Source of the DNA: Alphaproteobacteria bacterium | Lineage (GTDB): Bacteria > Pseudomonadota > Alphaproteobacteria > UBA11136 | Reading direction: 5' to 3' | Length of the DNA: 64,000 bases | Assembly (NCBI GenBank): GCA_016776635.1 | Contig: JADHSZ010000004.1 | Span: 16,777 to 80,776 of the forward strand | Part shown: positions 1 to 64,000 of the stretch, piece by piece | Layout of the letters: each line of letters opens with the position of its first letter | Position numbering within the stretch: the first letter of the stretch is position 1 | Translations under genes and position numbers: made by a program | Notes under the pieces: generated by a model | Databases searched by the model: none | The model's input: the letters and a program-made list of their open reading frames with translations, nothing else | Told to the model about the DNA's origin: nothing

Positions 1-603
1 GGCCTTGCACCGCAAGCCGCGCAAACCACAGAGACCGCGGAGGCAACGGCCGCACCCGATAACGGGCTCGACATCAGCCCGCCACCGGGCCGCGCCGACA
101 AAGCCGGCGTCCTGAACGAGGCCATGGCCGAGGCGGACTCCGTCACAAGCGAGCCCGCCTCAACACCGGCCTGGCTGGCGCGCAACAAACCGCCCTTCAT
201 CTCGCCGCGTCCCATAGAGGCCTCCGGTGAGGCTCAGGGCGGGGCGGAAGAAGCGACGGCCAATCCCTTCGCCGCCGCGGCCATGGCCAATGGCGGGAGC
301 GAAAAGAAAGAACCGGGCGAGGGCCGCGTCAGTATGTTCAGGAAACTCACCGGTTCCCGCAACAAGGTCAAAGAGGTCAAGGCGGCTGAACCGGCCGAAC
401 CGGTGCAAACGGCCGAACCGGCGCAACCCGCCCCCTCCATCGCTCCGGCTCCGGCTCCGGCCGCGGAGGCAGTGGCGGACTCCAATCCACCCAATCCCCA
501 GCCCAGGCTGGGCGGGATGGACCCCGTGGACCGCACGCCGGCGGCCCAGAGCGATGACGACCTGCTGGAAATCCCGGCCTTCCTGCGCAGGCAGGCCAAC
601 TGA
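1..603 (+). CDS. ftsZ: Cell division protein FtsZ, C-terminal part; 5' end lies outside the window
   Basis: Frame continuous from position 1. Pro/Ala-rich linker followed by the conserved C-terminal peptide DDDLLEIPAFLRRQAN. lpxC follows, as in the dcw cluster. Confidence 0.8.
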   Translation, partial: GLAPQAAQTTETAEATAAPDNGLDISPPPGRADKAGVLNEAMAEADSVTSEPASTPAWLARNKPPFISPRPIEASGEAQGGAEEATANPFAAAAMANGGSEKKEPGEGRVSMFRKLTGSRNKVKEVKAAEPAEPVQTAEPAQPAPSIAPAPAPAAEAVADSNPPNPQPRLGGMDPVDRTPAAQSDDDLLEIPAFLRRQAN

Positions 604-767
604 GACAAAAAGAATCGCAAGGAATCACAACCACTTGCGTTGTAACAATACGTAATAAAGAGTGATTTGAGTGCTCTGGGGGATACTGATACATATCCTC
701 CAGAGCATTTTTTTATGTTCTTAAACAAAGGCTTGGGGAAAATCTTAGATTAGGCTGAATATTCGTA

Positions 768-1766
768 ATGAAAAAAACACTCAATAATAAGAAATCCTCC
801 CAAAAGGCATGCGGCAAACCCGCCCTGCAGCGCACCCTGAAAAGCGCCATTAATTGCAGCGGCACCGCCCTGCACAGCGGCGAGAACGTCTCTCTCACCC
901 TGCACCCCGCCGAACCCGATACCGGCATCGTCTTCCGCCGCAGCGACATCGGCGGCGGCAATGCCCGTATCCCCGCCCATTGGAGCCAGATCTCCGATAC
1001 CCGGCTATGCACCACGCTGAGTGACGGCGGCAACGTCTCGGTGGCCACGGTGGAGCACCTCATGGCGGCGCTGGCGGGCTGTCACATCGACAATCTGGTG
1101 GTGGAAATCCAGGGCGGCGAAGTTCCCGCCATGGACGGCAGCGCCGCGCCTTTCGTGTTTCTCATCGAATGCGCGGGAATCGCCGAACAGAACGTCCCGC
1201 GCCGCGCCATCCGCGTATTGAAGCCGGTTTCCGTATCCCACGGCGAGAGCTTTGCCTCCCTTGCCCCGGCCCCCGATTCGCTGGAGGCCTTTTCCCTCAA
1301 CGTGGAAATCGATTTCGACAGCAACGCCATCTCGCGCCAGAACTATCTCTTCCATGTGGCCGACGATGCCTTTAAATCGGAAATCAGCCGCGCCCGCACC
1401 TTCGGCTTCCTCCACGAGGTGGACGACCTGCGCGCCGCCGGTCTGGCCCTTGGCGGCTCCCTGGATAACGCCGTGGTCATCAGCGGCGACCAAGTTCTCA
1501 ACGAAGGCGGCCTGCGTTACAGGGATGAATTCGTGCGCCACAAGGTTCTCGATTCCCTTGGCGACCTCTATCTTGCGGGCTCTCCGCTGATCGGCCATTT
1601 CCACGGCCTGCGCTCCGGCCACAGCCTCAACCGCGGCCTTCTCGAGGCCCTGTTCGCCGATGACGACGCCTGGTGCCACAGTGAAATCAGCGATGATTTC
1701 CCCTCTTCCGGCCCCGTGGCCGTACCCTCACAGGTCAAGGAACCGGCGCTGGCCGCCACCGCCTGA
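768..1766 (+). CDS. lpxC: UDP-3-O-acyl-N-acetylglucosamine deacetylase
   Basis: 332 aa. N-terminus [38 protein letters not shown] is typical LpxC, and the gene follows ftsZ. Confidence 0.9.
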
Positions 1767-1804
1767 GTCTCTCCTTTGTCACGCGGATCACCGCACCCCC
1801 CAAG

Positions 1805-1848
1805 AAACGGTTCTTTCGCGAGGAGCCGTTTTTTTTCGTCTTTTTTCT
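1805..1848 (+). terminator. Putative rho-independent terminator after lpxC
   Basis: Imperfect hairpin ACGGTTC...GAGCCGT followed by a run of eight T, then a second T-rich stretch. Confidence 0.4.
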
Positions 1849-1958
1849 TCCGCCAGCCCATATGAGGCCGTGCCAGGACGGCGTCCGTGATATATTGTTT
1901 TGACTCGCCACCCCCGTTGATGACCCCCCGTTAATGACCCCCTGTTGACGACGTAAGA

Positions 1959-2876
1959 ATGACGCCACACCCCATACGCCCCTTCACCGCCGTTCTCGCC
2001 CTCATCGCCTGCCTTGGCCTGGGGAGCCTTCTTGGCGCCTGCGAGACCAGCGACGAAATCATCTATGCCGAACAGCCCGCGGAGTCCATCTACAACGAGG
2101 CCATGAGCGAGCTCATGTACGATAATTACCTCACCGCGGCGGGGCTCTTTGACGAGGTCGAGCGCCAGCATCCCTATTCCATCTGGGCCACCAAGGGCCA
2201 GATCATGGCCGCCTTCGCCCGCTACAAGAAAAACGAATATGACGAAGCCATTATCGGCCTCGACCGCTTCATCCAGCTCCATCCCGGCCATGTGGACGCG
2301 CCCTACGCCTATTACCTCAAGGCGCTGTGCTATTACGAGAGGATCACCGACGTTTCGCGCGACCAGAAGAACACGGAACTGGCGTTGGAAGCCTTCGAGG
2401 ATCTGGTGGTGCGCTTTCCCGACAGCAAATACGCCGAAGACGCCATCCCCCGGCTCGATCTCATCCTCGACCATCTCGCCGGCAAGGACATGACCATCGG
2501 CCGCTATTACCTCCAGCGCGAACATTACCTTGCCGCCATCAACCGCTTCCGCTCGGTGATCGAAGACTACGAGAGAACCACCCATATCCCCGAAGCCCTG
2601 CACCGGCTGGTGGAAGGCTATCTCTCCCTGGGCATGGTGAGCGAGGCGCGCAAGACGGCCGCCGTTCTCGGCTACAACTACCCCAACAACCCCTGGTACT
2701 GGGATACCTACGCCCTGCTCGAGGACAACGACCTTCTCGAGAGCCACGAAACCTTCAAGTCGGAGGTGGAGCGCCGCTCCGTGTTCGCCGCCAAAGAAGG
2801 TGGCGAAGGCGGGGAGGAGGGAGAGGACGGGGAAGACAAATCCTATTTTTCCCAGGTCTGGGACTGGATGTTTTAG
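1959..2876 (+). CDS. bamD: Outer membrane protein assembly factor BamD (TPR lipoprotein)
   Basis: Signal peptide with lipobox LLGAC, TPR-like repeats, acidic C-terminal tail. Usual position after lpxC and before recN. Confidence 0.8.
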   Translation: MTPHPIRPFTAVLALIACLGLGSLLGACETSDEIIYAEQPAESIYNEAMSELMYDNYLTAAGLFDEVERQHPYSIWATKGQIMAAFARYKKNEYDEAIIGLDRFIQLHPGHVDAPYAYYLKALCYYERITDVSRDQKNTELALEAFEDLVVRFPDSKYAEDAIPRLDLILDHLAGKDMTIGRYYLQREHYLAAINRFRSVIEDYERTTHIPEALHRLVEGYLSLGMVSEARKTAAVLGYNYPNNPWYWDTYALLEDNDLLESHETFKSEVERRSVFAAKEGGEGGEEGEDGEDKSYFSQVWDWMF

Positions 2877-2882
2877 AAAAAG

Positions 2883-6711
<3,829 letters not shown>

Positions 6712-6724
6712 GGGGTATCTGTTA

Positions 6725-8422
6725 TCAGACATCCGAGAGTTTATGCTGTTTATGGTAGCTGCGCCGGAAGTCCTCGACGAAAAGGTCTACATCATCTTCC
6801 GGGGTGTTGACCTTGGTTAATGCAACACGCGCAAGTTCTATGCTGGCCTCCAACGTTTCCGATACGGTCACATCCGCGCCAAGGATTTTGAGCCTCTCGC
6901 AACGCTTCCTATCATGCCCACGGGCAAGGATGACCAACTCCGGAAAACTCCCGCGCAATGTAGATACAAGTTGTTCTGTAACCTCGCAGTCATCCAGTGC
7001 GACAATTGCTATACGTGCCCATTCGGTTCCCATGGCTTTCAAGACTGCAGGCCTTTCGGCGTCACCGAAAAACACGGGGTGCCCTTGGGCATGTTCTTGT
7101 GCGACAAGGGTAGGGTTATTGTCGATCGCCAAGAACGGCACCTTGGCCAATTCGAGGATACGCCCGATTTTACGCCCCACCCGACCGAAGCCAATTATGA
7201 TGACAGATGTGAGGACAGCTTCTTCGACAGCCGTTTGGTCCGCCGCAACGGCTTGTCCTTTATGATCTGATTTCTCAATTTCTCGCGCCAACCGGGCCAA
7301 AAACGGCGTCACCAGCATGCTGAGAATGACCACCAAAATAAGTTGCTGGAACAAGGCTTCCTCCAAGAGGCCTACCCCGAGCGCCACCGTAAACAAGACA
7401 AGTGCAAATTCCCCACTTTGTGCGAGTAGCAGCGCAACCGTGAGGGTGCTTTTCCCAGGAAGCCCAAACAAGTGTGCCAAGGGCCATATCACAATGGCTT
7501 TCAGGAGAATCAAGGCCGCGACTATACTGAGCAGAAATAAAGGTTGGTGAAGGAGTTGTTCGAGGTCCAGGGTCATGCCCATCGACATGAAGAACAGTCC
7601 AAGCAGCAGCCCACGAAAAGGCTGTGTTTCGGCAATGACCTGATGGCGAAAAGATGAATCGGCGATCAACAATCCAGCCAGAAACGCCCCCATGGCCATC
7701 GACAGCCCGACGTGCTCCATCAATACGGCGGCGCCCAGAACAAGCAACACGGCGGATGTTGTAAACACCTCTGGATTATGTGACTTGGCCACGCGGTGAA
7801 GGATCGGCTGCAGAAGATAGCGACCGGCGAGAATGACCAGAACAATGATAAGAATCGCTTCCCCCAGGGCGAGGATGAGGTCTTCAGCCAAGGTTAGGGC
7901 AGGCATGGCGAGCAGAGACACCATGGCCAACAACGGGATAACAGCCAAATCCTGCAGTAAAAGGATGGCAATAGACGCTCGGCCCGGTTCAGAGGTCAGC
8001 ATCTTATTTTCGGTGAGCAACTGGAGAACGAAGGCCGTGGAGGATAGTGCCAGGGCCGGGCCGATGAGAACTGCGATCCTGAGAGAAACCTCAAAAAGAT
8101 AGTGGACGGCCAGAACGAGGACGGCGCTGGTGCAGACCACTTGAAGAGTGCCCAGACCAAACAACAATCTTCGCATCATCCACAAGCGCTTCGGATTGAG
8201 TTCAATGCCAATGATAAACAGCAACAGAACGATGCCAAGCTCTGCGAGTTGACCAATCTCCTCCACGTTTCCGATTAGCCCTAAGCCGTATGGGCCAACA
8301 ACCACGCCGGCGATTACAAATCCTGGAACAGCCCCCATGCGCATAGATTGGAAAATAGGAACCGCAACGACGGCAGCGGCAAGCAGGATCGCAATGTCCG
8401 TCAGGTAGTTAATTGTGCTCAT
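6725..8422 (-). CDS. Glutathione-regulated K+ efflux / CPA2 cation:proton antiporter with C-terminal RCK (TrkA-N) domain
   Basis: 565 aa. About 12 transmembrane helices typical of KefB/KefC, then a Rossmann-type RCK domain (IIIGFGRVGRKIGRIL). Confidence 0.8.
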   Translation of the reverse strand: MSTINYLTDIAILLAAAVVAVPIFQSMRMGAVPGFVIAGVVVGPYGLGLIGNVEEIGQLAELGIVLLLFIIGIELNPKRLWMMRRLLFGLGTLQVVCTSAVLVLAVHYLFEVSLRIAVLIGPALALSSTAFVLQLLTENKMLTSEPGRASIAILLLQDLAVIPLLAMVSLLAMPALTLAEDLILALGEAILIIVLVILAGRYLLQPILHRVAKSHNPEVFTTSAVLLVLGAAVLMEHVGLSMAMGAFLAGLLIADSSFRHQVIAETQPFRGLLLGLFFMSMGMTLDLEQLLHQPLFLLSIVAALILLKAIVIWPLAHLFGLPGKSTLTVALLLAQSGEFALVLFTVALGVGLLEEALFQQLILVVILSMLVTPFLARLAREIEKSDHKGQAVAADQTAVEEAVLTSVIIIGFGRVGRKIGRILELAKVPFLAIDNNPTLVAQEHAQGHPVFFGDAERPAVLKAMGTEWARIAIVALDDCEVTEQLVSTLRGSFPELVILARGHDRKRCERLKILGADVTVSETLEASIELARVALTKVNTPEDDVDLFVEDFRRSYHKQHKLSDV

Positions 8423-8590
8423 TACGGCTTGAACTCACTGTTAGATCGAATGTTAATCAAAAATCGTTATGAAGTTATATCCCATCAACAACAGGGTGGA
8501 CGTGCCAAATACCAGCACTCCCATTCCGAAAAGTGATTGGACGGCAATTAAGGGGACACCTTATTCAATTACCCCCTGCCCCTGGCCCTT

Positions 8591-8733
8591 TTTTGGAGCC
8601 GACGTAATCTTGGCTTCTTGTTGGGGGCCGACGTACCCTGGCCTTCTTTTTTGGGGGCCGACGTACTCTGGCCCCTGTACCCTGGGCTTTTTGTAGAGCT
8701 TTTTTTTCAGGCCCGACGTACCCTTGGGCCTTG
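8591..8733. repeat. Four direct copies of a roughly 30-bp unit with core GGCCGACGTAC(C/T)CTGG, each followed by a T-run
   Basis: ttttggaGCCGACGTAATCTtgg / ttgggGGCCGACGTACCCTGGcc / ttgggGGCCGACGTACTCTGGcc / caggCCCGACGTACCCTTGGgcc. Lies upstream of the antiporter start and downstream of the membrane protein. Confidence 0.6.
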
Positions 8734-8836
8734 ACTCCCTCCCCCCTTTATGATAGGAATATTATCCTCACACGGATTCTTGCTCTTTGACATTGTGAAG
8801 AAGAATTTTTGCGCCCGCCCGGACCATGGGCACCGC

Positions 8837-9577
8837 TCAGGATCGCTCTCCAGCAATCGTGAACCGCGCCTGGAAACCGCTGTCGCGCCAGGCAAAATAG
8901 GTGATGAAGGTGTGCCCCAACAGCAGCAGCGTGAGCCCCCATTCGAAGGCATCCTCGTAGCGGCGGTACTCGTCGTAAAGCGCCCAGGACAATAGGCTCG
9001 CCACCCCCAGCACGGCGACCGCGCCCAGAACCGCCACCAGGCTGCGGTATCTCGGCGTCGGCACCGTTGCGCCCGGCCGTCCCCGTGTTCCCGCCAGCGG
9101 CGCAATCTGCACCGTCATCAACAGCTGGGCGAGATATGTAAAGACATAGAAAAGGATCACGCCTGCGCGGCGCGGCTGGCTATAGAGATCACCCACCTCG
9201 CCCAGGACGCCGGCATAGATAAACAGACCCAGGGCCGCCGTCACGCCCAGCCATACCATGGCGCGGTTGAGCCGGATCATGGGCGTCCCCAGCGCCTTGA
9301 GCCAGTCTGAACTGAGCCTCCAGTAGATCATCATCAAGACGGCGGCGGGCATCATGGCGGCGCGGAACACCACGCTCTCGGGAGCACGGCGGCCGGCGGC
9401 GCTGATGGAGACGCAGTCCGGGAAATAGGGAAAGCACCACGACACATGGCCGTGATGGGCGGCCATAACATAACACAGGTGAGCGGCGATGGCGGGTAAC
9501 AGGGCCGTCACCAGGGGAATGGTTTTCAGTTTCATCGCTGTCCTTTCGCCCTCTAACCCGCCCCCGCAACCCTTCAA
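8837..9577 (-). CDS. Integral membrane protein of unknown function
   Basis: 246 aa with 6-7 predicted transmembrane helices. No family recognised by eye. Confidence 0.45.
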   Translation of the reverse strand: MKGCGGGLEGERTAMKLKTIPLVTALLPAIAAHLCYVMAAHHGHVSWCFPYFPDCVSISAAGRRAPESVVFRAAMMPAAVLMMIYWRLSSDWLKALGTPMIRLNRAMVWLGVTAALGLFIYAGVLGEVGDLYSQPRRAGVILFYVFTYLAQLLMTVQIAPLAGTRGRPGATVPTPRYRSLVAVLGAVAVLGVASLLSWALYDEYRRYEDAFEWGLTLLLLGHTFITYFAWRDSGFQARFTIAGERS

Positions 9578-9610
9578 TTCTTAACTTAGAATAACCAGTA
9601 TCGGAAGTCC

Positions 9611-10432
9611 GTGATGCCCATCCAGGCCGGGTTCGTCTATAGTCTGGGAAACAACCGCTGTTCCCGGGGCCGCCCCTTGAAACTCCCCTCCCTCAGACTC
9701 TACCGCCATTTCCTCGACGGCGCGCCGTTCTATCTCATCCGTCACTACTGGTGGGCCTATCTGTGGCCTCCCGCCGTCCGCTTTTTCGACCTCCGACCAG
9801 TCATCAACGCCATCCTCTTCGGCCAGTACAAAAAACTGATGGCGGCCACCCTGGCGACCCTGGCGCGGCTGCAATCCGCCCCCAACACAACCAACCGGCG
9901 CGTCCTGCAACTAAGCTGTGTCTATGGCGAACTGACGCCGAAACTGATGCAGACCATCGCGCCGGCGCCGCTCCACATCACCGATGTGGCGGCGATCCAG
10001 CTCAAGCTGGCGCAATCCAAGGCATCCGGCGACACCCTGCTCGCGGCACGCATGAATGCCGAACAGCTGGCCCATAAAGACGACAGCTTTTCCACCGTGG
10101 TGGTGTTTTTCCTGCTCCATGAAATGCCGCCATCGGCCCGCGCCAACGTGCTTTGCGAATGCATGCGGGTGATCCCGGCGGGCGGGGTGCTGCTGGTGAC
10201 CGAATACGCGCCCCTGCCCACGCACCACATGCTCTACCGCTTCCCGCCGAGCCGCTGGCTGCTCACCCGGTTCGACCCCTTTCTCGACGGGTTCTGGCGC
10301 GAGGATATGGCCGCCCTGTTGAACCGGCACGGACACCCCTACGGCAAGAAAGCCGTCACCCGGTCGGACGAAAGAATTTTCGGCGGTTTTTACCGGGTCA
10401 CGGAATTCCGGATCGCCGCCCTCGGGCCCTAG
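9611..10432 (+). CDS. SAM-methyltransferase-fold protein with a degenerate motif I; possibly rhodoquinone biosynthesis RquA-like
   Basis: About 270 aa. Methyltransferase-like core VLQLSCVYGELT...FSTVVVFFLLHEMP...GGVLLVTEY lacks the Gly-rich GxGxG, as reported for RquA. The true start may be internal. Confidence 0.45.
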   Translation: MMPIQAGFVYSLGNNRCSRGRPLKLPSLRLYRHFLDGAPFYLIRHYWWAYLWPPAVRFFDLRPVINAILFGQYKKLMAATLATLARLQSAPNTTNRRVLQLSCVYGELTPKLMQTIAPAPLHITDVAAIQLKLAQSKASGDTLLAARMNAEQLAHKDDSFSTVVVFFLLHEMPPSARANVLCECMRVIPAGGVLLVTEYAPLPTHHMLYRFPPSRWLLTRFDPFLDGFWREDMAALLNRHGHPYGKKAVTRSDERIFGGFYRVTEFRIAALGP

Positions 10433-10516
10433 GCGCGCCAACACTATAAAATAGCGAAAACTCCCCCCATATTATGAAAGAACCCCAGGAACATCACAGA
10501 GCGGAGGGAATGAGCC

Positions 10517-10711
10517 ATGCCACACCGTAGACCGGAACTGCAACGGATCATCAAGGAACTGGAAAACTTCGTTCACACCACCTGCGAATACGATCCCGAG
10601 CATCCCAGACAGCCCCATGATTTCGTCGGCGAAAAATGCACCGACGCCATCCTCATGCTTCAGGAAGCCCATAACCAGTTGGGCGACAAACCGCAGGAAA
10701 AGAAGAAATAA
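10517..10711 (+). CDS. Small hypothetical protein (64 aa)
   Basis: ORF with plausible coding composition, preceded by GGAGGGAATGAGCC. No homology recognised. Confidence 0.3.
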   Translation: MPHRRPELQRIIKELENFVHTTCEYDPEHPRQPHDFVGEKCTDAILMLQEAHNQLGDKPQEKKK

Positions 10712-10728
10712 CCCCCCTGCGCCGCCCT

Positions 10729-10758
10729 GTTAACAAATGACAACAAATGTTAACATGA
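10729..10758. promoter_or_regulatory. Candidate operator: TGTTAACAAATGACAAC motif with embedded TGTTAACA palindromes (first site)
   Basis: TGTTAACAAATGACAACAAATGTTAACATG. A second copy, TGTTAACAAATGTCAAC, lies at 10821-10838. Both are upstream of the CBS-protein gene. Confidence 0.35.
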
Positions 10759-10820
10759 AAAGGCCGGTTTTGGCCCCCCGCGCCCCTCCAAAGCCGCTCT
10801 GAGCCTTGGTCTCCGTCCCA

Positions 10821-10838
10821 TGTTAACAAATGTCAACA
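10821..10838. promoter_or_regulatory. Candidate operator: TGTTAACAAATGTCAAC (second site)
   Basis: Near-identical to the motif at 10729. Confidence 0.35.
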
Positions 10839-10861
10839 TCTCGGGCTTCTTACTGGATTAT

Positions 10862-10941
10862 GGAAAGTATTTTTCGGCGGTTACTGCCGCCACTTTCCTC
10901 AAAGGGCAGCCTCCGCGCGTCCGCGCTATACTGGCCCCATG
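10862..10941 (+). promoter_or_regulatory. Hairpin-promoter module, copy 1 (GGAAAGTatttttcGGCGGttactgCCGCCACTTTCC ... cgcgcTATACTggccccATG)
   Basis: Nested inverted repeat followed by TATACT, then ATG 6 nt downstream, which suggests a leaderless start. A near-identical module is at 11417-11484. Confidence 0.45.
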
Positions 10942-11406
10942 CTGGCTGGGAAATGTTCATCAAATGGAGATTGTTCTATGACAACAGTACGGCAGATACT
11001 CAATGAAAAAGGGCACGATGTCTGGTCCATCCATCCTGACAATTCCGTATTCGAGGCCATCAAGGAATTGGCGGGGAAGAATGTCGGCGCCTTGGCTGTA
11101 GTAGAGGACGACAAACTCGTCGGCATGTTTACCGAACGGGACTATACCCGGAACGTTTTTCTCGAAGGAAAATCATCGCCCAAAACGTCGGTCCGGGAAG
11201 TCATGAAGACGCATATTGTCTGTGCCCGGCCCGAACAAACGGTCGAAGAATGCATGGCCGTCATAACCGAAAAACGCGTGCGGCATCTCCCCGTTTTGGA
11301 TGAACAAAAATTGGTCGGCATCGTCTCGATTGGCGACATGGTCAAAAATATAATCGCCGATCAGAAATTCACCATTGAACAACTCGAACATTACATCCGC
11401 GACTAG
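10939..11406 (+). CDS. CBS-pair domain protein
   Basis: Two CBS motifs. Alternative start at 10978 with a GGAGA RBS; the ATG at 10939 would be leaderless. Confidence 0.8.
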   Translation: MLAGKCSSNGDCSMTTVRQILNEKGHDVWSIHPDNSVFEAIKELAGKNVGALAVVEDDKLVGMFTERDYTRNVFLEGKSSPKTSVREVMKTHIVCARPEQTVEECMAVITEKRVRHLPVLDEQKLVGIVSIGDMVKNIIADQKFTIEQLEHYIRD

Positions 11407-11416
11407 GCGAATTTAG

Positions 11417-11484
11417 GGAAAGTATTTTTCGGCGGTTGCTCCCGCCCCTTTCCTATCCGCCAGCCGCGCTATACTGCCCCCATG
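11417..11484 (+). promoter_or_regulatory. Hairpin-promoter module, copy 2
   Basis: GGGAAAGTATTTTTCGGCGGTTGCTCCCGCCCCTTTCCT...CGCGCTATACTGCCCCCATG is about 85% identical to copy 1. The ATG at 11482 starts the GNAT gene. Confidence 0.45.
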
Positions 11485-12459
11485 CTGACCATCGAAACCA
11501 TCATCACCGGCGACCCCACGGGAAACCCCAACAGCGACCCGCACACCGCCGCGGCGCTGCGCGCCTGCGAGGCCCTCACCTTTCCCGCCTGCCGCTTTCT
11601 GTTGCGCGAACCACAAGGCAAGACCCTGGTGGCGGTGGCCGCGCGCTTCCATGACCAAGAGAACCCACCGGCAACAGACAGCGGCGGCGCGAAATACGAC
11701 CCCATAGGATTCGCCCTGGGCTGGGGCGGGCCGCGCGGCGAGTTCGAACTTATCTCCCTCTATACCGCTCCCCTGCTGCGCGGCATGGGCACGGGCGGCC
11801 GCCTTCTGACAAGCGTGGAGGAAGGCTTCGCGGCGCTCGGCTACAGCCGTGGTTTCCACTTCTATACCGTCCCCGACGACGACCCCGGCTTCACCCGTTT
11901 CCTCACCGGCCGCGGCTGGTCAGCGCCCGTCATCCGCGAGATTATCTGCAAGTCCACCCTGGAGCTCGCCCGGCAGACTCCCTGGCTCATGCGCGCGCGC
12001 CTGCCGGCCGGCTTCACCGTCAAGCCCTGGGCCGAAGTGACCACAGCCGAACGCGCCGCCATCGCCGCCCGCCACGAAACCGAAACCCCCTGGTACTCGG
12101 ACGACCAGGATCCTTTCGTTTTTGAGGAAAACTGCCACCCCGGCACCAGCCTCGCCCTCATGGACGAAGCCCAGGTGGCGGGCTGGGTGCTCACCCATGT
12201 GCCGCAGGACACGAAAGGCTTCCTGCGCTGGACCGTGTCCTTCGTCTCGCCGGAGATTCAGGGCTTCGGGCGCATCCTTCCGCTGTGGCGCGAGGTCGCC
12301 CTGCGCCAGGCGGAATTTCCCGAACTGCAACGTTTTACCTGGGGGGTTCCCGTCACCCATCCGCGCATGACCGCCTTTGCCCGGCGCCGCATGAAACCCT
12401 GGCTGTCCTGGATGGGCTACGCCTGCACGTCATTCAAGGACGTGGCTTCAAAGACGTGA
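11482..12459 (+). CDS. GNAT-family acetyltransferase-like protein
   Basis: 325 aa. Region ELISLYTAPLLRGMGTGGRLLTSVEEGFAALGY resembles the GNAT acetyl-CoA binding motif. Confidence 0.5.
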   Translation: MLTIETIITGDPTGNPNSDPHTAAALRACEALTFPACRFLLREPQGKTLVAVAARFHDQENPPATDSGGAKYDPIGFALGWGGPRGEFELISLYTAPLLRGMGTGGRLLTSVEEGFAALGYSRGFHFYTVPDDDPGFTRFLTGRGWSAPVIREIICKSTLELARQTPWLMRARLPAGFTVKPWAEVTTAERAAIAARHETETPWYSDDQDPFVFEENCHPGTSLALMDEAQVAGWVLTHVPQDTKGFLRWTVSFVSPEIQGFGRILPLWREVALRQAEFPELQRFTWGVPVTHPRMTAFARRRMKPWLSWMGYACTSFKDVASKT

Positions 12460-12495
12460 CGGCGTCACCTTAAACGCCGCCTGAGTGAACTCCGC

Positions 12496-12768
12496 CTACT
12501 CGCCGCCTTCACCGCCCGCCGAATCCGAAGAGTCTCCGCCATCCCCAGACTCGTCCGACGGCTCCAGTTTAAGCAGCGTGATAGCCACGAAGATGGCGAG
12601 GCTCACTCCGCCCCAGAGGAAAAACCCCGCCATGTCCCCGGCGGCGGCATATTGCAGATAGAGCGCCACCACGATACCCGCGAAGACCAGCGTCAACAGC
12701 CAGCCCATGAAGCTGACGGGACGCACGCCCCAACCGATACGTTTTTTGCCGAACCAATAGTCTGACAT
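12496..12768 (-). CDS. Small membrane protein with acidic Gly/Asp/Ser-rich C-terminal tail; last gene of the precursor/radical-SAM operon (possible immunity or accessory protein)
   Basis: Start MSDYWFGKK preceded by AAGGGGGAG. Two transmembrane helices, tail ESGDGGDSSDSAGGEGGE. The same ORF extends to 12915 in the six-frame track. Confidence 0.45.
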   Translation of the reverse strand: MSDYWFGKKRIGWGVRPVSFMGWLLTLVFAGIVVALYLQYAAAGDMAGFFLWGGVSLAIFVAITLLKLEPSDESGDGGDSSDSAGGEGGE

Positions 12769-12802
12769 CTTGCTCCCCCTTGTTCCCTTGTTTTGTCTCC
12801 GC

Positions 12803-14275
12803 TCAGCCGGCGGAAGCGGCCCCTTCGCGTCCCGGATCATCCTCGAGAAGGCCGTTATCGTAAAGGCTCTGCAGGCTCTGTCCCACCAGGAAGATATCCT
12901 CACCGTTTGAGACAAGCTCGCCGATCACATCGCTGGCGGTCATGCGGTTTTCGTGGATGAGGCGGCCCATGCGGCCCATATAGGATATGCCGTTACAACT
13001 GTATTTCATGCCTCCGCCCTGCAGCTCGAAGCCCTCGTCCAGGGCCGAAAATTCCAGATCGTGGCGGAAGGAAACAACCTCGCTCGCCGGCACGCTTTCG
13101 GGCATGAACACGTCGATCATATCCTCCACCGCGGCGCGGAATTCCGCCACCGTCGTAAAGCGCGCCTCGGCGTAGATGCGATAGCCCAGCGGCCAGCGCG
13201 GCGAGGCCCGGGTCGGCGCCACCAGCTGTACCAGCCCCGAGAGCATATTGACCAAAAAGCCGCTGACGCAGGCGATGGTGGTGTGATCGCTCTGGAGTTT
13301 GGAAATCTTGCCTTCCTTGCCCGCGGCCACCAGCTTCTCGCGGCGTTCCTCGGCGCGGCCCGCCTTGGCCTTGGACATGAGCGCGTCCTTGCCCTGCATC
13401 ACCAACTCCACCCCCATCATTTCCTCGGGCGTAAAGGTGTCATACACGCGGTCGAGAATCTTGGTACTGAGGATGGAGAAACGCTGGGTGATGCAACAGT
13501 ATTTTTCATGCAGGGCCATGACTTTGCGCGTGAGGTCCAGGTTCTTCAACGGCGCCGCCGTGGTGGTCTGGGGCAGATGCCCGGTGACGCGGTAATGGTC
13601 CTCGATGAATTTGGGATAGTCGGGATTGTCCGCCGGGTCGGTGGCCCAATAGCAAAACCCGGTCTGGGCGGCATCACCAAACAGGTCCACCATCACCTGC
13701 AGCACGCCCCGCCACAGGGCCGCGTTTTCCGGGGTGTAAGGGTAATTGCCCTGGAACTTTTCCGCCGAGATGCCACAGAACCAACAGCCCACCGAACAGC
13801 CCTGGCTCAGCTCATAGGCGGCCACGGGGTGGACGATGGCCTCCGCGCTCACCCCCAGCTCGCTGGCCGAACGGCGGATCTGACGCTCGCGCCAGGCGTG
13901 AAAACGGGGGTTGGTTTTCTCGGTGCTGCCGGAATCGCGGATCAGGTCACGGTTGGCGATCATCTCCGCCAGATAGTCGTCCCAAGCCTGGGCCTTGGGC
14001 CATCGCGACATTTCATCGGTGAAGCGGTGTTTGGTGTGTTTGGTGTTCCACATGGGCTGCAGATCCTCGGGATCCACATCGATACCGTATTCCTCCGTCA
14101 CAACGGACGGATTCTTTACGTGCTCGCCCAGCTTGGCGCGAAACGTCGCGTCTGCCGAGAGCCGCTCCATGAACCGTTTCACATGGGCCAGCTCGCGCAG
14201 CTCTTCTTCACTGCGCGAGCTAAAGATGCGCTGATACTGTTTTGCCGAATCGCTTGGCTGATGCTGATACTTCAT
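12803..14275 (-). CDS. Radical SAM-like peptide maturase candidate (CSVGCWFCG = CX3CX2C) with an N-terminal Nif11-like domain
   Basis: 490 aa, immediately downstream of the three Nif11-leader precursors on the same strand. Cys triad with an aromatic residue before the third Cys. Residues about 20-75 (RELAHVKRFMERLSADATFRAKLGEH...VTEEYGIDVDPEDL) resemble a Nif11 fold. Confidence 0.6.
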   Translation of the reverse strand: MKYQHQPSDSAKQYQRIFSSRSEEELRELAHVKRFMERLSADATFRAKLGEHVKNPSVVTEEYGIDVDPEDLQPMWNTKHTKHRFTDEMSRWPKAQAWDDYLAEMIANRDLIRDSGSTEKTNPRFHAWRERQIRRSASELGVSAEAIVHPVAAYELSQGCSVGCWFCGISAEKFQGNYPYTPENAALWRGVLQVMVDLFGDAAQTGFCYWATDPADNPDYPKFIEDHYRVTGHLPQTTTAAPLKNLDLTRKVMALHEKYCCITQRFSILSTKILDRVYDTFTPEEMMGVELVMQGKDALMSKAKAGRAEERREKLVAAGKEGKISKLQSDHTTIACVSGFLVNMLSGLVQLVAPTRASPRWPLGYRIYAEARFTTVAEFRAAVEDMIDVFMPESVPASEVVSFRHDLEFSALDEGFELQGGGMKYSCNGISYMGRMGRLIHENRMTASDVIGELVSNGEDIFLVGQSLQSLYDNGLLEDDPGREGAASAG

Positions 14276-14305
14276 GGGCCCGTCATATTCCTCAGGTGGC
14301 GACCC

Positions 14306-14701
14306 TTACGTGAGGACAACGGCACCCTCGGCGACGACGGCCACCGTGGTCGCCACTTCGGCCGCCTCCGCAGCCGTGGTTGCCACTTCCGCGGCTTCGG
14401 CGGCCGTGGTGGCTGCCGCCACAGCCTCGACGGCCTGGGTGGCCACAGCGACCTTGGTGGTCACGGCCACGCTGTGGTGACCCTTGCCGCCGGCGATGCT
14501 GTCCAGCTGGTCGTCGGAAAGCTCTTGCTTGGTCTGTTCCCGGACATAGGCCTTGGCCTCGTCGATGGAAATGTCATAGCCCTTGGCGGCGGCGAACTCC
14601 ACCACCGAGGCGAGCCCGGTGGAGCCGGATTTAAGCTCCCCCAACAGCTCCGCGTTGGATTTCAGATCGGATACGAAACGCTCGATATCTGCCTGACTCA
14701 T
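14306..14701 (-). CDS. RiPP precursor peptide 1: Nif11-type leader with Gly-Gly site, Cys-free Ala/Val/Thr/Glu-rich core
   Basis: Leader MSQADIERFVSDLKSNAELLGELKSGSTGLASVVEFAAAKGYDISIDEAKAY..LSDDQLDSIAGG. Core KGHHSVAVTTKVAVATQAVEAVAAATTAAEAAEVATTAAEAAEVATTVAVVAEGAVVLT. Confidence 0.8.
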   Translation of the reverse strand: MSQADIERFVSDLKSNAELLGELKSGSTGLASVVEFAAAKGYDISIDEAKAYVREQTKQELSDDQLDSIAGGKGHHSVAVTTKVAVATQAVEAVAAATTAAEAAEVATTAAEAAEVATTVAVVAEGAVVLT

Positions 14702-14748
14702 GGTGCTGTCTCCCTCTTTAAAAAATTTCCCGGTAACCCTTATGATCC

Positions 14749-15150
14749 CTACGTAGCGACAACAGCCAACGCGGCCTCAGCCACCACCTCCACCGTGGTC
14801 GCCACATCGGCGGCCTCCACGGTAACGGTTACGGCCTCGGCCGCCGCCGCCGCAGTGGATGCCGCAAAGGCCGCCTCTACCGCGGCCACGGCGACCTTGG
14901 TGCCCATGCTGTGATGATGGTGATGATGGCCCTTGCCGCCGGCGATGCTGTCCAGCTGGTCGTCGGAAAGCTCTTGCTTGGTCTGTTCCTGGATATAGGC
15001 CTTGGCTTCGTCGATGGAAATGTCATAGCCCTTGGCGGCGGCGAATTCCACCACCGAGGCGAGCCCGGTGGAGCTGTCCTTAAGCTCACCCAACAGTTCC
15101 TCGTTGGATTTTAGATCGGCGACGAAGCGTTCCACATCGGCTTGGCTCAT
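14749..15150 (-). CDS. RiPP precursor peptide 2: Nif11-type leader, core starts KGHHHHHH
   Basis: GG at residues 71-72. Core KGHHHHHHSMGTKVAVAAVEAAFAASTAAAAAEAVTVTVEAADVATTVEVVAEAALAVVAT. The leader is about 90% identical to precursor 1. Confidence 0.8.
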   Translation of the reverse strand: MSQADVERFVADLKSNEELLGELKDSSTGLASVVEFAAAKGYDISIDEAKAYIQEQTKQELSDDQLDSIAGGKGHHHHHHSMGTKVAVAAVEAAFAASTAAAAAEAVTVTVEAADVATTVEVVAEAALAVVAT

Positions 15151-15263
15151 GGTGCAATTCCCCTTTTCACATCTTCACAGGAATCCGCCGCCACACCCCC
15201 CATCCCCATCAGGTGGAAACGGCAGCCGCAACGGCGGAACAATCGGAGCAGCGAAGGCGAGCC

Positions 15264-15623
15264 TCAGGTGGCGACGATGACGCCCTCGGCCGCGACGGCC
15301 ACGGTGGTGGCCACTTCGGCGGCTTCCTCGGCCACAGTGGCGACGGTGGTGGCGTTAACGGCGGTTTGATTCGAACTCACATTGGTGGCGTGATGATGAT
15401 GGCCCTTGCCGCCGGCGATACCGTCCAGCTGGTCGTCGGAAAGTTCCTGCTTGGCCTGTTCCTGGATATAGGCCTTGGCCTCGTCGATGGAAATGTCATA
15501 GCCCTTGCCACCGGCGAATTCCACCACCGAAGCCAGCCCGGTGGAGCCGGATTTGAGTTCATCCATCATCCCCGTGTCGGAATTAAGATCGGACACGAAG
15601 CGCTCGATATCTGCCTGGCTCAT
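15264..15623 (-). CDS. RiPP precursor peptide 3: Nif11-type leader, core KGHHHHATNVSSNQTAVNATTVATVAEEAAEVATTVAVAAEGVIVAT
   Basis: Same leader family, ending GIAGG. Shorter core ending IVAT. Confidence 0.8.
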   Translation of the reverse strand: MSQADIERFVSDLNSDTGMMDELKSGSTGLASVVEFAGGKGYDISIDEAKAYIQEQAKQELSDDQLDGIAGGKGHHHHATNVSSNQTAVNATTVATVAEEAAEVATTVAVAAEGVIVAT

Positions 15624-15783
15624 AGAATTATCCCCCCTGTAAGGAATGTGAATAATAATCTTTTTACGTTAGGGGGGGCATCTTCCCCCCTGTTTTTAGC
15701 CTGAGTCAACGTTTATCCTTGCGCGCAGCTCCCTGTCATAGGATTCATTTCAGGTTGTCCCTTCAGCCGGTTCCGCCCATAGT

Positions 15784-17250
15784 GTGCCCTTCGGGGGATT
15801 CAGTAGATTTCGGCCAGTCTCAGCGGATTGCGGGGGAATGTTGTTTCAACGGTTCTTAGTAAGTGTGGGCGCCGGTCTTACCGGGCTGCTGCTGGGAACG
15901 GGCGGTTCCCAGGCGCAGACCCTGGCCGAGGCGCTGACCCAGACCTATCACAATAATCCGGCCATCGCCGCGGCGCGGGCCACGCTTCGCTCCACGGTGG
16001 AAACCCTGCCCGAGGCGCGGGCTGACTTCCTGCCCACCATCTCCTTCGCAGCCAAGGAGGGCCGCACCCGCATACGCCAATCCACCAAGGACGAGTTCGC
16101 CACCACCAACACCGCCTCGCGACTGGTGGAAACCGCCACAGACCGTTCCATTGCGCTGGATGTAACCCTCAACCTCTATGACGGCGGCCAGGTGATCGCC
16201 GCCATCAACAAGGCCGAGGCCAATATCGCGGTGGAAAAATACACCCTCGAAAGCACCGAACAGTCGACTCTGCTTTCGGCGGCCGAAGCCTATGCCGATG
16301 TAATCCTGAAGGAACACCTTCTCGATCTTTCCATCGAAAACGAGAACGACCTCCTGAAGCTCAAAGCCTCCGTGGACGATCTCTACGCCCACCAACAGGT
16401 CACCATCACCGATGTGGCCCAGGTGGACGCCAAGCTCGCCTCCGCCAGGGCGGACAGGGCCCAGGCCCGGGGCAGCCTCCGCGCGGCGCGGGGCCAGTTC
16501 AAATACGTCATCGGCACCGTACCTGCCGGCCTTGAAAAAGAGCCCACCCTGCCGAACCCGCCCCCCACCCTGGAAGAAGCCCTGGCCATCGCCGAAAAGA
16601 GGAGTCCTTCCATTCTCGCCGCCCAATACCAGATCAAGGCCGACGAATTCGATGTCCGCGCCAGAGAGGGAAAACTGCTTCCCAGCGTGGATTTCTATAA
16701 TGACCTGACCCGTGAATGGGACAGCTCCACCTACACTGGCAGCTCCGACTACAAGGAGCACAGCAAGGAGGACAGCTGGGAAATCGGCGTCGATGTCACG
16801 GTGCCCCTCTATAACGGCGGCGCCTACTATGCCGACATCCGCGAGGCCAAACAGACCGTGGCCTATGACAGGAACACCCTGATCGATACCCGCAACCAGA
16901 TCATCGAAGACGTGACCTCGGACTGGGCCACCCTCGAAGCCGACCACGCCAGCCTCAAAAGCAGCGAGGAACAGGTGAAGTCCGCCACCATCGCCGTCAA
17001 GGGATTCGAGCGCCAGTTCAAGAGCGGCACCAGCACCATGCAGGAATTGTTGAACGCCCAGAGCTCGCTCATCAGCGCCTACGAAGCCCAGTACGAAGCC
17101 GTCAACGACGTCTTCACTTCCACCGCGACCCTGCTCAACCATATGGGAACCTTTGGCGCCCGCGAACTGGGCCTGGCCGGTGAATTCTACAATCCCGACG
17201 CCTATCTGGAAAAATCACGCTACAGGTTTTACGGCACCGATATCGACTAA
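15784..17250 (+). CDS. TolC-family outer membrane efflux protein
   Basis: Signal peptide (probable start MLFQRF at 15838). Two repeats of the outer-membrane-efflux-protein helix/strand pattern. Divergent from the precursor operon. Confidence 0.8.
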   Translation: MPFGGFSRFRPVSADCGGMLFQRFLVSVGAGLTGLLLGTGGSQAQTLAEALTQTYHNNPAIAAARATLRSTVETLPEARADFLPTISFAAKEGRTRIRQSTKDEFATTNTASRLVETATDRSIALDVTLNLYDGGQVIAAINKAEANIAVEKYTLESTEQSTLLSAAEAYADVILKEHLLDLSIENENDLLKLKASVDDLYAHQQVTITDVAQVDAKLASARADRAQARGSLRAARGQFKYVIGTVPAGLEKEPTLPNPPPTLEEALAIAEKRSPSILAAQYQIKADEFDVRAREGKLLPSVDFYNDLTREWDSSTYTGSSDYKEHSKEDSWEIGVDVTVPLYNGGAYYADIREAKQTVAYDRNTLIDTRNQIIEDVTSDWATLEADHASLKSSEEQVKSATIAVKGFERQFKSGTSTMQELLNAQSSLISAYEAQYEAVNDVFTSTATLLNHMGTFGARELGLAGEFYNPDAYLEKSRYRFYGTDID

Positions 17251-17317
17251 GGGTGCCGCCAAGCCGGCACCTACCCGGTTCTCAGAACCACTTGAAAACA
17301 ACCATGAGGGGGAGGCC

Positions 17318-19309
17318 ATGGATGTATGTCTGGTAAATATGCCCATTGCCGCCGTGCAACGGCCTTCCCTGGCGCTGGGGCTGCTCGGCGCGATGCTGAA
17401 ACGGGACGGCATTTCAACCAAGATTCTCTATCCCGACCTGTGGTTCGCCGAGTATTTCGGCCTGCGTTTCTATCGCAAGCTCTATCATACCCGGCCCGAG
17501 GACCTGCTCGCCGAATGGCTGTTCGCGGGCACCGCCTTCCCCGATTTTGAGCCCGACCACGACCGCTTCTTCGAGCGTCTGTTCGCGCGCAATGAAAAAA
17601 TATGCCACGAGGAAGGCCCTGAAGCCTTCAAGGCGATGATGCTGGAAAGCCGGGAAAAGGTGCCCGATTTCATCGACTGGGTGATCCGGGAAATACTCGC
17701 CCTCAGCCCCCGCATCGTCGGCTGCACCTCCATGTTCCAACAGCACGTGGCGACGCTGGCCCTGTTCCGCCGCCTCCGCGAAAGTGACCCCTCGGTGGTC
17801 ACCATGATGGGCGGACCCAATTGCGAGACGGTGATGGGCAAGACCACGCACCAGTCCTTTCCCTGGGTCGATTATCTGGTATCCGGCGAGGCCGATGCCT
17901 TCATCGCGCCGCTATGCCGTGAAATTCTCGATAAAGGACACGGGGCCGACCCCAGCCACCTCTCCGACGGCATCTTCACCCCGGCCCACCGCGAAACCGG
18001 CTATCCCGTCTCCGCCCATTCCCTTGACGGCCTGCCACGGGCCACCTCGGCCTCGCTGGGGGACCTGCCGCCGCCTGACTATGACGACTATTTTGAGGAG
18101 CTTTCCGGCAGCCTCTTCAAGAACTGGATCACACCCAATCTTCTGATTGAGGCCTCGCGGGGATGCTGGTGGGGGGAGAAACACCATTGCACCTTTTGCG
18201 GGCTCAACGGCGAGGGCATGGTCTACCGCTCGAAAACGGCCGATCAGGTGCATGAGGAAATCGACACCCTGGCGCGAAAATACAAGGTCACCAATTTCGA
18301 GGCCGTGGATAATATCCTGCGGATGGATTATTTCACCACCTTGCTGCCCCGTCTCGAAGACTTGCCCGAGGACTATCTTTTTTTCTTCGAGACCAAATCG
18401 AACCTCAAGCGCACACAGATCCAGCAATTACGGCGTTCCGGCGCGCGCTATATCCAGCCCGGCATCGAAAGCCTGGACAGCCGCGTCCTGAAACTCATAG
18501 ATAAGGGCGCCCAAGCCTGGCAGAACGTCCAGCTCTTGAAAAACTGCCGCCAAAACGGCATCTGGGTGTCTTGGAGCATGATCGTCGGCTTCCCCGGGGA
18601 GGAAGACGAATGGTACGCGAAGATGGCCGAGTTCATCCCTCTGCTGGCCCATCTCCAGCCCGGCGGCTTCATCGGCCTGCGTTACGATCGCTTCAGCCCC
18701 TACGTCAACGACCCGGAGGCCTTCGGTCTCGAACTCGCCCCATCGGAGCTCTACCCTTACGTCTATCCCCTGACGCAGGAAAAGATCGCCGACCAGGCTT
18801 ATTTCTTCGTCGAAAAGAACAAGCCCAACTTTTTCACCACCCTTGTTCAGACGCCCATACCCGGCCATCCCGGAATCGAGGCCGCCCGCGACGCCTTCCG
18901 CAAATGGCGCAGGGAATGGCCCGGCCCTGAACTCTGCGCCCGCGAGGTGGGGGGGGAGATTCATCTGCGCGACACCCGCCCCTGTGCGGTAACGGAACAG
19001 CACCGCATCACCGGAACCGACCGCCTAGCGCTGGAGGCCTGCGACACCGCCCCCACACAGGCCCGGCTTATGGAAACACTCGCGCAGGACGCTACCCCAC
19101 AAGACATCACCGACGCCCTGGCCCGGCTCATAGCCAATAAATTTATTTTCGAACTCGATGGCCGCCTGATCTCGCTGGTATTGAATGAGCCCATGGAATC
19201 CATGCCTTCCGACAGACTCCCGACCTTTGGCGCGGTGATGGCGCCGCAAGCCGCCCCACGGGATGACCCGAACGAGGATAACGAGGACCAGTCCCGAAAG
19301 GTGGCGTGA
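17318..19309 (+). CDS. B12-binding-domain radical SAM enzyme (RiPP maturation radical-SAM C-methyltransferase-like)
   Basis: Start MDVCLVNMPIAAVQRP after a GAGGGGGAGG RBS. N-terminal cobalamin-binding-like domain, Cys cluster RGCWWGEKHHCTFCG (CX7CX2C), long C-terminal extension. Confidence 0.7.
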   Translation: MDVCLVNMPIAAVQRPSLALGLLGAMLKRDGISTKILYPDLWFAEYFGLRFYRKLYHTRPEDLLAEWLFAGTAFPDFEPDHDRFFERLFARNEKICHEEGPEAFKAMMLESREKVPDFIDWVIREILALSPRIVGCTSMFQQHVATLALFRRLRESDPSVVTMMGGPNCETVMGKTTHQSFPWVDYLVSGEADAFIAPLCREILDKGHGADPSHLSDGIFTPAHRETGYPVSAHSLDGLPRATSASLGDLPPPDYDDYFEELSGSLFKNWITPNLLIEASRGCWWGEKHHCTFCGLNGEGMVYRSKTADQVHEEIDTLARKYKVTNFEAVDNILRMDYFTTLLPRLEDLPEDYLFFFETKSNLKRTQIQQLRRSGARYIQPGIESLDSRVLKLIDKGAQAWQNVQLLKNCRQNGIWVSWSMIVGFPGEEDEWYAKMAEFIPLLAHLQPGGFIGLRYDRFSPYVNDPEAFGLELAPSELYPYVYPLTQEKIADQAYFFVEKNKPNFFTTLVQTPIPGHPGIEAARDAFRKWRREWPGPELCAREVGGEIHLRDTRPCAVTEQHRITGTDRLALEACDTAPTQARLMETLAQDATPQDITDALARLIANKFIFELDGRLISLVLNEPMESMPSDRLPTFGAVMAPQAAPRDDPNEDNEDQSRKVA

Positions 19310-19315
19310 CCGGCA

Positions 19316-20482
19316 ATGATCGTCCATCGGGAAACAGCCCGTTTCGATACGCCTCTGCCCCTTGAATGCGGAAAGTTTCTGCCCGAATTCGAGCTCGCCT
19401 ATGAAAGCTACGGCAAGCTCAACAACAAGCGGGACAACGCCGTCCTCATCTGCCACGGCCTCACGGCCACCCAGAACGCCGCCGGCATTCCCAAGGGCGA
19501 GAACGGAAAAGCCGGAAACGAAAAAGAGGCCAAGCCGGGCTGGTGGGACACCGCCATCGGCCCCGGAAAGCCCATCGATACAAAACGTTTTTACGTGATC
19601 TGCGCTAATGTTCTGGGGAGTTTCGGTGGCTCCACCAGTCCCGCCAGCATCAATCCCGAAACCGGAAAACCCTACGGCATGGCCTTTCCCGTAGTCACCA
19701 TCACCGACATGGTAGACGCCCAGAAACATCTGGCCGACCGGCTCGGCATCGAAAAATTTCATGCCATTGCCGGCGGCTGCATGGGCGGGTTCCAGGTGCT
19801 GGCCTGGATGTCGCGCTACCCCGGCTGTCTTTCAAGAGCCGTGGTCATCAGCACCACGCCCCGGGTCTCGGCCCATACCATCGCCCTGTGGTCGGTGCTG
19901 CGCGAGGCCATCCGTTCGGACCCGGCCTGGAACGGTGGCGATTATTACGGCGGGTCCGCCCCCGACAAGGGCATGGGGCTAGCCGCCGCCTTCGGCGCCC
20001 TGTTCTGGATGAACCGCCAGACCATGGACCGAAAATTCGGCCTCAAGCCGCTCGACCACAGGGAACCGGCTTACGGTTTGGAACCCGAATTCGAGGTGGA
20101 GGCCTTCTTGAGCCAGGTAAACAAGAACGCCGCGGGAAAGATCGACGCCAACGCCCTGATTTATCTCACCCGGGCCATGGATTATTTCAACATGACCCGC
20201 GGCGGTGTGGAACTGGCGTCTCTTTTTGCGGGCGCGCGCTACCGCGCCCTGCTGGTGAGTTATAAATCCGACTGGCGCTATCCGCCACAAGAGGCCGAGG
20301 AAATCCACGAAGCGTTGAAAGCGGCAGACATAGACTCACACCACGAAATTCTTGAGAGCCATTTCGGCCATGGCGCCTTCATCTACGATTTCGAGGGCCT
20401 GGGGCCGGTATTAAAGGAATTTCTCCACAGTCCGGCTCACAGCAAACCCTCCAGCCCAAAGACATCTGCGGGCAAAAAATAA
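19316..20482 (+). CDS. metX: Homoserine O-acetyltransferase MetX
   Basis: MetX alpha/beta-hydrolase signature throughout, with an inserted loop GIPKGENGKAGNEKEAKPGWWDT. Starts 6 nt after the radical-SAM stop. Confidence 0.85.
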   Translation: MIVHRETARFDTPLPLECGKFLPEFELAYESYGKLNNKRDNAVLICHGLTATQNAAGIPKGENGKAGNEKEAKPGWWDTAIGPGKPIDTKRFYVICANVLGSFGGSTSPASINPETGKPYGMAFPVVTITDMVDAQKHLADRLGIEKFHAIAGGCMGGFQVLAWMSRYPGCLSRAVVISTTPRVSAHTIALWSVLREAIRSDPAWNGGDYYGGSAPDKGMGLAAAFGALFWMNRQTMDRKFGLKPLDHREPAYGLEPEFEVEAFLSQVNKNAAGKIDANALIYLTRAMDYFNMTRGGVELASLFAGARYRALLVSYKSDWRYPPQEAEEIHEALKAADIDSHHEILESHFGHGAFIYDFEGLGPVLKEFLHSPAHSKPSSPKTSAGKK

Positions 20483-22026
20483 TCCAGCGACAACAGCGGA
20501 CACCCCACCAGACCGGTGAGGAAATCATGGCTGGAAAGGGCGATGAATCCGGCCTCCCGCGCCAATTCCCGGTACCGCCCAGCCTCCATCAGATTTTGCC
20601 GGGAAAACCCGTGGCTGGCGTCGAGATAGGCCATGAGATGGCTCCCCACATGGGCCGCCGCTGCCTCGGGCGCCACCGTATGGGCCTCAATCACCAGCAT
20701 GCCGTGGCGCCGGGTCCAGGGCAGCCAACTCTGAAAATGCTCCACCAGATTCTGCGCCATATAACCGGGCTCAATCAGATCACCCTCTTCATCCACGAAG
20801 ACGCCCGGCGGACCGGTCTCCCGCGAGCGTGTGGCGGCGACGTCACGAGGTGGTTGATAACGCCGGTTGTGGATCACCGACTTGCTCACATGCAGGGCCT
20901 GGCGGGCGTCAATCCCGTGACCGGCCAGGGCTTCCCCCAGCCCATCGGGATCGCCGATATCCCCGGCCACCACCAGATGGGGAATCCCCGCCGCCTCAAG
21001 GGCCGCCTGGGCGGTCTTCCGCGCCACCGGGTTGTATTCCGCCCCCACCATGACCAGAGGAAACTCCGAGAGCGCCTTGCCGCGCCGGGTTTTAGCGGCG
21101 ATGGCGTGAAACAGTTCCTTCAACAGCGTGCCGTCGCCACAGCCGGTATCGATCACATAACCGGGCTGCGCCGCCAGCGGCTCGCGGTCGAACAGGGGCA
21201 GGGCCAGTTCCATGAAGGGCCCGGCGCAGAGACGCGTGAACACGGCCCCGCTGGCCTCGATATCCAGCGCCCGGTCGAGATGGCTCTCAACGCCGCCTTC
21301 GTCCCTGTCGAGAACAGGCGACATGTCACCGAACAGCATCTCCGGCACACGGGAAAAGGTAGGAAGATAGGAAAGAGGCAGGAAATACTGCGCCGCCATG
21401 CCTGCCGCCATCTCACCTTCGGGGGTGAGAGCATAATCGCCACTCCCTTCCTCGGCCCATCCCTGCGCCGCCAGCGCCTGCCAGCAAAGGTGCGGCAGCG
21501 CCACTTTATCCTGTGGGTCATTGCCCGCGAGCATGCGCAAGGCCACCGCCACCAGCGGACCCGTCACATGCAGCCGCACCCGCTCGCCCATGACGTCGCC
21601 GTTAGCCGGTAGATGGTGGAGCGCCGCCTCCCACGCTTCGCAGGCATCCTCATCCGCAGTTCCAGCAAGCAGGGCCATGGCGGCGGCGAGCAACTCCGGA
21701 AAACCGTCATAGGCGGAGAGAAAAGGCAGCCATGCCCACCCATCTTCGCTCAAGGATACCCGCGCCACCGCGCCGCTGCCGCTTATCCGCACCAACCCCT
21801 GGGAGGCCAACAGCCTGGCGGCAAGATGAAGATAGCCGCGCCGTGCCCCATACCGCGCCGCCAGATCATCCACTGAAAGGGGCGCCCCGGTCCCGGAAAG
21901 CTCCGCCAGGATACCTTTTTCCGCCAGGGCGCAGACCGTGGTTCCCAAGGCTATGCCGTCGATGTTGAAACAGACCTTGCGCCAGACCGCACGCCCCAGC
22001 GCCGCCTTGTCCGTATCCACGGTCAT
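20437..22026 (-). CDS. Large class I SAM-dependent methyltransferase with N-terminal winged-helix/dimerisation-like domain
   Basis: 529 aa. Motif I VIDTGCGDGTLLKEL around residue 280. The N-terminal region resembles O-methyltransferase dimerisation domains. Adjacent to the NHLP export genes. Confidence 0.6.
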   Translation of the reverse strand: MTVDTDKAALGRAVWRKVCFNIDGIALGTTVCALAEKGILAELSGTGAPLSVDDLAARYGARRGYLHLAARLLASQGLVRISGSGAVARVSLSEDGWAWLPFLSAYDGFPELLAAAMALLAGTADEDACEAWEAALHHLPANGDVMGERVRLHVTGPLVAVALRMLAGNDPQDKVALPHLCWQALAAQGWAEEGSGDYALTPEGEMAAGMAAQYFLPLSYLPTFSRVPEMLFGDMSPVLDRDEGGVESHLDRALDIEASGAVFTRLCAGPFMELALPLFDREPLAAQPGYVIDTGCGDGTLLKELFHAIAAKTRRGKALSEFPLVMVGAEYNPVARKTAQAALEAAGIPHLVVAGDIGDPDGLGEALAGHGIDARQALHVSKSVIHNRRYQPPRDVAATRSRETGPPGVFVDEEGDLIEPGYMAQNLVEHFQSWLPWTRRHGMLVIEAHTVAPEAAAAHVGSHLMAYLDASHGFSRQNLMEAGRYRELAREAGFIALSSHDFLTGLVGCPLLSLDYFLPADVFGLEGLL

Positions 22027-22075
22027 CTGCCCTTCCTCTGTTTCGCCGGAACATTCCCGGTGTGGGGACTCCGCC

Positions 22076-25000
22076 TCAGGCCACCTGACGCAGCGCCATC
22101 TCGGAGAAATAACCGCCCTGATCCATCAGTTGCTGATAATTCCCGGCCTCGATGACCCGGCCCTTGTCGATCACATAGATCATGTCGGCGTCGATGATGG
22201 TGCTGAGCCTGTGGGCGATGACAATGCGGGTGCTGTTGAGGGTATTGAGTCCCTGGCGCACGATTTCCTGGGTCTCGTTGTCGAGAGCGCTGGTGGCTTC
22301 GTCGAAAATGAGAATACGCGGCCGATGCACCACCGCGCGGGCGATCATCAAACGCTGGCGCTGACCGCCGGAAAGGGTCGAGGCCCCTTCGCCGAGATAG
22401 GTCTCCATGCCCATGGGCATGGCCTCGATATCCTTGTCGAGTCCAGCCAGCCGCGCCGCTTCCCAGGCATCGTCATGGGAAAGATTGGCGCCGGCGGTAA
22501 TATTGTGGAACACCGAGCCCGACAACAGGCGACCGTTTTGCAGAACCACACCGAAATTGTGGCGCATGGCCCGCTTATCGAGATTGGAAATTTCCTTGTC
22601 GTCAAGAAACACCGAGCCCGCTTCGGGCTCATCGAAGCCAAGGATCAACCGCACCACCGAAGACTTACCCGCCCCCGACGGCCCCACCAGGGCCACGAAC
22701 TGGCCGGGCTTGGCCTCGAAGGTCATGCCGTCGAGAACCAGGGGGCTGTCCTCCTCGTAGCGGAACTGCACATCATGGATCGCCAGCCCCCCCAACACCT
22801 CGCCCGGATCCTCGGAGCCTTCCTCGCTTTCCTGCTTCGCCTCCAGGATCGGCGCCACCCGCTCGTAGAGGGGCTTGATGTTGACAAGCTGGATCAGAAC
22901 GCCGGTGATGCCGAAGACGGCGCCAAGGAACTGCCCAAAGGCCACGTGGAAGGAAACAAATTTCGCGACGGGCATTACCTTTTGCAGCTTTCCGCCGGTG
23001 ATGTCGGCCCAGTCGGTGGGCGCGTGGTAAAACGCCAGCAGCTCATGCCCCTGCCAACCGATGATGAAAATGATCCCGAACACGGCGAAGTAACTAAAGC
23101 CCGACTTGAACACGATGAGCGCGTTGTTCAGGTTCTGCATATAAAAGCTGGTGGACTGGAGTTGGGCATAGGGCATGGCCCATTGGGCAAACGCATTGGG
23201 TTCGCTTCCGGTCACCCGCAGCTTGGACACCGCGCCCAGCAATTGCATGACAATTCCCTGAATCCGTCCGCCCAGGAACAGCATCTCGCGGCTGCGCGAC
23301 AGCACCTTACGGCCAAGGACGTAGGTAATGACGCTGTAAATGGCGCAGATAATCACGGTAATGCCCGCCAGCCGCCAGTTGTAATAGGTCATGAGGCCAA
23401 GACTGAAGAGCCCCACCACGCCGTGCATGAGCGACGTCACCACCGATCCCGACAACAGGCTGCGCATGGCATCCACACCCTGGGCGCGGTTCGCCAGATC
23501 ACCCACCGTATAATCACGGAAGAACGAGGCCGGCAGTTTCAACAGCCGGTCCCATACCGCCGCCTGCACGTCATGGGTCATTCTGCCCTCGATGCGCAGC
23601 ATGGAAAGCGACTGCACCAGCGAGAAGGCCACCATGGAAAATCCGGCAAGAATCAAGGCGCCCACCATGACGGTGAGTTGATCCAACTGCGCCTCGGGAA
23701 TTATGGGGTCCATGATCCAGCCGATGATAATGGGCGTGGCCAGCGATAAAAGACCGGCCACCAGGATCATGGCCACCACCAGGCCCACATCCCGGCCACT
23801 GCCGCGCAGACCAAACATGAGAATATCCGAAGGACGCATCTTTCCGGGCTGGAAGGGACGGTAGAAATAATAAGCGGATTCCGAGAGGGTGGCAGCCAGT
23901 TCGCGTGTCACCTTTGTTCTGGTCCCCGCCACGGGGTCCACAAGTTCGTATTCCCGCGCCGAGACCGGCAACAGGGCGCAGGGTTTCTTGTCCTCGCCGA
24001 CAAAGGCGAGAATAGGCCCCTGGTCCACCCGCCACCATTCCCCTTCCAAAATCACGGTGCGAATAAAGAAACCGGACTGGCGGGCAAGAATCTTCAAGGG
24101 GTCCTTGGCCTTGGCGAGGGGTTGGCTCAATTTCTCCGGCGGCGCCACTTCGATCCCCGCCCTATGGGCCACCGTCTGCGCGGCGGCCACAAGAGGGTCC
24201 GAGGACAGGTCCAGAACCCCCTCCGATCCGGATTCTAGAACCCCGGCCAGCGCCCGCAGGGAACCCGTGAAGCTGCGTTTGGAAAAGATGCGCTTTTGGA
24301 CAAAACGGCTGGCGAAGGATTTTGAGCGGTCCTCAACGGTCTTGGCGAAAACACCGAGGACGCCCGTATGGAGGCAATCCAGATCGCCCATGAGGTTGCC
24401 CTTGCCCAGCCACTGTTCCGTGATGCACGCCTCGAAGCTGCCCTCACCGTCACAGGTCATCCAGGAAGCATTGGTGAGCGGATAAAAGACCTCGCCGTCG
24501 CCGCTCACTGGGCATTTTCCGAATAACGAGAGAGTCCCAGCCGGCGCCGCGACCCAAACCATATTATGGGCGGCCTCGATGCTGGCCCCGGCGGGAACCG
24601 GGGTGGTGGTGTCCGCTGACAACAGAACGGCGTTACCCGGTGGCCGCCCTGGCGCCACACCCTGTAACAGCGGGCCGATCCAGCTTTCCACAAGGGCGGC
24701 TATCTGCGGCTTGGCTTTTTTATCTCCTGCCAGTCCCCGCAGATCATGGCGGGTAGTCTCGGCCAATCTTGCGCCATTGGTGGGTACCGCCACGAGACTA
24801 CCCGGGGTGGAGGTGTCACCAATCCCGAAGACCGCGCCCCCGGCCTCGATCCGCGTTACATGAGTGCGAATGCCGTGAATCCCCTGCGAGGCTTCGGTGG
24901 GACCGTCAACCACATAGAACACGTCCACGCCACCCTGGAGAATCAGCCACAGGCGGTCCGGCCTGGAGAGAAGAAAGGGCGTATTGCTGCCCATGGCCTT

Positions 25001-25147
25001 GGCTTCTCCTTCCACGCCAAGTTTCCCGGCCAGGCCCGCCGCCGGCTCGGCGTTGACGGGTTCCGACTGCGGCTGCGGCTGCGGAGCTTTCGAGGCCGCC
25101 GCCTGCGCCAGCCCGCCCTTGCCAAAAAGATCGTCGAGACCGCTCAT
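22076..25147 (-). CDS. NHLP/Nif11-type bacteriocin export ABC transporter, permease/ATPase subunit (no peptidase domain)
   Basis: 1023 aa. Roughly 470-aa N-terminal soluble region, 6-TM ABC exporter domain, Walker A GPSGAGKS, LSGGQRQR signature, Walker B ILIFDEATSALD. Confidence 0.8.
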   Translation of the reverse strand: MSGLDDLFGKGGLAQAAASKAPQPQPQSEPVNAEPAAGLAGKLGVEGEAKAMGSNTPFLLSRPDRLWLILQGGVDVFYVVDGPTEASQGIHGIRTHVTRIEAGGAVFGIGDTSTPGSLVAVPTNGARLAETTRHDLRGLAGDKKAKPQIAALVESWIGPLLQGVAPGRPPGNAVLLSADTTTPVPAGASIEAAHNMVWVAAPAGTLSLFGKCPVSGDGEVFYPLTNASWMTCDGEGSFEACITEQWLGKGNLMGDLDCLHTGVLGVFAKTVEDRSKSFASRFVQKRIFSKRSFTGSLRALAGVLESGSEGVLDLSSDPLVAAAQTVAHRAGIEVAPPEKLSQPLAKAKDPLKILARQSGFFIRTVILEGEWWRVDQGPILAFVGEDKKPCALLPVSAREYELVDPVAGTRTKVTRELAATLSESAYYFYRPFQPGKMRPSDILMFGLRGSGRDVGLVVAMILVAGLLSLATPIIIGWIMDPIIPEAQLDQLTVMVGALILAGFSMVAFSLVQSLSMLRIEGRMTHDVQAAVWDRLLKLPASFFRDYTVGDLANRAQGVDAMRSLLSGSVVTSLMHGVVGLFSLGLMTYYNWRLAGITVIICAIYSVITYVLGRKVLSRSREMLFLGGRIQGIVMQLLGAVSKLRVTGSEPNAFAQWAMPYAQLQSTSFYMQNLNNALIVFKSGFSYFAVFGIIFIIGWQGHELLAFYHAPTDWADITGGKLQKVMPVAKFVSFHVAFGQFLGAVFGITGVLIQLVNIKPLYERVAPILEAKQESEEGSEDPGEVLGGLAIHDVQFRYEEDSPLVLDGMTFEAKPGQFVALVGPSGAGKSSVVRLILGFDEPEAGSVFLDDKEISNLDKRAMRHNFGVVLQNGRLLSGSVFHNITAGANLSHDDAWEAARLAGLDKDIEAMPMGMETYLGEGASTLSGGQRQRLMIARAVVHRPRILIFDEATSALDNETQEIVRQGLNTLNSTRIVIAHRLSTIIDADMIYVIDKGRVIEAGNYQQLMDQGGYFSEMALRQVA

Positions 25148-27375
25148 TGCATCGCCACCAGTTCTGAATAGCGGCCCTTATTGGCCATCAGCTGATCGTG
25201 GTTCCCGCGCTCGATAATCTTGCCCTGCTCGAGGACGATGATCTCGTCACAGTCGCGGATGGTGCTGAGCCTGTGGGCAACGATGATGCAGGTGCATCCC
25301 CGCCGCCGCAGATTATCGTCGATATGTTTCTCGGTCAGCGGGTCAAGGGCCGAGGTGGCTTCATCAAGAACCAGCACCGACGGCTCCTGAGCCAGGGCGC
25401 GGGCGATTTCAAGCCGCTGTGACTGGCCGCCGCTGAAATTGGCGTTACCTTCGGCGACCCGGCTTTCATAGCCCCCGGCGCGCGAAGCGATGATCTGATG
25501 CACATCGGCATCCATGGCCGCGCGCACGATGATCTCGTTGGGAATGGTGCTGTCCCACATGGTCAGGTTTTCGCGGATAGTGCCCTCGAACAGAAAAATC
25601 TCCTGGTCCACCGCCCCTACCGATGACGTGAAAACGGCGCGAGGCACCTTATTGATAGGCTGCCCGTCGTAAAGGACCTCGCCGCCCGTGGGCTGATAAA
25701 GCCCGAGAATAAGCCTGGAAAGGGTGCTTTTTCCGCTGCCCGACCCTCCCACCAGGGCCACGCGCTGGCCGGGTGCCACATCCAGATTAAAATCTTCGAT
25801 CAACGGAGGGTCCAACGGGTTATATCCGAAGCTCACATCACGCAGTTGCAGCGCGCCGGAAAGTCTGGCGATGGGCGTCTTTTCCCCCTCGCCGTTTTCG
25901 GGAGCCTCGTCATCGGCATCTTCGTCACCGTCATCGCTCTGAAATACGCTGTCCAGTTCGTATCTTTGCACATCGCTCAGCCGGTTGAGGTCGCCGCCAA
26001 TTTCCTGCAGCTGCGATCCGAAGCCCACGAACTGGTGAATGGGTCCGGTGAAATGGACCATCAGGCTCTGGAACGCAATCAGCCCGCCAATGGTGAGCTC
26101 GCCGCCGACGATCAACAAGCCGCCGACGCCGAGAATCAGCCCCGTATTGAGGTGGTTGAGCGCGCCGGGAACGCTGGAGAGCTTCTGCATGGTGACGCCC
26201 AGCTGTTGTTGGGCGTTGATGCCGTTGGTCTGGTAGCCGGACCAGATATTAAAGAAATCACTTTCGGTGCCGGTGGCTTTCAGGGTTTCAATGGCCTGCA
26301 GCCCCGCCATGGAGGCCCCCACCGTCTTGGCCTGCTGGTTGAGAAGATGGCTGTTGGTGTCCTTGATCCGGCGCCGCACCACACCCACCGCCAACAGGTC
26401 GAAGCAGGCCAGCCCCACGGCGATCAGCGTCAGGGGGACGCTGTAGATAGCCATCACGGTGAGGTAAAAGACGATCATCAGGCTGTTGGCGAGCGTGCTC
26501 GACAGCGGCCCCGATAACAGCGCCGCCACGCGATGACAGGACTGCACCCGCGAGGCCACGTCGCCCACGTAACGCTGGGTATAGAACACCACCGGCACCC
26601 GCAGCACATGCCAGAAGAACTGGCCGGCGGAAGATATGGCGAGCTTGATCTGGACCCGCAGCAAATAGCGTTGCTGAAGATAGGTCAGCACCGAACTGAA
26701 TATAGCCGTTAAGGCCAGCCCCACCAGGATCGGCAACAGCCAGTCGTTATCGCCCCGGGTCAGCACATTATCGATGAAGTTCTTAAGGAAGGCCGGCATC
26801 AACAGCCCCGGCACCACCAGCATCAGCGTCACCAGAACCACAAATGCCAGTACTCCCTGGGAACCGTGCAACCGCGAGGCCAGGGCCTTGAACAGGCTTT
26901 GCCGCTCACCGCCTTTCTGGAAATCCGGACCCGGCTCCATTTCCAGCATGATCCCGGTAAAGCCGTCGCTGAATTCCTGGCGGGTGATGCGGCGCGGCCC
27001 GGAGGCCGGGTCATTAACACACACATGCGTCTTGTCGGCGCCTTCCACCACCAGGAAGTGATTGAAATTCCAGAAAACGATAAAAGGAGTCTGGCTGGCC
27101 AGGGCCTCATCGGCTTCGGCCTTGGACCCCTTGGCGTCGAGGCCATAACCGCGGGCCGCCTTGACCACGTTGCCGGCCTTGGCCCCGTCGCGGGAGACGC
27201 CAGTGGCCACGCGCAGCTCTTCCAGCGGCACCCAGCGCCCGTAATAGGCCAACATAATGGCCAGCGCCGCAGCACCGCACTCCACGGCCTCCATCTGCAG
27301 GACCGTGGGCGTGTGCACCCGTTTCATGGGGCCGGACCAGGCCGCCTTCTCCCCTGTCTTCCCCCCTGGCGCCAC
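25144..27375 (-). CDS. NHLP/Nif11-type bacteriocin export ABC transporter with N-terminal C39 peptidase domain (Gly-Gly leader cleaving)
   Basis: 743 aa. C39 motif QMEAVECGAAALAIMLAYYG, transmembrane domain, Walker A GGSGSGKST, LSGGQSQR, LVLDEATSALD. Overlaps the upstream ABC gene by 4 nt. Confidence 0.85.
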   Translation of the reverse strand: MAPGGKTGEKAAWSGPMKRVHTPTVLQMEAVECGAAALAIMLAYYGRWVPLEELRVATGVSRDGAKAGNVVKAARGYGLDAKGSKAEADEALASQTPFIVFWNFNHFLVVEGADKTHVCVNDPASGPRRITRQEFSDGFTGIMLEMEPGPDFQKGGERQSLFKALASRLHGSQGVLAFVVLVTLMLVVPGLLMPAFLKNFIDNVLTRGDNDWLLPILVGLALTAIFSSVLTYLQQRYLLRVQIKLAISSAGQFFWHVLRVPVVFYTQRYVGDVASRVQSCHRVAALLSGPLSSTLANSLMIVFYLTVMAIYSVPLTLIAVGLACFDLLAVGVVRRRIKDTNSHLLNQQAKTVGASMAGLQAIETLKATGTESDFFNIWSGYQTNGINAQQQLGVTMQKLSSVPGALNHLNTGLILGVGGLLIVGGELTIGGLIAFQSLMVHFTGPIHQFVGFGSQLQEIGGDLNRLSDVQRYELDSVFQSDDGDEDADDEAPENGEGEKTPIARLSGALQLRDVSFGYNPLDPPLIEDFNLDVAPGQRVALVGGSGSGKSTLSRLILGLYQPTGGEVLYDGQPINKVPRAVFTSSVGAVDQEIFLFEGTIRENLTMWDSTIPNEIIVRAAMDADVHQIIASRAGGYESRVAEGNANFSGGQSQRLEIARALAQEPSVLVLDEATSALDPLTEKHIDDNLRRRGCTCIIVAHRLSTIRDCDEIIVLEQGKIIERGNHDQLMANKGRYSELVAMQ

Positions 27376-27378
27376 CGG

Positions 27379-28632
27379 TCAGCCTCCCGTGACCCAGGTC
27401 TTGAATATGGGAACCACAAGATTTATGGGACGTTCCTCGCGCACCGTCACCGAGGCAAAGGCCGTATCGCCGGTGGTAACCTTCAGAGGCGGACCCTTGG
27501 AAGACGACCATTTAAGCCCGCTGAAGGTCTTGGGATCCTTCTTCAGCGAGATCACCACCTTGATGGGGGCCCCGGCGCCCATCATTTTCTCCACCAGCGC
27601 CTCGTTACCCAAAACCGCCATCAGCCCGGCCTGGGTTTCCGGCAGGTCGCTCACCGTATCCACCTTGCCCCTGATGCTGCCGTAAAGGTCACGCTCTATG
27701 GAGGAGGGCGCCACCTCGGCGGACATGCCGGGATGGATTTTCTTGCCCTTGCCGATCTCAAAATAGGTGACCAGCTCCAAGTCTTTGCCGGACTTCTCGA
27801 TGACGGCCACTTGGCCATCGGTCTTCACAAGCGCGCCGAGCTTGACGTCGATCTCGGTGACGCGGCCGTCCACGGGGCTGAAGATTTCCTTTTCCGTCTC
27901 CAGGGAGGTCTTGACCTCCTCAAGACTGTTTTCGGCGGTGATGACCTGTTGTTCCAGTTCGGACAGGGTGCGGCGCTGTTGGTTCTCGAATTCCACCTGG
28001 GCGGAGCGCGCCTCGGCGATTTTGTTGCGGCTGTCGCGGATGGACTGTTCGGTGGCAAAGATATCGCTGCGCGTCTGCTCCAGCTGTTTGCGGGTGATAT
28101 ATCCTTTTGCCAGCTCCTCCTGCTGGGCTTCGTAGAGCGGCTGCAGGAAATCCAGGTGATTCTTATCGGCCGTGATCTTGGCATTGAGGGCTGTGATGGT
28201 ATCCCGCATATTGGCCTTGCGGCTGCTCACATCCTTCACCGAGAACGCCGACTGGCGGTCATACTGGCCCTGCAAATTATTCAGGGTGCGGTGGGCATCC
28301 CGCAGCTGGGCCTCGCGGCTGGGCAGGGACAACACCGCGAGGCGGGCGCCCTTCTTCACCATCTGGCCCACCTTCACGTCGACTGAATCGATACGCCCGG
28401 CGGCGGGCGCAATCACACTGTAGACGACCCCGCCACGGTCGAGAATAACACCCATGCCCTTGACCTGGACCGGCACGCTCCCCACCACGCCCCAGACGGT
28501 GACGATAGCAACGATGACGAACATCACGGTAAGGCTGAGCCAGCCAATGGGTGAGGTAAGCCTGAGCGCCGTATCCAGCTGCTCCGGACTGCGGAGCTTC
28601 CTGATCGCTTCGTCGCGGAAAAGGTCCGACAT
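27379..28632 (-). CDS. HlyD-family secretion (membrane fusion) protein of the NHLP export system
   Basis: 417 aa. N-terminal transmembrane anchor, long coiled coil, beta-barrel/lipoyl-like domains. Confidence 0.8.
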   Translation of the reverse strand: MSDLFRDEAIRKLRSPEQLDTALRLTSPIGWLSLTVMFVIVAIVTVWGVVGSVPVQVKGMGVILDRGGVVYSVIAPAAGRIDSVDVKVGQMVKKGARLAVLSLPSREAQLRDAHRTLNNLQGQYDRQSAFSVKDVSSRKANMRDTITALNAKITADKNHLDFLQPLYEAQQEELAKGYITRKQLEQTRSDIFATEQSIRDSRNKIAEARSAQVEFENQQRRTLSELEQQVITAENSLEEVKTSLETEKEIFSPVDGRVTEIDVKLGALVKTDGQVAVIEKSGKDLELVTYFEIGKGKKIHPGMSAEVAPSSIERDLYGSIRGKVDTVSDLPETQAGLMAVLGNEALVEKMMGAGAPIKVVISLKKDPKTFSGLKWSSSKGPPLKVTTGDTAFASVTVREERPINLVVPIFKTWVTGG

Positions 28633-28765
28633 CTCTCCCCCCTGTGGGCCTCCTTAATTACCTCACTCTGAAGGCCTGACCGGGCATCCTACAATCTTGT
28701 GTGCCACAGGGAAACGGGGAGGTGTATTCCGCCTTCCCGCGCCACAGAGGATTATCAGGCTGCCG

Positions 28766-29929
28766 TCAGGGGATTTCCTTGCCGTCGGGTCCGTACCATC
28801 CCTTGTAGATTTCGCCACAGCCATAATAGTCGATATTGGGCGGCACGTAATCAGCCCCTTCATCATCCCGGTGAAGAAGGCGGAGTTCGAAACTGATGCG
28901 AGTGGTGTCGCCGCTATGAACGGCACTGGCGTGAAGATGGTGGGTAGCAAAACAGAACACGTCTCCCACCTCCAGGGGCGGGGCCACCACGCGGTCCCGG
29001 TTCACCGTCTCGCGGATGGCGGGCGCCAGCCCCAGCCCCACATATTGCCGCCAGATATCGTAGCCGAGCGTAGCGTTTTCGATGCTTTTGAGGTAGTAGC
29101 GGGGAAACACCTGCAGCGTGGCATCGGCGGCAATGGGCCAGACCGGCCCCCATAAATTGATCTGGTGCTGGGGCGAGCCGTACCAGGTGTCGCGGTGGGC
29201 CGGCAGAAAGCCCGAAACGGTGGTTCGATAAAACCCCGGCGCTGGGCTTCCCTCGGGAAAGACCAGTCGGAATCCCGGCCATTCATAGATCACCCGCGCC
29301 GGATCCATTCCCATCTGCTCCACGAGGGTGGTCATAATGGGATGAATTCGCTCGTCTTCAAGAAACGCCTCATAGGTTTCCTTCACGATCCGGGTATAGG
29401 TTTCGAGGTCCAGCTTGCCGTGGGCCTCGCGGGGGGCATGGGGATAGAAAGCGCGGACCAGAACCTCCCGGATTACCGCCACCAGGTCAGCAATGGCGGG
29501 AACCTGGCGTGCCGCAATGCTCTCGCCCTCCAGGATTCCCCGTCGGTCCAGCGTAAAGCCGTCCTCGTAATCCAGAACCTGCCCTCCCGCGGCGCAGTCC
29601 CGGTCCATGGGCACCGGCATCGGGATATCGCCGCGGTCCCGGCGTTCCAAAAGCTCCCGGCGATGGCGCAGATCGCGCTCGCTGAGATCGTTCTCGATTT
29701 TCCGTTCCAGATAGTCGCTCAACTCGGCGCCGGTGAAATGAAAGCCATGGGCGTTGGCGAAGGCGGCGATGGCATCGGTGGCATTGGGGGAAAAGTCAAT
29801 CTGGGACAATTCATCCATGAGGGTAGGCGTGGTCATGACAGCGCCAGTAAAGGACTCGATGCTCCCCCTGCTGATCCAGGCCAGAAAGTCCCGGCCCTGT
29901 TCAAGGTCGTTTGCATTGGTTGATTCCAT
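28766..29929 (-). CDS. Nif11-like N-terminal domain fused to a putative Fe(II)/2-oxoglutarate-dependent oxygenase-like (PhyH/cupin-like) domain
   Basis: N-terminus DFLAWISRG..TLMDEL..PNATDAIAAFANAHGFHFTGAELSDY matches the Nif11 pattern. C-terminal half carries an HxD...H arrangement (LPAHRDTWYG ... CFATHHLHASAVH). Confidence 0.45.
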   Translation of the reverse strand: MESTNANDLEQGRDFLAWISRGSIESFTGAVMTTPTLMDELSQIDFSPNATDAIAAFANAHGFHFTGAELSDYLERKIENDLSERDLRHRRELLERRDRGDIPMPVPMDRDCAAGGQVLDYEDGFTLDRRGILEGESIAARQVPAIADLVAVIREVLVRAFYPHAPREAHGKLDLETYTRIVKETYEAFLEDERIHPIMTTLVEQMGMDPARVIYEWPGFRLVFPEGSPAPGFYRTTVSGFLPAHRDTWYGSPQHQINLWGPVWPIAADATLQVFPRYYLKSIENATLGYDIWRQYVGLGLAPAIRETVNRDRVVAPPLEVGDVFCFATHHLHASAVHSGDTTRISFELRLLHRDDEGADYVPPNIDYYGCGEIYKGWYGPDGKEIP

Positions 29930-30082
29930 GCTGGCCTCCGATTGAAAAACACATTCACGGCCTGATGTTCACATAACGGGAATGAACTGGCTACTCCCTT
30001 TGGAAACCCCTCCCCTGTCCGCGGCCACGGGCGGCCTTATGTTGACCCTTCGGGAAATGTGCATTAAGTCACGGTCTCCCTG

Positions 30083-31339
30083 ATGACTACGAGAACCATG
30101 CCCGATCTTCCTCACACCCCCTTTCAAGCTCAGTTGTTGCGCCTGTCTTCCTTGGCGGCGGCGCTGGGCACCGGGCTTGCCGTGCCTCTTGTGGCCTTGG
30201 GGCCGGCAACCATGGCCGGGGCCATGACAATTCTTGTGGTGTCTCTTGTGGTGGCCGCGAGCTGTGACCGTGGCGCCTTGATCAAAAACACGGTGGGACA
30301 CGCCTTTACGCTTGTGGGCGGAGCGGTTTTATTGGTTTTCGCCTGTTGGCTCATAAGCGCCCTGGGCTCGTTCGAACCCGAGCGCTCTTTGGAAAAATGG
30401 GGCCGCACGTTGGTTTTTATCCCCGTGGCGGTGATGCTGTGCCGTCATTTATCCAGCGACAGAAAGGCCCTGGAACTCGGTCTTCGCACACTTTTAATTG
30501 CCACCCTGCTGTGCGGTATCTTCGTGCTGTTGTGCCGGTATTACGAACCGGAAACCCCCGACTTCCTGAAATACAGCTTCGCCGGAGACCTCTTTAAAAT
30601 CCTCAAGGGCTATGGCTCCGTTGCCGCCTGTCTCATTCCGGTGACCCTGGTTGCCGGAATTTCACAGGGGGGTCTCTGGCGCTGGCTGGGATTTGCCTGT
30701 GTGCCGGTATTGGTGGGTGTTATTTACGTGGTAGAGAGCCGTGCCGGATTTCTTGGCCTTGGCGGGGGGGCTTTTCTTCTCTTCGTCTGGTGGCTGGTCC
30801 GCAACCTTCCCCACCGGCTAGCCTGGGGCGCGGTCGTCCTGATTATGGCGTCGTCCTCATGGTCGATCATCGACCGGCTGCCGGCGCCGCCTATCACCAA
30901 TGATACCAGCTTTGAAATTCCTTTCGGCCTGATTGACAAGCACCGGCAGATCATCTGGGGCTTTACCCTGGAAAAGGCGAAGGATGCGCCCTGGTTCGGC
31001 CATGGCCCCGACCTTATCAACCGGCTTCCCGGCGCCAATATAAAGATTCCCAATTTTAATCAGCAATATATCCCGGCCCATCCCCACAACTGGGCGATTG
31101 AGATCTTTGCCGAAACCGGCGGAGTAGGCATGGCGGCTTTGTTGGCGGCGCTGTTTTTGTTTTTGCGCGAACTCCTGCGCAGGCCGCCAAACTACCTGAT
31201 CGGCGGGGTCTTGGCGTTGAACGGAATATATTGGATGTCGGGCCTGGCCAATGTCTCGTTTTGGTCCGCATGGTGGCAGGGAAGCTATCTCCTGCTCTCG
31301 GCATTGCTGTTTGCCGTCATGAGGCTGGACGAAGCCTAG
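30083..31339 (+). CDS. O-antigen ligase / Wzy_C-family polytopic membrane protein
   Basis: About 10 transmembrane helices. Periplasmic loop HNWAIEIFAETGGVGMAALL is typical of the O-antigen ligase domain. Confidence 0.55.
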   Translation: MTTRTMPDLPHTPFQAQLLRLSSLAAALGTGLAVPLVALGPATMAGAMTILVVSLVVAASCDRGALIKNTVGHAFTLVGGAVLLVFACWLISALGSFEPERSLEKWGRTLVFIPVAVMLCRHLSSDRKALELGLRTLLIATLLCGIFVLLCRYYEPETPDFLKYSFAGDLFKILKGYGSVAACLIPVTLVAGISQGGLWRWLGFACVPVLVGVIYVVESRAGFLGLGGGAFLLFVWWLVRNLPHRLAWGAVVLIMASSSWSIIDRLPAPPITNDTSFEIPFGLIDKHRQIIWGFTLEKAKDAPWFGHGPDLINRLPGANIKIPNFNQQYIPAHPHNWAIEIFAETGGVGMAALLAALFLFLRELLRRPPNYLIGGVLALNGIYWMSGLANVSFWSAWWQGSYLLLSALLFAVMRLDEA

Positions 31340-31345
31340 AGCGGT

Positions 31346-32122
31346 TCAGCCCTGTTTCTGGAACAGCATTTTGAGCCCGGCGCCGCGATCGGGAACACGG
31401 CGCAGAGAAACAAAGCCATAGCGCCGGAATAACCGGACAAGCGTCTCCTCGGAAAAGAACTGGATATGGATGGGTGGCGAGAACACATCCCATTCCAGAG
31501 GATTCTCGGCCCCGCCCTTCCATTCGATATCGGGAGTGGTAATGAACACAACGCCATCGGGACGCATGAGGGAAGACAGAAAATCCATATAGTCCTCCAC
31601 GTCGTTGACGTGTTCGATTACTTCCGATGAATAGATAAAATCAAACTCCCCGATTTTCCCCCTGAAGCTCCCAAACGAACCCAGGTGGAACTGACATTTC
31701 GGGAACCGCCGCCGGGCATAGGCGATGGCATGGCCATTAACATCGAGACCGTGGCTGTCGCCCCCCATCAGGCGGGCCGCATCAACAAAAAAGCCACCCC
31801 CACAACCCAGGTCCAGAGCTCGCCTGCCCCGGATATAGCGCCGTAATTTCAAAGCGTTGAAAAAGGCGCGGCGTCTGCGCGACGAGGCTTTGGGAAAAAA
31901 ATGTTCGTCAACGGCGCCTTCCCCGTCACCGCCCTTATACATTTCGTTCAATTGTTCCTGGGCCGGGCGGGGATGACAGAAAATATAATCGCAGGAAGCG
32001 CATTGAATGACGGAACAACCGTTTTTTTCGCCATAGGACGAGAAAACGGAAGACAGGCACACCGGGCAATGGGATGGCGCGCCCCCGGATTCAGGGCCGT
32101 TGTCTGATACGGATGAGGTCAT
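31346..32122 (-). CDS. Class I SAM-dependent methyltransferase with N-terminal Cys4 zinc ribbon
   Basis: CPVCLS...CASCDYIFC ribbon, then motif I LDLGCGGGFFV and motif II IYSSEVIEHV. Confidence 0.6.
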   Translation of the reverse strand: MTSSVSDNGPESGGAPSHCPVCLSSVFSSYGEKNGCSVIQCASCDYIFCHPRPAQEQLNEMYKGGDGEGAVDEHFFPKASSRRRRAFFNALKLRRYIRGRRALDLGCGGGFFVDAARLMGGDSHGLDVNGHAIAYARRRFPKCQFHLGSFGSFRGKIGEFDFIYSSEVIEHVNDVEDYMDFLSSLMRPDGVVFITTPDIEWKGGAENPLEWDVFSPPIHIQFFSEETLVRLFRRYGFVSLRRVPDRGAGLKMLFQKQG

Positions 32123-32246
32123 AACACCCTCGGGGGCTTGTGTGTTTTTTTGACCATATGACTTTCTACGATAGCTCTCCCCCGTCCGCCACGATACTTT
32201 CTATAACCGTTTCCAGACCACTCCGCGGCGAGAGAGACTCAAAGAC

Positions 32247-33836
32247 GTGAACAACTCCATCGATGATACGAGCCTAACAACCAAAAAATGGCCCCTGGAC
32301 GCCAGCGGATCGGGCTTCGTCTTTTTGGCATTGTGTTATGTGTCCTTCTTCTTTGCCCTGCGGCTGATTCTGTCCTCCACCGTCGGTACCGATGATGTGG
32401 AACAGGTTGTTTTCGCGCAAGCCTGGGCGCTGAGCTATAACCCCAGCCAGCCGCCTTTCTATACCTGGCTTCTTTACGGCCTCTTCAAGATCTTCGGCCC
32501 CGGCCTTCCGGCTTTGGGCCTATTGCGCTATGGCCTCATGTTCACGGCGCTGGTTTTTTCCTTTTTCTGCGCGCGCCGCCTGATCCCCGATCCGCGACTC
32601 GCCACCGTTACCGCCTTTTCCCCTCTTCTCATCTATTACGTGGGATGGGGATGGCATCAGGGGTTTACCCATACCTCTTTGTTGATTCCCGCCTGTTTTG
32701 CCACCTTTCACGCCCTTCTCATGGTTTTGGACACAGGCCGCGCCCGCGACTATCTGTGGCTCGGCTGTGCCCTCGCGCTGGGTTTGAACGCCAAATACGG
32801 ATTTGCCCTGTTCGCCGTGGCGCTCATTCTTGCCGCCCTCATGGAAGAACACTCCCGGAAACGGATTCTCACTCCCCTCATGGGCCTTTCTCTCCTCGTG
32901 GCCACAGCTCTCGCCCTGCCTTCGGTGGCCGGAATGATGGTGTCGCCGGATTCCTACAGCGATGTCTATCACCGCACCATGGAGATGGAATCTCCCGACG
33001 GATATCTTGGACAAGTAGCCGTGGGCCTTGGCCGTCTCGCCCTCTCCACGGTGTCTTTTCTGTCCCCCTTGTGGATTTTCTGCCTGATCTTCTTCCCCCA
33101 GGGCCTCCGCCGCAGAGCCGCGCCAGAGACCACCGAAGAACGCCGGCGCCAGGTTTCGGGACGGGTTCTGGGGCGTTTCCTGATCATCATTTTCGGGCTG
33201 GCCGTGCTTGGCGTTTTCGTCATGGGTATCAGTTATTTCAAGGCCCGCTGGATGCCGCCCATCCTCATTCTCGCGCCGCTCTATTATTTCTGGCGCGTCA
33301 ACCTGGCCCCTGAAAATGGGGAACATCTGCAAAAATCCATCCGCCGTTTTGCCATCACCCTGGCCATTGTTCCGCTCCTTGTCACCGCCTTCTGGACCGC
33401 CCAGAGAACCCTCGGCGATCCCTTGTGTAACAAATGCAGACTCAGCGATCCCTATGCAGCAATAGCCGAAGACATCGCCGCCGCCGGTTTTGTTGGCGGC
33501 TCCATCCTCGCCCAGGATGAACATATTGGCGGCAATCTGCGCATGCGCTTTACCGATTCCCGCGTCGTCAATCTGCGCTACGGTTATTACATTCCGCCCT
33601 TAAGGGAAGGCAAAAACGATACCCCTACAGCGGAGCAATGCCTGATGGTCTGGAGAGCCGAAAATCCTTCCGACCCCTCCCCGCCAGCCGAGCTGGTAGA
33701 TTTCCTCAACCAGCGCCTCGGCCATGACGGTCAGACCGACCGGACACCAAGCCTTGTGGAGAAAATCAACGCCGCCTCGGGACGCACGTTACGTATCGGT
33801 TTTGTGATCCTCGAAGGGGCGGGAATGTGCCGTTAA
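32247..33836 (+). CDS. GT-C-fold (family 39 / ArnT-PMT-like) membrane glycosyltransferase
   Basis: 529 aa. About 11 transmembrane helices with an N-terminal DD-containing loop (STVGTDDVEQ) and a C-terminal periplasmic domain. Confidence 0.5.
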   Translation: MNNSIDDTSLTTKKWPLDASGSGFVFLALCYVSFFFALRLILSSTVGTDDVEQVVFAQAWALSYNPSQPPFYTWLLYGLFKIFGPGLPALGLLRYGLMFTALVFSFFCARRLIPDPRLATVTAFSPLLIYYVGWGWHQGFTHTSLLIPACFATFHALLMVLDTGRARDYLWLGCALALGLNAKYGFALFAVALILAALMEEHSRKRILTPLMGLSLLVATALALPSVAGMMVSPDSYSDVYHRTMEMESPDGYLGQVAVGLGRLALSTVSFLSPLWIFCLIFFPQGLRRRAAPETTEERRRQVSGRVLGRFLIIIFGLAVLGVFVMGISYFKARWMPPILILAPLYYFWRVNLAPENGEHLQKSIRRFAITLAIVPLLVTAFWTAQRTLGDPLCNKCRLSDPYAAIAEDIAAAGFVGGSILAQDEHIGGNLRMRFTDSRVVNLRYGYYIPPLREGKNDTPTAEQCLMVWRAENPSDPSPPAELVDFLNQRLGHDGQTDRTPSLVEKINAASGRTLRIGFVILEGAGMCR

Positions 33837-33971
33837 TAGCGGTAATGTGCGGAAAAGATTGGCGTCCCCTAGGGGAGGGGATGTCAAAACCATAAAAACC
33901 GCAGAAAACTGCGATTCTCTCCGAAGCTCCATAAGCAATTGCTACGGAATTGCTACAGTATGGAGCCACCA

Positions 33972-35603
33972 ATGTCTCATATCCAGAACCTCCAAAAACG
34001 TCCTCATGGTATCTACTATCTGAGAGTCACAATCCCTGCAGACCTCGTTGAGAGATTTGGCTGCAAAGAAATTACACGTAGTCTGGAGACAAAACGTCTC
34101 AGCCGTGCTCAAAGACTGGCGACACTCATCAAGGTCGAAACGTGGAAGGTTTTCTCTATGGCCAGGAATGATACGAAGCTGACTCAGGATGAACTGAAGG
34201 CTGTTGCCAGGCGATTTTTTGAAAAAACCCTCGCCCAGGCTGAGGCTGACCGGTTGAGCCAATCCCTTAAAAAGAATGAGGCACAACATATCCTCGACCA
34301 TATAGCTGAAATGGAATCAAATCTTGATCGGTGGATTGGACAAAATCAGTTAAGCCAGGCTTCCGAACAAATAGATGAAATCTCCCAGACCGAGGGAATC
34401 TCGCTAGATCAGGACAGCGAAGAGTATCGACAACTCGCACACTATGTTCTCCGTGCCCTGAAGGACATTCAGACCATCCTTTATGATCGAACAGCGGGTG
34501 ATTTTGATTCAGGACCGAGAGATTCTCTGTTCCAGGAAGAGCCGTTATCCGCTCCTCCACCCAAAAATCATCCCTCAGGCACCTCTATCTGCCTTGATGA
34601 GCTTATCAAACGATTCCTCAATGAGCATAAGGACGTCTGGAAACCGAAGACACTGGAAAAATACACGGCCAATCTGGATTTTGCTCGCCAGACCCTTAAT
34701 GGACAGATTCCCGTTGCATCGATCGAGCGTTCTCACATACGGGAAGTTAAAGAAATTCTGCAAAAACTCCCCGCTGATTGGGCCAAGAAATACCCTGACA
34801 TGAGTAGTCATGAGGCAGCTTCTCGCTCCGAAAGAGCCGGTGAAAACCCCATGAAGCCCGGCTCTGCCAATGCCTATCTTGGAACCTTATCCAGCTTGTT
34901 CTCCTGGGCGGATAAACAGGGCTTTTACGAAGGAAATCCTGCCTCAGGCCTTAGAGTTCCTGATCCCGTCCGGGCAGAAGACAAGCGTCATCCTTTTCAG
35001 ATCGACCATCTCCAGACCATCTTTCATGCCCCTATCTATACAGGCATGAAATCTGAACGTTTATGGGACCAATCCGGCGAAACCATCGTAAAAAACTACC
35101 GCTACTGGTTGCCTCTGGTCGCCCTCTTCACTGGGATGCGCTTAGGAGAGATAACGGGCCTCAAACCTCAACACATCAAGGAAACTTCGGATTCACATGT
35201 TATTGAGGTCGTAGCGGCCAAGACCAAGGCGGGTATAAGGATCGTTCCTATTCACCCTATCCTTCTCGATTGTGGGTTCCTGGCACATATTGCAGCCATG
35301 GAGGGCAAGGAAGACGTATTCGAGGGCGCGTCACCAAAACCATTCAGCAAACATTTCCGCCGTTTCCTGAACAGCCTAAAAATTTCCGATCCCCATCTTG
35401 TATTTCATTCTTTCCGTCATACATTTACTGATGAGTTGAGAGCCGCAAGGATTGAAGAGCCTGTGGCAAAAGCTTTGTTAGGACATTCGGACGGATCGGT
35501 AACCAGTCAATATGGTAGGGGTTACCCTGTTGAGGTTCTCTCCGAGGCTGTAGCAAAAATCCGTTATGATGGGCTGGATTTGGCCCATCTAATGAAGCCT
35601 TAA
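33972..35603 (+). CDS. int: Tyrosine-type site-specific integrase (P4-like)
   Basis: C-terminal catalytic region HSFRHTFTDELRAARIEEPVAKALLGHSDGSVTSQY with the R..HxxR..Y signature. Confidence 0.85.
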   Translation: MSHIQNLQKRPHGIYYLRVTIPADLVERFGCKEITRSLETKRLSRAQRLATLIKVETWKVFSMARNDTKLTQDELKAVARRFFEKTLAQAEADRLSQSLKKNEAQHILDHIAEMESNLDRWIGQNQLSQASEQIDEISQTEGISLDQDSEEYRQLAHYVLRALKDIQTILYDRTAGDFDSGPRDSLFQEEPLSAPPPKNHPSGTSICLDELIKRFLNEHKDVWKPKTLEKYTANLDFARQTLNGQIPVASIERSHIREVKEILQKLPADWAKKYPDMSSHEAASRSERAGENPMKPGSANAYLGTLSSLFSWADKQGFYEGNPASGLRVPDPVRAEDKRHPFQIDHLQTIFHAPIYTGMKSERLWDQSGETIVKNYRYWLPLVALFTGMRLGEITGLKPQHIKETSDSHVIEVVAAKTKAGIRIVPIHPILLDCGFLAHIAAMEGKEDVFEGASPKPFSKHFRRFLNSLKISDPHLVFHSFRHTFTDELRAARIEEPVAKALLGHSDGSVTSQYGRGYPVEVLSEAVAKIRYDGLDLAHLMKP

Positions 35604-35708
35604 CATATTGATATTTTTTCTGGTTTGGAGGGAGGCCTTTTTTGGCCATCTATTCCTTCAGACCCACAGTTCGATAAACCAAAATTGATTTTTCAAAATG
35701 GATAACAA

Positions 35709-37037
35709 ATGCCATATGACGATGACTATTCAGAACCAAACATAGAAGATTCCCTCAGCGAACAGCAGCATGAAAGAGGCCAAGAGCTAGACTTCTCCGA
35801 ACCTCTGGATATTCATCTCACAACCACCTCACCTCAGTTTTTAGGGGCCGTTGAGCTATTGCTCAGCCAGCTTCGTCAGACTGAGGCCGCAAGGATAGGT
35901 AACCTGGGTAAGATGCGACAGGCTCTGACCATGGTGCTGGCCAACTTGTATCACAATCATGCTCTGCATCCGGATCGCTACACCGCTTATGCCAGAAGCC
36001 CTTCTCGCTATTCCGTAATCCCTCGCTATAACAGGCTCGATATCAAATGGACGCCTGTAAGACGTGTTGCCGATGGGCTTGGGGAGTTAGAGTATGCAGA
36101 ACTTGTCCCGGGTTTCTTCAATCACGATTGGGGGAGAGGGAAACTATCACGCATAAAGGCAACCCAACCGCTCATTAACTTCCTCGAACAGCAAGCCATC
36201 ACTTTCGACATGATCAGGCCTGCTCCGGATGAAGAGGTCATCATCCTCAGGGACCAGGACAAGAAAGACATCGACTACAAGGACACACCTGAAATCAGGC
36301 GAATGAGGGAATCACTGCTTGCCTATAATTCCCACATCGAAGAGGCGGAGATTTTCCTCTCACCAGATTGCGAAGCTCAAATGGCTTCGGCTTCGATATT
36401 CATAAATTACAACAAGAAAAGATCGCGCAGAATCTTTAATCGGGAATCTTTCGATCAAGGAGGCCTTTTCTATGGCCCATGGTGGCAAAACATACCGAAA
36501 CATCTTCGCAAACACATCCTCATCAATGGCAACCCCACTGTGGAACGTGATTACAGCGCGATGCACATTCATCTCCTCTATGGAATGGAGGGGCTAAATT
36601 ATTGGGATTTTTTTGAGGAAAACGATGACCCTTACTTTCTGCCAAATCAGCCTGCAGGTGTAAGAGATTTCATGAAGAAGGTTTTCTGGACTGCTGTTAA
36701 TACCGAAAGCTCTACTAAGGCTAAGCTATCTCTGTTTGACAAGTATGGTCTGAACGAAGCTTACAGGGGTATGGATATCTATGGCCTCATAGATGCTTTC
36801 AAAGAGAAACATAGCCGTATCAGCCATAATCTCTTCACGTGCATTAGCCGCGAACTACAAAACAAGGGGTCTGGAATTTCTGAATTTGTAATGATGTCTC
36901 TGATGGACGAGGGCATTATCGCTCTCAACATACATGACAGCTTCATCGTGGAAACGAACCACAAAGAGATTTTAGATCAAAGGATGCATGAAGCTTTTTT
37001 GAATTTAGAGCTTCCTTCAATCCCAAATATTCATTGA
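35709..37037 (+). CDS. Island hypothetical protein, possible HUH-type rolling-circle replication initiator
   Basis: 442 aa, AT-rich codon usage. SAMHIHLLYG contains a His-hydrophobic-His motif; Tyr-rich segment downstream (KYGLNEAYRGMDIYGL). Inference only. Confidence 0.35.
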   Translation: MPYDDDYSEPNIEDSLSEQQHERGQELDFSEPLDIHLTTTSPQFLGAVELLLSQLRQTEAARIGNLGKMRQALTMVLANLYHNHALHPDRYTAYARSPSRYSVIPRYNRLDIKWTPVRRVADGLGELEYAELVPGFFNHDWGRGKLSRIKATQPLINFLEQQAITFDMIRPAPDEEVIILRDQDKKDIDYKDTPEIRRMRESLLAYNSHIEEAEIFLSPDCEAQMASASIFINYNKKRSRRIFNRESFDQGGLFYGPWWQNIPKHLRKHILINGNPTVERDYSAMHIHLLYGMEGLNYWDFFEENDDPYFLPNQPAGVRDFMKKVFWTAVNTESSTKAKLSLFDKYGLNEAYRGMDIYGLIDAFKEKHSRISHNLFTCISRELQNKGSGISEFVMMSLMDEGIIALNIHDSFIVETNHKEILDQRMHEAFLNLELPSIPNIH

Positions 37038-37340
37038 TTTCAATATATTAAGATTATTTATGTAAAAACCAAGTAAACCTTGATGCCCTACATTATATAA
37101 TACATACCCTGTTACTAGAACATTTTTTACTTATTAAGTGTTTCACCAGTGTTTATAAGCATCATCAGAATAGAGATTTGTCGTATTGCAAATACGATTT
37201 TCCTAGGAAAACTTGGGTTATCAGGCCTACCCTTTTTAAAGGAAAAAGTATGATCTAAGACCAGATAATACGGTTATGACATGGGAACAGTCATGCTCCA
37301 ATGGCGCAGCAATAATCGTAAATTCTGAGGGATAATAATT

Positions 37341-37928
37341 ATGCAACTCAACATAGACGAAAACAAATTGGGGATTGTCGCGGGAATATTATTCTGGATT
37401 ATTGTTGCCCCCATGGCATGGGACAGTGTCTCGCCAAGCTATGAATGTCCCCAAAATCCTCCCTGTCAATCATACGAGATGGTAGAGGTAGAGGATACGG
37501 GCAGCAAAATTACAGTAGTATTATTTACTACAGCCGCAGCTTTCGGAATATATGAGATGTTCCCGCTGGTGTTTTTTCAATCGATTGGCTGGGTCTTTTC
37601 GATGTTTTCTTCCCGACCTCCAGATGACATGACCCCTGGCTTTGGTGATTGTTATTATGATCCCACTATCGCCTCTGAATTGTTGGGTTTTAAGGAACCT
37701 GCTTTGATTAAACTTTTAGAGAAGGGAACACTCCGCGGCAGAAAAGACAGTTCCGGCAACTGGGAAGTTGATTTGGTTGAGGGCACATCCAATGTTGCAA
37801 TCGCCGCATACAAAATGGATCAAAGTGAGTCTGCCATTTATGAAAAATTGGAGTCTGGAGATTTACAGGGATATAAATTACCAAATGGAAAATGGCGAAT
37901 TATAAATAATTCCAATCCCAAATTATGA
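37341..37928 (+). CDS. Island hypothetical membrane-anchored protein with C-terminal excisionase/MerR-like HTH
   Basis: N-terminal transmembrane helix. C-terminal ASELLGFKEPALIKLLEKGTLRGRK...GYKLPNGKWRI resembles excisionase-family DNA-binding domains. Confidence 0.4.
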   Translation: MQLNIDENKLGIVAGILFWIIVAPMAWDSVSPSYECPQNPPCQSYEMVEVEDTGSKITVVLFTTAAAFGIYEMFPLVFFQSIGWVFSMFSSRPPDDMTPGFGDCYYDPTIASELLGFKEPALIKLLEKGTLRGRKDSSGNWEVDLVEGTSNVAIAAYKMDQSESAIYEKLESGDLQGYKLPNGKWRIINNSNPKL

Positions 37929-38242
37929 CAAACCAAGCATTAGGAAAGAATAGACCCATAAAATGCCTCCAGGATGCCCCCAGATTGATGGCATCTATTC
38001 TTATGGGGCATAGCAGTCTAGGCCTTCTGATGCGAGTCCTCGGCGCTCTGACAGCGATGCGCCCCTATTCAAGGTCAGAGCTAGGACATATCTATATCTG
38101 CTGTTGACCATAAGCGAACATTGAGGGCGGTTTGAGTAGCCCTTAACAAGATTTTCACCTCAAAGAACTTGCCTTTATTTCTGGATAAATCATCCGAAAT
38201 CCGTCTTAAAATGAACCGCCGGTAAGACGAGGAGGAAAATCA

Positions 38243-39526
38243 ATGCTTTTTCGCATCATAATACTTTCAATTTTTTTTCTACCCCCCTTTTGGGGATCAA
38301 ATGTTTTAGCCGCTGACACAGAAAAAATTTTTGAAGAGGCCGCCAATTACACGGTGAAAATCAATGCAAGAATACAGGATGCTTTTATCGAGGATGAGCC
38401 AGGCTCAACCGAAGGAGCAGGGTTTGTTGTCGATATAGACCGTGGGTGGATCATCACAAACGCCCACATAGTTGGATGGTCCCCCTCTAAAGTAACAGTA
38501 ACTTTCATTGATGGATCAACGGCAAAAGCAAGAAAAATTTATGTTGATCCCTCTACACACAGAGACATAGCCGTATTAGCCATAAACAAAAACTCTGCCC
38601 CTGACGATTTGGTTGCAGCACCATTGGACTGTGATCAATGGCCAGCTACAGGACATCCTGTTGGGGCCTATGGCCATCCGTATGGATTTGAATACACGGG
38701 AACCCAGGGAATCATTTCAGGGATATCAGAAGAAGACTCAAGCTTATTGGTGGATGCTGCCATTAATCCTGGTAATTCAGGAGGCCCACTTCTCAGTTTA
38801 GATACAGGAAAAGTAGTCGGAATTAACACCTCATCTGTCGATGATGAATATGATCAAAATACAAATTTTTCTGATCCAATATTTTTTTCCTGTGACATCC
38901 TCGATCTCCTAAGGGACGGCATTGACCCTTCACCACCAAAATTTCCCGTAATGTTCCTGGGACAGTCCCTGATCGTAGCCAAAAACAATCTCTCAAAGGA
39001 GGCATTGGACCTGAAACCTGACGATGAAATCATGGGGGTAAAAGGGTATGACGGCTCAATATATAATTTGTCTGATTTGTTCTATGCCCTTCGTGGCAAC
39101 TATGAAAATTTCACCCTGATAATCAGAAGAGGAGACAATGAAATAGAAATTCCTGGCCATCTTCAGCCGGAACCCCTTGTTATCGATCGCAAGGGGATAA
39201 AATTTTCAGGAATACTCATTGGTAGAGGGCCAATCTTCGACAACTCGGAAATCATTAAAGCAGAAAAATTACCGGTCATACACAAGGTTGCTCCGGGTTC
39301 TCTGGCTGAAGAGAATGGCTTCCAAGCCGACAATATCATCTTAGCTGTTGATGGCAGACAATATACGAACCTTCAAATTTTGTATGATTATCTAGATAAA
39401 AGGCTTAAAGAAAAACAGTCTGTAACATTTAAAATGGTAACTAAATCATCGTCAGATTGGGCCTTTTTTGACTATGGTAAAAGTGAATTGGAGATTGAAA
39501 ATCTAGAAATGATTTCAGCCAGGTAA
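38243..39526 (+). CDS. Secreted trypsin-like (S1/DegP-like) serine protease
   Basis: Signal peptide. Catalytic triad context TNAHIV, RDIAVL, GNSGGPLL. C-terminal PDZ-like region. Confidence 0.7.
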   Translation: MLFRIIILSIFFLPPFWGSNVLAADTEKIFEEAANYTVKINARIQDAFIEDEPGSTEGAGFVVDIDRGWIITNAHIVGWSPSKVTVTFIDGSTAKARKIYVDPSTHRDIAVLAINKNSAPDDLVAAPLDCDQWPATGHPVGAYGHPYGFEYTGTQGIISGISEEDSSLLVDAAINPGNSGGPLLSLDTGKVVGINTSSVDDEYDQNTNFSDPIFFSCDILDLLRDGIDPSPPKFPVMFLGQSLIVAKNNLSKEALDLKPDDEIMGVKGYDGSIYNLSDLFYALRGNYENFTLIIRRGDNEIEIPGHLQPEPLVIDRKGIKFSGILIGRGPIFDNSEIIKAEKLPVIHKVAPGSLAEENGFQADNIILAVDGRQYTNLQILYDYLDKRLKEKQSVTFKMVTKSSSDWAFFDYGKSELEIENLEMISAR

Positions 39527-39545
39527 GGAAGTTCATTGAAAACCG

Positions 39546-40193
39546 TTACTTTGAACCCTTCTTCTTGGTTGGACGTGATTTTGGCTTGGCCTTTCTAACC
39601 TTCTGAGGCTTGGCCTTTTTCGTAGTCGTTTTTCCTTTGTCCGCTGATTTAGTGCCTTCTTTTTGTTTAGTCCTTTTACCCTTACCGGCTGATTTCGTGC
39701 CAACCTTTTTCTTTATTTTTTTACCTTTTTCGCTCGCTTTCCCGGAAGTTTTTTTCCTGGTCTGTTTGCCTTTTTTTGGCACCGGTTTTTGTTTTCTGGT
39801 GGCTATGATTTCAGGTTCCTGTTCAGGTGAACCTGTATCCGGACCTGGAAGAAACATCATTTCCGTCGGCATGCTTATGCCTGAACTAAATAAATACGCT
39901 AATTCCTGATATTCAACACTAGATTTGTCCGCATGTCTTGGTTGCAGCTCTTCCTTTAGCTGCCTCAGCCAGGCCTTTCCGTTCATTTTAACGAGAAGAT
40001 TAAACCCATCACTTAAGTCCATCGCATAGCTCGTCTCCATCCGTTTTTGAGGGACGGACGCTTTCATTAATTCCCGTTGGGTGGCCATTGACATGATTAC
40101 ATGAAAGCCCTGTGGGGCAGCGCTTGGTTCACTCTCAACAAAAATATTAGCCATTATCAAATCTTTAAAAAAAATGCCCCCACCGCCACCCAT
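39546..40193 (-). CDS. Island hypothetical protein with histone-H1-like Lys-rich C-terminal tail
   Basis: 215 aa. The last roughly 80 residues are KKGKQTRKKTSGK...KKAKPQKVRKAKPKSRPTKKKGSK. Confidence 0.4.
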   Translation of the reverse strand: MGGGGGIFFKDLIMANIFVESEPSAAPQGFHVIMSMATQRELMKASVPQKRMETSYAMDLSDGFNLLVKMNGKAWLRQLKEELQPRHADKSSVEYQELAYLFSSGISMPTEMMFLPGPDTGSPEQEPEIIATRKQKPVPKKGKQTRKKTSGKASEKGKKIKKKVGTKSAGKGKRTKQKEGTKSADKGKTTTKKAKPQKVRKAKPKSRPTKKKGSK

Positions 40194-40532
40194 TCAACAT
40201 ATCTGATGTCAGAAAATGGAAGGAGGAGACTTCCACTTGAGCATTTAAAAAAAATTATATTTCTGACAATTCGATGATCTAACCCCGGCACAGGAGGAGA
40301 CTGAAGGCATGTTCCATCAGTTGATATGAGAAAAAGGTAATAATTCTTATCAATGTTCATTGCAGGTTGTTCCTATGGGCTGGACATTTTGTATTCTTGG
40401 CTTTGCTGATCTAGAGATATTTATCCAATCCGGTGTAGCAAACTCAGCAATTCGGCCTGCTTTGTTCTGGCTTGATCTCTTTGTGTTTTATGGCCCACCA
40501 CCATAAGATGAATATCCTCTGGGAGGAAAGCA

Positions 40533-40766
40533 ATGGAAGCAATTAAGGATTTTTTTGGATACCTGTTTGGGTCAGCAGTAGGCTTAGCACTAATGGGTTC
40601 GATGTCTCTTGGGATGGCTTATTGGGTCTGGATGGCCATTCAATTAGGCAGCTTTCTCATGTTCGCAGCACTGTTTTTCCCACCCACGATGATCATCGCA
40701 GCACCCACAGGATTATACTCTTTTATATTTGGAGCGCCTGAGTGGGTGATAAATATGTTCGGTTGA
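40533..40766 (+). CDS. Small hydrophobic protein (77 aa, two transmembrane helices)
   Basis: ORF preceded by GGGAGGAAAG. Hydrophobic throughout. Confidence 0.25.
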   Translation: MEAIKDFFGYLFGSAVGLALMGSMSLGMAYWVWMAIQLGSFLMFAALFFPPTMIIAAPTGLYSFIFGAPEWVINMFG

Positions 40767-41048
40767 TACCACTAGACTCAGCGACTAGACCCTAGACCGA
40801 GCAGCAAACGCCTACCTCAAAATTTATTATAGAAATTTCTGAGCCACCTTTCCTTCTCATAAAGAGGCCACCCCTGCCCCCCTGGTGCCCCCTTCTTCGG
40901 CTTATCCCTGTGAAAAAACTTCCATAGCAAAGAGGCCCCCCGCACCGTTAAGAAATTACTACAGAATTGCTACGGTAAGGTGTAATATAGGGGTGCTTTT
41001 GGGCTTCGGAAAGCCGCAGAAAACTGCATAAAACAGCCGTTTTAGTAG

Positions 41049-41124
41049 TGGCGTCCCCTAGGGGATTCGAACCCCTGTTGCCGGCGTGAGAGGCCGGTGT
41101 CCTAGGCCTCTAGACGAAGGGGAC
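41049..41124 (-). tRNA. tRNA-Glu (anticodon CUC)
   Basis: Reverse complement GTCCCCTTCGTCTAGAGGCCTAGGACACCGGCCTCTCACGCCGGCAACAGGGGTTCGAATCCCCTAGGGGACGCCA folds as a cloverleaf and is nearly identical to E. coli tRNA-Glu apart from the anticodon loop (CTCTCAC). CCA is encoded. Confidence 0.85.
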
Positions 41125-41223
41125 GTAAAAGGCCAGCGCGGGTGAAAAGTCTTACCCCATTGCCCCATCGCCCGCAAGACGGCACCTCTCCGGCCTTGTC
41201 TCAATCCCTCCTTCAATGCCCCA

Positions 41224-41562
41224 TCATTTGCCGGCGCAATCAATACAGACGGCGGCGGCCGGATCATGGTCGAGACGGCGGGGATCAATCTCCTCGCCGC
41301 AGGCCACGCAAACGCCGTATTCATCCTCTTCCATGCGCGCCAAGGCCGCCTCGATGCGCACCAGTTCCCGCCTGCGGCGGCTTTCCGTCTCCACCTGCAT
41401 GGCCTGGCCCTGGAGAGCGTCCATGCGCGACACCCGGCCCACCGCCTGTTGGTCCAGTGTCACCGGCTTACGCGTCTCCGCCGTGGCCCGCGACAGAGCC
41501 TCCAACTCGGCCTTCATGGCCCCCAATCGATCCCGGAACTTCTTCATAGCGCGCTTGTCCAT
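41224..41562 (-). CDS. DksA/TraR-family C4 zinc-finger protein
   Basis: 112 aa. Coiled-coil N-terminus and CVACGEEI...CIDCAGK zinc finger. Confidence 0.8.
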   Translation of the reverse strand: MDKRAMKKFRDRLGAMKAELEALSRATAETRKPVTLDQQAVGRVSRMDALQGQAMQVETESRRRRELVRIEAALARMEEDEYGVCVACGEEIDPRRLDHDPAAAVCIDCAGK

Positions 41563-41581
41563 TACAGCCCCACAACCACCT

Positions 41582-42133
41582 TTAGAAGGAGGGCGGCGAA
41601 CAGGCGCTCACCAACTCGCATACCTCGCCACCGGTGTTACGAAAGCGGTGGGGAATGTTGCTGTTGAAGTAATAGGCCTCGCCGGGGCCAAGGGTTCTGG
41701 TTTCCTTTCCCACCGTGACCTCAAGACGGCCGCGCAAAACGACGGCCCCTTCCTCGCCTTCGTGGGTCAACAACACGCGACCGGAATCGGCCCCCGGCTG
41801 GTAATGCTCATGGAGTATCTGCACCGCCTTGCCGGGGCGCGACGCCGCCACCAGCCGGTAGGAGACCGGCCCCTTGCCAATCTCCACCAAGTCCTCGGCT
41901 CGGTAAAAGGCGCTTCCCGAACCGGTAAGCTCGAAACTGAAGAACGTGCCCAGGTCCATGGGAATCCCGGCCAGCACCCGCTTCAAGGCGCCCACCGAGG
42001 GATTGGTCTTGCCCGATTCAATGAGCGAGATGGTGGCGTTGGCGACGCCGGAACGGCGCGCCAGCTCCCGTTGCGATAATCCGTGGGCGCGGCGCACCTC
42101 ACGCAGCCTCTCCATCACATCATCATTCATCAC
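41582..42133 (-). CDS. XRE-family HTH transcriptional regulator with C-terminal cupin domain
   Basis: HTH LSQRELARRSGVANATISLIESGKTNPS, then a cupin barrel (GAVVLRGRLEVTVG...HRFRNTG). Confidence 0.8.
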   Translation of the reverse strand: MMNDDVMERLREVRRAHGLSQRELARRSGVANATISLIESGKTNPSVGALKRVLAGIPMDLGTFFSFELTGSGSAFYRAEDLVEIGKGPVSYRLVAASRPGKAVQILHEHYQPGADSGRVLLTHEGEEGAVVLRGRLEVTVGKETRTLGPGEAYYFNSNIPHRFRNTGGEVCELVSACSPPSF

Positions 42134-42289
42134 ATGCCGTTTCAGCTGTTAAATATAGTTAACATTTAAATATATTAATACATATTTTTCAATGGTTTAT
42201 TTATTAAAAGAAAGCGTCTTGATATGAATTAGTAAACAGCGTACATGAATCGCCATTCTGGAAAGACCTAACAGGTAAGGAAAAGGCAC

Positions 42290-42655
42290 ATGCCGTTCGT
42301 CAATATATCCATCCTCAAAGGCAAGCCGCCCGAATACGTCAAGGCGGTCGCCGATGGCGTAAACTCCGCCGTTATCGAAACCATGGGATTTCCCGATGAC
42401 GACCGCTATCAGGTGATCCACGAAGTAGCGTCCCACTGTCTCGAATTTCAGGGGCGCGAGGGGGACCGGGTGATGATGTTTCTCATCATGCGCGGCGGGC
42501 GGGCTCCCGAGAAAAAGAAAGCCTTCTATAAAAAGGTGGTGGAGAATCTGAGCCGTGATCCCGGCATCGATCCTGCCAACGTGCTCATCACCATCGCCGA
42601 GAACAGTGATGTGGACTGGTCCTTCCGCGACGGCGTGGCCCAGTTCGCGCCCTGA
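42290..42655 (+). CDS. Tautomerase-family protein (4-oxalocrotonate tautomerase-like, long form)
   Basis: Starts MPFVNISIL (Pro1 after Met removal), 121 aa. Divergent from the XRE regulator. Confidence 0.65.
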   Translation: MPFVNISILKGKPPEYVKAVADGVNSAVIETMGFPDDDRYQVIHEVASHCLEFQGREGDRVMMFLIMRGGRAPEKKKAFYKKVVENLSRDPGIDPANVLITIAENSDVDWSFRDGVAQFAP

Positions 42656-42739
42656 GTTATCCCTGCCGAACTTTGAAAAGTATGACCGGCGGGGCTATCC
42701 CCATCGACCATATTCATAAACCCCATAAAAGGATAAGAC

Positions 42740-43174
42740 ATGATCAAGACTTTAATCACCGCATTTTCCTTCATCGTCCTTGTCGGCTCTTCGAGTATCG
42801 CCGCGGAAAGCCCTTAAAGGACTGTTGGCGGGCTCAACGAACAGTGGAACGCCGCCTTTAATTCCGGTGACGCAGAAACGCTGGCCAACCTCTATGCCAA
42901 TAACGGTCAGGTTGTGCCCTCCGGCAGCAATGCCGTCAACGGCAGCGAACAAATCCGCGCCTTTTTCCAGGCGGGGATAGATAAGGGACTGCACGATCAT
43001 CAAATCAGGATTCTACAAGTGCGGCGCGAAGGGAATCTGCTGATCCAGACCTCGCTCTGGTCAGCCAAAGCCCTAGCGGACGGAGAGACCAAGGTCTTCT
43101 CGGGCAATCTGGTCGCCATCCATAAACTCGGCGACGACGGAACATGGCGCATGATTCAGCACACCTGGAACTGA
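42740..43174 (+). pseudogene. SnoaL-like/DUF4440 (NTF2-fold) protein with signal peptide, interrupted by an in-frame TAA at 42815-42817
   Basis: MIKTLITAFSFIVLVGSSSIAAESP-stop-RTVGGLNEQWNAAFNSGDAETLANLYANNGQVV... continues in the same frame to 43174. Confidence 0.5.
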
Positions 43175-43218
43175 ATGCCGACAACAGGCCGATAGTGTGA
43201 AGAGAGCCGCCCCCACCC

Positions 43219-44607
43219 TTAAGGCGCGGAGCCGAGCACGAATTCCCCTATGGAGGTTTCGGTCCAGGGGCTGATGCCGGTGGCCTCGGCGAAGAGACGG
43301 GAATCCCCGGTGCCGGTGCCGCAGGGCGCGAGCCCCATATCGGCGGCCACCAGATACAACACCTCGGTCACCACCCCGGCATTGGTGAGGGTGGTACGAT
43401 AGGCCATGCCCTGGTATTTCCAGGCGAAGCGCGGCATACGGGTGGTAATCACGATTATCATGTCGGGGAACGGCCCCTCGGCCATACCCATGGCGGCTGA
43501 CGCGCGCCTGACGATTTTATCCACCACCTTTTCCGTCCCCTCCAGAGCCACCAGGGCATGGGCGAGACCGTCATAATGATAGAAAAGGGGTTCCATATCC
43601 GCCACCCGGCGCACCGCAATATAAAACTCCAACTCGTTGATAGAGCCGCCCGCGGGATAGGGCCGGGACAAAACATCCTGCAGAGAGCTTTCCTTCACCT
43701 CCTTGATCCGCGCCACGCGATAGAGAAATTCCCCAAGGGTTTCCAAATTCATGGGTTCGGGGCCGGATTCGCGCACCGACTTGCGGTTCTCCATGACGGA
43801 AAGCAGCGGATGGCTGTCGATGCTGCCGTCCTCGAGGTTGGGCTTGGGCAGGTCTATCACCGTCCCCGGCATGGTGGGTTTGAGTGCCGGGGCCGAGGGA
43901 AACGCATCCTTGAAACGGTAGGTGCCGCCGACAATGTCGGTTTCCGTATTGTTGCGGCTCCATTCATGAATCAGCCGGTCCTGAAATTCCCAACAGCGCC
44001 GGTCCAGGTCTTCTTCCTCCTCCGCCGGCTCCAGGAACCCCGCATAAAAGAGCAGTTCCCCCGGCCCACCGGCGGAAACGGGCTTTCCGGCCTCACCACC
44101 GCCATCGAAAAGAAATCCCGAGAAAGCCTTCGCCGCCCCAGGAAGAACCGTGATGCGGCAGGGGGTTTCGCCCGATTGCAGGACCATGTCTTCCCCGTCG
44201 CGGCGCAGATAGGCGAAGCGGGAAAAGCGCCATGCGTCTTTGGGAAGTCCTCCTGAATAAAAGGCGAAGGAATTGGAGGGGCTGACGGCCACCGCCAGGT
44301 CCTTGCCGTCGCGGCGCAGGACCAGTTCCAGCAGGCGCGGACGGCACATACGTTCGAGATAATAGGACAGTGCCTTTGCGGATTCCTCTCCGCCATCACC
44401 ATCTCCGGCGGCGAGTTTCCTTAAATGCTCAAGGGTTGCGCCATCACCGAACAGAGCCAGCAACGCCTCGGCAATACCTTCGGACTCGGGCTTGAAGCGC
44501 AGGGTTTTCCAGTCCGGAACCGTAATGGCGATATGATCGCCATCGCGCGCCACGGAGTCCACCTCCGCGCAGAACCGCCAGATAACTTCCGTTTTGGCCG
44601 ATGCCAT
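43219..44607 (-). CDS. SagB/ThcOx-type dehydrogenase (nitroreductase fold) with long N-terminal extension
   Basis: C-terminal approximately 200 aa: MENRKSVRES...PYPAGGSINELEFYIAVRRV...APCGTGTGDS fits the FMN-dependent SagB-type dehydrogenase pattern. Confidence 0.65.
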   Translation of the reverse strand: MASAKTEVIWRFCAEVDSVARDGDHIAITVPDWKTLRFKPESEGIAEALLALFGDGATLEHLRKLAAGDGDGGEESAKALSYYLERMCRPRLLELVLRRDGKDLAVAVSPSNSFAFYSGGLPKDAWRFSRFAYLRRDGEDMVLQSGETPCRITVLPGAAKAFSGFLFDGGGEAGKPVSAGGPGELLFYAGFLEPAEEEEDLDRRCWEFQDRLIHEWSRNNTETDIVGGTYRFKDAFPSAPALKPTMPGTVIDLPKPNLEDGSIDSHPLLSVMENRKSVRESGPEPMNLETLGEFLYRVARIKEVKESSLQDVLSRPYPAGGSINELEFYIAVRRVADMEPLFYHYDGLAHALVALEGTEKVVDKIVRRASAAMGMAEGPFPDMIIVITTRMPRFAWKYQGMAYRTTLTNAGVVTEVLYLVAADMGLAPCGTGTGDSRLFAEATGISPWTETSIGEFVLGSAP

Positions 44608-44625
44608 GCCGTCACCTCATCACTT

Positions 44626-45681
44626 TTAAAGAAAGAAGGGGATAGGATTGAGTTCGGATTCCTTGTTCGGCTTGTCGAGCCAGCCCATCTTCACCGGCAC
44701 GTCGTAAAGACGGCCCGGCGCGAACCGCGCCCAGAAATGCCGTATGCCGGGCACCACCACCCGGGCGCAGGAAAAATCAACTTCCGGCCGGGAGTGATCG
44801 AACACCAGCATTTCGAGTCCCTGTTCCTCGAATTTCCCGCGCGCGTAGTCCACATCATCGGCCAGGGTCGCGCCGTTAAAACTGGGCATATCCCCGAGGG
44901 CCACGGCGGGAAGCGCATCGGGCTTGAGATAAGTCTGGTTCTCCAGCGTGGCGGTGCGGAACCAGTCGGCAATGGCCCCCTCGGGCTCGGTATCCCCTTC
45001 CTCGGCTTCGAGGAATCCGGTTTCCAGTTCCAGCATCTGGTTCAATTCACTGTAAGCCCGGTTCAAGGCCACCAGGGGGTCGAGATGGGCGCCCAGCCCG
45101 AACATAATGCTCTTCCCGTCACGATGGCCCACGGCGATAATCACCGGAATGCCGAAATCCTGGGTCAGGTCGAGGGCGTAAAAGGCAAGCCCCAACTCTC
45201 CGTAATGGCGCTCCATGCGCCGCAGGAACGGCAACTCCACCGAAGAGGCGTCCTCGGTGAGCACCGGGCGTTCGCGGATTTCCAGTTCACTGGTGACCTC
45301 CCAGCGGTTGCCGGGCAGCGGGCGGGCGGCGAACTGGCGGGTGAAGCGGGCCTCGTGGGTGACCAAGCCGAGGCCGCCCAGGAGGTCGATCCCGAACCAC
45401 TCGCCGCCTTCCTTGGCGTGCCAGCGGTACCAGGCCTCGAACAGGGCGAACTGATCTCTGCGCAACACCCAGCGCACGGAAATCCGGCTCGGCACGCTCG
45501 TGAACCGACGCCGCTGCCGCGCCGGTCCCGCTTCCATCTCGGTGCGCAGAATGGCCTCGCCGGGATGGACGCCGTAGCCCTCGATGGAGGGCAACGGCAG
45601 GGTGGCGGGCCAGGAGATAGACACGGGGGATCCTTGTATTCCATGGACATCAATCCATATATGAGCTACAATGTAGCCCAT
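44626..45681 (-). CDS. Chimeric ORF: gpM-like phage minor tail protein (N-terminal approximately 140 aa) fused in frame to the C-terminal half of a YcaO-domain protein (truncated YcaO)
   Basis: N-terminus WPATLPLP...AKEGGEWFGIDLL...RWEVTSELEIRE is shared with repeats at 46235-46540 and 47151-47385. C-terminus has YcaO-like DLTQDFGIPVIIAV, GLGAHLDPLVALNRAYSELNQ, ARVVVPGIRHFWARF and terminal NPIPFF. Confidence 0.5.
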   Translation of the reverse strand: MGYIVAHIWIDVHGIQGSPVSISWPATLPLPSIEGYGVHPGEAILRTEMEAGPARQRRRFTSVPSRISVRWVLRRDQFALFEAWYRWHAKEGGEWFGIDLLGGLGLVTHEARFTRQFAARPLPGNRWEVTSELEIRERPVLTEDASSVELPFLRRMERHYGELGLAFYALDLTQDFGIPVIIAVGHRDGKSIMFGLGAHLDPLVALNRAYSELNQMLELETGFLEAEEGDTEPEGAIADWFRTATLENQTYLKPDALPAVALGDMPSFNGATLADDVDYARGKFEEQGLEMLVFDHSRPEVDFSCARVVVPGIRHFWARFAPGRLYDVPVKMGWLDKPNKESELNPIPFFL

Positions 45682-45683
45682 AT

Positions 45684-45956
45684 ATGGAGGTTCAAATCAT
45701 GAGCACCGTTGTTCGCGCACGCATCGACGAGAAGGTGAAGGACGATGCCGCCGCCGTGCTGGCTTCGATCGGGCTCACCGTTTCCGACGCCTTCAGGTTG
45801 ATGATGGTGCGCATCGCCACCGAAAAGCGGCTGCCTTTCGAACCGCTGGTACCCAATGCTGAAACCATCGAGGCCATGAAGGCGGCGCGGCGCGGCGACG
45901 TGATCACCGTCGGCGACGTAGAAGACCTGATGGCCGACCTGCATGCGGACGATTAG
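45684..45956 (+). CDS. RelB/DinJ-family antitoxin
   Basis: About 85 aa. RARIDEKVKDDAAAVLASIGLTVSDAFRLMMVRIATEKRLPF is typical of DinJ. Confidence 0.75.
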   Translation: MEVQIMSTVVRARIDEKVKDDAAAVLASIGLTVSDAFRLMMVRIATEKRLPFEPLVPNAETIEAMKAARRGDVITVGDVEDLMADLHADD

Positions 45957-46224
45957 ACGCACCGGAGCCTTCAAGCGCGACTATAAGCGCGAGAATAAGG
46001 GCCGGCACGGCAAGACGCTCGACGCTGGCCTGTCGAAGGTAGTGGCCATGCTGGTTGCCGATGAGCCGCTGCCAAAGCGTTACCACGACCATTCTCTGGC
46101 CGGGGAATGGAAGGACCACCGGGACTGCCATATTAGGCCCGACTTGGTGCTGATCTACCGCAAGCCGGACGCCGAAAACCTCGATCTGGTACGCCTCGGC
46201 TCACACGGCGAACTTGGCCTATGA
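45943..46224 (+). CDS. YafQ/RelE-family toxin (mRNA interferase)
   Basis: 93 aa. FKRDYKRENKG...LAGEWKDHRDCHIRPDLVLIYR. Overlaps the antitoxin stop. Confidence 0.75.
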   Translation: MRTIRRTGAFKRDYKRENKGRHGKTLDAGLSKVVAMLVADEPLPKRYHDHSLAGEWKDHRDCHIRPDLVLIYRKPDAENLDLVRLGSHGELGL

Positions 46225-46240
46225 CCTTTTCTCGCTACCG

Positions 46241-46540
46241 ATACGCCCCCGCCGCCGGGTTAAGACCGTAGCGGCGCTCCAGGGTCAGCACCAAGCCCTC
46301 GCCGCCTTCCTTGGCGCGCCAGCGGCGCCAGGCCTCGAACAGGGCGAACTGGTCCTGGCGCAACACCCAGCGCACGGAGATGCGGCTCGGCACCTGGGTA
46401 TAGCGTCTGCGCTGCCGCGCCGGCCCGGCTTCCATCTCGGTGCGCGGAATGGCCTCGCCGGGATAGACGCCGTAGCCGTCGATGGTGGGCAGCGGCAAGG
46501 TGGCGGGCCAGGTGATGGGCGTGGGATTGTTCAACTCCAT
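46241..46540 (-). repeat. Junction repeat B: gpM 5' part fused to tape-measure 3' end (...AKEGGEGLVLTLERRYGLNPAAGAYR*)
   Basis: About 85-90% DNA identity to 45401-45640 and 47155-47385. Ends with the same about 45 bp as the tape-measure 3' end (47991-48050). Confidence 0.7.
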
Positions 46541-46605
46541 CCCTCTAGATCATATACGGCAATGCCGTATGTTTTTCTTGTGATGTATCCGGCAATGCCG
46601 TATGA

Positions 46606-46887
46606 TTGCGTATGCAGATCGAATTTGACCTCGACAAGGACGCGGCCAACCAAGCCAAGCACCAGGTTTCACTTTCCTTTGGCGCTCGAGTGCTGGCGGA
46701 TACCAACCGGTTGGATGTTCTTGATGTGCGGTTTGACTATGCCGAAGAACGCTTCGTTTCCTATGGCATGGTCGATAAGCGGATTTGGGTCTGTGTATTC
46801 ACCCCGCGCGGCGACATGTACCGCGTTATCAGTGTGAGGAAAGCCAATGACCGCGAAACACAAAGATACCACGACACCCCCCGGTGA
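46606..46887 (+). CDS. BrnT-family toxin (DUF497)
   Basis: 93 aa. FDLDKDAANQAKHQVSLSFGARVLAD...RFVSYGMVDKRIWVCVFTPRGDMYRVISVRKANDRE. Confidence 0.7.
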   Translation: MRMQIEFDLDKDAANQAKHQVSLSFGARVLADTNRLDVLDVRFDYAEERFVSYGMVDKRIWVCVFTPRGDMYRVISVRKANDRETQRYHDTPR

Positions 46888-47137
46888 ACCGGATGCCGAC
46901 GCGCCGCTCACTGACGACGAATTCCAGCGGGGATACACCGCAATGCTGGCCCGTCGAACTCGTGCTGAAACCGGCCTTTCACAGCGGGCTTTTGCCGAGC
47001 GCTACGGCATTCCAGTGGCCTCTTTAAGAGACTGGGAACAGGGCCGCCGGACGCCCGACAATGCCACGCAAAGCTACCTGCGAGTTATCGCCAAAATGCC
47101 TGACGATGTGGCAAAGGTTCTGCACGACGCAGCCTGA
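46847..47137 (+). CDS. BrnA-family antitoxin (HTH)
   Basis: 96 aa. LSQRAFAERYGIPVASLRDWEQGRRTPDNATQSYLRVIAKMPD. Overlaps the BrnT 3' end. Confidence 0.7.
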   Translation: MTAKHKDTTTPPGEPDADAPLTDDEFQRGYTAMLARRTRAETGLSQRAFAERYGIPVASLRDWEQGRRTPDNATQSYLRVIAKMPDDVAKVLHDAA

Positions 47138-47154
47138 CGTTTCTTAATGCTCAA

Positions 47155-47385
47155 TCAATAACTCCCCGCCGCCGGGTTGAGACCGTAGCGGCGCTCCAGG
47201 GTGGGAGCCAGTCCCTCGCCGCCTTCCTTGGCGCGCCAGCGGCGCCAGGCCTCGAACAAGGCGAACTGGTCCCGGCGCAGGACCCAGCGCGCGGAGATGC
47301 GGCTCGGCGCCTGGGTGTAGCGCCGTCGATGGTGGGCAGCGGCAGGGTGGCGGGCCAGGAGATGGTCATGGGATTGCTAAATCCA
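47155..47385 (-). repeat. Junction repeat C: gpM 5' part with internal roughly 75-bp deletion/frameshift plus tape-measure-3'-end-like terminus
   Basis: caataactccccgccgccgggttgagaccgtagcggcgctccagggtgggagccag... is the same start as the tape-measure end at 47991. Encodes MTISWPATLPLPTIDG... out of frame. Confidence 0.65.
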
Positions 47386-47442
47386 AGGGAAAATGGCATT
47401 CTTTGCCAAATTATGCCATAACCACCAAGACTGGAGGCGCCT

Positions 47443-47676
47443 ATGGCCACGATGAATGTTTCTCTGCCAGATCCCATGCGGGAATGGGTGGAAAGCCAGA
47501 TAAAGGGCGGCAAATACGCCAATGCCAGCGATTATATTCGTGATCTCATCCGTCACGATCAGCGTCGCCTTCATGATTTAACGGCAGCGATTACCGAGGG
47601 CATGGAGAGCGGGCGCAGCCCGCGCAAGGCGGAGGACGTCATGAAGGCAGCCAAGACCCGGCTGCAAAATGGCTGA
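47443..47676 (+). CDS. ParD/CopG-family (RHH) antitoxin
   Basis: 77 aa. MATMNVSLPDPMREWVESQIKGGKYANASDYIRDLIR. Confidence 0.75.
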   Translation: MATMNVSLPDPMREWVESQIKGGKYANASDYIRDLIRHDQRRLHDLTAAITEGMESGRSPRKAEDVMKAAKTRLQNG

Positions 47677-47983
47677 CTACGTCCTTTCCAACAAAGCCGA
47701 TGCCGATCTTGACGGGATCTATGTCTATTCGTACCGGACCTTCGGCGAGGCCAAGGCCGATGTCTATTTTCTTGGCCTATGCGACGGCCTGAAAAGGCTG
47801 GCGGCCAACCCTCGCCATGGCCGTTCCCTTGACCATGTCTGGCCAGGGTTGTTCTGTGATCGTTGCGCTCGCCACATCATCTTCTACACGATCGAAGAGG
47901 ACGGCATATTCGTTGTGCGTATTTTGCACGATTCCATGGACGCCTCGCGCCACATTGATTTGGAAGAAATGGACAGTAACTGA
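47669..47983 (+). CDS. ParE/RelE-family toxin
   Basis: 104 aa. Overlaps the ParD stop. Typical ParE length and RelE/ParE-fold context. Confidence 0.7.
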   Translation: MADYVLSNKADADLDGIYVYSYRTFGEAKADVYFLGLCDGLKRLAANPRHGRSLDHVWPGLFCDRCARHIIFYTIEEDGIFVVRILHDSMDASRHIDLEEMDSN

Positions 47984-47989
47984 TCGTCA

Positions 47990-50899
47990 TCAATAACTCC
48001 CCGCCGCCGGGTTGAGGCCGTAGCGGCGCTCCAGGGTGGGAGCCAGCCCCTCGCCACGCCCGATGTTGCGGGAAAGCCGTCCCTCCACCTTCTCAACCAC
48101 GATGTCCAGGCCGAGGTTGCCGTTGCCGTCCCGGCGTGTTTGAACCTTGGCTTCCGTTCCCGGCGCCCGGTTGTCCACGTTGACGGTAACCTTGACCTCT
48201 GGTTTTTCCCCCAGTCCCGCGCCCAGCACCCGCATCTGGCCGGGCGTGAACACGGTCTCGCCGCGCGTGGCGATGATGGGGACCTCGGAACCGATGACAC
48301 CGCCGGAATGAAACCGGGGGGCGGAATCGAACACCGCCGGATCAACGGAACGGGCGGCAAGATGGTCGCTCCCAATGACGCCGCCGGCATGGGCGATCTG
48401 TACCGGCCCGCCGCCGGCGTCTTGAATGGTCCCGCTACCCCCGAACAGACTACTGCCGATGGAGCCGAACACGTTCTCCAGGAGGCCGCTGAAGGGCTTG
48501 ATGACGGCCATGCGGTAAGCGGCGCGCAGCGCCTCCTCGGCGATGGTGTTGAACAGGTCGGCGGCGCTGAACTTGCCGGTGGCCGCCCATTGGACGAAGG
48601 CGTCCTCGCCGGCCTTCAACGACCGGGTCGTGACCTGTTCGAACTGCTTGGCGGCATTGGACGCCTCGTCGGCGTAATCGCGCAGGGCCCGGATCACGCC
48701 CGCCGACCATTCCCGGCTGGCCCGCAGCATGCGGTCATGGGCGTTCTCGGAGGCCCGTGCGAAGGTCTCCTGGGCAATCGCTCCCTCGTCCAGCAGCCGG
48801 TTTAAATCCGCGATCTCGGCCTTGTAGGCTTCCTCCGCGGTGCGGAGGCTTTCCGTGAGGGCGCGGCCCTTCTCCTTGAGCTTGGCGGCATCGGTCTCGG
48901 CTTTGTTGCGGGCCTCCATGGCCTGTTGCTCGTCGAACAGGGCGCCGGCCAGTTCCCGCACCTGGCTCCGCTCGGCATCGGCCGCCTCCGCCGAGAGTCT
49001 CCGTAATGCCTGGGAGACGAACCGCTGCCGGTCGGTCATGGCGAGCGCGTCATGCTCGGCTCGAAGCCCTTCGATGATCTTGCGGTTGGCTTCCGTGATC
49101 CGCTCAGTTGTCTCCTGTTCCCTTGCCGCCAATCTCGCCAGCTTGGCGTCGCGGACCGCCGCCGCTTGGGTTCTCAGGGCATCCACTTGGGCTTGGTTGC
49201 TTTCGTCCGGGGCCAGCAACGCCTCCACGTCCTTGGCCAGCCGTTCGTACTCGGCCCGGATGCGGTCGGCCCCATCATGGGTCAGGGTGAACAGTTGCCG
49301 CTGCAAGTCCTTCTCAATTTGCGCGACCCGCTTGGCCCGGTCCTGAGCCGCCTTGATGTCCACTTCGACGGAACCGGAGGGGCCGCTGGGCTTGATCGCC
49401 GGGCCAGGCTTGCCTTCCTTGTCCCTCTGCATCCACGCCAGCTTTGCCGCCCATTGCCGGTAGACGGTTGTCTTTTCCTCCAGCTGGCGTTCCAGGGCCA
49501 CCTTGCGGCCCCAATCGAGTGCGTCGTCCAGGAACCCGACGTCGCCCAGTTCCTTCAGTTCATGGGCGATCTCCCGGAGCTCGGCGCGGCGTTCCTCGAC
49601 GATTGCCCGGGTGCTCCCGAGGCTCAAACCTTCGAAGTCGTAATCCCCTCCGGCCAGGAGCTTGAGTTGTTCGTAGGCGACGCCGGCCTGGCCGGCGAGT
49701 CCGGCAAGATCCTTGACCGCGGCGGCGACGCCGGGCGCCAGGTCCTCGCCGATGGACCGCGCGAGGGATTTGATGTTGTTCCACATCAATTCCGTCTGGT
49801 TGTTCAGGCTTTCGAAGGCTTTCGCCGCTTCCTCGTTCAATGCGGTGGCGTTTTGGGTCTCGCGGTTGGCAAGCTCGAGAGCTTGGGCCAGCAGGTCGGC
49901 GCGGTTCGCCAACACCGGGATGGTCTTGAGCAGACGCTGGTCAGCCAGGCCCAATGCCGCCATGGCGTCCGCCGTCGAACCGCCGGCGTCGCTGACCCGC
50001 TTCAGCCCCTCGATGAACAGGACAAAAGCCGCCGTGGAATCCTTTTGGAATAAATCCTTGATCTCTTCGCCGGTCCTGCCGGTGATCTTCGTGAGGATGT
50101 CCAGATGCTCCCCTCCGCTACGGACGGCGGCGTCCATCATGCGCATAACCCGTCCGATGGAGGTGCCCGCCACCTCCGACTTGACGCCGACGGCGGCCAG
50201 CGCAGCGGCCAGAGCCGTGGCCTGGGCGGAACTCACCCCGAAGACGGCGGCGCCGCGGGCGATCTCCGTGGCCATGTCGGCGATCTGTCTTTCCGTGGCG
50301 GCGAAGTTGTTGCCCAGCGCGACGATCACCGAGCCCAGCACATCGACCTTGCCCATGGCCTCGCCGGTGATATTGAGAATGCGCGCCAAGGCCATGGCCG
50401 CGTCATTGCCGCTGAGGTCCGTCGCCGTGCCCAGCTTGGCGACGGTCTCGGTAAACTTCAGGATGTTGGACGCCCCCTTCACCCCGAGCTGACCGGCGCT
50501 CTGGGCGATGGCCAGCAACTCGTCGGTGGCCACGGGCAAGCGTTTGGAAAGGGCGTCGATGTCCTTACCGAGGGACGCCAGTTCGCTCCCGGACAGGTTC
50601 GCGGTCTTGCCGACGCCGATCAGCCCGGCCTCGAAATCGGCGTACAGCTTCACCATCTCGTGCAAGCCGCGGACGGCCCCGCCGGCGGCGATCACCCCGT
50701 AAAGGAGCTTCATGCGCCGGCCCAGGGATTGAGCGCGGTCGGAGAGCCTGGAGAGCCCCCGGGACGCTTTGCCTCCCGCCGTCTCGATCTTCTTGAGGGA
50801 CCTGTCGCCGGTCCGGCCCACATCCTTGAGCTCGGCCTTGACCTTGCCGCCGCCGTCTACCGTGAGGCGGATGGCGTAGGTGTGTTTGGCCCTGGCCAT
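47990..50899 (-). CDS. Phage tail tape measure protein
   Basis: 969 aa, Ala/Glu-rich coiled-coil throughout. Lies downstream of the G/GT chaperones. C-terminus ...GEGLAPTLERRYGLNPAAGSY is shared with the junction repeats. Confidence 0.85.
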   Translation of the reverse strand: MARAKHTYAIRLTVDGGGKVKAELKDVGRTGDRSLKKIETAGGKASRGLSRLSDRAQSLGRRMKLLYGVIAAGGAVRGLHEMVKLYADFEAGLIGVGKTANLSGSELASLGKDIDALSKRLPVATDELLAIAQSAGQLGVKGASNILKFTETVAKLGTATDLSGNDAAMALARILNITGEAMGKVDVLGSVIVALGNNFAATERQIADMATEIARGAAVFGVSSAQATALAAALAAVGVKSEVAGTSIGRVMRMMDAAVRSGGEHLDILTKITGRTGEEIKDLFQKDSTAAFVLFIEGLKRVSDAGGSTADAMAALGLADQRLLKTIPVLANRADLLAQALELANRETQNATALNEEAAKAFESLNNQTELMWNNIKSLARSIGEDLAPGVAAAVKDLAGLAGQAGVAYEQLKLLAGGDYDFEGLSLGSTRAIVEERRAELREIAHELKELGDVGFLDDALDWGRKVALERQLEEKTTVYRQWAAKLAWMQRDKEGKPGPAIKPSGPSGSVEVDIKAAQDRAKRVAQIEKDLQRQLFTLTHDGADRIRAEYERLAKDVEALLAPDESNQAQVDALRTQAAAVRDAKLARLAAREQETTERITEANRKIIEGLRAEHDALAMTDRQRFVSQALRRLSAEAADAERSQVRELAGALFDEQQAMEARNKAETDAAKLKEKGRALTESLRTAEEAYKAEIADLNRLLDEGAIAQETFARASENAHDRMLRASREWSAGVIRALRDYADEASNAAKQFEQVTTRSLKAGEDAFVQWAATGKFSAADLFNTIAEEALRAAYRMAVIKPFSGLLENVFGSIGSSLFGGSGTIQDAGGGPVQIAHAGGVIGSDHLAARSVDPAVFDSAPRFHSGGVIGSEVPIIATRGETVFTPGQMRVLGAGLGEKPEVKVTVNVDNRAPGTEAKVQTRRDGNGNLGLDIVVEKVEGRLSRNIGRGEGLAPTLERRYGLNPAAGSY

Positions 50900-50902
50900 C
50901 GG

Positions 50903-51307
50903 TCAGTCCGTGTCCATTGTTTTTGTCCCTGTCGTGCCTTCGGCACTCCTCGCCTCTTGGTCATTCATCGCCTCGACCAGCCCGTTCTCCGCCGCCTGCA
51001 GGAGTTCCGAGACCACGGCCAGGTCCAGACCTCGCGCCTCGGCGATTCTCAAGGCGGCGGTCATGTTGATGCCCACCACGAGGCCCGACGGCGCCAGGCG
51101 CAACTGCCCGAGGCAGGCCATGAGCACGTCCCAGGCCTGGTGTTCTTCCGGTGTCCGAAGTGCATGTTCACGGTAGGGGCAGCGTTCACCGCTTGCGCCT
51201 ATCCCGCCTTGCGCGCAGGCCGCGCTTTCGTCCCGGCATCCTTGGCAGTATCCGGGCCCTCCGCCTGGCTTGAAGTGCCAGAGGCAGAGAGCCCTGATGC
51301 GTTTTTT
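50903..51307 (-). CDS. -1 frame extension giving a gpGT-like fusion chaperone (programmed translational frameshift)
   Basis: Slippery heptamer A AAA AAC at 51307-51301 (minus strand) in the zero frame of the G gene. The -1 frame is open to 50903 (KKRIRALCLWHFKPGGG...GTKTMDTD), ending 4 nt before the tape-measure start. Confidence 0.6.
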   Translation of the reverse strand, partial: KKRIRALCLWHFKPGGGPGYCQGCRDESAACAQGGIGASGERCPYREHALRTPEEHQAWDVLMACLGQLRLAPSGLVVGINMTAALRIAEARGLDLAVVSELLQAAENGLVEAMNDQEARSAEGTTGTKTMDTD

Positions 51308-51702
51308 GCGGCGTTGAGCAGCATCTGCTGGAGGGTTAGCTTCTGCAGGAACTGCTCGCCCACGGGATACAGGTCCATCACGGCGATGATGTTGTCGCGG
51401 TTGACCGGGGGATCGTCCTCGATGCCGGTCCAGGCGGTGACATGCCGCGCCGCCAGTTCGTAGACGACCTGGCATTGCAGGAACCCGTCCCGCTCTCCTT
51501 CGTTATCCAAGTCTGGAAGGCCGTCCAGCGGCAGGCCGGATTCCTTGCGGTCGCGGGCCTGGGATTCAACGGCCTCGACCCGCCGCCGCGCCGCCGCTTG
51601 GGCCGCCGCCATGCTTGCCGTGGTCAGCGGCTTGACCGTCACCGTGACGCCATAGGGCAGATCGATGTCGTAGGGTTTTGTCTGTTGCTTGAGGGAGATC
51701 AT
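51199..51702 (-). CDS. Phage tail assembly chaperone (lambda gpG analogue)
   Basis: 167 aa, immediately upstream of the tape measure. Contains slippery A_AAA_AAC at codons 132-134. Confidence 0.65.
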   Translation of the reverse strand: MISLKQQTKPYDIDLPYGVTVTVKPLTTASMAAAQAAARRRVEAVESQARDRKESGLPLDGLPDLDNEGERDGFLQCQVVYELAARHVTAWTGIEDDPPVNRDNIIAVMDLYPVGEQFLQKLTLQQMLLNAAKNASGLSASGTSSQAEGPDTAKDAGTKARPARKAG

Positions 51703-52970
51703 AGATACACCGTCCCGTCTAGGTCGTTGGTTAACGTCACCGTGAGCATCCTCCCGGCGGCATCGTTTTTTGCGCCCTGGAAGTCGAAGCTGGCCTGGAT
51801 GCCGCCCGGCCCGTCGACGGCCAGCTTGGGCTTGGGCAGGTAGACCTCGTGGGCGGTGAACAGGACCTTCGAGGAGCCTATGGTGTAGCCGAACTCCAGA
51901 TCCACCGGCGTGCCGCCGGCGGCGGCGTCGATCAGGCTGGTGTCAGCGAAGCGTACGTCGATGCGCCCCGTCAGCGCCGCCACGGTCGGATCGGCGCCCT
52001 CGATCAGCCCGTCGGAGCGGATGGTCTCGATCTTCTCCAGGTTGTTGGAATAGGTGAGCGAGCCGGAGGTCAGGTTGCCGACCGGCTGTCCGGCCTTGGT
52101 GATAGAGCCCTGGAACTGGCTGATGCGCGAGAACGCCAACGTCGTCGGCGTCCCGCCCTGGGTCGTAGCATTGCGGGTTTCGCCCTGGGCGATGGCATTA
52201 ATGGTCGCTGCCGCCGCGCCGGAGCGCTGGAACTCCAAGGTGATGGAATTGAGCACCACGCCGGCATGCATGAAGAAGGCCGGCACTTGGGCCATGCCGA
52301 CCTCGATGGAATAGCTGGGCAGAACGTCGATGCCGGAAACAAAGACATGGGATGATCCGCCGCCGGTAAGCGCAGGACCGCCGGCCATGGCCGCCGACGC
52401 CGCGAGGGTGAAGGCGTTGCCGGATACGCCCGCCGTGTCGTGTGTCAGCAGCAGCCGCTGGGTGCTGGCCGGACGGCTGTAGGTGGCGTCATCGATGTTG
52501 ACGTCAACCGAACCGTTGAGGTCGGTGATCAGTTGATCGATGGTCTGGGTCGCCGTCGTCTGGATCTGCGTCTCGTTGCCCGACGGGACACCGGATACGA
52601 ACGTCCAGGTCGTGCCGCCTACCGTAATCGTGTCGCCGTCCGACGGGTTCGTTGCGAAGTCGATATATCCGCTCGCCGCAACTGCATTCGAAGTAGGATC
52701 GCCGAGCAGCCCGGTCAGCCAGAAACCGAGATAGCGGGGATCGACGGGGACGACGATGTCGCCCTCGTCGTTGATCACGTCCTGCAAGGGGGCCAGGGGA
52801 TCACGCCCCTGGCCAAGGACGGGATCGTCGATCAGGCCTTGCTCACTGCCCAGGGAACAGCTGTTGAAGGGTATGCGCACGTAGTCGCCGGACGCCTGGC
52901 CGCCATAGGCGCTCTCGCGCTTCATGAGCAGCGTGGCGCTCGAACCATAGGCTCGGGCCATGATGTTCAC
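51699..52970 (-). CDS. Phage major tail (tube) protein
   Basis: 423 aa, Thr/Ser/Gly-rich beta-rich protein, positioned between the tail terminator-like gene and G/GT. Confidence 0.55.
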   Translation of the reverse strand: MNIMARAYGSSATLLMKRESAYGGQASGDYVRIPFNSCSLGSEQGLIDDPVLGQGRDPLAPLQDVINDEGDIVVPVDPRYLGFWLTGLLGDPTSNAVAASGYIDFATNPSDGDTITVGGTTWTFVSGVPSGNETQIQTTATQTIDQLITDLNGSVDVNIDDATYSRPASTQRLLLTHDTAGVSGNAFTLAASAAMAGGPALTGGGSSHVFVSGIDVLPSYSIEVGMAQVPAFFMHAGVVLNSITLEFQRSGAAAATINAIAQGETRNATTQGGTPTTLAFSRISQFQGSITKAGQPVGNLTSGSLTYSNNLEKIETIRSDGLIEGADPTVAALTGRIDVRFADTSLIDAAAGGTPVDLEFGYTIGSSKVLFTAHEVYLPKPKLAVDGPGGIQASFDFQGAKNDAAGRMLTVTLTNDLDGTVYL

Positions 52971-52990
52971 TCCTTAAAGTTTGATGATGT

Positions 52991-53425
52991 TCAGCCGAGT
53001 GGGCTGTCGGTCTCGTACTCGACGGTCATCGCGAGGATGCCGTGCTTGATGGCGGACGCGCCGATGACCGTCTCGGTGTCGATCTCCGGACGGCCGTAGG
53101 TCATGCCGAAGGCGATCCCGCCGAGGGTCGGATCGGACTCCAATGCGGCCCCCACCGCCTGCACCAAGGTATCGAAAGCGGCATCACGGGCCATGGCGTC
53201 ACCCTCTTCGACATAGAGTTCGATCTCTACGTCGTGGCTGTAATAGGCGCCGCCGAAACCGCCCAAGGCCGTGTCCGGCTCTCCAGGATTGCCATCGCGC
53301 AACACGATCAGGCCGCCGGTGGGGATTTTCTCGGGCACCGCCGTGTTGCGCTCGATCTTGGCGTTGGGCACGGCCTCAAGGCGCGCCTTGATTACCTGAA
53401 GAATCTGTTCGGGCTTGCTTGTCAT
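52991..53425 (-). CDS. Phage tail terminator/completion-like protein (gpU-position)
   Basis: 144 aa. Assigned by gene-order synteny with lambda-like tails only. Confidence 0.35.
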   Translation of the reverse strand: MTSKPEQILQVIKARLEAVPNAKIERNTAVPEKIPTGGLIVLRDGNPGEPDTALGGFGGAYYSHDVEIELYVEEGDAMARDAAFDTLVQAVGAALESDPTLGGIAFGMTYGRPEIDTETVIGASAIKHGILAMTVEYETDSPLG

Positions 53426-53563
53426 TTTGGGAAATGCTCGCGTTCGGGAAATCGTCCTTGACGAGGAGCCACCCCCGTCCTAACTTCCTCATATACACCC
53501 CTTGTGGTTTCGACCGCAGGGCGCGGGGCCTCTTCGGAGGCCCTTGCTTTTTGAGGAGCTTGA

Positions 53564-54187
53564 ATGCGAACCTACGTCTACATCGATGGGTTCAATCTTT
53601 ACTATCGTGCGCTGAAGGGAACTCCGTGAAAATGGCTCGACCTGATGGCTCTCTTCAGGGCTGTCCTGCAGGGCCATCACAGGATCGAGTGCATCAAGTA
53701 CTTCACGGCGCGGGTAACAGCCACGCCCGACGATCCCTCGAAGCCCCAGCGACAGGATGTCTATCTCCGGGCCCTGCGGAACCATGTTCCCGAGTTCGAA
53801 GTCCATTTTGGCCATTTCCTTACTCACCGTGTTCGCGCGCCTCTCGCCAAACCAACAGAAGGGAAGCGATTCGTAGAGATCATCAAGACCGAGGAGAAGG
53901 GTTCCGACGTCAATCTCGCCGTGCATCTGTTGAACGACGCTTGGCTTGACCGATACGACTGCGCCATCATTGTTTCCAACGACAGCGACCTCGCGGAATC
54001 CATGCGGCTCGTCAAGGAACATGGCGGCAAGACCATCGGTTTGATCACACCAGGCAAAAGTCATCCGTCTCGACAACTTCTCAAACACTCGGATTTTGCG
54101 CGGCATATCCGTGCATCGGCGCTACGAAGCTGCCAACTGCCGAGTCCCATCCCCGGCACGAACATCCGTAAACCGGACCACTGGTGA
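53564..54187 (+). pseudogene. NYN (PIN-like) domain protein, moron on the opposite strand within the prophage, with in-frame TGA at 53627-53629
   Basis: GAGGAG RBS, MRTYVYIDGFNLYYRALKGTP-TGA-KWLDLMALFRAV...DCAIIVSNDSDL. Conserved NYN motifs lie on both sides of the stop. Confidence 0.55.
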
Positions 54188-54200
54188 TCATAACGGTTCA

Positions 54201-54845
54201 TCAGTTGCCCAAATGCCGGCCGATCAATCCCGGCAACCGTCTCTCCCAGCGCTTGACCTCTCGCTTCACATCCAGCCGTTTTTTGAGCCGCACCTGCGGC
54301 ACCATGATGAACATGACCACAGTAGTCATGCCCTGTTTCATGCGCCCGGTCTTGGTGAAGGCGCCGCCCTTGGCGCGGCGGCCCGTCCGTCCGGACTTGT
54401 TGACGCGGACCCCGTCCACCACCAGGAGCGACGGACGCCCGCGGCGATAAACGAACCGTAGCGGGCCGTAGCGATGCTCCGGGAAGTTGGACGGGTTGAT
54501 CCGTTTCCCTCCGACCCCGCGCTTAGGCGCCGATGGCGTCGGAATGGCCAGCCAGAACCCGGACTTGCTTTTGATCACCGCCCCCTCGTCGAAGGTGCGG
54601 ATGATCTGGGGCGCTTTGGACCAGACCATGGCGGCGGCGTTGTATCCTTTGTTGGGATAGGTGCGGTCCCGCCAAGTGCGAGACAAACGCATGCCGAGGC
54701 CCGCCGAAACCACTTGCTTGCGCAGATCGCCTTTGAGCCCACGCCCGGCTTCCTTGATTCCGGCGGTCACGGCCTTGGAAATAGTCCGCATTTCCGTTTC
54801 CATTCCGGCCATGATGGAACCGGTGACGGTGGCGGCGAGCTTCAT
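54201..54845 (-). CDS. Phage structural/morphogenesis hypothetical protein
   Basis: 214 aa, basic. Between head-tail joining and tail genes. Confidence 0.4.
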   Translation of the reverse strand: MKLAATVTGSIMAGMETEMRTISKAVTAGIKEAGRGLKGDLRKQVVSAGLGMRLSRTWRDRTYPNKGYNAAAMVWSKAPQIIRTFDEGAVIKSKSGFWLAIPTPSAPKRGVGGKRINPSNFPEHRYGPLRFVYRRGRPSLLVVDGVRVNKSGRTGRRAKGGAFTKTGRMKQGMTTVVMFIMVPQVRLKKRLDVKREVKRWERRLPGLIGRHLGN

Positions 54846-55150
54846 GCCGGTCTCACATCCAGGGTCCAGATCAACCGATCCGGATCGCGGCGTTCCGGTT
54901 CTCCCTGGATGACGTAGTCGGCGCCATCCACCGTCAATCGATCACCAGGAAGCGGTGTCGCGACCTCGGATGACCTAACCTCGAACAAGGCGGTTTCGGT
55001 GAGGACGCGGGTATCGCCGAAGCCGACGATCTCGTCGGGACGCCTAGCGATCACCCGGACGTTTACCGTCCCGCCACCGTCGGGAGTGTAGCCGGCGTCC
55101 ACGCCGAAGCAGGCGAACACCGTGTCGACGGCGGCGGAGAAGGCGTTCAC
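54842..55150 (-). CDS. Phage head-tail joining / head completion protein
   Basis: 102 aa. Position and size match head-tail adaptor families. Confidence 0.45.
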   Translation of the reverse strand: MNAFSAAVDTVFACFGVDAGYTPDGGGTVNVRVIARRPDEIVGFGDTRVLTETALFEVRSSEVATPLPGDRLTVDGADYVIQGEPERRDPDRLIWTLDVRPA

Positions 55151-55160
55151 CCGCGATCCC

Positions 55161-55484
55161 CTACACGTTTAGCCGCACGATGACCGTCGCGTCTCCGGAC
55201 ACCGCCGCGACAGTGGCGGCGCCGATCAGGGTGTTGGCGGTGGCCGTGGTGGTGACGTTCTTGTTCGTATTGTCCCAGTAGACCTTGGCGCCCTGCGCAA
55301 TAGCGCCGGTGGCCTTGGGCAGTTCGAAGACGCCGGTGGTCTGGACTTCGACATTATCGTTCTCCGCCGCGTCGCCGGCGGCGATCCCGAACAGGCTGCC
55401 GACCAGGACGCCATCGCCGCTGGCAACGCCCCCGGTGGGCGCGGTCAGGGTCAGGGTATCGCCTTTTTGGATAAAGTTCTTCAT
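55161..55484 (-). CDS. DUF2190-like phage protein (head-associated, follows the capsid-protease fusion)
   Basis: 107 aa. KGDTLTLTAPTGGVASGDGVLVG...GAKVYWDNTNK pattern. Typical partner of protease-capsid fusion genes. Confidence 0.55.
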   Translation of the reverse strand: MKNFIQKGDTLTLTAPTGGVASGDGVLVGSLFGIAAGDAAENDNVEVQTTGVFELPKATGAIAQGAKVYWDNTNKNVTTTATANTLIGAATVAAVSGDATVIVRLNV

Positions 55485-55521
55485 GGGGTTGTTCTCCTCG
55501 TAATCAGGTTATGGGACCGAG

Positions 55522-57672
55522 TTAGACACCCGGATTCTTGTGCATACCGCGCCAGTCGATAGCCTTGGCCCCGAAGTCGAGGCGGGCCTTGACCTCGACG
55601 CCGTCCACGTCGAAGCCCATGCGGGTCTCGATGTAGACGCCCTCCTGGCCTTCGAGATAGGCGTATTCGATGGTGTCGATTTGGGCCGGGCTGGCGAACA
55701 GGTACCAGGGCACGGCGCCTGACGCCGGGTCGAGCCGGGGCTCGGCGATCACCGCCAGGGAGCGGATGGATTGCGGCACCACGTCGCCGCTCTTGGCCGG
55801 GACCAGGTTCTGGGCGATGATCTGTTCGGCGGTTAGCTCCAACGTCGAGGGCACCACCAGGTAAGCGGGCCGGATGTTGAGGATGGTCTTGCCGTCCAGC
55901 CCCACCTGCTTGGCCATGGCGGCGCGGGCGACGCCCAGGTTGGCGACGTCGAGGACTGCGCCGGCGGCGGCCAAGTTCTTGTGGCTGGCGTGGAACAGGG
56001 CCTTGGTGTCGCCCATGGCCGGGTTGGCGGTGATGATCCCCCAGACCACGTCGCTCTCCAGGGTGGCGGCGGAAGTCCCGAACAGCGAGGGCACACGGGT
56101 GAAGGCGTCGAGGTCGTCGTTGATGATCACTTGGCGGGTGATGCCGATGACCTTTCCGTAGGTCTCGACCCTGTAGCTTTCCTTGCCCTCGCCCATGGTG
56201 CCGCGCTTGAACTCGCCGTTCTCGGCCACCTTCTCCAGCTGTGGGGCCTCGCCCAGTTGCAGACGGCGAATATCCTTGAAGTCGCTGGCGGACGCCCTCC
56301 GGGCGATGGCCGGAAAAGTCCGCGGCGCCGCCTGATAGGCGTCCCGCAAGGTCTTGTTGGTAACGGCGGCGAGGATCTCCGGGAAGTCGCTGGTCGAATG
56401 CAGCGCCCGCGTCGCGATCTCGTCGCGGCTGAGCCCGCGCACCCGCGTCCCGTCGGTCTCAAGGAAGGCGCGGGCCAGTTCGAGCAGGGAATAGCCCCGC
56501 CATTCACGCGCCGGCTCGGGCAGGTCGAAACGGCTGGGATCGAAGCGATGCAGCAACGCCGCCTCCACCGCGTCCCGCCGGGTCTGGCGTTCATCCATGC
56601 CACCCATGGTGATCTGGGATCGGGTCTCGGTCTGCTCGTCGCGCTCGGCGACGGCGTCGATCAGGGTCTTGCGGGCCTCGTCCAATGGCGCGCCGCGCTC
56701 GACCAGTCCCTCGGCGACGCTGTGCTCGACCCCCAGCTTGCGGGCGGTCTCGTAGATGCCGGCGGCGCGGCCGCGTTCCTCGGCGACGGCGCACTGGGCT
56801 TCCGCTCTCGCCTCGATGTTGGCCTCCGCCTTCGGCTCGGCATCGGCCTGAGTGACCGCCTTCTTGCCGGCGGCAGCATCCACAGCCGCGCGCTGCTCGG
56901 GCTCCATCTCGGCGGCGGTCTCCGAGCGTTGGTCCAGAACGGGAGCTTCTTCGGAAACGGCATCGGTATCGGCAACGGAACCCGACCGCTTCTCTTCGAG
57001 GGGCAGTTCGGCTTCCGGGGTGTCTTGAGGTTCCATGGTGTTTTCTCCTTCAAGGGATAAAGATTCGGGGTTTTGCGATCTGGTGATCAGGCGGCAGGGT
57101 TGTGGGTCCAAAGCGGCGGAGCGGAAACCGGCGTCCGGATCGGCGCCGATGGGAACGGCGGAGAGTTCCGCCGGGGTCCAGTCGATGGCCCGCCAGACCG
57201 GGACCTTGCCTTCCTCTTGCGCGATTTCGTAGGCGCGAACGCTGTAGCCGACCGAGACGTTGCGGATGATCCCGGCACGCACGTCCCGCCATACCGGCTC
57301 CACGTCGTCGCGCTCGCTGAAGCGCACGAGAGCCTTGCCGACCGGAAAATCACCTTCCTCGACCCAGGCCCGCTCGACGACGCCGATGACGCCGTCCAGA
57401 GACCAGGCGCCGTGGGTGTCGAGCAATGGCGCGCCGCCGTTGAGGCGCGACAGGTCCACATGCTCGGGGTCCAGGGACAGGAACTCCTCGTAGGCCTCGC
57501 CGGTCATGCGGTCCCGGCGCGGGACACGGGCCCCGGACGACCAGACAACCTCGACGGTGCGCGCCTCCTCGTCCACGCTTTCCGGCAGCATGCTGGCCAT
57601 CCGAGTCTGCATGGGCAGGCTCACTTGGTTACGTTCGGGGCTCCGCTCAGGAGCCGTCGCTGTTTGGGCCAT
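55522..57672 (-). CDS. Prohead protease (HK97/S78-like), scaffold-like linker and major capsid protein fusion
   Basis: 716 aa. N-terminal protease-like region, Ala/Glu-rich middle, C-terminal approximately 300 aa with capsid-like features. Confidence 0.65.
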   Translation of the reverse strand: MAQTATAPERSPERNQVSLPMQTRMASMLPESVDEEARTVEVVWSSGARVPRRDRMTGEAYEEFLSLDPEHVDLSRLNGGAPLLDTHGAWSLDGVIGVVERAWVEEGDFPVGKALVRFSERDDVEPVWRDVRAGIIRNVSVGYSVRAYEIAQEEGKVPVWRAIDWTPAELSAVPIGADPDAGFRSAALDPQPCRLITRSQNPESLSLEGENTMEPQDTPEAELPLEEKRSGSVADTDAVSEEAPVLDQRSETAAEMEPEQRAAVDAAAGKKAVTQADAEPKAEANIEARAEAQCAVAEERGRAAGIYETARKLGVEHSVAEGLVERGAPLDEARKTLIDAVAERDEQTETRSQITMGGMDERQTRRDAVEAALLHRFDPSRFDLPEPAREWRGYSLLELARAFLETDGTRVRGLSRDEIATRALHSTSDFPEILAAVTNKTLRDAYQAAPRTFPAIARRASASDFKDIRRLQLGEAPQLEKVAENGEFKRGTMGEGKESYRVETYGKVIGITRQVIINDDLDAFTRVPSLFGTSAATLESDVVWGIITANPAMGDTKALFHASHKNLAAAGAVLDVANLGVARAAMAKQVGLDGKTILNIRPAYLVVPSTLELTAEQIIAQNLVPAKSGDVVPQSIRSLAVIAEPRLDPASGAVPWYLFASPAQIDTIEYAYLEGQEGVYIETRMGFDVDGVEVKARLDFGAKAIDWRGMHKNPGV

Positions 57673-59146
57673 TCTCTTCTCCTTCCTGATAGATTTTCGC
57701 CGCGCCCGTCTGGGTCGCCCGGCGCGGATCGCTGTCGAGCACCAGGCCCAACTCGTCGAGCCTGGCGTTGGTGTCGGCGATCTCGGCCAGCACGTCGGAC
57801 GGGTCGTAGCCGTTGCGCGCGATGGCTTCCTTCAGGGTCATGAAGCCGGAGCGCACGGACATGACGTCGGCCTTGGCGTCCTTGAGCGGGTCCACCGCCT
57901 CGAACCGGGGCGCCGTCCACTCGACGCCGAAGTCGCCGGCGGGCAGCCCGTCCACGGCCTGGGCCACCTCCACGAAGCGCCGCCACACCGGGTTGCAGAG
58001 ACCGGGGATCAGCACCTGTCCCTGCAGGGCCTCCATGCGGCGGCGGAACTCGATCAGCCCGGCCCGGATGCTGGAATAGTTGACCTGGCTGAGATCGCCG
58101 GTAAGCAGTTCGTAGGTGAGCCCCAGCCCCGAGGCGATGGCGTGGAGCTGGAAGCGCATGTATTCCGGATAGCCGCCGCTGGCCGCCGGGGCGGCGAAGC
58201 GCACGTCCTTGCCCGCCGGCAGGTATTCGATCATGCCGGGCTCGAAAGTCTCGACCCGGCGGCCGGCCTCGTCCTCGCCGACCTCGCCCAGGGTCTCGCC
58301 GTCGTCGGCGTCGAGCACGAAGGCGGCGAAGCAGGCCTCGATTTTCTTGCGCACCAGTTCGGCATCATCGTATTCGTCCAGATCCCGCATCTTGATGATG
58401 ACCGGGGCGAACCAGGGAACGCCGCGCTCCTGACCGGGGCGCAGGCGCTCGAACACATGGCAGACGTCGGCGGCAGGCACCCTCTTGCTTTGCAAAGAGC
58501 CCCGGCGGAACGCAGCGACCTCGCCGGGATGGACCGGGTACAGCCAGTACGCCACGCGGCGCCCCAGCCGGTCGAACTCGATCCCCTGGTGAATAAAGCC
58601 GCTTCCCTTGGCCTCGCCGGAGCGCAGGGTATCGAGATGGTCGGCCTCCAGCACCTGGAGTTGCAGAGGCACCGCCAGCCCGTCAATGGCGCGGCGGGGC
58701 CGCATTCTGACCAGACACTCGCCGCTTTCCACCATGGCCCGGGAAACCAGCGCCTGCAGGCCATGGAAGTCAGTGCGCCCGTCGGCGTCGCATTGTGCCG
58801 TGAACCGGGTCCACAGCTTGTCGGCCGCATCGTTAAGGGCGGCGTCGCCGGATCGGGCGCGGGCCTTGAGGCCGCTGCCCACCAGGTTGCCGACCAGGGC
58901 GTTCACCCCCTTGGCGGCATAGGGGTTGTTTCGCACCAGGTCCCGCGAGCGGTCCCGGAGCCGGGGCAGTGCGGCGGCGATCTCGGCGCATGCGCCGCTG
59001 CCGGGCGTCCTCCAGCCTTCGGTCCGCCGGCCTAGCTTGGCCCCCTCGTAGCCCCGGCGCAGGATATTCATCGCCACGCGGGCGCGGGCGCGGCGAAGGC
59101 CGGCGCGGGGCGAGAAGAACCCCACCGTCTGGTCAAGCCAATTCAT
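57647..59146 (-). CDS. Phage portal protein (lambda gpB family)
   Basis: Start MNWLDQTVGFF with AAGGGG RBS. Follows gpW as in lambda. Confidence 0.8.
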   Translation of the reverse strand: MNWLDQTVGFFSPRAGLRRARARVAMNILRRGYEGAKLGRRTEGWRTPGSGACAEIAAALPRLRDRSRDLVRNNPYAAKGVNALVGNLVGSGLKARARSGDAALNDAADKLWTRFTAQCDADGRTDFHGLQALVSRAMVESGECLVRMRPRRAIDGLAVPLQLQVLEADHLDTLRSGEAKGSGFIHQGIEFDRLGRRVAYWLYPVHPGEVAAFRRGSLQSKRVPAADVCHVFERLRPGQERGVPWFAPVIIKMRDLDEYDDAELVRKKIEACFAAFVLDADDGETLGEVGEDEAGRRVETFEPGMIEYLPAGKDVRFAAPAASGGYPEYMRFQLHAIASGLGLTYELLTGDLSQVNYSSIRAGLIEFRRRMEALQGQVLIPGLCNPVWRRFVEVAQAVDGLPAGDFGVEWTAPRFEAVDPLKDAKADVMSVRSGFMTLKEAIARNGYDPSDVLAEIADTNARLDELGLVLDSDPRRATQTGAAKIYQEGEENGPNSDGS

Positions 59147-59151
59147 CGGAT

Positions 59152-59355
59152 TCACCCCTTGCGGAACGACGCCAGGCTGCTCGACGGCCGGGGCTTGCCG
59201 ATTGCTGTGGCGATCCCGCGTTCGACCACCCGGATACGCCGGATCAGGTCGGCTTCCGAGCCGTATTCCACCGTCCGTCCGTCGTAGGAGACACGGAGCG
59301 TGCCGGAGGCATAGGCCGCTTTCAGGGCGTCGAGTTCCGTTTGCGTCCAAGTCAT
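59152..59355 (-). CDS. Head-to-tail joining protein gpW-like
   Basis: 67 aa. MTWTQTELDALKAAYASGTLRVSYDGRTVEYGSEADLIRRI. Located between terminase and portal. Confidence 0.6.
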   Translation of the reverse strand: MTWTQTELDALKAAYASGTLRVSYDGRTVEYGSEADLIRRIRVVERGIATAIGKPRPSSSLASFRKG

Positions 59356-59395
59356 TTTTTGTCCCTGTCCGGGCTCCGCTCGTCCTCGCCTCTTG

Positions 59396-62300
59396 TCATT
59401 TGAGCCAGTTTCCTCTGCGGTTGCCGAGCCAGTCGCCGCGATGTCCTGACGCCGGGCGCGAGGGGCGCGTCTTCGACCCGGATGGGCGTTGTTGCTTGGT
59501 CTTGGGTGCCGGATCGCCGCCCAGGGAATCCACGAACTTGCGCCAGTGGCGTTCCTCGAAACGATCCAGGCCGACCACGGCCACCGCCGCCCGGGCGTAG
59601 ACGTAGCAATCCAGCGCCTCGTTGCGTTCGCGCAGCTTGCGCCATTCGCGAACGGCATAGCCGCGCCTGTTCTTGGTGGTCACCAGTTGCTCGGAGCACA
59701 GTTGTTTGCAGTACTCGCCATCGACCTTGGGCAGGTGGACATAACCGGCTGGATAAATCTCACCGGCTTTCAATTCTTCGTCGGTCGGGCGTTCCTTGCG
59801 CAGGTTGTTGAATAATTCCAACTTAGCGATGCCGCCGGCCACCGGGCGCACCTTGACGCCGCGCCGGAGCCGCTTGCCTCCCGCCGTGATGTCGACGGCG
59901 GTCGGCATGCCGACCAGGGCGGCGCCCCGTTCCACGCCCTTGATGGCCATGACCAGTCCAGCGTGTTGGCGGCGCGCCCAGCTATAGACCTCCTGGGTTG
60001 CGTAACCGGAATCGACGGCCAAACGCTTGAGCGGCATCTGGACGCCGGAGGCATGGCTCCAGGTCTCCGACAGCATCTCTGTCAGTTCTTTCCAGACCTC
60101 CTCGCGAGATGTGTCGCCGTCGATCACCCGGTGCTCAATTAGCCACGACTCCTTGTCTCTTCCCCAGGCCCAGATGGAAACCTCGATACGGTCTTTCTGA
60201 ATATCGACGCCGGCGGTGAGAAGCAGGCCGCCCTCGGGCACCGTGCCCTCACGGTAATCCTCGCGGCGGTCATAAAGGCGCTGCCAGTCGGGCGCCTCTC
60301 CGACTTCTTCCCAGGTCTCGCCCAGGTCCGTGTTCTTCACCGACTTGACCGCCGCGTCGGAACCCTGCGCCGCCAGCCAGGCCCCGGCGATCTGCTTCCA
60401 CGACCGCCAACCCACCGGGCTGTACAGGCTGGATAGATGGAACCCCGCTGTCTTGCCGTTGTCGTTCTCCGGTTTGGCCGTCGCCCGCCACTCGCCGTTC
60501 TCCAGCATCCAGGTCTTGTGATGCTCCTCGATGCGGGCCTGGCAGTGTTCGCATTCGTAAGATGCGGTTTCCGGCTTGCCCTTCTCCCATTTCAACTGCT
60601 CGAACTTGAGCCACTGGTGTTTACGGCAGACCGGACAGGGCACGAAGTAACGGCGCTGGTCGGACGCCTCGTACTCGCGCTCGATCCGGGACGCCCCACG
60701 GATGGTCGGCGTCGAGACGATCAGGATTTTGCGCCGCGAGAACGTTCGGGTCCTGGCCTCGGCCAGGGCGACGGGATCGCCTTCGCCGTCAATGTCGCCG
60801 GGATAGCCGTCCACTTCGTCCAAAAACAGGTAGCGCACCGGCATGGAACGCAAACCGACGGCCGAGTTGGCGCCGGTCATCACCAGGACGCCTCCGGGGA
60901 ACTCCTTGGCCAGCACCGTGTTGCCCGCGTCCCTGGAACGCGCCGGCTTGACGAGCTTGCGCAACGCCGCGCTCTCCTCGATCAGCGGGTCGATCCGCTG
61001 CTTGGAGTTGCGCTTGGCCATCTCGACCGTGGGCAGCACCGCCAGCATGGGCCCCGGCGCGTGATGGATGACGTATCCAATCCAGTTGTTGCCGGCTTCG
61101 GTGTTATGGGTCGGTATCCAGCCTTTTCCGCAAAGGTAAAGGTGATTTGGCGAGTCGACCGAGATGCAGCGAACCGGAACACTCTTTACGGGTCTGATGG
61201 CGACTATCCGGCGACGACGGCTTCTGGAAGGACGTCCAGCCCGGATCAAACGCATACGCTCGACCTTTCGGGACAGCTTGAACATGGGTTCTTCCTGGTA
61301 GGCCGTCCAGGTAACCCGCCAGCCGGCCAGTGTCTCGCATATCTTATTGCCGCCCGGGAACATTCTTCGTTTTGACGGAGTCCGGTGAACGCTCGGCTTG
61401 TAACCAAGGCTGCGAAGCAATTCCGCCATGGAGTCGGCTAGGCCAGCATTCGTGTTGCCGAATTCACACCGCTTGCCATCCGAGGAAATAAATCCATCGG
61501 AATCCATCAACCCACGGACAAGCTCAAGCCTTTGCTCTCTGCTTGCCCGCATGTATTGGGGAGGAACATGTTTGTTATCGAGCAAATCGAGCATGAGAAG
61601 CCGAACGGTGAATCTGGATCGCCCCTTGGGCGTCACCGGTCGATTGGGGTTTTGATCCAACCTGTAAGTTGGATCGATAATGATGTTGGCGCATTTCCCC
61701 TTGCGCCACTTCGGCAGCCTAAATTCGGCAACAACCCCACAGGAGCGGAGATGCTCGGCGGCTTCCGTGTCGTCCTCATGGACACTGATGTGGTTCATGA
61801 TGGCGTTTCCGTCCCCGAGCCAAAACCCGAGAACATAGGGATGGATGATCAGGTCCTGCTCGGGTAAATCCAAGGGGTCGCAACAATCCACGGCATATCG
61901 ATAGCGTTTGCTTTTTCCGATACGGACGCGCCAGATCATCTCCTCGGTCCGGAGTACCTTCGCGACGGGCTTGTCGTTGGTGAAATCCATCACCGGCCAG
62001 CGGTGTGCGCCATCGCAAACAACCCGTTCTCCATCATCGAAGGTGATTTCAAAGCATTGCCGCCCGGTCATCACCTCGGACACGCTGGTCACTCTGCAGA
62101 ATCGCCCCTTTTCGTCAAAAAGCGTATCGCCGACCATGAGCGTCCCCATGGTTTTCCAGCCAACCGCCGTAGGAATTGGCGTGTCGACGGCCAGCGGACC
62201 GCCGATCTGGGCGCCCTTCATCAGGACCACCCGCTCGACCTTCGAGGCCGGCGCGAGACAGTCCATGATCTCCTTGAGATACGGCGTGCGGCCGGTGCGC

Positions 62301-62431
62301 CACGGCCCCGGCTCCGAGGCCGCGCGGCCCGACAGCCGCCGGTGCCGGTCGGCCCACTCGGAGACCGTCAGCGTTGGGTCCGGGCGCAGGCCCTGATCGA
62401 AGGCCTCGCCGTAGATCTCAGCCGCCCTCAT
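59396..62431 (-). CDS. Terminase large subunit (lambda gpA family) interrupted by an intein
   Basis: 1011 aa. The N-terminal P-loop VVLMKGAQIGG is immediately followed by Hint block LAVDTPIPT...CDGAHRW, LAGLIDADG motifs LGFWLGDGN and LVRGLMDSDGFI, and ends ...IPTHN/T. The C-terminal roughly 560 aa is the gpA nuclease/ATPase with CPVC..CEHC zinc finger. Confidence 0.8.
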   Translation of the reverse strand: MRAAEIYGEAFDQGLRPDPTLTVSEWADRHRRLSGRAASEPGPWRTGRTPYLKEIMDCLAPASKVERVVLMKGAQIGGPLAVDTPIPTAVGWKTMGTLMVGDTLFDEKGRFCRVTSVSEVMTGRQCFEITFDDGERVVCDGAHRWPVMDFTNDKPVAKVLRTEEMIWRVRIGKSKRYRYAVDCCDPLDLPEQDLIIHPYVLGFWLGDGNAIMNHISVHEDDTEAAEHLRSCGVVAEFRLPKWRKGKCANIIIDPTYRLDQNPNRPVTPKGRSRFTVRLLMLDLLDNKHVPPQYMRASREQRLELVRGLMDSDGFISSDGKRCEFGNTNAGLADSMAELLRSLGYKPSVHRTPSKRRMFPGGNKICETLAGWRVTWTAYQEEPMFKLSRKVERMRLIRAGRPSRSRRRRIVAIRPVKSVPVRCISVDSPNHLYLCGKGWIPTHNTEAGNNWIGYVIHHAPGPMLAVLPTVEMAKRNSKQRIDPLIEESAALRKLVKPARSRDAGNTVLAKEFPGGVLVMTGANSAVGLRSMPVRYLFLDEVDGYPGDIDGEGDPVALAEARTRTFSRRKILIVSTPTIRGASRIEREYEASDQRRYFVPCPVCRKHQWLKFEQLKWEKGKPETASYECEHCQARIEEHHKTWMLENGEWRATAKPENDNGKTAGFHLSSLYSPVGWRSWKQIAGAWLAAQGSDAAVKSVKNTDLGETWEEVGEAPDWQRLYDRREDYREGTVPEGGLLLTAGVDIQKDRIEVSIWAWGRDKESWLIEHRVIDGDTSREEVWKELTEMLSETWSHASGVQMPLKRLAVDSGYATQEVYSWARRQHAGLVMAIKGVERGAALVGMPTAVDITAGGKRLRRGVKVRPVAGGIAKLELFNNLRKERPTDEELKAGEIYPAGYVHLPKVDGEYCKQLCSEQLVTTKNRRGYAVREWRKLRERNEALDCYVYARAAVAVVGLDRFEERHWRKFVDSLGGDPAPKTKQQRPSGSKTRPSRPASGHRGDWLGNRRGNWLK
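61103..62197 (-). mobile_element. Intein with LAGLIDADG homing endonuclease inside the terminase large subunit (about residues 79-443, boundaries approximate)
   Basis: Hint N-terminal block A/B after the Walker A motif. Two LAGLIDADG motifs. Terminal His-Asn followed by Thr. Confidence 0.7.
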
Positions 62432-62985
62432 GGTGAGCCTGTCGAACCACCGGAATCACCTGACAGTTCCTCCAGCGCCATCCGGATCTCGGTGGCCAGC
62501 AATTCGTGGACCCTTGCCGGATCGTTTTCGGTGGCCAGCATGGCGGCGAGGCGCTCAGGGATATTCAACAACGCATCCCGGACCACTCGCGCCTTGTTGA
62601 ACGCGGCGACCTTTACGTCGTCGGCGTCTACGTATTTACCGGCCTCGACCTTGGCCTTGATCTCAAGAAGCTTCGCCCTCTCGACCTCGCTCTTGATGCG
62701 GGTCTTAAGCAGCAGGGTCGGCAGGTCGCCCCCCGCCCGCGGCAGCACCGGAACGTCCGGAACCGCGGCGGGCGCCTCGCCCCGCCTCTCGGGCCGGACC
62801 GGCTCTCTGATCGCCGCCAGGGCGGCGTCGGCCTGATCCGTATCCACCTTGCGGTCCGTGAGCTTGATGACGCCCTTGGCCACCATCTGGCCGACGTACT
62901 GGCGGGACACCCCGCGAAGACGTGCGTATTCGGCCTGACTGACGAGCATTCCTGTTACGCGTTCCCATGGTCGGACCGCCCTCAA
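62428..62985 (-). CDS. Terminase small subunit (HTH DNA-binding)
   Basis: Probable start MLVSQAEYARLRGVSRQYVGQMVAKG (HTH). Overlaps the terminase large start by 4 nt. Confidence 0.55.
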   Translation of the reverse strand: MRAVRPWERVTGMLVSQAEYARLRGVSRQYVGQMVAKGVIKLTDRKVDTDQADAALAAIREPVRPERRGEAPAAVPDVPVLPRAGGDLPTLLLKTRIKSEVERAKLLEIKAKVEAGKYVDADDVKVAAFNKARVVRDALLNIPERLAAMLATENDPARVHELLATEIRMALEELSGDSGGSTGSP

Positions 62986-63036
62986 AAAGCACTGAAATTA
63001 CAATCGATTAGACTTGATAAGCGCCGTGATTGAAGC

Positions 63037-63312
63037 GTGTATGCGGTCAACGAAACGCTTGGCCTAGGAGGCGCGAAAATGACCACCACCCACACCCCCG
63101 ACGAACTCGAAACGATCTTCGCCAAGGTTTGCGACCCAGACGATTGGAAGGCGCCAATCGAGGTCTGCTGCCGGGGCGAGGCGGTGCTGCCCATTTGCGA
63201 CGCGATCCGCTTTTTCACCGCAACCGAGCCCAGGGTCGAATTGAACACCCGGACTATGCGCTACCTGATCACCTCCGAGGGCTACCGCGCCGGACCGGCG
63301 GGCGATCACTGA
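63037..63312 (+). CDS. Hypothetical protein (prophage early region)
   Basis: 91 aa ORF, alternative start MTTTH at 63079 with GGAGG RBS. Confidence 0.3.
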   Translation: MYAVNETLGLGGAKMTTTHTPDELETIFAKVCDPDDWKAPIEVCCRGEAVLPICDAIRFFTATEPRVELNTRTMRYLITSEGYRAGPAGDH

Positions 63313-63343
63313 GCGCCGGAACACAAGGAAAGGAATCACGACC

Positions 63344-63580
63344 ATGGCCACCAACCAAACCGCGCTGGACGCCTTCTTGCGCCACAAGACCGAGATCGAC
63401 GAAATGCTCGCCCGGATACAGGGCTTAAGCGACGCCCACTTCAACGTCCACCCCGACGACGTCCATTGGGGCCACGTCGGCGATCTTGCCCACCACGCCG
63501 AACAACTGCGCCGCATAACGGACGCCGCCTTCCACGAGGGCGAACACGCCGGACCACAGGGAACGCGGAGCGGACAATAA
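63344..63580 (+). CDS. Hypothetical protein
   Basis: 78 aa ORF with AAGGAAAGGAAT RBS. Confidence 0.3.
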   Translation: MATNQTALDAFLRHKTEIDEMLARIQGLSDAHFNVHPDDVHWGHVGDLAHHAEQLRRITDAAFHEGEHAGPQGTRSGQ

Positions 63581-63600
63581 CCAACCTCACCCCCAACCAA

Positions 63601-64000
63601 GGAGACCGAACATGGAACTCAAGGACCTGAAAGTCAGCCAACTCGCCACGGCCTGTGGCGCCATCACCGGCAAGCCGGTCACAGCCAAGAGCTTCAACTA
63701 CAAGGCCAAGGCCATCGAGCGCGTCGAAGCGCTGATGAAGGAACACGACCTCACCATGACCGACGTGCTCAAGGCCGCCGGAATCACCATGGTCGACGGC
63801 TCCGAACCCGAGACCCCGAAACAGGCCAAGGCCCAACGCCGCAAGCGGGCGACCAAACAAGCCATGCTGATCGGCATGCTCAAACGCGACGAGGGCGCGT
63901 CCATCGGCCAGATCGTCGAGGCCACCGGATGGCAGCCCCATACGGTGCGCGGCGCCATCAGCGGGGCGCTCAAAAAGAAACTCGGCCTCGCCGTCACCTC
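63601..64000 (+). CDS. DUF3489-family protein (3' end outside window)
   Basis: ...KQAMLIGMLKRDEGASIGQIVEATGWQPHTVRGAISGALKKKLGL matches the conserved DUF3489 core common in alphaproteobacterial prophage regions. Confidence 0.55.

What the first reader, a model, noticed from the sequence alone, without database searches (positions are those of the whole stretch)
12496..29929. Nif11-leader RiPP locus with proteusin-like tailoring enzymes and a complete NHLP-type export set
Three tandem precursors with Nif11-type leaders ending in Gly-Gly sit next to a CX3CX2C radical-SAM protein, a B12-binding radical-SAM protein, a large SAM methyltransferase and a Nif11::oxygenase-like fusion. A C39-peptidase ABC exporter, a second ABC, HlyD and TolC complete the set. 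The Cys-free Ala/Val/Thr-rich cores rule out lanthionine or azole chemistry. They point to radical-SAM epimerisation and/or C-methylation (polytheonamide-like), which would be unusual in a Rhodospirillaceae-like chromosome. No product of this architecture is known to me.
Basis: partly seen in the sequence, partly recalled or inferred. Interest (0 to 1): 0.85.

Follow-up and report, generated by a model that had tools for sequence, protein, structure and literature searches.

The report
Uncharacterised D-amino-acid peptide gene cluster
This is a real, intact gene cluster from an uncultured marine alphaproteobacterium that makes secreted ribosomal peptides, most likely carrying D-amino acids and extra methyl groups, and it belongs to a widespread family that nobody appears to have described and that includes three tailoring enzymes with no known role in such peptides.

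Summary
- three Nif11-leader precursors ending in Gly-Gly
- a PoyD-family radical-SAM epimerase
- a B12 radical-SAM RiPP C-methyltransferase
- the complete NHLP-type exporter (ABC1 with C39 peptidase, ABC2, HlyD) plus TolC

The cluster is larger than reported, at 11482-29929 with 14 genes. Two conserved members were missed:
- A MetX-fold enzyme whose catalytic Ser is replaced by Cys and whose homoserine-binding residues are lost. In relatives it is fused to the B12 radical-SAM enzyme.
- A tandem-GNAT acyltransferase.

The "large methyltransferase" resembles the iron-dependent malonyl C-methyltransferases SxtA and AprA-MT1, not the polytheonamide N-methyltransferase. The oxygenase carries a copy of the precursor leader as its N-terminal domain.

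About 100 homologous precursors exist, mostly in marine Rhodospirillaceae MAGs. Their cores start with an invariant Lys (K-G-H-H…) and end in a hydrophobic tail closing with Thr. Relatives of the epimerase/MetX-like cassette also occur with NHLP leaders in other phyla.

The cluster is not rare in this clade, but I found no published product. Verdict: a new variant of the proteusin/Nif11 RiPP kind. The chemistry of three enzymes is unresolved.

The parts
11482..12459 (+). Tandem-GNAT acyltransferase (325 aa). It is conserved next to the epimerase in every locus of the K-G-H-H family. Proposed to N-acylate the invariant Lys at core position 1.
12496..12768 (-). Small 90-aa protein with two predicted membrane helices and an acidic Gly/Asp/Ser/Glu tail. 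Candidate immunity or accessory protein.
   Evidence: It was called as a gene on the identical metagenome contigs. tblastn finds relatives in L012 (82% identity), L008 (38%, next to the oxygenase) and L024 (55% over the N-terminus). No family was assigned.
12803..14275 (-). PoyD-family radical-SAM peptide epimerase (490 aa).
   Evidence: TIGR04517 scores 530 bits (cut-off 325), matching the full model length. It has C160-x3-C164-x2-C167 and a single further invariant Cys, C336. That matches the PoyD Cys372 H-atom-donor criterion (PMC8326336).
14306..14701 (-). Precursor A3 (131 aa): 72-aa Nif11 leader ending in GG, followed by the 59-aa core KGHHSVAV...AVVLT.
   Evidence: TIGR03798 scores 37.5 bits against a cut-off of 32.3. 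Pfam Nif11 scores 31.4 bits.
14749..15150 (-). Precursor A2 (133 aa): Nif11 leader followed by the 61-aa core KGHHHHHHSMG...AVVAT.
   Evidence: TIGR03798 scores 37.1 bits. Pfam Nif11 scores 38.4 bits.
15264..15623 (-). Precursor A1 (119 aa): Nif11 leader followed by the 47-aa core KGHHHHATNV...GVIVAT.
   Evidence: TIGR03798 scores 36.5 bits. Pfam Nif11 scores 26.7 bits.
15784..17250 (+). TolC-family outer-membrane channel. The likely start is 15838, giving 470 aa.
   Evidence: TIGR01844 scores 256.8 bits against 225.15. Pfam OEP scores 192 bits. The 470-aa gene call comes from the metagenome contigs.
17315..19309 (+). B12-binding radical-SAM RiPP C-methyltransferase (664 aa).
   Evidence: TIGR03975 scores 705.8 bits against 281.85. 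Pfam Radical_SAM scores 67.9 bits. Pfam B12-binding scores 22.3 bits, below its gathering score.
19316..20482 (+). MetX-fold alpha/beta-hydrolase (388 aa) with a Cys nucleophile. It is not a homoserine acyltransferase. The proposed role is an acyl-transfer or esterase step working together with the C-methyltransferase.
   Evidence: GGCMGG aligns to the GGSMGG nucleophile motif of three solved MetX structures, and GHD becomes GHG. The residues equivalent to Arg227 and Tyr234 are Ala and Trp (PMC6937278). It scores below the MetX equivalog cut-offs. The same changes occur in all orthologues. It forms a discrete clade. It is fused to TIGR03975 enzymes in P0161, P0167 and P0168.
20437..22026 (-). 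SAM methyltransferase (529 aa) of the SxtA/AprA-MT1 type, with AprA_N, winged-helix and Methyltransf_36 domains. It is convergent with the MetX-like gene and overlaps it.
   Evidence: Pfam PF23525 scores 273.6 bits, PF23526 42.4 and PF23589 27.7. PDB 7UCL/7UCI match at E 1e-61 and AprA MT1 (6B39) at E 6e-59. No AerE hit was found.
22076..25147 (-). NHLP-type exporter subunit ABC2 (1023 aa). It has a roughly 316-aa N-terminal extension with no assigned family.
   Evidence: TIGR03797 scores 837 bits against 709.4, covering residues 317-1022.
25144..27375 (-). NHLP-type exporter subunit ABC1 with a C39 leader peptidase domain.
   Evidence: TIGR03796 scores 1031.9 bits against 853.3. Peptidase_C39 scores 113.8 bits. 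The Gln...Cys (LQMEAVECG) and His motifs are visible in the sequence.
27379..28632 (-). NHLP-system HlyD-type periplasmic adaptor (417 aa).
   Evidence: TIGR03794 scores 296.2 bits against 156.2.
28766..29929 (-). Fusion of a leader-like Nif11 domain (residues ~20-89) with a PhyH-like Fe(II)/2-oxoglutarate dioxygenase (387 aa).
   Evidence: hhalign against the precursor leaders gives 97.2% probability, E 3.5e-11. H245-x-D247, H333 and R344 are invariant across 32 homologues. The AF2 model has pLDDT 91.5. Foldseek matches Fe/2OG dioxygenases at E ~1e-9. Homologue P0127 scores 27.4 bits on Pfam PhyH.

Best explanation
The region 11482-29929 is an intact 14-gene RiPP biosynthetic gene cluster from an uncultured marine Rhodospirillaceae-like alphaproteobacterium.

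Shown by sequence:
- Three precursors, each a 72-aa Nif11 leader ending in Gly-Gly plus a 47-61-aa core with no Cys and rich in Ala, Val, Thr and Glu.
- A PoyD-type epimerase.
- A B12 radical-SAM C-methyltransferase.
- A MetX-fold enzyme with a Cys nucleophile.
- An SxtA/AprA-MT1-type methyltransferase.
- A tandem GNAT.
- A dioxygenase fused to a leader-like domain.
- A four-part exporter: ABC1 (C39), ABC2, HlyD and TolC.

Inferred from family knowledge:
- While the leader is still attached, the epimerase converts L- to D-residues in a 1,3 pattern from the C-terminus towards the N-terminus.
- The B12 enzyme methylates unactivated side-chain carbons, most likely Val C-beta.
- The peptide is then cleaved after Gly-Gly by the C39 domain and secreted across both membranes.

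Inferred from co-occurrence:
- The GNAT acylates the invariant Lys at core position 1, following the logic of the selidamides.
- The dioxygenase hydroxylates the N-terminal Lys/His region and docks through its leader-like domain.

Hypothesis:
- The Cys-type MetX-like enzyme forms an acyl-thioester and transfers the acyl group to, or removes it from, peptide Thr/Ser hydroxyls. It works physically together with the C-methyltransferase.
- The SxtA-like methyltransferase may C-methylate a malonyl-type acyl group.

The mature products would be secreted, partly D-configured, C-methylated peptides. They would have a Lys-Gly-His-(His)n head and a hydrophobic tail ending ...V-V-(L/A/V)-T, and would probably be membrane-active.
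For: Curated family scores above cut-off support the precursors, epimerase, C-methyltransferase, ABC1, ABC2, HlyD and TolC.

The epimerase has CX3CX2C plus exactly one other invariant Cys, as described for PoyD (PMC8326336).

The same gene set and order is kept at 40-88% identity in six or more independent MAG loci. This argues for selection on the whole set.

Core features are conserved across 103 precursors:
- Lys at core position 1 in 103/103
- Gly at position 2 in 96/103
- His at position 3 in 78/103
- C-terminal Thr in 96/103
- Val at the third position from the end in 98/103

Within the window, leaders are 79-90% identical and cores only 44-64% identical.

The GNAT and the oxygenase occur only in loci whose cores start with K-G-H. 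They are absent from the relatives L018, L020 and L025, whose cores lack that head. There is precedent for a GNAT acylating Lys or Orn at core position 1-2, and for hydroxylation improving that acylation (PMC8784127).

MetX-like enzyme:
- Ser to Cys, and loss of the equivalents of Asp351, Arg227 and Tyr234.
- A discrete Cys/Gly clade sits above canonical MetX in a search of 1.8 billion proteins.
- It is fused to TIGR03975 enzymes.
- It lies next to a PoyD-type epimerase in all 13 loci examined.
Against: - No chemistry was measured. D-residues, methylation sites, acylation and hydroxylation are all inferred.
- The GNAT could not be placed in the selidamide clade because no reference sequences were available. 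It has no close named relatives and could instead be an immunity enzyme.
- The SxtA-like methyltransferase is absent from L024 and L025, so it is not obligatory for the cassette. Its metal ligands were not checked.
- No ACP is encoded in the cluster.
- The cores contain 7.5% Glu, which fits poorly with a simple membrane-spanning helix.
- Polar residues repeat every ~3.3 and ~6.6-7 residues, not every 2. The sequence alone therefore does not indicate a beta-helix.
- The invariant Lys at position 1 might reflect a requirement of the protease rather than an acylation site.
Confidence: 0.72

Rival explanations
1. It is simply a polytheonamide/aeronamide-type proteusin cluster. The product would be an all-alternating D/L beta-6.3-helical cation channel made by the same enzyme logic as poy and aer.
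For: A PoyD-family epimerase and a TIGR03975 C-methyltransferase are present. Core length (47-61 aa) is similar to the 48-49-residue polytheonamide core (own knowledge). The C-terminal tail is hydrophobic. Polar residues show weak periodicity near 6.6-7 residues.
Against: - The leader is Nif11, not NHLP.
- There is no PoyE/AerE-type N-methyltransferase. The methyltransferase hits only SxtA and AprA-MT1 in the PDB.
- Asn is only 1.8% of core residues, whereas Asn ladders define the channel formers (PMC9060474).
- No dehydratase or PoyH-type protease is present.
- Cores have 7.5% Glu and a poly-His head.
- Four conserved enzymes have no poy or aer counterpart.
Confidence: 0.15
2. The MetX-like gene is an ordinary or duplicated homoserine O-acyltransferase. 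It would sit in the cluster only to boost the methionine and SAM supply for three SAM-consuming enzymes.
For: It passes the older PRK00175 MetX model (395 bits against 331) and is about 40% identical to solved MetX enzymes. BGC-embedded supply genes are known in general (own knowledge).
Against: - It fails both current MetX equivalog cut-offs (357 against 500, and 356 against 560).
- The nucleophile Ser is Cys. The conserved tunnel residues Asp351, Arg227 and Tyr234 are Gly, Ala and Trp in every orthologue.
- Cys and Gly co-vary and define a separate clade.
- It is translationally fused to RiPP radical-SAM methyltransferases in at least three representatives that are no more than 50% identical to each other.
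Confidence: 0.04
3. The tandem GNAT is a self-resistance or unrelated housekeeping acetyltransferase, not a maturase. The invariant Lys at core position 1 would be kept for cleavage or for activity of the mature peptide.
Against: It is found only in this BGC family (13 homologues). It stays adjacent to the epimerase across loci at 41-47% identity while the outer flanks change. It co-occurs strictly with cores that start with Lys. There is precedent for GNAT acylation at core position 1-2 in Nif11 and NHLP RiPPs (PMC8784127).
Confidence: 0.2
4. The product is primarily a secreted metal-binding peptide (a Cu, Ni or Zn metallophore) rather than a membrane-active toxin. After cleavage the N-terminus is NH2-Lys-Gly-His, an ATCUN-type motif, followed by up to 8 His.
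For: X-X-His at the new N-terminus occurs in 78 of 103 family members. Counts of His in the first 12 residues range from 0 to 8. The ATCUN definition is from own knowledge. The peptides are exported to the medium through TolC.
Against: 20 of 103 cores have no His in the first 12 residues. The related cassettes in L018, L020 and L025 have no His head. The long hydrophobic D/L tail is unexplained by metal binding. If Lys1 is acylated on the alpha-amine, the motif would be destroyed.
Confidence: 0.15

Closest known systems
Polytheonamide (poy) and aeronamide (aer) proteusin pathways
   Same: PoyD-family radical-SAM epimerase. TIGR03975-type B12 radical-SAM C-methyltransferase (PoyB/PoyC type). 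A long, hydrophobic, Val-rich core of about 50 residues. An Fe/2OG oxygenase is present.
   Different: - Nif11 leader instead of NHLP.
- No PoyE/AerE Asn N-methyltransferase and almost no Asn in the cores.
- No PoyF dehydratase or PoyH protease.
- Leader removal by a C39 ABC transporter and export via TolC.
- Extra enzymes: Cys-type MetX-like enzyme, SxtA-like methyltransferase and tandem GNAT.
- Three or more paralogous precursors.
Cyanobacterial epimerase clusters with short or Nif11-like leaders (OspD/landornamide, PlpD, AvpD)
   Same: A PoyD homologue acts on precursors that are not classical NHLP proteusins. Some authors nevertheless call these products proteusins (PMC8326336).
   Different: Those products carry few epimerisations and different partner enzymes (an arginase and a lanthionine synthetase in osp). 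None has the C-methyltransferase plus MetX-like plus SxtA-like methyltransferase set. They come from a different phylum.
Selidamides (kamptornamide, phaeornamide, nostolysamides)
   Same: NHLP or Nif11 precursors with a Gly-Gly junction. A GNAT maturase acts on a Lys or Orn side chain at core position 1-2. In phaeornamide a hydroxylase acts first at the same residue (PMC8784127, PMC13647313).
   Different: Selidamides are small lanthipeptide macrocycles without an epimerase or C-methyltransferase. The hydroxylase PhaI is PF08007, not PhyH-like. Whether the GNAT here belongs to the selidamide clade could not be tested. No arginase is present.
Prochlorosin-type Nif11 systems with the NHLM export set
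   Same: Several paralogous Nif11 precursors with conserved leaders and divergent cores. Orphan precursors lie elsewhere in the genome (L022). The TIGR03794/03796/03797 exporter is present.
   Different: Prochlorosins are lanthipeptides made by one ProcM enzyme. Here there is no lanthionine synthetase and no Cys in the cores.
SxtA MT and AprA MT1 (iron-dependent malonyl-ACP C-methyltransferases of PKS loading modules)
   Same: The 529-aa methyltransferase aligns over about 470 residues with SxtA (E 1e-61) and over about 310 residues with AprA MT1 (E 6e-59). It has the AprA_N, winged-helix and Methyltransf_36 domains.
   Different: It is free-standing, with no fused GNAT, ACP or PKS, and sits in a RiPP cluster. 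Its substrate is unknown and its metal ligands were not verified.
MetX homoserine O-acetyl/succinyl-transferase
   Same: Same alpha/beta-hydrolase fold and lid. About 40% identity. The catalytic His and Asp are retained.
   Different: The nucleophile is Cys, not Ser. GHD is replaced by GHG. The Arg and Tyr of the substrate tunnel are Ala and Trp. HALTGD is replaced by HGLTAT. It is fused or adjacent to RiPP radical-SAM enzymes.

Membership tests
Nif11-leader RiPP precursors (TIGR03798) | Leader scores above the curated cut-off | tested here: met
   The three precursors score 37.5, 37.1 and 36.5 bits against 32.3. Pfam Nif11 is above its gathering score for all three.
Nif11-leader RiPP precursors (TIGR03798) | Gly-Gly junction and a cognate C39 peptidase ABC exporter nearby | tested here: met
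   The leaders end in ..IAGG. ABC1 scores 1032 bits on TIGR03796 and has a Peptidase_C39 domain.
Proteusins (strict sense) | Nitrile-hydratase-like (NHLP) leader | tested here: not met
   There is no NHase_alpha or NHLP hit, and the leaders are Nif11. The relatives L018 and L025 do have NHLP leaders with the same core type.
Proteusins (strict sense) | PoyD-family radical-SAM epimerase with CX3CX2C and a single further conserved Cys | tested here: met
   TIGR04517 scores 530 bits against 325. C160, C164, C167 and C336 are invariant. The criterion comes from PMC8326336.
Proteusins (strict sense) | D-amino acids in the mature product | not testable with these tools
   This needs Marfey analysis or deuterium labelling.
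Polytheonamide-type channel formers | PoyE/AerE-type Asn N-methyltransferase and an Asn-rich core | tested here: not met
   In the PDB the methyltransferase hits only SxtA and AprA-MT1, and not AerE (7RC2-6), at E<=1e-3. Asn is 1.8% of core residues.
Polytheonamide-type channel formers | B12 radical-SAM C-methyltransferase | tested here: met
   TIGR03975 scores 706 bits.
NHLP/Nif11 bacteriocin export system | ABC1, ABC2 and HlyD all above their equivalog cut-offs | tested here: met
   1032 against 853, 837 against 709 and 296 against 156. TolC scores 257 against 225.
MetX homoserine O-acyltransferase | Ser nucleophile in the G-x-S-x-G-G motif | tested here: not met
   The motif is GGCMGG. It aligns to the Ser of 2PL5, 3VVL and 2B61. 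The same holds in 10 orthologues.
MetX homoserine O-acyltransferase | Conserved tunnel residues: the GHD(G/A)FL Asp, plus the Arg and Tyr of the lid helix (PMC6937278) | tested here: not met
   GHGAF replaces the motif, Arg is replaced by Ala and Tyr by Trp.
MetX homoserine O-acyltransferase | Score above the current equivalog cut-offs | tested here: not met
   TIGR01392.2 scores 357 against 500, and NF047916 scores 356 against 560. Only the older PRK00175 model is passed.
Selidamide-type lipidation | GNAT maturase encoded in the cluster | tested here: met
   The protein has a tandem GNAT fold and is conserved in synteny.
Selidamide-type lipidation | Lys or Orn acceptor at the core N-terminus | tested here: met
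   Lys is at core position 1 in 103 of 103 precursors.
Selidamide-type lipidation | GNAT falls in the selidamide GNAT clade and transfers a fatty acyl group | not testable with these tools
   No KspN, PhaN or NpuN sequences were obtainable. No named relatives appeared in the homologue search.
SxtA/AprA-MT1 metal-dependent C-methyltransferases | Sequence homology across the catalytic domain | tested here: met
   E 1e-61 to 7UCL and E 6e-59 to 6B39. PF23525 scores 274 bits.
SxtA/AprA-MT1 metal-dependent C-methyltransferases | Iron ligands and a malonyl-ACP substrate | not tested
   The structural papers were not available. His249, Asp251, His379, His386, Glu447 and His449 are invariant in the four cluster orthologues; most are also matched in SxtA. 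They were not mapped to ligands. No ACP gene is in the cluster.
PhyH-like Fe(II)/2OG dioxygenases | H-x-D...H facial triad, a 2OG-binding Arg and the jelly-roll fold | tested here: met
   H245, D247, H333 and R344 are invariant. Foldseek matches SptF, AndA, PtlH and PHYHD1 at E 1e-9 to 1e-7.

The most novel reading that the evidence does not exclude
The Cys-type MetX-like enzyme, which always sits next to a PoyD-type epimerase and is fused to the B12 radical-SAM methyltransferase in some relatives, installs a post-translational modification not yet known in RiPPs.

The most specific version is this. The enzyme loads a malonyl or other acyl group as a thioester on its Cys, mimicking malonyl-S-ACP. 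The SxtA/AprA-MT1-like methyltransferase C-methylates that acyl group. The resulting branched acyl unit is transferred to a Thr or Ser hydroxyl of the peptide.

Together with GNAT acylation of Lys1 and an NH2-Lys-Gly-His-(His)n metal-binding head, the products would be a new RiPP class: acylated, partly D-configured, C-methylated peptides secreted by abundant marine Alphaproteobacteria.
Probability: 0.25. Interest if true: 0.85.

Novelty: new variant of a known kind. Interest (0 to 1): 0.62.

Why it matters
Radical-SAM epimerase and C-methyltransferase RiPPs, such as polytheonamides, aeronamides and landornamide, are among the most heavily modified and most potent ribosomal peptides. Few families have been characterised.

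This locus defines a family with about 100 precursors in marine Rhodospirillaceae-like MAGs. Cassette relatives occur in Acidobacteriota and in other metagenome-derived relatives. It brings three enzyme types with no known role in RiPP maturation:
- A MetX-fold enzyme that has swapped Ser for Cys, lost its amino-acid binding residues, and is sometimes fused to the B12 radical-SAM enzyme.
- A free-standing homologue of the iron-dependent malonyl C-methyltransferases of PKS loading modules.
- A dioxygenase that carries a copy of its substrate's leader peptide.

Each of these is directly testable by co-expression in E. coli. The leader-like domain also offers a natural test case for how large, structured leaders recruit or activate maturases.

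Tried and rejected
1. Housekeeping MetX. Rejected on the active-site residues, clade structure, fusions and synteny.
2. PoyE/AerE-type N-methyltransferase. Rejected. The PDB search returns only SxtA and AprA-MT1.
4. The His6 run as a cloning artefact. Rejected. His counts in the first 12 core residues range from 0 to 8 across 103 homologues from many independent metagenomes.
5. A period-2 (beta-strand or alternating) pattern in the cores. Not found. The dominant periodicities are ~3.3 and ~6.6-7 residues. The sequences are related, so the z-scores overstate significance. I do not build on this.
6. A C-terminal Thr as the obligatory site for the MetX-like enzyme or the methyltransferase. Weakened. 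The L020 cores end in Gly or Ser even though both enzymes are present.
7. The nearby SagB-like and YcaO-like genes (43.2-45.7 kb) as part of this cluster. Rejected as unproven. They are separated from it by an integrase island and a tRNA gene, the YcaO is truncated, and they are not syntenic in related loci.
8. Literature searches for this architecture or for the core motif found nothing.
9. The AprA and SxtA structure papers and the selidamide supplements could not be read.
10. The promoter and terminator scan gave nothing informative.

Full report
**Observation**

The window is high in GC, so many spurious ORFs appear. A coherent set of 14 genes spans 11482-29929.

Three tandem genes on the minus strand (15264-15623, 14749-15150 and 14306-14701) encode proteins of 119, 133 and 131 aa. 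Their first 72 residues score 36.5-37.5 bits on the Nif11-leader model TIGR03798 (cut-off 32.3) and 26.7-38.4 bits on Pfam Nif11. These leaders end in ..IAGG. The cores that follow are 47, 61 and 59 aa, contain no Cys, and are rich in Ala, Val, Thr and Glu. Between the paralogues, leaders are 79-90% identical and cores only 44-64% identical.

The 490-aa protein downstream of the precursors matches the PoyD epimerase model TIGR04517 end to end (530 bits, cut-off 325). The 664-aa protein matches the RiPP radical-SAM C-methyltransferase model TIGR03975 (706 bits, cut-off 282). The exporter genes all pass their curated cut-offs: ABC1 with a C39 domain (1032 against 853), ABC2 (837 against 709), HlyD (296 against 156) and TolC (257 against 225).

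**Origin and distribution**

The exact epimerase sequence is found on 12 metagenome contigs. The longest is a 92-kb ENA contig with the same gene order.

A search with precursor A2 returned 103 homologues. Those that carry a source name are labelled Alphaproteobacteria, Rhodospirillaceae or Proteobacteria MAGs.

A genome scan with the methyltransferase found the cluster in Rhodospirillaceae MAGs ARS27 (about 74-88% identity, all genes syntenic), SI072_bin63 and SI074_bin10, and in a closed 3.9-Mb alphaproteobacterial chromosome. L007, L008 and L010 show the same order at 40-60% identity while the outer flanks differ.

The cluster is thus common in this clade, not unusual. Some precursors are orphans located far from any cluster (L022).

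*MetX-like enzyme.* The gene at 19316-20482 starts 6 bp after the C-methyltransferase gene and encodes a MetX-fold protein. It passes only the older MetX model and fails both current equivalog cut-offs.
- When aligned to three solved MetX enzymes, its nucleophile motif is GGCMGG where they have GGSMGG. The GHD motif next to the catalytic His is GHG.
- The lid-helix residues equivalent to Arg227 and Tyr234 of the mycobacterial enzymes are Ala and Trp. PMC6937278 lists these residues, together with Asp351, as the conserved substrate-tunnel residues.
- All orthologues share these changes, including one in an acidobacterial MAG.
- In a search of 1.8 billion representative proteins, the ten best hits all have Cys, and all seven in which the GH motif was found have GH(G/A). 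Canonical Ser/Asp MetX proteins appear only below about 307 bits.
- Three representatives, no more than 50% identical to each other (P0161, P0167 and P0168), are full-length fusions of a TIGR03975 C-methyltransferase with this Cys-type domain.
- In all 13 loci I inspected, the Cys-type gene lies next to a PoyD-type epimerase.

It is therefore a neofunctionalised RiPP maturase, not a methionine-pathway enzyme.

*Methyltransferase.* The 529-aa methyltransferase is homologous to SxtA MT (7UCL, E 1e-61) and AprA MT1 (6B39, E 6e-59). These are iron-dependent C-methyltransferases of malonyl-ACP (PMC10784701). It is not homologous to AerE or PoyE.

*Oxygenase.* This is a PhyH-like Fe/2OG enzyme.
- H245-x-D247, H333 and R344 are invariant.
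- The AF2 model has pLDDT 91.5, and Foldseek matches reach E ~1e-9.
- Its residues 20-89 are homologous to essentially the whole precursor leader (hhalign 97.2%, E 3.5e-11).

*Small membrane protein.* A 90-aa membrane protein (12496-12768) recurs in L012, L008 and L024.

**Core peptide features**

Across the 103 precursors:
- Lys is invariant at core position 1, Gly occupies position 2 in 96, and His occupies position 3 in 78.
- The first 12 core residues contain 0 to 8 His.
- The body is Ala 22%, Val 22%, Thr 18% and Glu 7.5%.
- 96 cores end in Thr, preceded by V-(V/I)-V-(L/A/V).

NHLP-leader precursors in the Thermoanaerobaculia locus L018 and the TARA locus L025 have the same type of core (...TTTTVVAEAELVAT and ...AEVVAVAVAVAT) without the K-G-H head. 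Those loci also lack the GNAT and the oxygenase. Locus L020 has short Val-rich cores and a C-methyltransferase::MetX-like fusion.

The near-universal cassette is therefore the epimerase plus the Cys-type MetX-like enzyme, usually with a B12 C-methyltransferase and often with the SxtA-like methyltransferase. The GNAT and the oxygenase track the Lys/His head.

**Mechanism**

Shown: the gene inventory, the motifs and the conservation described above.

Inferred from the families:
- The epimerase introduces D-residues in a 1,3 pattern from the C-terminus towards the N-terminus. It uses the single conserved Cys (C336 here) as the H-atom donor (PMC8326336).
- The B12 enzyme methylates unactivated carbons such as Val C-beta. 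This is the PoyC precedent, cited in the same review.
- ABC1 cleaves after Gly-Gly and exports the product together with ABC2, HlyD and TolC.

Inferred from co-occurrence and from the selidamide precedent (PMC8784127, PMC13647313):
- The GNAT acylates Lys1.
- The oxygenase hydroxylates nearby residues.

Hypothesis only:
- The Cys-type MetX-like enzyme keeps ping-pong acyl-transfer chemistry, but with a thioester intermediate and a pocket opened for a peptide. It would act on Thr or Ser hydroxyls alongside the C-methyltransferase.
- The SxtA-like methyltransferase may C-methylate a malonyl-type acyl group held as that thioester.

**Comparison and novelty**

The locus works like a proteusin pathway for two of its steps. 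It fails the strict proteusin definition (NHLP leader) and the polytheonamide-type definition (Asn N-methylation). It combines features of proteusins, selidamides and prochlorosin-type Nif11 systems with enzymes that have no RiPP precedent.

I found no paper describing this architecture or these cores, though the searchable library is incomplete.

I rate it a new variant of a known kind, with interest 0.62. The most novel reading that the evidence does not exclude is a new acyl-based modification made by the MetX-like enzyme and the methyltransferase. I give that about 25% probability.

Noticed in passing
window 33939-41124: A tyrosine integrase (DUF6538 plus Phage_integrase, 33939-35603) lies at the edge of a low-GC stretch (42-48% against about 60% elsewhere). 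tRNA-Glu(CTC) lies at 41049-41124 on the other side. This is probably an integrated genomic island. It also carries a trypsin-like/PDZ protease (38243-39526).
   Followed up: partly
window 43219-45681: A SagB-family peptide dehydrogenase (43219-44607, TIGR03605, 138 bits) sits next to a 351-aa ORF. Only the C-terminal half of that ORF matches YcaO/SagD (89 bits, below the cut-off of 219). This looks like a second, probably degraded, azoline-type RiPP remnant. It is not syntenic with the main cluster.
   Followed up: partly
window 44626-47522: A segment of about 100 aa (..WPATLPLP(S/T)I(E/D)GYGV(H/Y)PGEAI.RTEMEAGPARQRRR..) is repeated in three minus-strand ORFs (45.3-45.7, 46.2-46.5 and 47.2-47.5 kb), just upstream of the phage tail genes. 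One copy forms the N-terminus of the truncated YcaO ORF.
   Followed up: no
window 47990-62431: A prophage or GTA-like block on the minus strand contains a tape-measure protein, a 716-aa capsid fusion and a 1011-aa large terminase gpA. The terminase contains a LAGLIDADG_3 domain at residues 299-353, which may be an intein or homing-endonuclease insertion.
   Followed up: no
window 22076-25147 (residues 1-316 of ABC2): The NHLP ABC2 subunit has an N-terminal extension of about 316 residues that is covered neither by TIGR03797 nor by any Pfam model.
   Followed up: no
window 9611-10432: A methyltransferase related to the rhodoquinone biosynthesis enzyme RquA scores 159 bits, just below the cut-off of 175. 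This is consistent with a Rhodospirillum-like lineage.
   Followed up: no
L023 (GCA_003574485.1), 738-9089: In this relative, the Methyltransf_36 methyltransferase, a PoyD-type epimerase and the Cys-type MetX-like enzyme lie directly after a single NRPS module (C-A-PCP-TE). No B12 radical-SAM gene or Nif11/NHLP precursor is visible. This may be a RiPP/NRPS hybrid or a different use of the cassette.
   Followed up: partly
L022 (JGI 3300063997), 10001-10348: An orphan precursor of the same family is encoded among unrelated housekeeping genes, far from any maturase. This resembles the dispersed prochlorosin precursors.
   Followed up: no
cores of the 103 precursors (window 14306-15623 and P0001-P0103): Polar residues in the cores repeat with periods of ~3.3 and ~6.6-7 residues (z up to 20 against shuffles, inflated by relatedness). 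There is no period-2 signal. The structural meaning is unknown.
   Followed up: partly

What the first reader, a model, noticed from the sequence alone, without database searches (positions are those of the whole stretch)
14306..15623. Precursor cores are poly-His-initiated, Cys-free A/V/T/E-rich low-complexity segments with internal repeats
After the Gly-Gly site each core begins KGHH, KGHHHHHH or KGHHHH, a natural His-tag-like, possibly metal-binding N-terminus. The rest is about 45-60 residues of Ala/Val/Thr/Glu with periodic Glu (for example TTAAEAAEVA twice) ending in VVLT/VVAT/IVAT. Three paralogues with conserved leaders and divergent cores suggest a small combinatorial family. Alternating D/L patterns after epimerisation could give a beta-helix or membrane-active structure.
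Basis: seen in the sequence. Interest (0 to 1): 0.8.

Follow-up and report, generated by a model that had tools for sequence, protein, structure and literature searches.

The report
His-headed precursors of D-amino-acid peptides
Three tandem genes encode precursors of a widespread but unstudied family of secreted bacterial peptides that carry a natural Lys-Gly-polyHis head and a hydrophobic tail and sit beside an enzyme that converts L- to D-amino acids; it is a good lead for natural-product discovery, not a new principle.

Summary
Three minus-strand genes (14306-14701, 14749-15150, 15264-15623) encode Nif11-leader RiPP precursors. Their leaders end in Gly-Gly. Their Cys-free, A/V/T/E-rich cores start KGHH, KGHHHHHH and KGHHHH and end VVLT, VVAT and IVAT.

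The pattern is not chance. About 100 distinct homologous cores from marine Rhodospirillaceae MAGs and cultured Hyphomicrobiales share Lys1 (100%), Gly2 (93%), His3 (75%) and a C-terminal A-V-A-V-V-V-L-T motif. His is about 100-fold enriched in the first 12 core residues.

In loci long enough to show neighbours, the precursors lie directly beside a PoyD-type radical-SAM epimerase. A tandem-GNAT acyltransferase usually follows. Many loci also carry a B12 radical-SAM C-methyltransferase, an AprA-MT1-like methyltransferase, a MetX-like hydrolase and the NHLM C39-peptidase ABC/HlyD/TolC exporter.

Best reading:
- These are genuine products, not spacers.
- They are epimerised, possibly C-methylated and possibly Lys1-acylated.
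- They are cut after Gly-Gly on export, which would expose H2N-Lys-Gly-His, formally an ATCUN-type Cu/Ni site.

Metal binding, a beta-helix and lipidation are inferred, not shown. I found no paper describing this family. I rate it a new variant of a known kind, of moderate interest.

The parts
15264..15623 (-). Precursor A3 (119 aa). Leader 15408-15623, core 15267-15407 (47 aa, KGHHHH...IVAT), His run 15390-15401.
   Evidence: ORF. TIGR03798 36.5 bits and PF07862. Identical to P0014, found on public metagenome contigs.
14749..15150 (-). Precursor A2 (133 aa). Leader 14935-15150, core 14752-14934 (61 aa, KGHHHHHH...VVAT), His run 14911-14928.
   Evidence: ORF. TIGR03798 37.1 bits. 9-bp tandem repeat over the His codons. 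AlphaFold2 gives leader pLDDT 80-91 and core below 50.
14306..14701 (-). Precursor A1 (131 aa). Leader 14486-14701, core 14309-14485 (59 aa, KGHH...VVLT), His pair 14474-14479, internal 30-bp tandem duplication 14344-14410.
   Evidence: ORF. TIGR03798 37.5 bits. Tandem repeat. Identical to P0002, annotated by NCBI as a Nif11-like leader peptide family RiPP precursor.
12803..14275 (-). PoyD-type radical-SAM peptide epimerase (490 aa), 30 nt downstream of precursor A1.
   Evidence: TIGR04517 530 bits against a cut-off of 325. CSVGCWFC at residue 160. Found beside the precursors in related loci long enough to show neighbours.
12496..12768 (-). Small 90-aa gene downstream of the epimerase. The sequence shows long hydrophobic stretches that look like two membrane spans, and an acidic tail. 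Candidate immunity or accessory protein (weak inference).
   Evidence: Called as a gene on public contigs L059 and L060. Sequence. No equivalent gene is called at this position in L001 or L002.
11482..12459 (+). Tandem-GNAT acyltransferase (325 aa), convergent with the epimerase operon.
   Evidence: PF00583. AlphaFold2 pLDDT 88. Foldseek top hits are tandem GNATs 2wpw, 7q3a, MshD and VipF. Found next to the epimerase in most related loci.
15784..17250 (+). TolC-family outer-membrane channel, divergent from the precursor operon.
   Evidence: TIGR01844 257 bits against a cut-off of 225.
17318..19309 (+). B12-binding radical-SAM C-methyltransferase. The ORF extends to 17153; the gene called on public contigs is 663 aa.
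   Evidence: TIGR03975 705 bits against a cut-off of 282. Cx7CxxC motif CWWGEKHHCTFC. Gene call in L059.
19316..20482 (+). MetX-like alpha/beta-hydrolase or acyltransferase (388 aa).
   Evidence: PF00561. NF001209 395 bits against a cut-off of 331. Present in many related clusters.
20437..22026 (-). AprA-MT1-like methyltransferase (529 aa), predicted to be metal-dependent.
   Evidence: PF23525, PF23526 and PF23589. PDB 6b39 AprA methyltransferase 1 at E 6e-59 and 7ucl at E 1e-61. Present in many related clusters.
22076..25147 (-). NHLP/Nif11 bacteriocin export ABC subunit 2 (permease/ATPase, 1023 aa).
   Evidence: TIGR03797 837 bits against a cut-off of 709.
25144..27375 (-). C39-peptidase ABC exporter (743 aa), predicted to cut after Gly-Gly during export.
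   Evidence: TIGR03796 1032 bits against a cut-off of 853. PF03412 Peptidase_C39 114 bits at residues 23-150.
27379..28632 (-). HlyD-type periplasmic adaptor of the NHLM export system.
   Evidence: TIGR03794 296 bits against a cut-off of 156.
28766..29929 (-). 387-aa protein with a weak N-terminal Nif11-like domain and a C-terminal region with HRD...HHLH, a possible 2OG/Fe(II) oxygenase. It may be a further maturase.
   Evidence: TIGR03798 E 3.6e-5 and TIGR04324 E 8.8e-5, both below cut-off. PDB 9zn4 Nif11 domain protein at E 0.0075. Orthologue at 396 bits near the cluster in L002 and L003. Motif.

Best explanation
The three genes encode substrates of a proteusin-like RiPP pathway that uses a Nif11 leader instead of an NHLP leader.

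Shown:
- The precursors are Nif11-leader precursors.
- A PoyD-type radical-SAM epimerase gene lies directly downstream.
- A conserved gene set surrounds them: tandem GNAT, B12 radical-SAM C-methyltransferase, AprA-MT1-like methyltransferase, MetX-like hydrolase and the C39-ABC/ABC2/HlyD/TolC exporter.
- The family has about 100 distinct homologous cores with conserved termini.

Inferred pathway:
1. The folded, helical Nif11 leader docks the precursor on the epimerase, which converts selected L-residues of the unstructured A/V/T/E core to D-residues.
2. The B12 enzyme may C-methylate Val, Thr or Ala-type side chains, as PoyB and PoyC do.
3. The GNAT may acylate the epsilon-amine of the invariant Lys1, as selidamide GNATs do.
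4. The C39-peptidase ABC transporter cuts after Gly-Gly and exports the product through HlyD and TolC.

Inferred product. A peptide of 47-61 residues in this window (median 48 across the family), with net negative charge and three parts:
- a Lys-Gly-(His)n head;
- a Thr/Gln/Glu-patterned middle;
- an uncharged A-V-A-V-V-V-L-T tail.

Role of the His run. It appears to be a variable-length module of the finished product, not a biosynthetic handle. After cleavage it forms H2N-Lys-Gly-His, an ATCUN-type Cu(II)/Ni(II) site, followed by further His. The most likely role is therefore metal binding at the exposed end of a peptide whose hydrophobic D/L tail inserts into, or assembles on, a membrane.
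For: Precursor identity:
- Nif11 models are matched above cut-off in the three window genes and in all 88 aligned homologues.
- The Gly-Gly-Lys junction is invariant.

Epimerase link:
- TIGR04517 at 530 bits with CxxxCxxC.
- In related loci long enough to show neighbours, from Rhodospirillaceae MAGs, Microvirga, Roseibium, Bosea, Devosia, Mesorhizobium, Bradyrhizobium, Spiribacter and Geminicoccus, an epimerase lies next to the precursors.
- The minimal clusters, in Roseibium, hold only the precursor, epimerase, GNAT and exporter.

Export and cleavage: TIGR03796 with a C39 domain, TIGR03797, TIGR03794 and TolC.

The core is the product:
- It runs to the stop codon.
- The C-terminal residue is Thr in 93% of cores and position -3 is Val in 95%.
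- A core-only HMM found only C-terminal parts of 100-130 aa Nif11 precursors among 1.84 billion representatives.
- AlphaFold2 folds the leader (pLDDT 80-91) but not the core (below 50).

The His head belongs to the product:
- A single cluster mixes His-headed and His-less paralogues (L001, L013).
- The run length ranges from none to 8 in the metagenome set and reaches 10 in L011.
- His heads occur in minimal clusters that lack the B12 enzyme, the hydrolase and the methyltransferase.

ATCUN geometry:
- His is at position 3 in 75% of cores, and the first His is at position 3 in 72 of 80.
- The motif is defined as H2N-X-X-His, where neither X is Pro (PMC8425997).

Lys1 acylation precedent: GNATs in NHLP and Nif11 clusters fatty-acylate Orn1 or Lys1 of the core, and nostolysamide comes from a Nif11 precursor (PMC8784127).

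Patterning that is not alpha-helical:
- Polarity shows a period of about 3.2 residues (z 21 over all cores, z 6.6-8.1 in 22 non-redundant cores).
- The 3.6-residue period is depleted over all cores (z -5.2 for hydropathy) but not significantly so in the 22 non-redundant cores.
- Counted from the C-terminus, Glu falls on odd positions and the even positions are apolar.
Against: - There are no chemical data. D-residues, methylations, acylation, the cleavage site and metal binding are all inferred.
- Lys at +1 also occurs on distant Firmicutes Nif11 precursors whose loci show no detected GNAT or epimerase. Lys1-Gly2 may therefore only reflect the protease's P1'/P2' preference.
- The GNAT belongs to a narrow family: only 13 hits, even with a profile. 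Its relation to the selidamide GNATs could not be tested.
- Twenty to twenty-five percent of cores have no His (KGGGGG, KGS, KGQ, KT). The head is therefore dispensable for at least some products.
- A net negative, Glu-rich peptide is a poor fit for a polytheonamide-type transmembrane beta-helix.
- The cluster has no PoyE/AerE-type N-methyltransferase, and Asn is only 1.8% of core residues.
- The periodicity statistics are inflated by shared ancestry among the sequences.
Confidence: 0.68

Rival explanations
1. The Lys-Gly-(His)n stretch is a processing element, not a functional part of the product. It would act as an extended P' recognition site for the C39 peptidase or a spacer or handle for a maturase, and might be trimmed afterwards.
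For: - It directly abuts the Gly-Gly site.
- Lys1 is invariant and Gly2 is 93% conserved.
- Lys at +1 is also common on distant Nif11 precursors in Firmicutes that use the same transporter family but whose loci show no detected GNAT or epimerase.
- A MetX-like alpha/beta-hydrolase that could trim peptides is present in many clusters.
Against: - His-headed and His-less paralogues share one enzyme set (L001, L013).
- Run length varies from none to 8-10 residues.
- His heads occur in minimal clusters that lack the hydrolase (Roseibium).
- The argument holds for Lys-Gly but not for the His run.
Confidence: 0.2
2. The products are selidamide-like lipopeptides. The conserved GNAT fatty-acylates Lys1, and the lipid is the membrane anchor. 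The His run would then be a polar linker or head group, with or without metal.
For: - A GNAT lies next to the epimerase in most loci, including the minimal clusters.
- Lys1 is 100% conserved in the metagenome set.
- The Bradyrhizobium loci, which have no GNAT within the fetched flank, have Lys, Arg or Gly at position 1.
- Published precedent: Lys1 of the Nif11-type NpuA core is C16-acylated by NpuN (PMC8784127).
Against: - The protein is a tandem GNAT, and its homology to KspN, PhaN or NpuN is untested.
- Some paralogues in GNAT-containing clusters lack Lys1.
- The published genome-neighbourhood filtering for selidamide clusters required a lanthionine synthetase (PMC8784127). None was found among the window genes I annotated, and the cores have no Cys.
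- The GNAT could instead be an immunity enzyme that acetylates the free amine of the toxin.
- This reading is compatible with the best explanation and does not exclude it.
Confidence: 0.3
3. The products are polytheonamide-type beta-helical ion channels, fully alternating D/L, that span a membrane.
For: - A PoyD-family epimerase and a PoyB/PoyC-family B12 C-methyltransferase are present.
- Median core length is 48 residues, against a 49-residue polytheonamide core (PMC9060474).
- The cores are rich in Val, Ala and Thr.
- Polarity periods of about 3.2 and about 6.7 residues are close to half a turn and one turn of a beta-6.3 helix, and the alpha-helical period is depleted over all cores.
Against: - Each window core carries 4-6 Glu or Asp residues, and net charge is about -3.
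- There is no Asn ladder, no PoyE/AerE-type N-methyltransferase and no LanM-like dehydratase. The cluster methyltransferase is AprA-MT1-like, whereas AerE is GenN/PrmC-like.
- Minimal clusters lack the C-methyltransferase.
- Many characterised PoyD homologues install only a few D-residues (my own knowledge of Morinaka et al. 2014; not checked here).
Confidence: 0.2
4. The ORFs are not functional RiPP genes. They would be chance ORFs in GC-rich DNA, or Nif11-domain proteins with a meaningless low-complexity tail.
For: - The region has about 60% G+C and produces long spurious ORFs on both strands.
- The core composition is low-complexity.
Against: - 103 homologues keep the frame, the junction and the C-terminal motif.
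- Each gene has a Shine-Dalgarno sequence.
- The cluster context is conserved across families of Alphaproteobacteria and in some Gammaproteobacteria.
Confidence: 0.02

Closest known systems
Polytheonamides and aeronamides (proteusins: PoyA/AerA with PoyD/AerD and PoyB/C or AerC)
   Same: - Ribosomal precursor with a large folded leader.
- PoyD-family radical-SAM epimerase (TIGR04517).
- B12 radical-SAM C-methyltransferase of the same NCBIfam family (TIGR03975).
- A long (about 48 aa), Cys-free core rich in Val, Ala and Thr.
   Different: - The leader is Nif11, not NHLP.
- The Gly-Gly junction is cut by a C39-ABC exporter instead of a dedicated protease.
- The core is anionic and Glu-rich, with a Lys-Gly-polyHis head and a conserved VVLT tail.
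- There is no Asn ladder, no PoyE/AerE N-methyltransferase and no LanM-like dehydratase.
- A tandem GNAT, an AprA-MT1-like methyltransferase and a MetX-like hydrolase are present instead.
Selidamides, especially nostolysamides (Nif11 precursor NpuA plus GNAT NpuN; PMC8784127)
   Same: - Nif11-type leader with a Gly-Gly junction.
- Lys as the first core residue.
- A GNAT-superfamily gene in the cluster.
   Different: - There is no lanthionine synthetase and no Cys in the core.
- An epimerase is the constant partner.
- The GNAT is a tandem GNAT of a narrow family, and its homology to NpuN, KspN or PhaN is not established.
- Acylation has not been demonstrated.
Prochlorosins (Nif11 precursors of marine picocyanobacteria)
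   Same: Several paralogous precursors with conserved Nif11 leaders and diverged cores are processed by one enzyme set, forming a natural combinatorial library.
   Different: - Prochlorosin cores are Cys/Ser/Thr-rich and are cyclised by ProcM.
- The cores here have no Cys, keep conserved N- and C-terminal motifs, and pair with an epimerase.
ATCUN-headed host-defence peptides (piscidins FFHH/FIHH, histatin 5 DSH...HH; my own knowledge, with the motif definition from PMC8425997)
   Same: The predicted mature N-terminus is H2N-X-X-His followed by more His, the arrangement that binds Cu(II) or Ni(II) in those peptides.
   Different: - Those peptides are cationic, all-L and eukaryotic.
- The peptides here are anionic, bacterial, probably contain D-residues, and are exported by a type-I-like system.
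- Metal binding has not been tested.
CTB family bacteriocins (NF038167 / PF28158)
   Same: Sub-threshold similarity covers the Gly-Gly junction and the start of the core in 56 of 88 family members.
   Different: The best score is 28 bits, below the curated cut-off of 32. These proteins are not members by NCBIfam's own criterion.

Membership tests
Nif11-like leader peptide RiPP precursors (TIGR03798 / PF07862) | Leader matches the family HMM above the curated cut-off | tested here: met
   36.5-37.5 bits against a cut-off of 32.3; PF07862 26.7-38.4 bits against 23.8. All 88 aligned homologues match.
Nif11-like leader peptide RiPP precursors (TIGR03798 / PF07862) | [quoted passage not shown] | tested here: met
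   IAGG|K in all three genes. TIGR03796 at 1032 bits with PF03412.
Proteusins in the strict sense (polytheonamide type) | Nitrile-hydratase-like (NHLP) leader | tested here: not met
   No TIGR03793 match for the window genes. Only 1 of 88 homologues reaches E 4e-4. The leader is Nif11.
Proteusins in the strict sense (polytheonamide type) | PoyD-family radical-SAM epimerase encoded next to the precursor | tested here: met
   TIGR04517 530 bits against a cut-off of 325. CxxxCxxC at residue 160. Co-occurs in related loci.
Proteusins in the strict sense (polytheonamide type) | B12 radical-SAM C-methyltransferase of the PoyB/PoyC family | tested here: met
   TIGR03975 705 bits against a cut-off of 282. 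It is absent from the minimal clusters of the family.
Proteusins in the strict sense (polytheonamide type) | PoyE/AerE-type Asn N-methyltransferase and an Asn ladder in the core | tested here: not met
   The cluster methyltransferase matches AprA MT1 (6b39, E 6e-59). AerE is GenN/PrmC-like (PMC9060474). Asn is 1.8% of core residues.
Proteusins in the strict sense (polytheonamide type) | D-residues and a beta-helical structure in the mature product | not testable with these tools
   Needs chemistry. There is only indirect periodicity evidence.
Selidamides (GNAT-lipidated NHLP/Nif11 RiPPs) | Lys or Orn acceptor at core position 1 and a GNAT-superfamily gene in the cluster | tested here: met
   Lys1 in 100 of 100 cores. 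PF00583 and a tandem-GNAT fold. The GNAT is adjacent to the epimerase in most loci.
Selidamides (GNAT-lipidated NHLP/Nif11 RiPPs) | GNAT belongs to the KspN/PhaN/NpuN clade | tested here: inconclusive
   Two database searches returned only 13 close relatives and no named selidamide GNAT. No PDB relative by sequence beyond generic GNATs.
Selidamides (GNAT-lipidated NHLP/Nif11 RiPPs) | Fatty acyl group on the core | not testable with these tools
   Needs MS of the co-expressed precursor and GNAT.
ATCUN (amino-terminal Cu/Ni) motif peptides | Sequence H2N-X-X-His, neither X being Pro, at the predicted mature N-terminus | tested here: met
   Lys-Gly-His in all three window cores. His3 in 75 of 100 family cores. 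Motif definition from PMC8425997. A free alpha-amine depends on cleavage after Gly-Gly, which is inferred.
ATCUN (amino-terminal Cu/Ni) motif peptides | High-affinity Cu(II)/Ni(II) binding | not testable with these tools
   Needs spectroscopy or ITC.
CTB family bacteriocins (NF038167) | HMM score above the curated cut-off (32 bits) | tested here: not met
   18.9-28.0 bits. The best score among 88 homologues is also below the cut-off.
Lanthipeptides on Nif11 leaders | Cys plus Ser/Thr in the core and a LanM or LanB/C enzyme | tested here: not met
   No Cys in the window cores, and Cys in only 2 of 100 family cores. No lanthionine-synthetase domain was found in the cluster genes I scanned against Pfam or NCBIfam across 6.7-44.6 kb.

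The most novel reading that the evidence does not exclude
This would be a previously unrecognised class of bacterial secreted peptides. They would be D-amino-acid-containing and anionic, possibly Lys1-lipidated, and would carry a genetically encoded ATCUN-plus-polyHis metal-binding head of tunable length. Marine Rhodospirillaceae and soil or plant-associated Hyphomicrobiales would use them as copper- or nickel-dependent toxins or as metal-scavenging or metal-buffering agents. The pathway would also include the first RiPP use of an AprA-MT1-type metal-dependent methyltransferase.
Probability: 0.2. Interest if true: 0.8.

Novelty: new variant of a known kind. Interest (0 to 1): 0.55.

Why it matters
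Only a handful of products of radical-SAM epimerase pathways have been characterised.

This family is large: about 100 distinct cores from one search. It is phylogenetically broad and is present in cultivable strains, including Roseibium suaedae DSM 22153, R. litorale, Microvirga puerhi, M. rosea and Mesorhizobium spp. It can therefore be tested directly.

It combines several features not seen together in any described RiPP:
- a native Lys-Gly-polyHis head, formally an ATCUN site;
- an acidic patterned middle and a conserved hydrophobic tail;
- an enzyme set of tandem GNAT, AprA-MT1-like methyltransferase and MetX-like hydrolase.

If the head binds metal, this would be a new way of building a metallopeptide from a gene. 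If not, the natural His tag still makes the precursors convenient substrates for studying epimerase regioselectivity.

Tried and rejected
- Core-only HMM (alignment A5) against 1.84 billion representative proteins. It gave only 4 hits, all from the same family. The query is too short and low-complexity to map the wider distribution, but it showed no attachment of this core to any other kind of protein.
- Search for homology between the GNAT and the selidamide GNATs. A single-sequence search and an 18-sequence profile search each returned only 13 close relatives with no informative names. PDB sequence searches gave only generic GNATs. The afdb50 fold library was unavailable. Foldseek against the PDB showed only a generic tandem-GNAT fold.
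- Supplementary tables of PMC8784127, which list the precursors of putative selidamide clusters, are not held.
- Literature searches found no paper on this family: KGHHHH, CTB family bacteriocin, Nif11 + epimerase + proteusin, rhizobial genera + epimerase + Nif11, PoyD + Nif11, ATCUN + RiPP, and selidamide + epimerase.
- The PDB has no sequence relative of the epimerase.
- AlphaFold2 of the precursor gave no structure for the core. This was expected, and the method cannot model D-residues.
- I considered and rejected an engineered His-tag contaminant. The run length differs between independent assemblies and species, and the flanking sequence is native.
- I considered and rejected the 653-aa antisense ORF as a gene.


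Full report
**1. What is in the sequence**

- Each has a Shine-Dalgarno sequence 6-9 nt upstream.
- Residues 1-72 of each match the Nif11 leader models above their curated cut-offs: TIGR03798 at 36.5-37.5 bits against 32.3, and PF07862.
- Each leader ends in IAGG.

The cores are 59, 61 and 47 residues long. They start KGHH, KGHHHHHH and KGHHHH and end VVLT, VVAT and IVAT. They contain no Cys and are 70-85% Ala, Val, Thr and Glu. Net side-chain charge is -3 to -4.

The TTAAEAAEVA repeat in the first gene is a 30-bp tandem duplication. The six-His run of the second gene is a perfect 9-bp tandem repeat. This suggests that head length changes by slippage or duplication.

Leaders are 84-90% identical at the DNA level with no gaps. 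Cores are 62-68% identical with many indels.

**2. Surroundings**

On the minus strand, 30 nt downstream of the last precursor gene, lies a 490-aa PoyD-type radical-SAM epimerase: TIGR04517 at 530 bits against a cut-off of 325, with CSVGCWFC at residue 160.

Convergent with it is a 325-aa GNAT-superfamily protein. Its AlphaFold2 model (pLDDT 88) is a tandem GNAT.

Divergent from the precursors are:
- TolC;
- a B12 radical-SAM C-methyltransferase, TIGR03975 at 705 bits, with a Cx7CxxC motif;
- a MetX-like alpha/beta-hydrolase.

On the other strand come:
- a methyltransferase homologous to the iron-dependent AprA MT1 (PDB 6b39, E 6e-59);
- the NHLM export set, made up of ABC2, the C39-peptidase ABC1 and HlyD;
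- a 387-aa protein with a weak Nif11-like N-terminus and an HRD...HHLH region.

The AprA-MT1-like enzyme is not the PoyE/AerE type. AerE is GenN/PrmC-like (PMC9060474).

**3. The family**

One protein search with precursor A2 returned 103 homologues. Most come from metagenomes, and several are annotated as Rhodospirillaceae or Alphaproteobacteria MAGs. They give 100 unique cores:
- Lys1 100%, Gly2 93%, His3 75%, His4 65%, His5 46%.
- The His run ranges from none to 8 residues.
- Median core length is 48 residues.
- Composition is A 23%, V 22%, T 17.5%, E 7.5%, with almost no C, W, R or P.
- The C-terminus reads A-V-A-[V/A]-[V/I]-V-[L/A/V]-T, with the final Thr at 93% and Val at -3 at 95%.

His makes up 20.9% of the first 12 core residues and 0.20% of the rest. 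The first His sits at position 3 in 72 of the 80 His-bearing cores.

A scan of species-representative genomes found the family in cultured Hyphomicrobiales: Microvirga puerhi, M. rosea, Roseibium suaedae, R. litorale, Bosea and several Mesorhizobium, plus a Devosia MAG. Their cores start KHHH, KKHH or KHHGGH. A few Gammaproteobacteria also carry it, such as Spiribacter, with KT... and no His.

Clusters carry 1-9 paralogous precursors.

All 88 aligned members match TIGR03798. None reaches the CTB bacteriocin cut-off.

A core-only HMM against 1.84 billion representative proteins found only C-terminal parts of such precursors.

**4. Co-occurrence**

- In related loci long enough to show neighbours, the epimerase lies next to the precursors.
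- The tandem GNAT lies beside the epimerase in most loci. It is convergent in the marine group and co-directional in Hyphomicrobiales.
- The B12 enzyme, the MetX-like hydrolase and the AprA-MT1-like methyltransferase are frequent but not universal.
- The Roseibium clusters hold only the precursor, epimerase, GNAT, HlyD and the two ABC proteins. Their cores still have a KHHH head, a Glu-rich middle and an AVLT tail.
- Single clusters (L001, L013) mix His-headed and His-less paralogues.

The His run is therefore not tied to any accessory enzyme and is unlikely to be a recognition element.

Distant Nif11 leaders in Firmicutes and Bacteroidota carry Cys-rich cores, and their loci show no detected epimerase. 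That is the known promiscuity of Nif11 leaders and says nothing about this family.

**5. How it most likely works**

Shown:
- the identity of the precursors;
- the conserved enzyme set;
- the conserved core termini.

Inferred from the known biochemistry of TIGR04517, TIGR03975 and TIGR03796:
1. The folded Nif11 leader presents the unstructured core to the epimerase for L-to-D conversion. AlphaFold2 gives the leader pLDDT 80-91 and the core below 50.
2. The B12 enzyme may C-methylate side chains.
3. The C39-ABC exporter cuts after Gly-Gly and exports the product through HlyD and TolC.

The predicted product starts H2N-Lys-Gly-His. That satisfies the sequence definition of an ATCUN Cu(II)/Ni(II) site (PMC8425997), and further His residues follow it.

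Three facts point to a role in the finished product, most simply metal binding:
- the first His is almost always at position 3;
- run length is free to vary;
- the run is dispensable for the enzymes.

This remains untested. It also depends on the alpha-amine staying free.

**6. Lys1 and the GNAT**

Published selidamide GNATs in NHLP and Nif11 clusters fatty-acylate Orn1 or Lys1 of the core. The nostolysamide precursor has a Nif11 leader (PMC8784127). The invariant Lys1 and the conserved GNAT fit that model, and epsilon-acylation would leave the ATCUN site intact.

The link is uncertain for three reasons:
- Lys at +1 also occurs on distant Firmicutes precursors whose loci show no detected GNAT.
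- The Bradyrhizobium correlation (no GNAT in the fetched flank, and Lys, Arg or Gly at +1) comes from a single clade.
- I could not establish homology to KspN, PhaN or NpuN.

**7. Structure of the product**

Polarity along the cores has a strong period of about 3.2 residues: z 21 for all cores and z 6.6-8.1 for 22 non-redundant cores. Weaker periods appear near 6.7 and 2.1 residues. The alpha-helical 3.6-residue period is depleted over all cores (z -5.2 for hydropathy) but not significantly so in the 22 non-redundant cores.

Counted from the C-terminus, Glu falls on odd positions (-7, -9, -11, -13, -17, -21). The even positions are purely apolar.

This is compatible with an alternating D/L arrangement. 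It is also numerically close to half a turn and one turn of a beta-6.3 helix. Shared ancestry inflates these statistics. The acidic composition, the missing Asn ladder and the missing PoyE-type enzyme all argue against a simple polytheonamide-like transmembrane channel.

**8. Comparison and novelty**

- The system works like a proteusin pathway but fails the defining NHLP-leader test, so it is a Nif11/epimerase relative, not a strict member.
- It resembles selidamides in Lys1 and the GNAT. However, the published genome-neighbourhood filtering for selidamide clusters required a lanthionine synthetase (PMC8784127), and this cluster has none.
- It resembles prochlorosins only in having leader-conserved, core-diverged paralogues.

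PGAP-type annotation already names these genes generic Nif11 RiPP precursors. In nine searches of the held literature I found no description of the His-headed family, its C-terminal motif or its enzyme set.

I rate it a new variant of a known kind with moderate interest (0.55). The strongest untested reading is a genetically encoded metal-binding, D-residue-containing, possibly lipidated peptide class. I give that about 0.2 probability.

Noticed in passing
window 28766-29929 (-): A 387-aa protein with a weak Nif11-like N-terminal domain (TIGR03798 E 3.6e-5; PDB 9zn4 E 0.0075). Its C-terminal region carries PAHRDTWYG...HHLH and has weak similarity to a 2OG-Fe(II) oxygenase family. It looks like an enzyme carrying a leader-like domain. 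An orthologue (396 bits) lies near the cluster in L002 and L003.
   Followed up: partly
window 20437-22026 (-): A homologue of the iron-dependent C-methyltransferase AprA MT1 (PDB 6b39 and 7ucl, E about 1e-60) is conserved in many of these RiPP clusters. I know of no characterised RiPP role for this methyltransferase type, and its substrate here is unknown.
   Followed up: partly
window 19316-20482 (+): A MetX-like alpha/beta-hydrolase passes the NF001209 homoserine O-acetyltransferase cut-off but is conserved inside the RiPP cluster in many genomes. It may O-acylate or trim the peptide rather than make methionine.
   Followed up: partly
window 12496-12768 (-): A small 90-aa gene between the epimerase and the GNAT has long hydrophobic stretches that look like two membrane spans, and an acidic Gly/Asp/Ser/Glu tail. 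It is called as a gene on public contigs. No equivalent gene is called at this position in L001 or L002. It could be an immunity protein.
   Followed up: partly
window 33939-40200: A low-G+C island (0.42-0.48 against about 0.6) begins with a phage-type integrase (DUF6538 plus Phage_integrase, 33939-35603). It also holds an HTH protein and a trypsin-like/PDZ protease. It is probably an integrated mobile element that bounds the region.
   Followed up: partly
window 43219-44607 (-): A 462-aa protein has nitroreductase and ThcOx (cyanobactin oxidase-like) domains. It may mark a second, azol(in)e-type RiPP locus in the window.
   Followed up: no
window 12953-14914 (+): A 653-aa ORF runs antisense to the epimerase and two precursor genes. 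I read it as a by-product of the high G+C content and not a gene, but I did not test it against any family library.
   Followed up: partly
L001/L006 11419-11799 and 13191-13745; L011 604-1354; L012 6316-6735: Some clusters also hold paralogues with the same leader but other core types. Examples are ...QTQAAVVIN, a His/Thr/Asn-alternating core (GTVHTHTTLNTNTHINTNTN...), and cores ending ...NDGGGGGNPPSSSVIATVC with a C-terminal Cys.
   Followed up: no
window 9611-10432 (+): A methyltransferase resembles the rhodoquinone biosynthesis enzyme RquA but scores below the cut-off (NF038261, 159 bits against 175). A CBS-domain protein and a Na+/H+ exchanger lie nearby. Together with the public contigs that carry the same genes, this fits an uncultured alphaproteobacterial (Rhodospirillaceae-like) source.
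   Followed up: partly

Follow-up and report, generated by a model that had tools for sequence, protein, structure and literature searches.

LigA-like and Nif11-like domains occur in RiPP precursors and RiPP enzymes alike, and the ECOD 'LigA-like domain' group contains Nif11, the alpha chain of nitrile hydratase (NHase), the C-terminal domain of OphMA and the N-terminal domain of TglI (PMC12353581). Structured NHLP/Nif11 leaders are recognised via protein-protein contacts (PMC12455567, PMC12537861), and Nif11 leaders are also export and cleavage signals for exporters of the double-glycine type (PMC2887384). PDB entry 9cgw holds the chain of a LigA-type borosin precursor, deposited with an alpha-N-methyltransferase. 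Leaders have reportedly also been joined to enzymes by engineering, as in the LctM 'ConFusion', a leader-fused LynD and a leader-fused microviridin ligase.

Here, we describe a Nif11 domain fused to a PhyH-type Fe(II)/2-oxoglutarate (2OG) oxygenase, both assigned by profile and structure comparisons, in a 64,000-nucleotide stretch of alphaproteobacterial DNA (hereafter, the window, to which all positions refer). Like OphMA, TglI, the NHase alpha chain and 9cgw, in which a leader-type three-helix fold lies in, or is docked on, a RiPP-modifying enzyme, this protein combines such a fold with a putative tailoring enzyme; it differs from these LigA-like cases in enzyme class (a 2OG oxygenase) and in domain family (Nif11 proper). 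The OphMA domain is part of a self-modifying enzyme-precursor fusion, whereas the window oxygenase is no precursor itself, the precursors being encoded separately. The engineered fusions likewise join a leader covalently with a RiPP tailoring enzyme, but they were made in the laboratory, with short unstructured leaders and enzymes that already had leader-binding sites, whereas the oxygenase fusion is natural, folded and old, and its examined relatives are not RiPP enzymes. The author of an earlier note on this DNA was not aware of any description of leader folds on tailoring enzymes; leader-type folds in RiPP enzymes are in part already published, but of a Nif11 domain fused to a tailoring oxygenase the literature searched, with thin coverage of subscription journals, contained no description.

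A Nif11-precursor cluster with proteusin-associated enzymes

Three Nif11-leader precursors are encoded on the reverse strand, at 15264..15623 (119 aa, GG cleavage motif at residues 71-72), 14749..15150 (133 aa) and 14306..14701 (131 aa; PF07862 E 2.3e-7, TIGR03798 E 2.1e-9). The precursors match Nif11 (TIGR03798, E 2e-9), and their match to the NHLP model TIGR03793 (E 0.061) covers only the C-terminal 16 residues. The locus is thus not a proteusin pathway as judged by its leaders, which are of the Nif11 and not the NHLP type, and yet its epimerase, C-methyltransferase and exporter are of proteusin/NHLP-associated types.

Also on the reverse strand lie genes for a HlyD-like NHLP bacteriocin secretion protein (27379..28632; TIGR03794, E 3.8e-88), situated 133 bp downstream of the oxygenase gene, a C39-peptidase ABC exporter, i.e. 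the leader-cleaving transporter (25144..27375; TIGR03796, 1032 bits), a second ABC exporter subunit of 1023 aa (22076..25147; TIGR03797, E 1.3e-251 over residues 317-1022, with residues 1-316 outside the model), and a 529-aa AprA_N/Methyltransf_36-type methyltransferase (20437..22026), assigned with Pfam and without a match in NCBIfam. The forward strand encodes a MetX-like alpha/beta-hydrolase acyltransferase (19316..20482, 388 aa; NF001209, E 2e-118), a B12-type radical-SAM RiPP C-methyltransferase (17318..19309, 663 aa; TIGR03975, E 4.4e-212), a TolC-like outer-membrane efflux protein (15838..17250; PF02321 OEP) and a 325-aa GNAT-like protein (11482..12459). The Acetyltransf_1 match of the latter is faint in the window and clear in loci L013 and L014, and its gene is conserved beside the epimerase gene in related clusters.

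The oxygenase contains an N-terminal Nif11 domain

The earlier note had proposed that two enzymes of this cluster, an oxygenase and a radical-SAM protein, begin with a copy of the leader fold rather than with a RiPP-recognition domain (RRE). Both genes were found at the positions and with the sizes claimed, encoding 387 aa (28766-29929) and 490 aa (12803-14275) on the reverse strand.

The extent of the oxygenase gene (28766..29929, reverse strand) is supported by its ORF, with a GGAGG Shine-Dalgarno sequence 6 nt 5' of the ATG, by 43 homologues, about 35 of them full-length, and by an AF2 model that folds the product as a confident single body (pLDDT 91.6, pTM 0.88). The whole N-terminal region (29585-29929, to about residue 115) is modelled with helices at residues 6-33, 35-41, 50-60, 67-81 and 84-98. 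Residues 6-19 are a family-specific helix extension ahead of the Nif11 domain proper (29666..29872, residues about 20-88), and the helix at 84-98 leads into an ordered linker (pLDDT about 91-93) that ends at about residue 115. The remainder (28769..29584, residues about 116-387) is the catalytic double-stranded beta-helix domain, whose residues H245-x-D247, H333 and R344 supply the HxD...H facial triad and the 2OG-binding Arg of PhyH-type Fe(II)/2OG oxygenases. PtlH, AndA, EasH, AsqJ and human PhyH have this fold and these metal and 2OG ligands in common with the window protein, but they act on small molecules, lack a Nif11 domain and are only 11-15% identical to it.

Taken alone, the window oxygenase matches the Nif11 models over residues 22-88 significantly, though with scores below their curated thresholds, both for PF07862 (E 1.4e-3 / 2.2e-4, 19.3-21.9 bits; gathering score 23.8) and for TIGR03798 (E 3.6e-5, 23.9 bits; cut-off 32.3). 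Among the N-termini of 25 homologues, however, 23 match Pfam Nif11 (best E 1e-7) and 21 match TIGR03798, and the family profile retrieves PDB 9zn4, a 'Nif11 domain-containing protein', with E 2e-11. This profile also retrieves TAL-effector structures, with E values down to 2e-20, an artefact of summed weak repeats in which no single stretch is significant. In hhalign comparisons, the oxygenase N-terminal profile aligned with 12 leaders from four clusters of the same type at 97.8% probability (E 7.6e-13), pairing enzyme residues 20-88 with leader residues 2-67, and with generic Nif11 at 99.3-99.6%, including an independent profile built from 73 short Nif11 peptides (99.3%, E 2.4e-20). The agreement of family profiles, 9zn4 and leaders bears out the earlier assignment for this enzyme: residues about 20-88 are, at the family level clearly, a genuine Nif11 domain, homologous by profile comparison to the precursor leaders of this cluster. 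A BLASTP search with the oxygenase N-terminus gave no significant match to the cluster's own precursor (E 0.18, in the wrong register), so that the relationship with the leader is visible to profiles only.

The domain shares its helix order and the A..GF.F..eEL motif with Nif11 leaders (PF07862/TIGR03798; e.g. the prochlorosin ProcA leaders; PDB 9zn4), and the homology covers nearly the whole leader, ending about five residues short of the GG cleavage site. At the position of the leader GG, LSERDLRHRRELLE aligns against LSDDQLDSIAGG, with no GG in the oxygenase, and the oxygenase-family consensus likewise has no GG motif after the Nif11 domain. Unlike Nif11 leaders, the oxygenase domain has neither a GG/GA motif nor a core peptide, is followed by an enzyme of 270 aa, and adds the N-terminal helix extension, in which Phe15 is nearly invariant. 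The missing GG motif together with the 270-aa oxygenase domain that follows indicates a leader homologue, not a RiPP precursor. We also considered that the domain might be a recent copy of the cognate leader, and rejected this because, against the oxygenase-domain profile, those leaders and generic Nif11 peptides alike score about 40 bits.

The N-terminal domain of the radical-SAM epimerase

The 490-aa radical-SAM protein (12803..14275, reverse strand) is, by its sequence, an ordinary full-length member of the PoyD family of RiPP amino-acid epimerases, matching TIGR04517 over residues 29-478 (E 4.4e-159, 530 bits; cut-off 325), with a CxxxCxxC motif at residue about 160 and 1872 homologues. 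It resembles the proteusin epimerases PoyD, OspD and AerD over its full length, N-terminal domain included, but differs from them in that its substrates bear Nif11-type and not NHLP-type leaders. An all-helical N-terminal domain (13811..14275, residues 1-155) is conserved across the family, with 14 invariant residues within residues 33-139; K33, R34, E37, D42, F45 and R46 are invariant.

For this enzyme, the Nif11 identity found no support in the form proposed. With no Nif11 match in Pfam or NCBIfam, it fails the test that the earlier note itself had set, a significant profile match; moreover, the N-terminus is an integral conserved part of the PoyD family and bears at most a remote similarity to Nif11. 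That similarity is confined to a segment with weak Nif11/NHLP-like resemblance (14045-14191, residues about 29-77), which hhalign always places on the Nif11 helices (67-84% probability, E 7e-6 to 5e-5), with scores of 32-35 against a null mean of 16-17.5 and a null maximum of 23-26 from reversed and block-shuffled controls. The Pfam/NCBIfam searches also gave E about 0.05 to two NHLP-clan leader models. When the 692 ORFs of the window were searched with a Nif11 HMM, only the three precursors, the oxygenase and the epimerase (E 0.014) reached E <= 1. These values are no more than suggestive, and the helical domain may harbour a strongly diverged relative of the Nif11 three-helix motif. The likeness of residues 29-77 could equally well reflect convergent, helix-turn-helix-like patterning instead of homology, in which case the N-terminus would be a PoyD-specific helical domain with another role. 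A direct kinship of the epimerase and oxygenase N-termini was not demonstrable, as their hhalign probability is 7.9% with the single epimerase sequence and 14% with the family, and the score is no better than that of column shuffles.

The PqqD-like RRE is a winged helix-turn-helix with a three-stranded beta-sheet, whereas both enzyme N-termini are all-helical in AF2 models (pLDDT >90), and neither matched the PqqD profile at E <= 1. Nevertheless, published work assigns the RRE of proteusin epimerases to the C-terminus (PMC7470986; PMC10858898), and the contrast drawn in the earlier note between a leader copy and an RRE therefore fails for the window epimerase; it stands for the oxygenase, which has a homologous leader domain and no PqqD match. 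The presumed purpose of the RRE and of the oxygenase Nif11 domain would be alike, namely to give a tailoring enzyme access to its precursor.

Conservation and genomic context of the fusion

As a survey of homologues showed, the N-terminal domain is kept in about 35 oxygenases, down to 31% identity; further 50%-identity representatives that carry the fusion are P0165, P0169, P0171, P0172, P0175, P0183 and P0193. The identical oxygenase was found on 16 independent contigs. This recurrence, the continuous ordered linker in a fusion conserved to such low identity, and the good Shine-Dalgarno sequence before the first ATG largely refute an annotation or assembly artefact. The N-terminus could also be thought of as an export signal for the double-glycine exporter, given that Nif11 leaders serve this transporter type and that the oxygenase and exporter genes are adjacent, but the oxygenase lacks a GG site, and Fe(II) and 2OG, on which 2OG oxygenases depend, are cytoplasmic co-substrates. 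An artefact or an export signal is, hence, very improbable.

All but one of the examined fusion loci, namely those of the window, L009, L011, L013 (same contig), L014, L015, L016 and L017, contain the same cluster of Nif11 precursors, PoyD epimerase, C-methyltransferase and NHLP-type exporter. The exception is family member P0025, without a visible RiPP cluster around its gene. Two oxygenase relatives that lack the domain were examined; P0036 has a sulfotransferase/P450 neighbourhood and P0040 belongs to a polysaccharide cluster, both of them non-RiPP contexts, which is consistent with gain of the domain upon recruitment into a RiPP pathway. A 310-aa gene just 5' of the oxygenase gene in L009, L011 and L017, which the window does not have, was not oxygenase-like by eye.

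Among the best 150 of 312 matches in a library of 1.84 billion proteins, we found no other enzyme type fused to Nif11; the long matches among these 150 were members of the same oxygenase family, tandem Nif11 repeats and spurious repeat proteins. Many natural proteins contain two to four Nif11 domains in tandem.

In most loci, the oxygenase gene directly adjoins the exporter genes; it is upstream of the HlyD gene on the same strand in the window, and divergent from the exporter genes in L016. This proximity would fit a mimicry in which the leader site of the epimerase or of the C39-peptidase exporter holds the Nif11 domain and a maturation/export complex is thereby assembled. The window oxygenase retains the L-12 and L-7 positions of the LxxxxL motif (LSERDL against LSDDQL), and OspD is reported, as cited in PMC10858898, to depend on leader helices alpha1 and alpha2. 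However, those positions are not conserved across the oxygenase family, the GG motif is missing, conserved polar and charged positions of the leaders (e.g. R8, D12, K14) are absent from the oxygenase domain, and in L014 and L015 the oxygenase gene lies at the opposite end of the cluster. Moreover, binding of the domain would block, and not help, a monomeric partner that has only one site, and we consider such mimicry quite unlikely.

Possible roles of the fused domain

We favour, at about even chances, a reading in which the Nif11 domain is a pathway-specific docking module that recruits an oxygenase of small-molecule type; we infer the docking, the mode of pairing and the chemistry. A PhyH-type oxygenase would have acquired a folded Nif11 domain through an old gene fusion, and the domain would bring it to the Nif11-leader precursor or to the maturation complex. 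Most likely, the oxygenase Nif11 domain would dock by pairing directly, protein to protein, with the substrate's structured Nif11 leader, by analogy with the LigA-like domains of the NHase alpha chain and with the LigA-type domains of borosins that dock on their methyltransferase. Once docked, the oxygenase could modify residues of the Ala/Val/Thr/Glu-rich core by oxidation, most likely hydroxylation; this core would also be epimerised and C-methylated. In favour of the docking reading are the identity of the domain, the absence of a GG motif after it, the conservation of the fusion, its occurrence in one type of cluster at all examined loci but one, the non-RiPP contexts of the two domain-less relatives, the confident AF2 model with its ordered linker, the published protein-protein recognition of structured leaders, the presence of LigA-like/Nif11-like domains in precursors as well as enzymes, and the tandem Nif11 domains of many natural proteins.

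Several observations count against docking: generic Nif11 peptides score at least as well as the leaders of the cluster itself against the oxygenase-domain profile, P0025 lies outside any visible RiPP cluster, and the domain-less relatives examined were only two. Leaders are nearly invariant across clusters, whereas the oxygenase domains diverge (24% identity in the profile alignment); residues common to both are mostly conserved hydrophobic positions, and comparison of leaders with oxygenase domains revealed no co-variation in support of a specific leader contact. In addition, the high pTM suggests packing of the Nif11 domain against the catalytic domain of the same protein; such packing, as modelled, would be as compatible with a role inside the molecule (as a lid, in activation or in auto-inhibition) as with docking.

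One intramolecular possibility is that the fused domain acts as a leader in cis, filling a precursor-leader surface within the same polypeptide. The oxygenase might then be constitutively on, independently of the substrate leader, and able to act on a substrate whose leader is held by another maturase or by the exporter; alternatively, it might be auto-inhibited until the Nif11 domain is displaced. Auto-inhibition was among the mechanisms raised in the earlier note, beside a different mode of recognition or assembly. The rigid two-domain body of the AF2 model (pTM 0.88, ordered linker), homology over nearly the whole leader and the competition of many pathway enzymes for one leader all point this way, and engineered leader-enzyme fusions activate lanthipeptide synthetases and cyanobactin heterocyclases. 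Nonetheless, the closest examined domain-less relatives are not RiPP enzymes, and there is thus no sign of an ancestral leader-binding or allosteric site in the catalytic domain, which leaves action in cis a rather doubtful explanation.

Returning to docking by pairing, a broader form of it would hold that leader folds share ancestry with their receptors, and that PoyD, OspD and AerD carry a cryptic, diverged Nif11 module put to the same use, an extension that we regard as unlikely. Should it be true, pairing would give RiPP enzymes a second means of reading long structured leaders, one that is independent of the RRE and evolutionarily general, and the fused domain would be a natural, ready-made tag by which unrelated enzymes could be redirected to peptides with a Nif11 tag.

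Discussion

Tailoring enzymes recognise long folded NHLP/Nif11 leaders in several protein-protein modes (PMC12455567, PMC12537861, PMC10858898), and a natural, conserved fusion of leader fold and tailoring enzyme offers a clean handle on how enzymes recognise folded leaders. If the fusion is a structural add-on only, it would amount to a modest point of annotation; if the fold proves portable as an address module, arbitrary enzymes could be directed to peptides that bear a Nif11 tag. The fusion is also the mark of an uncharacterised family of marine alphaproteobacterial peptides with heavy modification, and the clusters that contain it encode epimerisation, C-methylation, oxidation and possibly acylation.

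A RiPP gene cluster with a predicted 2OG oxygenase

The oxygenase gene (28766-29929, minus strand; 387 aa), preceded by a GGAGG Shine-Dalgarno sequence 6 nt before its ATG, and the gene for a PoyD-type radical-SAM epimerase (12803-14275, minus strand; 490 aa, with CxxxCxxC near residue 160) are members of one RiPP gene cluster. The cluster also encodes three Nif11-leader precursors in tandem (15264-15623, 14749-15150 and 14306-14701, all on the minus strand), a TolC-like protein, a B12-type radical-SAM C-methyltransferase (TIGR03975, E 4e-212), an AprA_N/Methyltransf_36 methyltransferase and a three-part 'NHLP bacteriocin' exporter (TIGR03794, TIGR03796, TIGR03797), whose genes lie directly downstream of the oxygenase gene. 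Identical copies of the cluster proteins occur on 12-16 metagenomic contigs. Residues H245-x-D247, H333 and R344 are invariant in 38 oxygenase sequences, which marks the 387-aa protein, at the sequence level, as a PhyH-type Fe(II)/2OG oxygenase; from its family and cluster, the chemistry predicted by default is hydroxylation of core residues.

In most of 12 precursors from the window (14306-15623, minus strand) and related loci (L013, 8275-9955; L014, 8144-9927; L015, 9490-9840), the core opens straight after the GG cleavage motif with K-G and then 1 to 8 histidines (e.g. KGHHHHHH); an Ala/Val/Thr/Glu-rich stretch comes next and ends in a short hydrophobic tail (e.g. VVVLT or VVVAT). The leaders are near-identical from cluster to cluster. 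Within the cluster, the gene at 19316-20482 (plus strand) encodes a MetX-like acyltransferase closely homologous to homoserine O-acetyltransferase (MetX; E 2e-118), and every related locus has a counterpart, there an Abhydrolase_1 protein; no RiPP maturase of this kind is known to us. The second ABC exporter subunit (22076-25147, minus strand) carries an N-terminal extension of 316 residues outside TIGR03797, with no recorded Pfam match. Immediately downstream of the epimerase, a predicted 90-aa membrane protein whose tail is acidic and rich in Gly, Asp and Ser (12496-12768, minus strand; 75 aa in L014) could be an immunity or accessory protein. Next to the epimerase, all related clusters encode a GNAT-like protein about 300 aa long (11482-12459, plus strand, in the window); taken with the Lys in the first core position, it is reminiscent of the fatty-acylating GNATs found in selidamide pathways (PMC8784127), and by this analogy the product may be a lipopeptide. 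About 4 kb past the oxygenase end, beyond Wzy_C, methyltransferase and PMT_2 genes, there is a phage-type integrase (DUF6538 + Phage_integrase; about 33972-35603, plus strand, mapped from L001 4327-5958), and this region may belong to an integrated element.

The oxygenase N-terminus is a Nif11 domain

Scanned alone, oxygenase residues 22-88 matched Pfam Nif11 (E 1.4e-3) and TIGR03798 (E 3.6e-5), both scores being significant yet below the curated cut-offs. A search of 5.8 billion proteins returned 43 homologues, many with a precomputed PF07862 match; about 35, with lengths of roughly 390 aa, align from their first residues and keep the fusion. When N-terminal regions of homologues were scanned singly, Pfam Nif11 was found in 23/25 (best 1e-7) and TIGR03798 in 21/25, and the family N-terminal profile matched PDB 9zn4, a 'Nif11 domain-containing protein' (E 2e-11). 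Aligned with hhalign to a profile of 12 leaders from four clusters of the window type, it gave a probability of 97.8% (E 7.6e-13), pairing leader residues 2-67, almost the entire leader, with oxygenase residues 20-88 and ending five residues short of GG. With an independent profile, built from 73 short Nif11 peptides, the figure was 99.3% (E 2.4e-20). The corresponding HMM, run against all 692 window ORFs, retrieved the oxygenase (E 5.8e-16) as well as the three precursors, and the epimerase as one further, weak match. The oxygenase N-terminus is thus, judged by sequence comparison, a bona fide Nif11 domain, as the earlier note had proposed.

The GG motif is absent from both the window protein (LSERDLRHRRELLE, versus LSDDQLDSIAGG in the leaders) and the family consensus. 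Against the enzyme-domain profile, the leaders of the cluster itself reach about 40 bits, and unrelated Nif11 peptides reach the same score, indicating that the fusion is old rather than a recent copy.

By eye, the N-terminal motif DLxPExVAAFA...G resembles the TAL-effector LTPxQVVAIAS..G. A TAL-effector relationship (residues about 43-72; window about 29714-29803) was rejected as a repeat artefact, because the PDB scores (E down to 2e-20) were sums in which no individual stretch was significant.

The fusion is conserved and tied to a cluster type

The fusion family is small: it forms 43 clusters when grouped at 90% identity, and a library of 1.84 billion proteins contains about 20 of its representatives at 50% identity. 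The same cluster type surrounds homologues 33-45% identical to the window oxygenase: the gene adjoins HlyD, a C39-ABC exporter, a second ABC subunit, a methyltransferase and a hydrolase in L009, L011 and L017, adjoins the exporter in L016, and lies towards the epimerase in L014 and L015. In three cases, the longest contigs of an epimerase and an oxygenase homologue agree in length, as would be expected if both genes were on one contig. Around one family member, P0025, no RiPP genes are visible within 10 kb. The nearest relatives lacking the N-terminal domain (P0036-P0043) have 280-311 aa; of two that were checked, one has a sulfotransferase/P450 context and the other lies in a polysaccharide cluster, neither being in a RiPP cluster. 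In the cases examined, Nif11 domain and RiPP-cluster membership go together.

Among the best 150 of 312 matches to the N-terminal profile in the 1.84-billion-protein library, no other kind of enzyme carried a Nif11 domain, and the remaining long matches either were artefacts or consisted of 2-4 Nif11 repeats in tandem. Metagenomic proteins P0199, P0218, P0252 and P0174, of up to 572 aa, contain 2-4 tandem Nif11 domains.

In L009 (9065-9997), and at the same position in L011 and L017, a 310-aa protein without Pfam match stops 4 bp short of the oxygenase start, and a 178-aa Asp_Arg_Hydrox protein and a 246-aa protein lie between oxygenase and HlyD; the window cluster lacks all three proteins of these more distant clusters.

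The epimerase is at most remotely related to Nif11

The earlier note had also assigned a Nif11 segment to the epimerase N-terminus, and this was mostly not upheld. The epimerase belongs, over its full length, to the PoyD family (TIGR04517, 530 bits, residues 29-478) and has at least 1872 homologues; in the 120 listed, query coverage is 83-100%, and in nearly all of them at least 95%. Its residues 1-155 are all-helical (AF2 pLDDT 91.6) and highly conserved, with K33, R34, E37, D42, F45, R46, P93, F125, W128, R129, R131, Q132, R135 and E139 invariant in 64 sequences. Pfam and NCBIfam gave no Nif11 match, leader-type matches being limited to two NHLP-clan models (E about 0.05); we found no PDB sequence relative of the family, and hhalign against the oxygenase N-terminal profile gave 7-14%, like shuffles. 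Against the leaders and a broad Nif11 profile, hhalign gave 67-84% (E 7e-6 to 5e-5), always with residues 29-77 aligned to Nif11 helices 1-3 and the G-x-D/F motif. Scores of 32-35 are far higher than the 10-12 of reversed controls and, for 8-column block-shuffled controls, the means of 16-17.5 and maxima of 23-26. These values are suggestive of a remote relationship to Nif11 within the 'LigA-like' fold group, a trait of all PoyD enzymes and not specific to the window cluster. Nor does a leader fold in place of a recognition element, as had been envisaged, agree with the literature, according to which proteusin epimerases have this element at the C-terminus (PMC7470986). OspD is reported to be capable of acting without leader (cited in PMC10858898).

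Possible roles of the fused domain

Enzymes read NHLP and Nif11 leaders through protein-protein contact (PMC12455567, PMC12537861). ECOD already unites Nif11, NHase-alpha, ComX, DurB and Frankia_peptide leaders with LigA, the OphMA C-domain and the TglI N-domain (PMC12353581), so the general idea of leader-type folds in RiPP enzymes is partly published, and Pfam Nif11 matches on some fusion-family members are already recorded in databases. In the literature searched, we found no description of a bona fide Nif11 domain on a stand-alone tailoring enzyme with separate precursors. OphMA and TglI carry a LigA-like domain, whereas the window oxygenase has a Nif11 domain proper and, unlike OphMA, separate precursors.

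A leader-homologous folded domain is here fused to a competent-looking 2OG oxygenase. We favour the reading that it would pair directly with the structured leader of the substrate, because the domain-less relatives examined are not RiPP enzymes, so that a pre-existing leader site to fill is probably absent, because LigA-like leader-type domains are known protein-docking modules, and because Nif11 domains often occur in tandem. The NHase alpha chain has LigA-like domains in duplicate, and OphMA and TglI also contain such domains (PMC12353581); in PDB 9cgw a LigA-type borosin precursor chain is deposited together with its alpha-N-methyltransferase. Two observations count against pairing: we saw no co-variation between leader and enzyme domain, and the high pTM of the model suggests that the domain packs on its own catalytic domain. 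Such packing would equally fit a leader acting in cis, giving constitutive activation or auto-inhibition of the oxygenase. Alternatively, the domain could mimic a leader and dock the oxygenase on the epimerase or the C39 exporter, a reading for which gene adjacency speaks; however, the GG motif is missing, LxxxxL is poorly conserved and the charged leader positions are not shared with the enzyme domain. With direct pairing as the preferred reading, the Nif11 domain would be the oxygenase's entry ticket to the RiPP pathway, in a fusion family that is rare and for which the role of the domain is cleanly testable.
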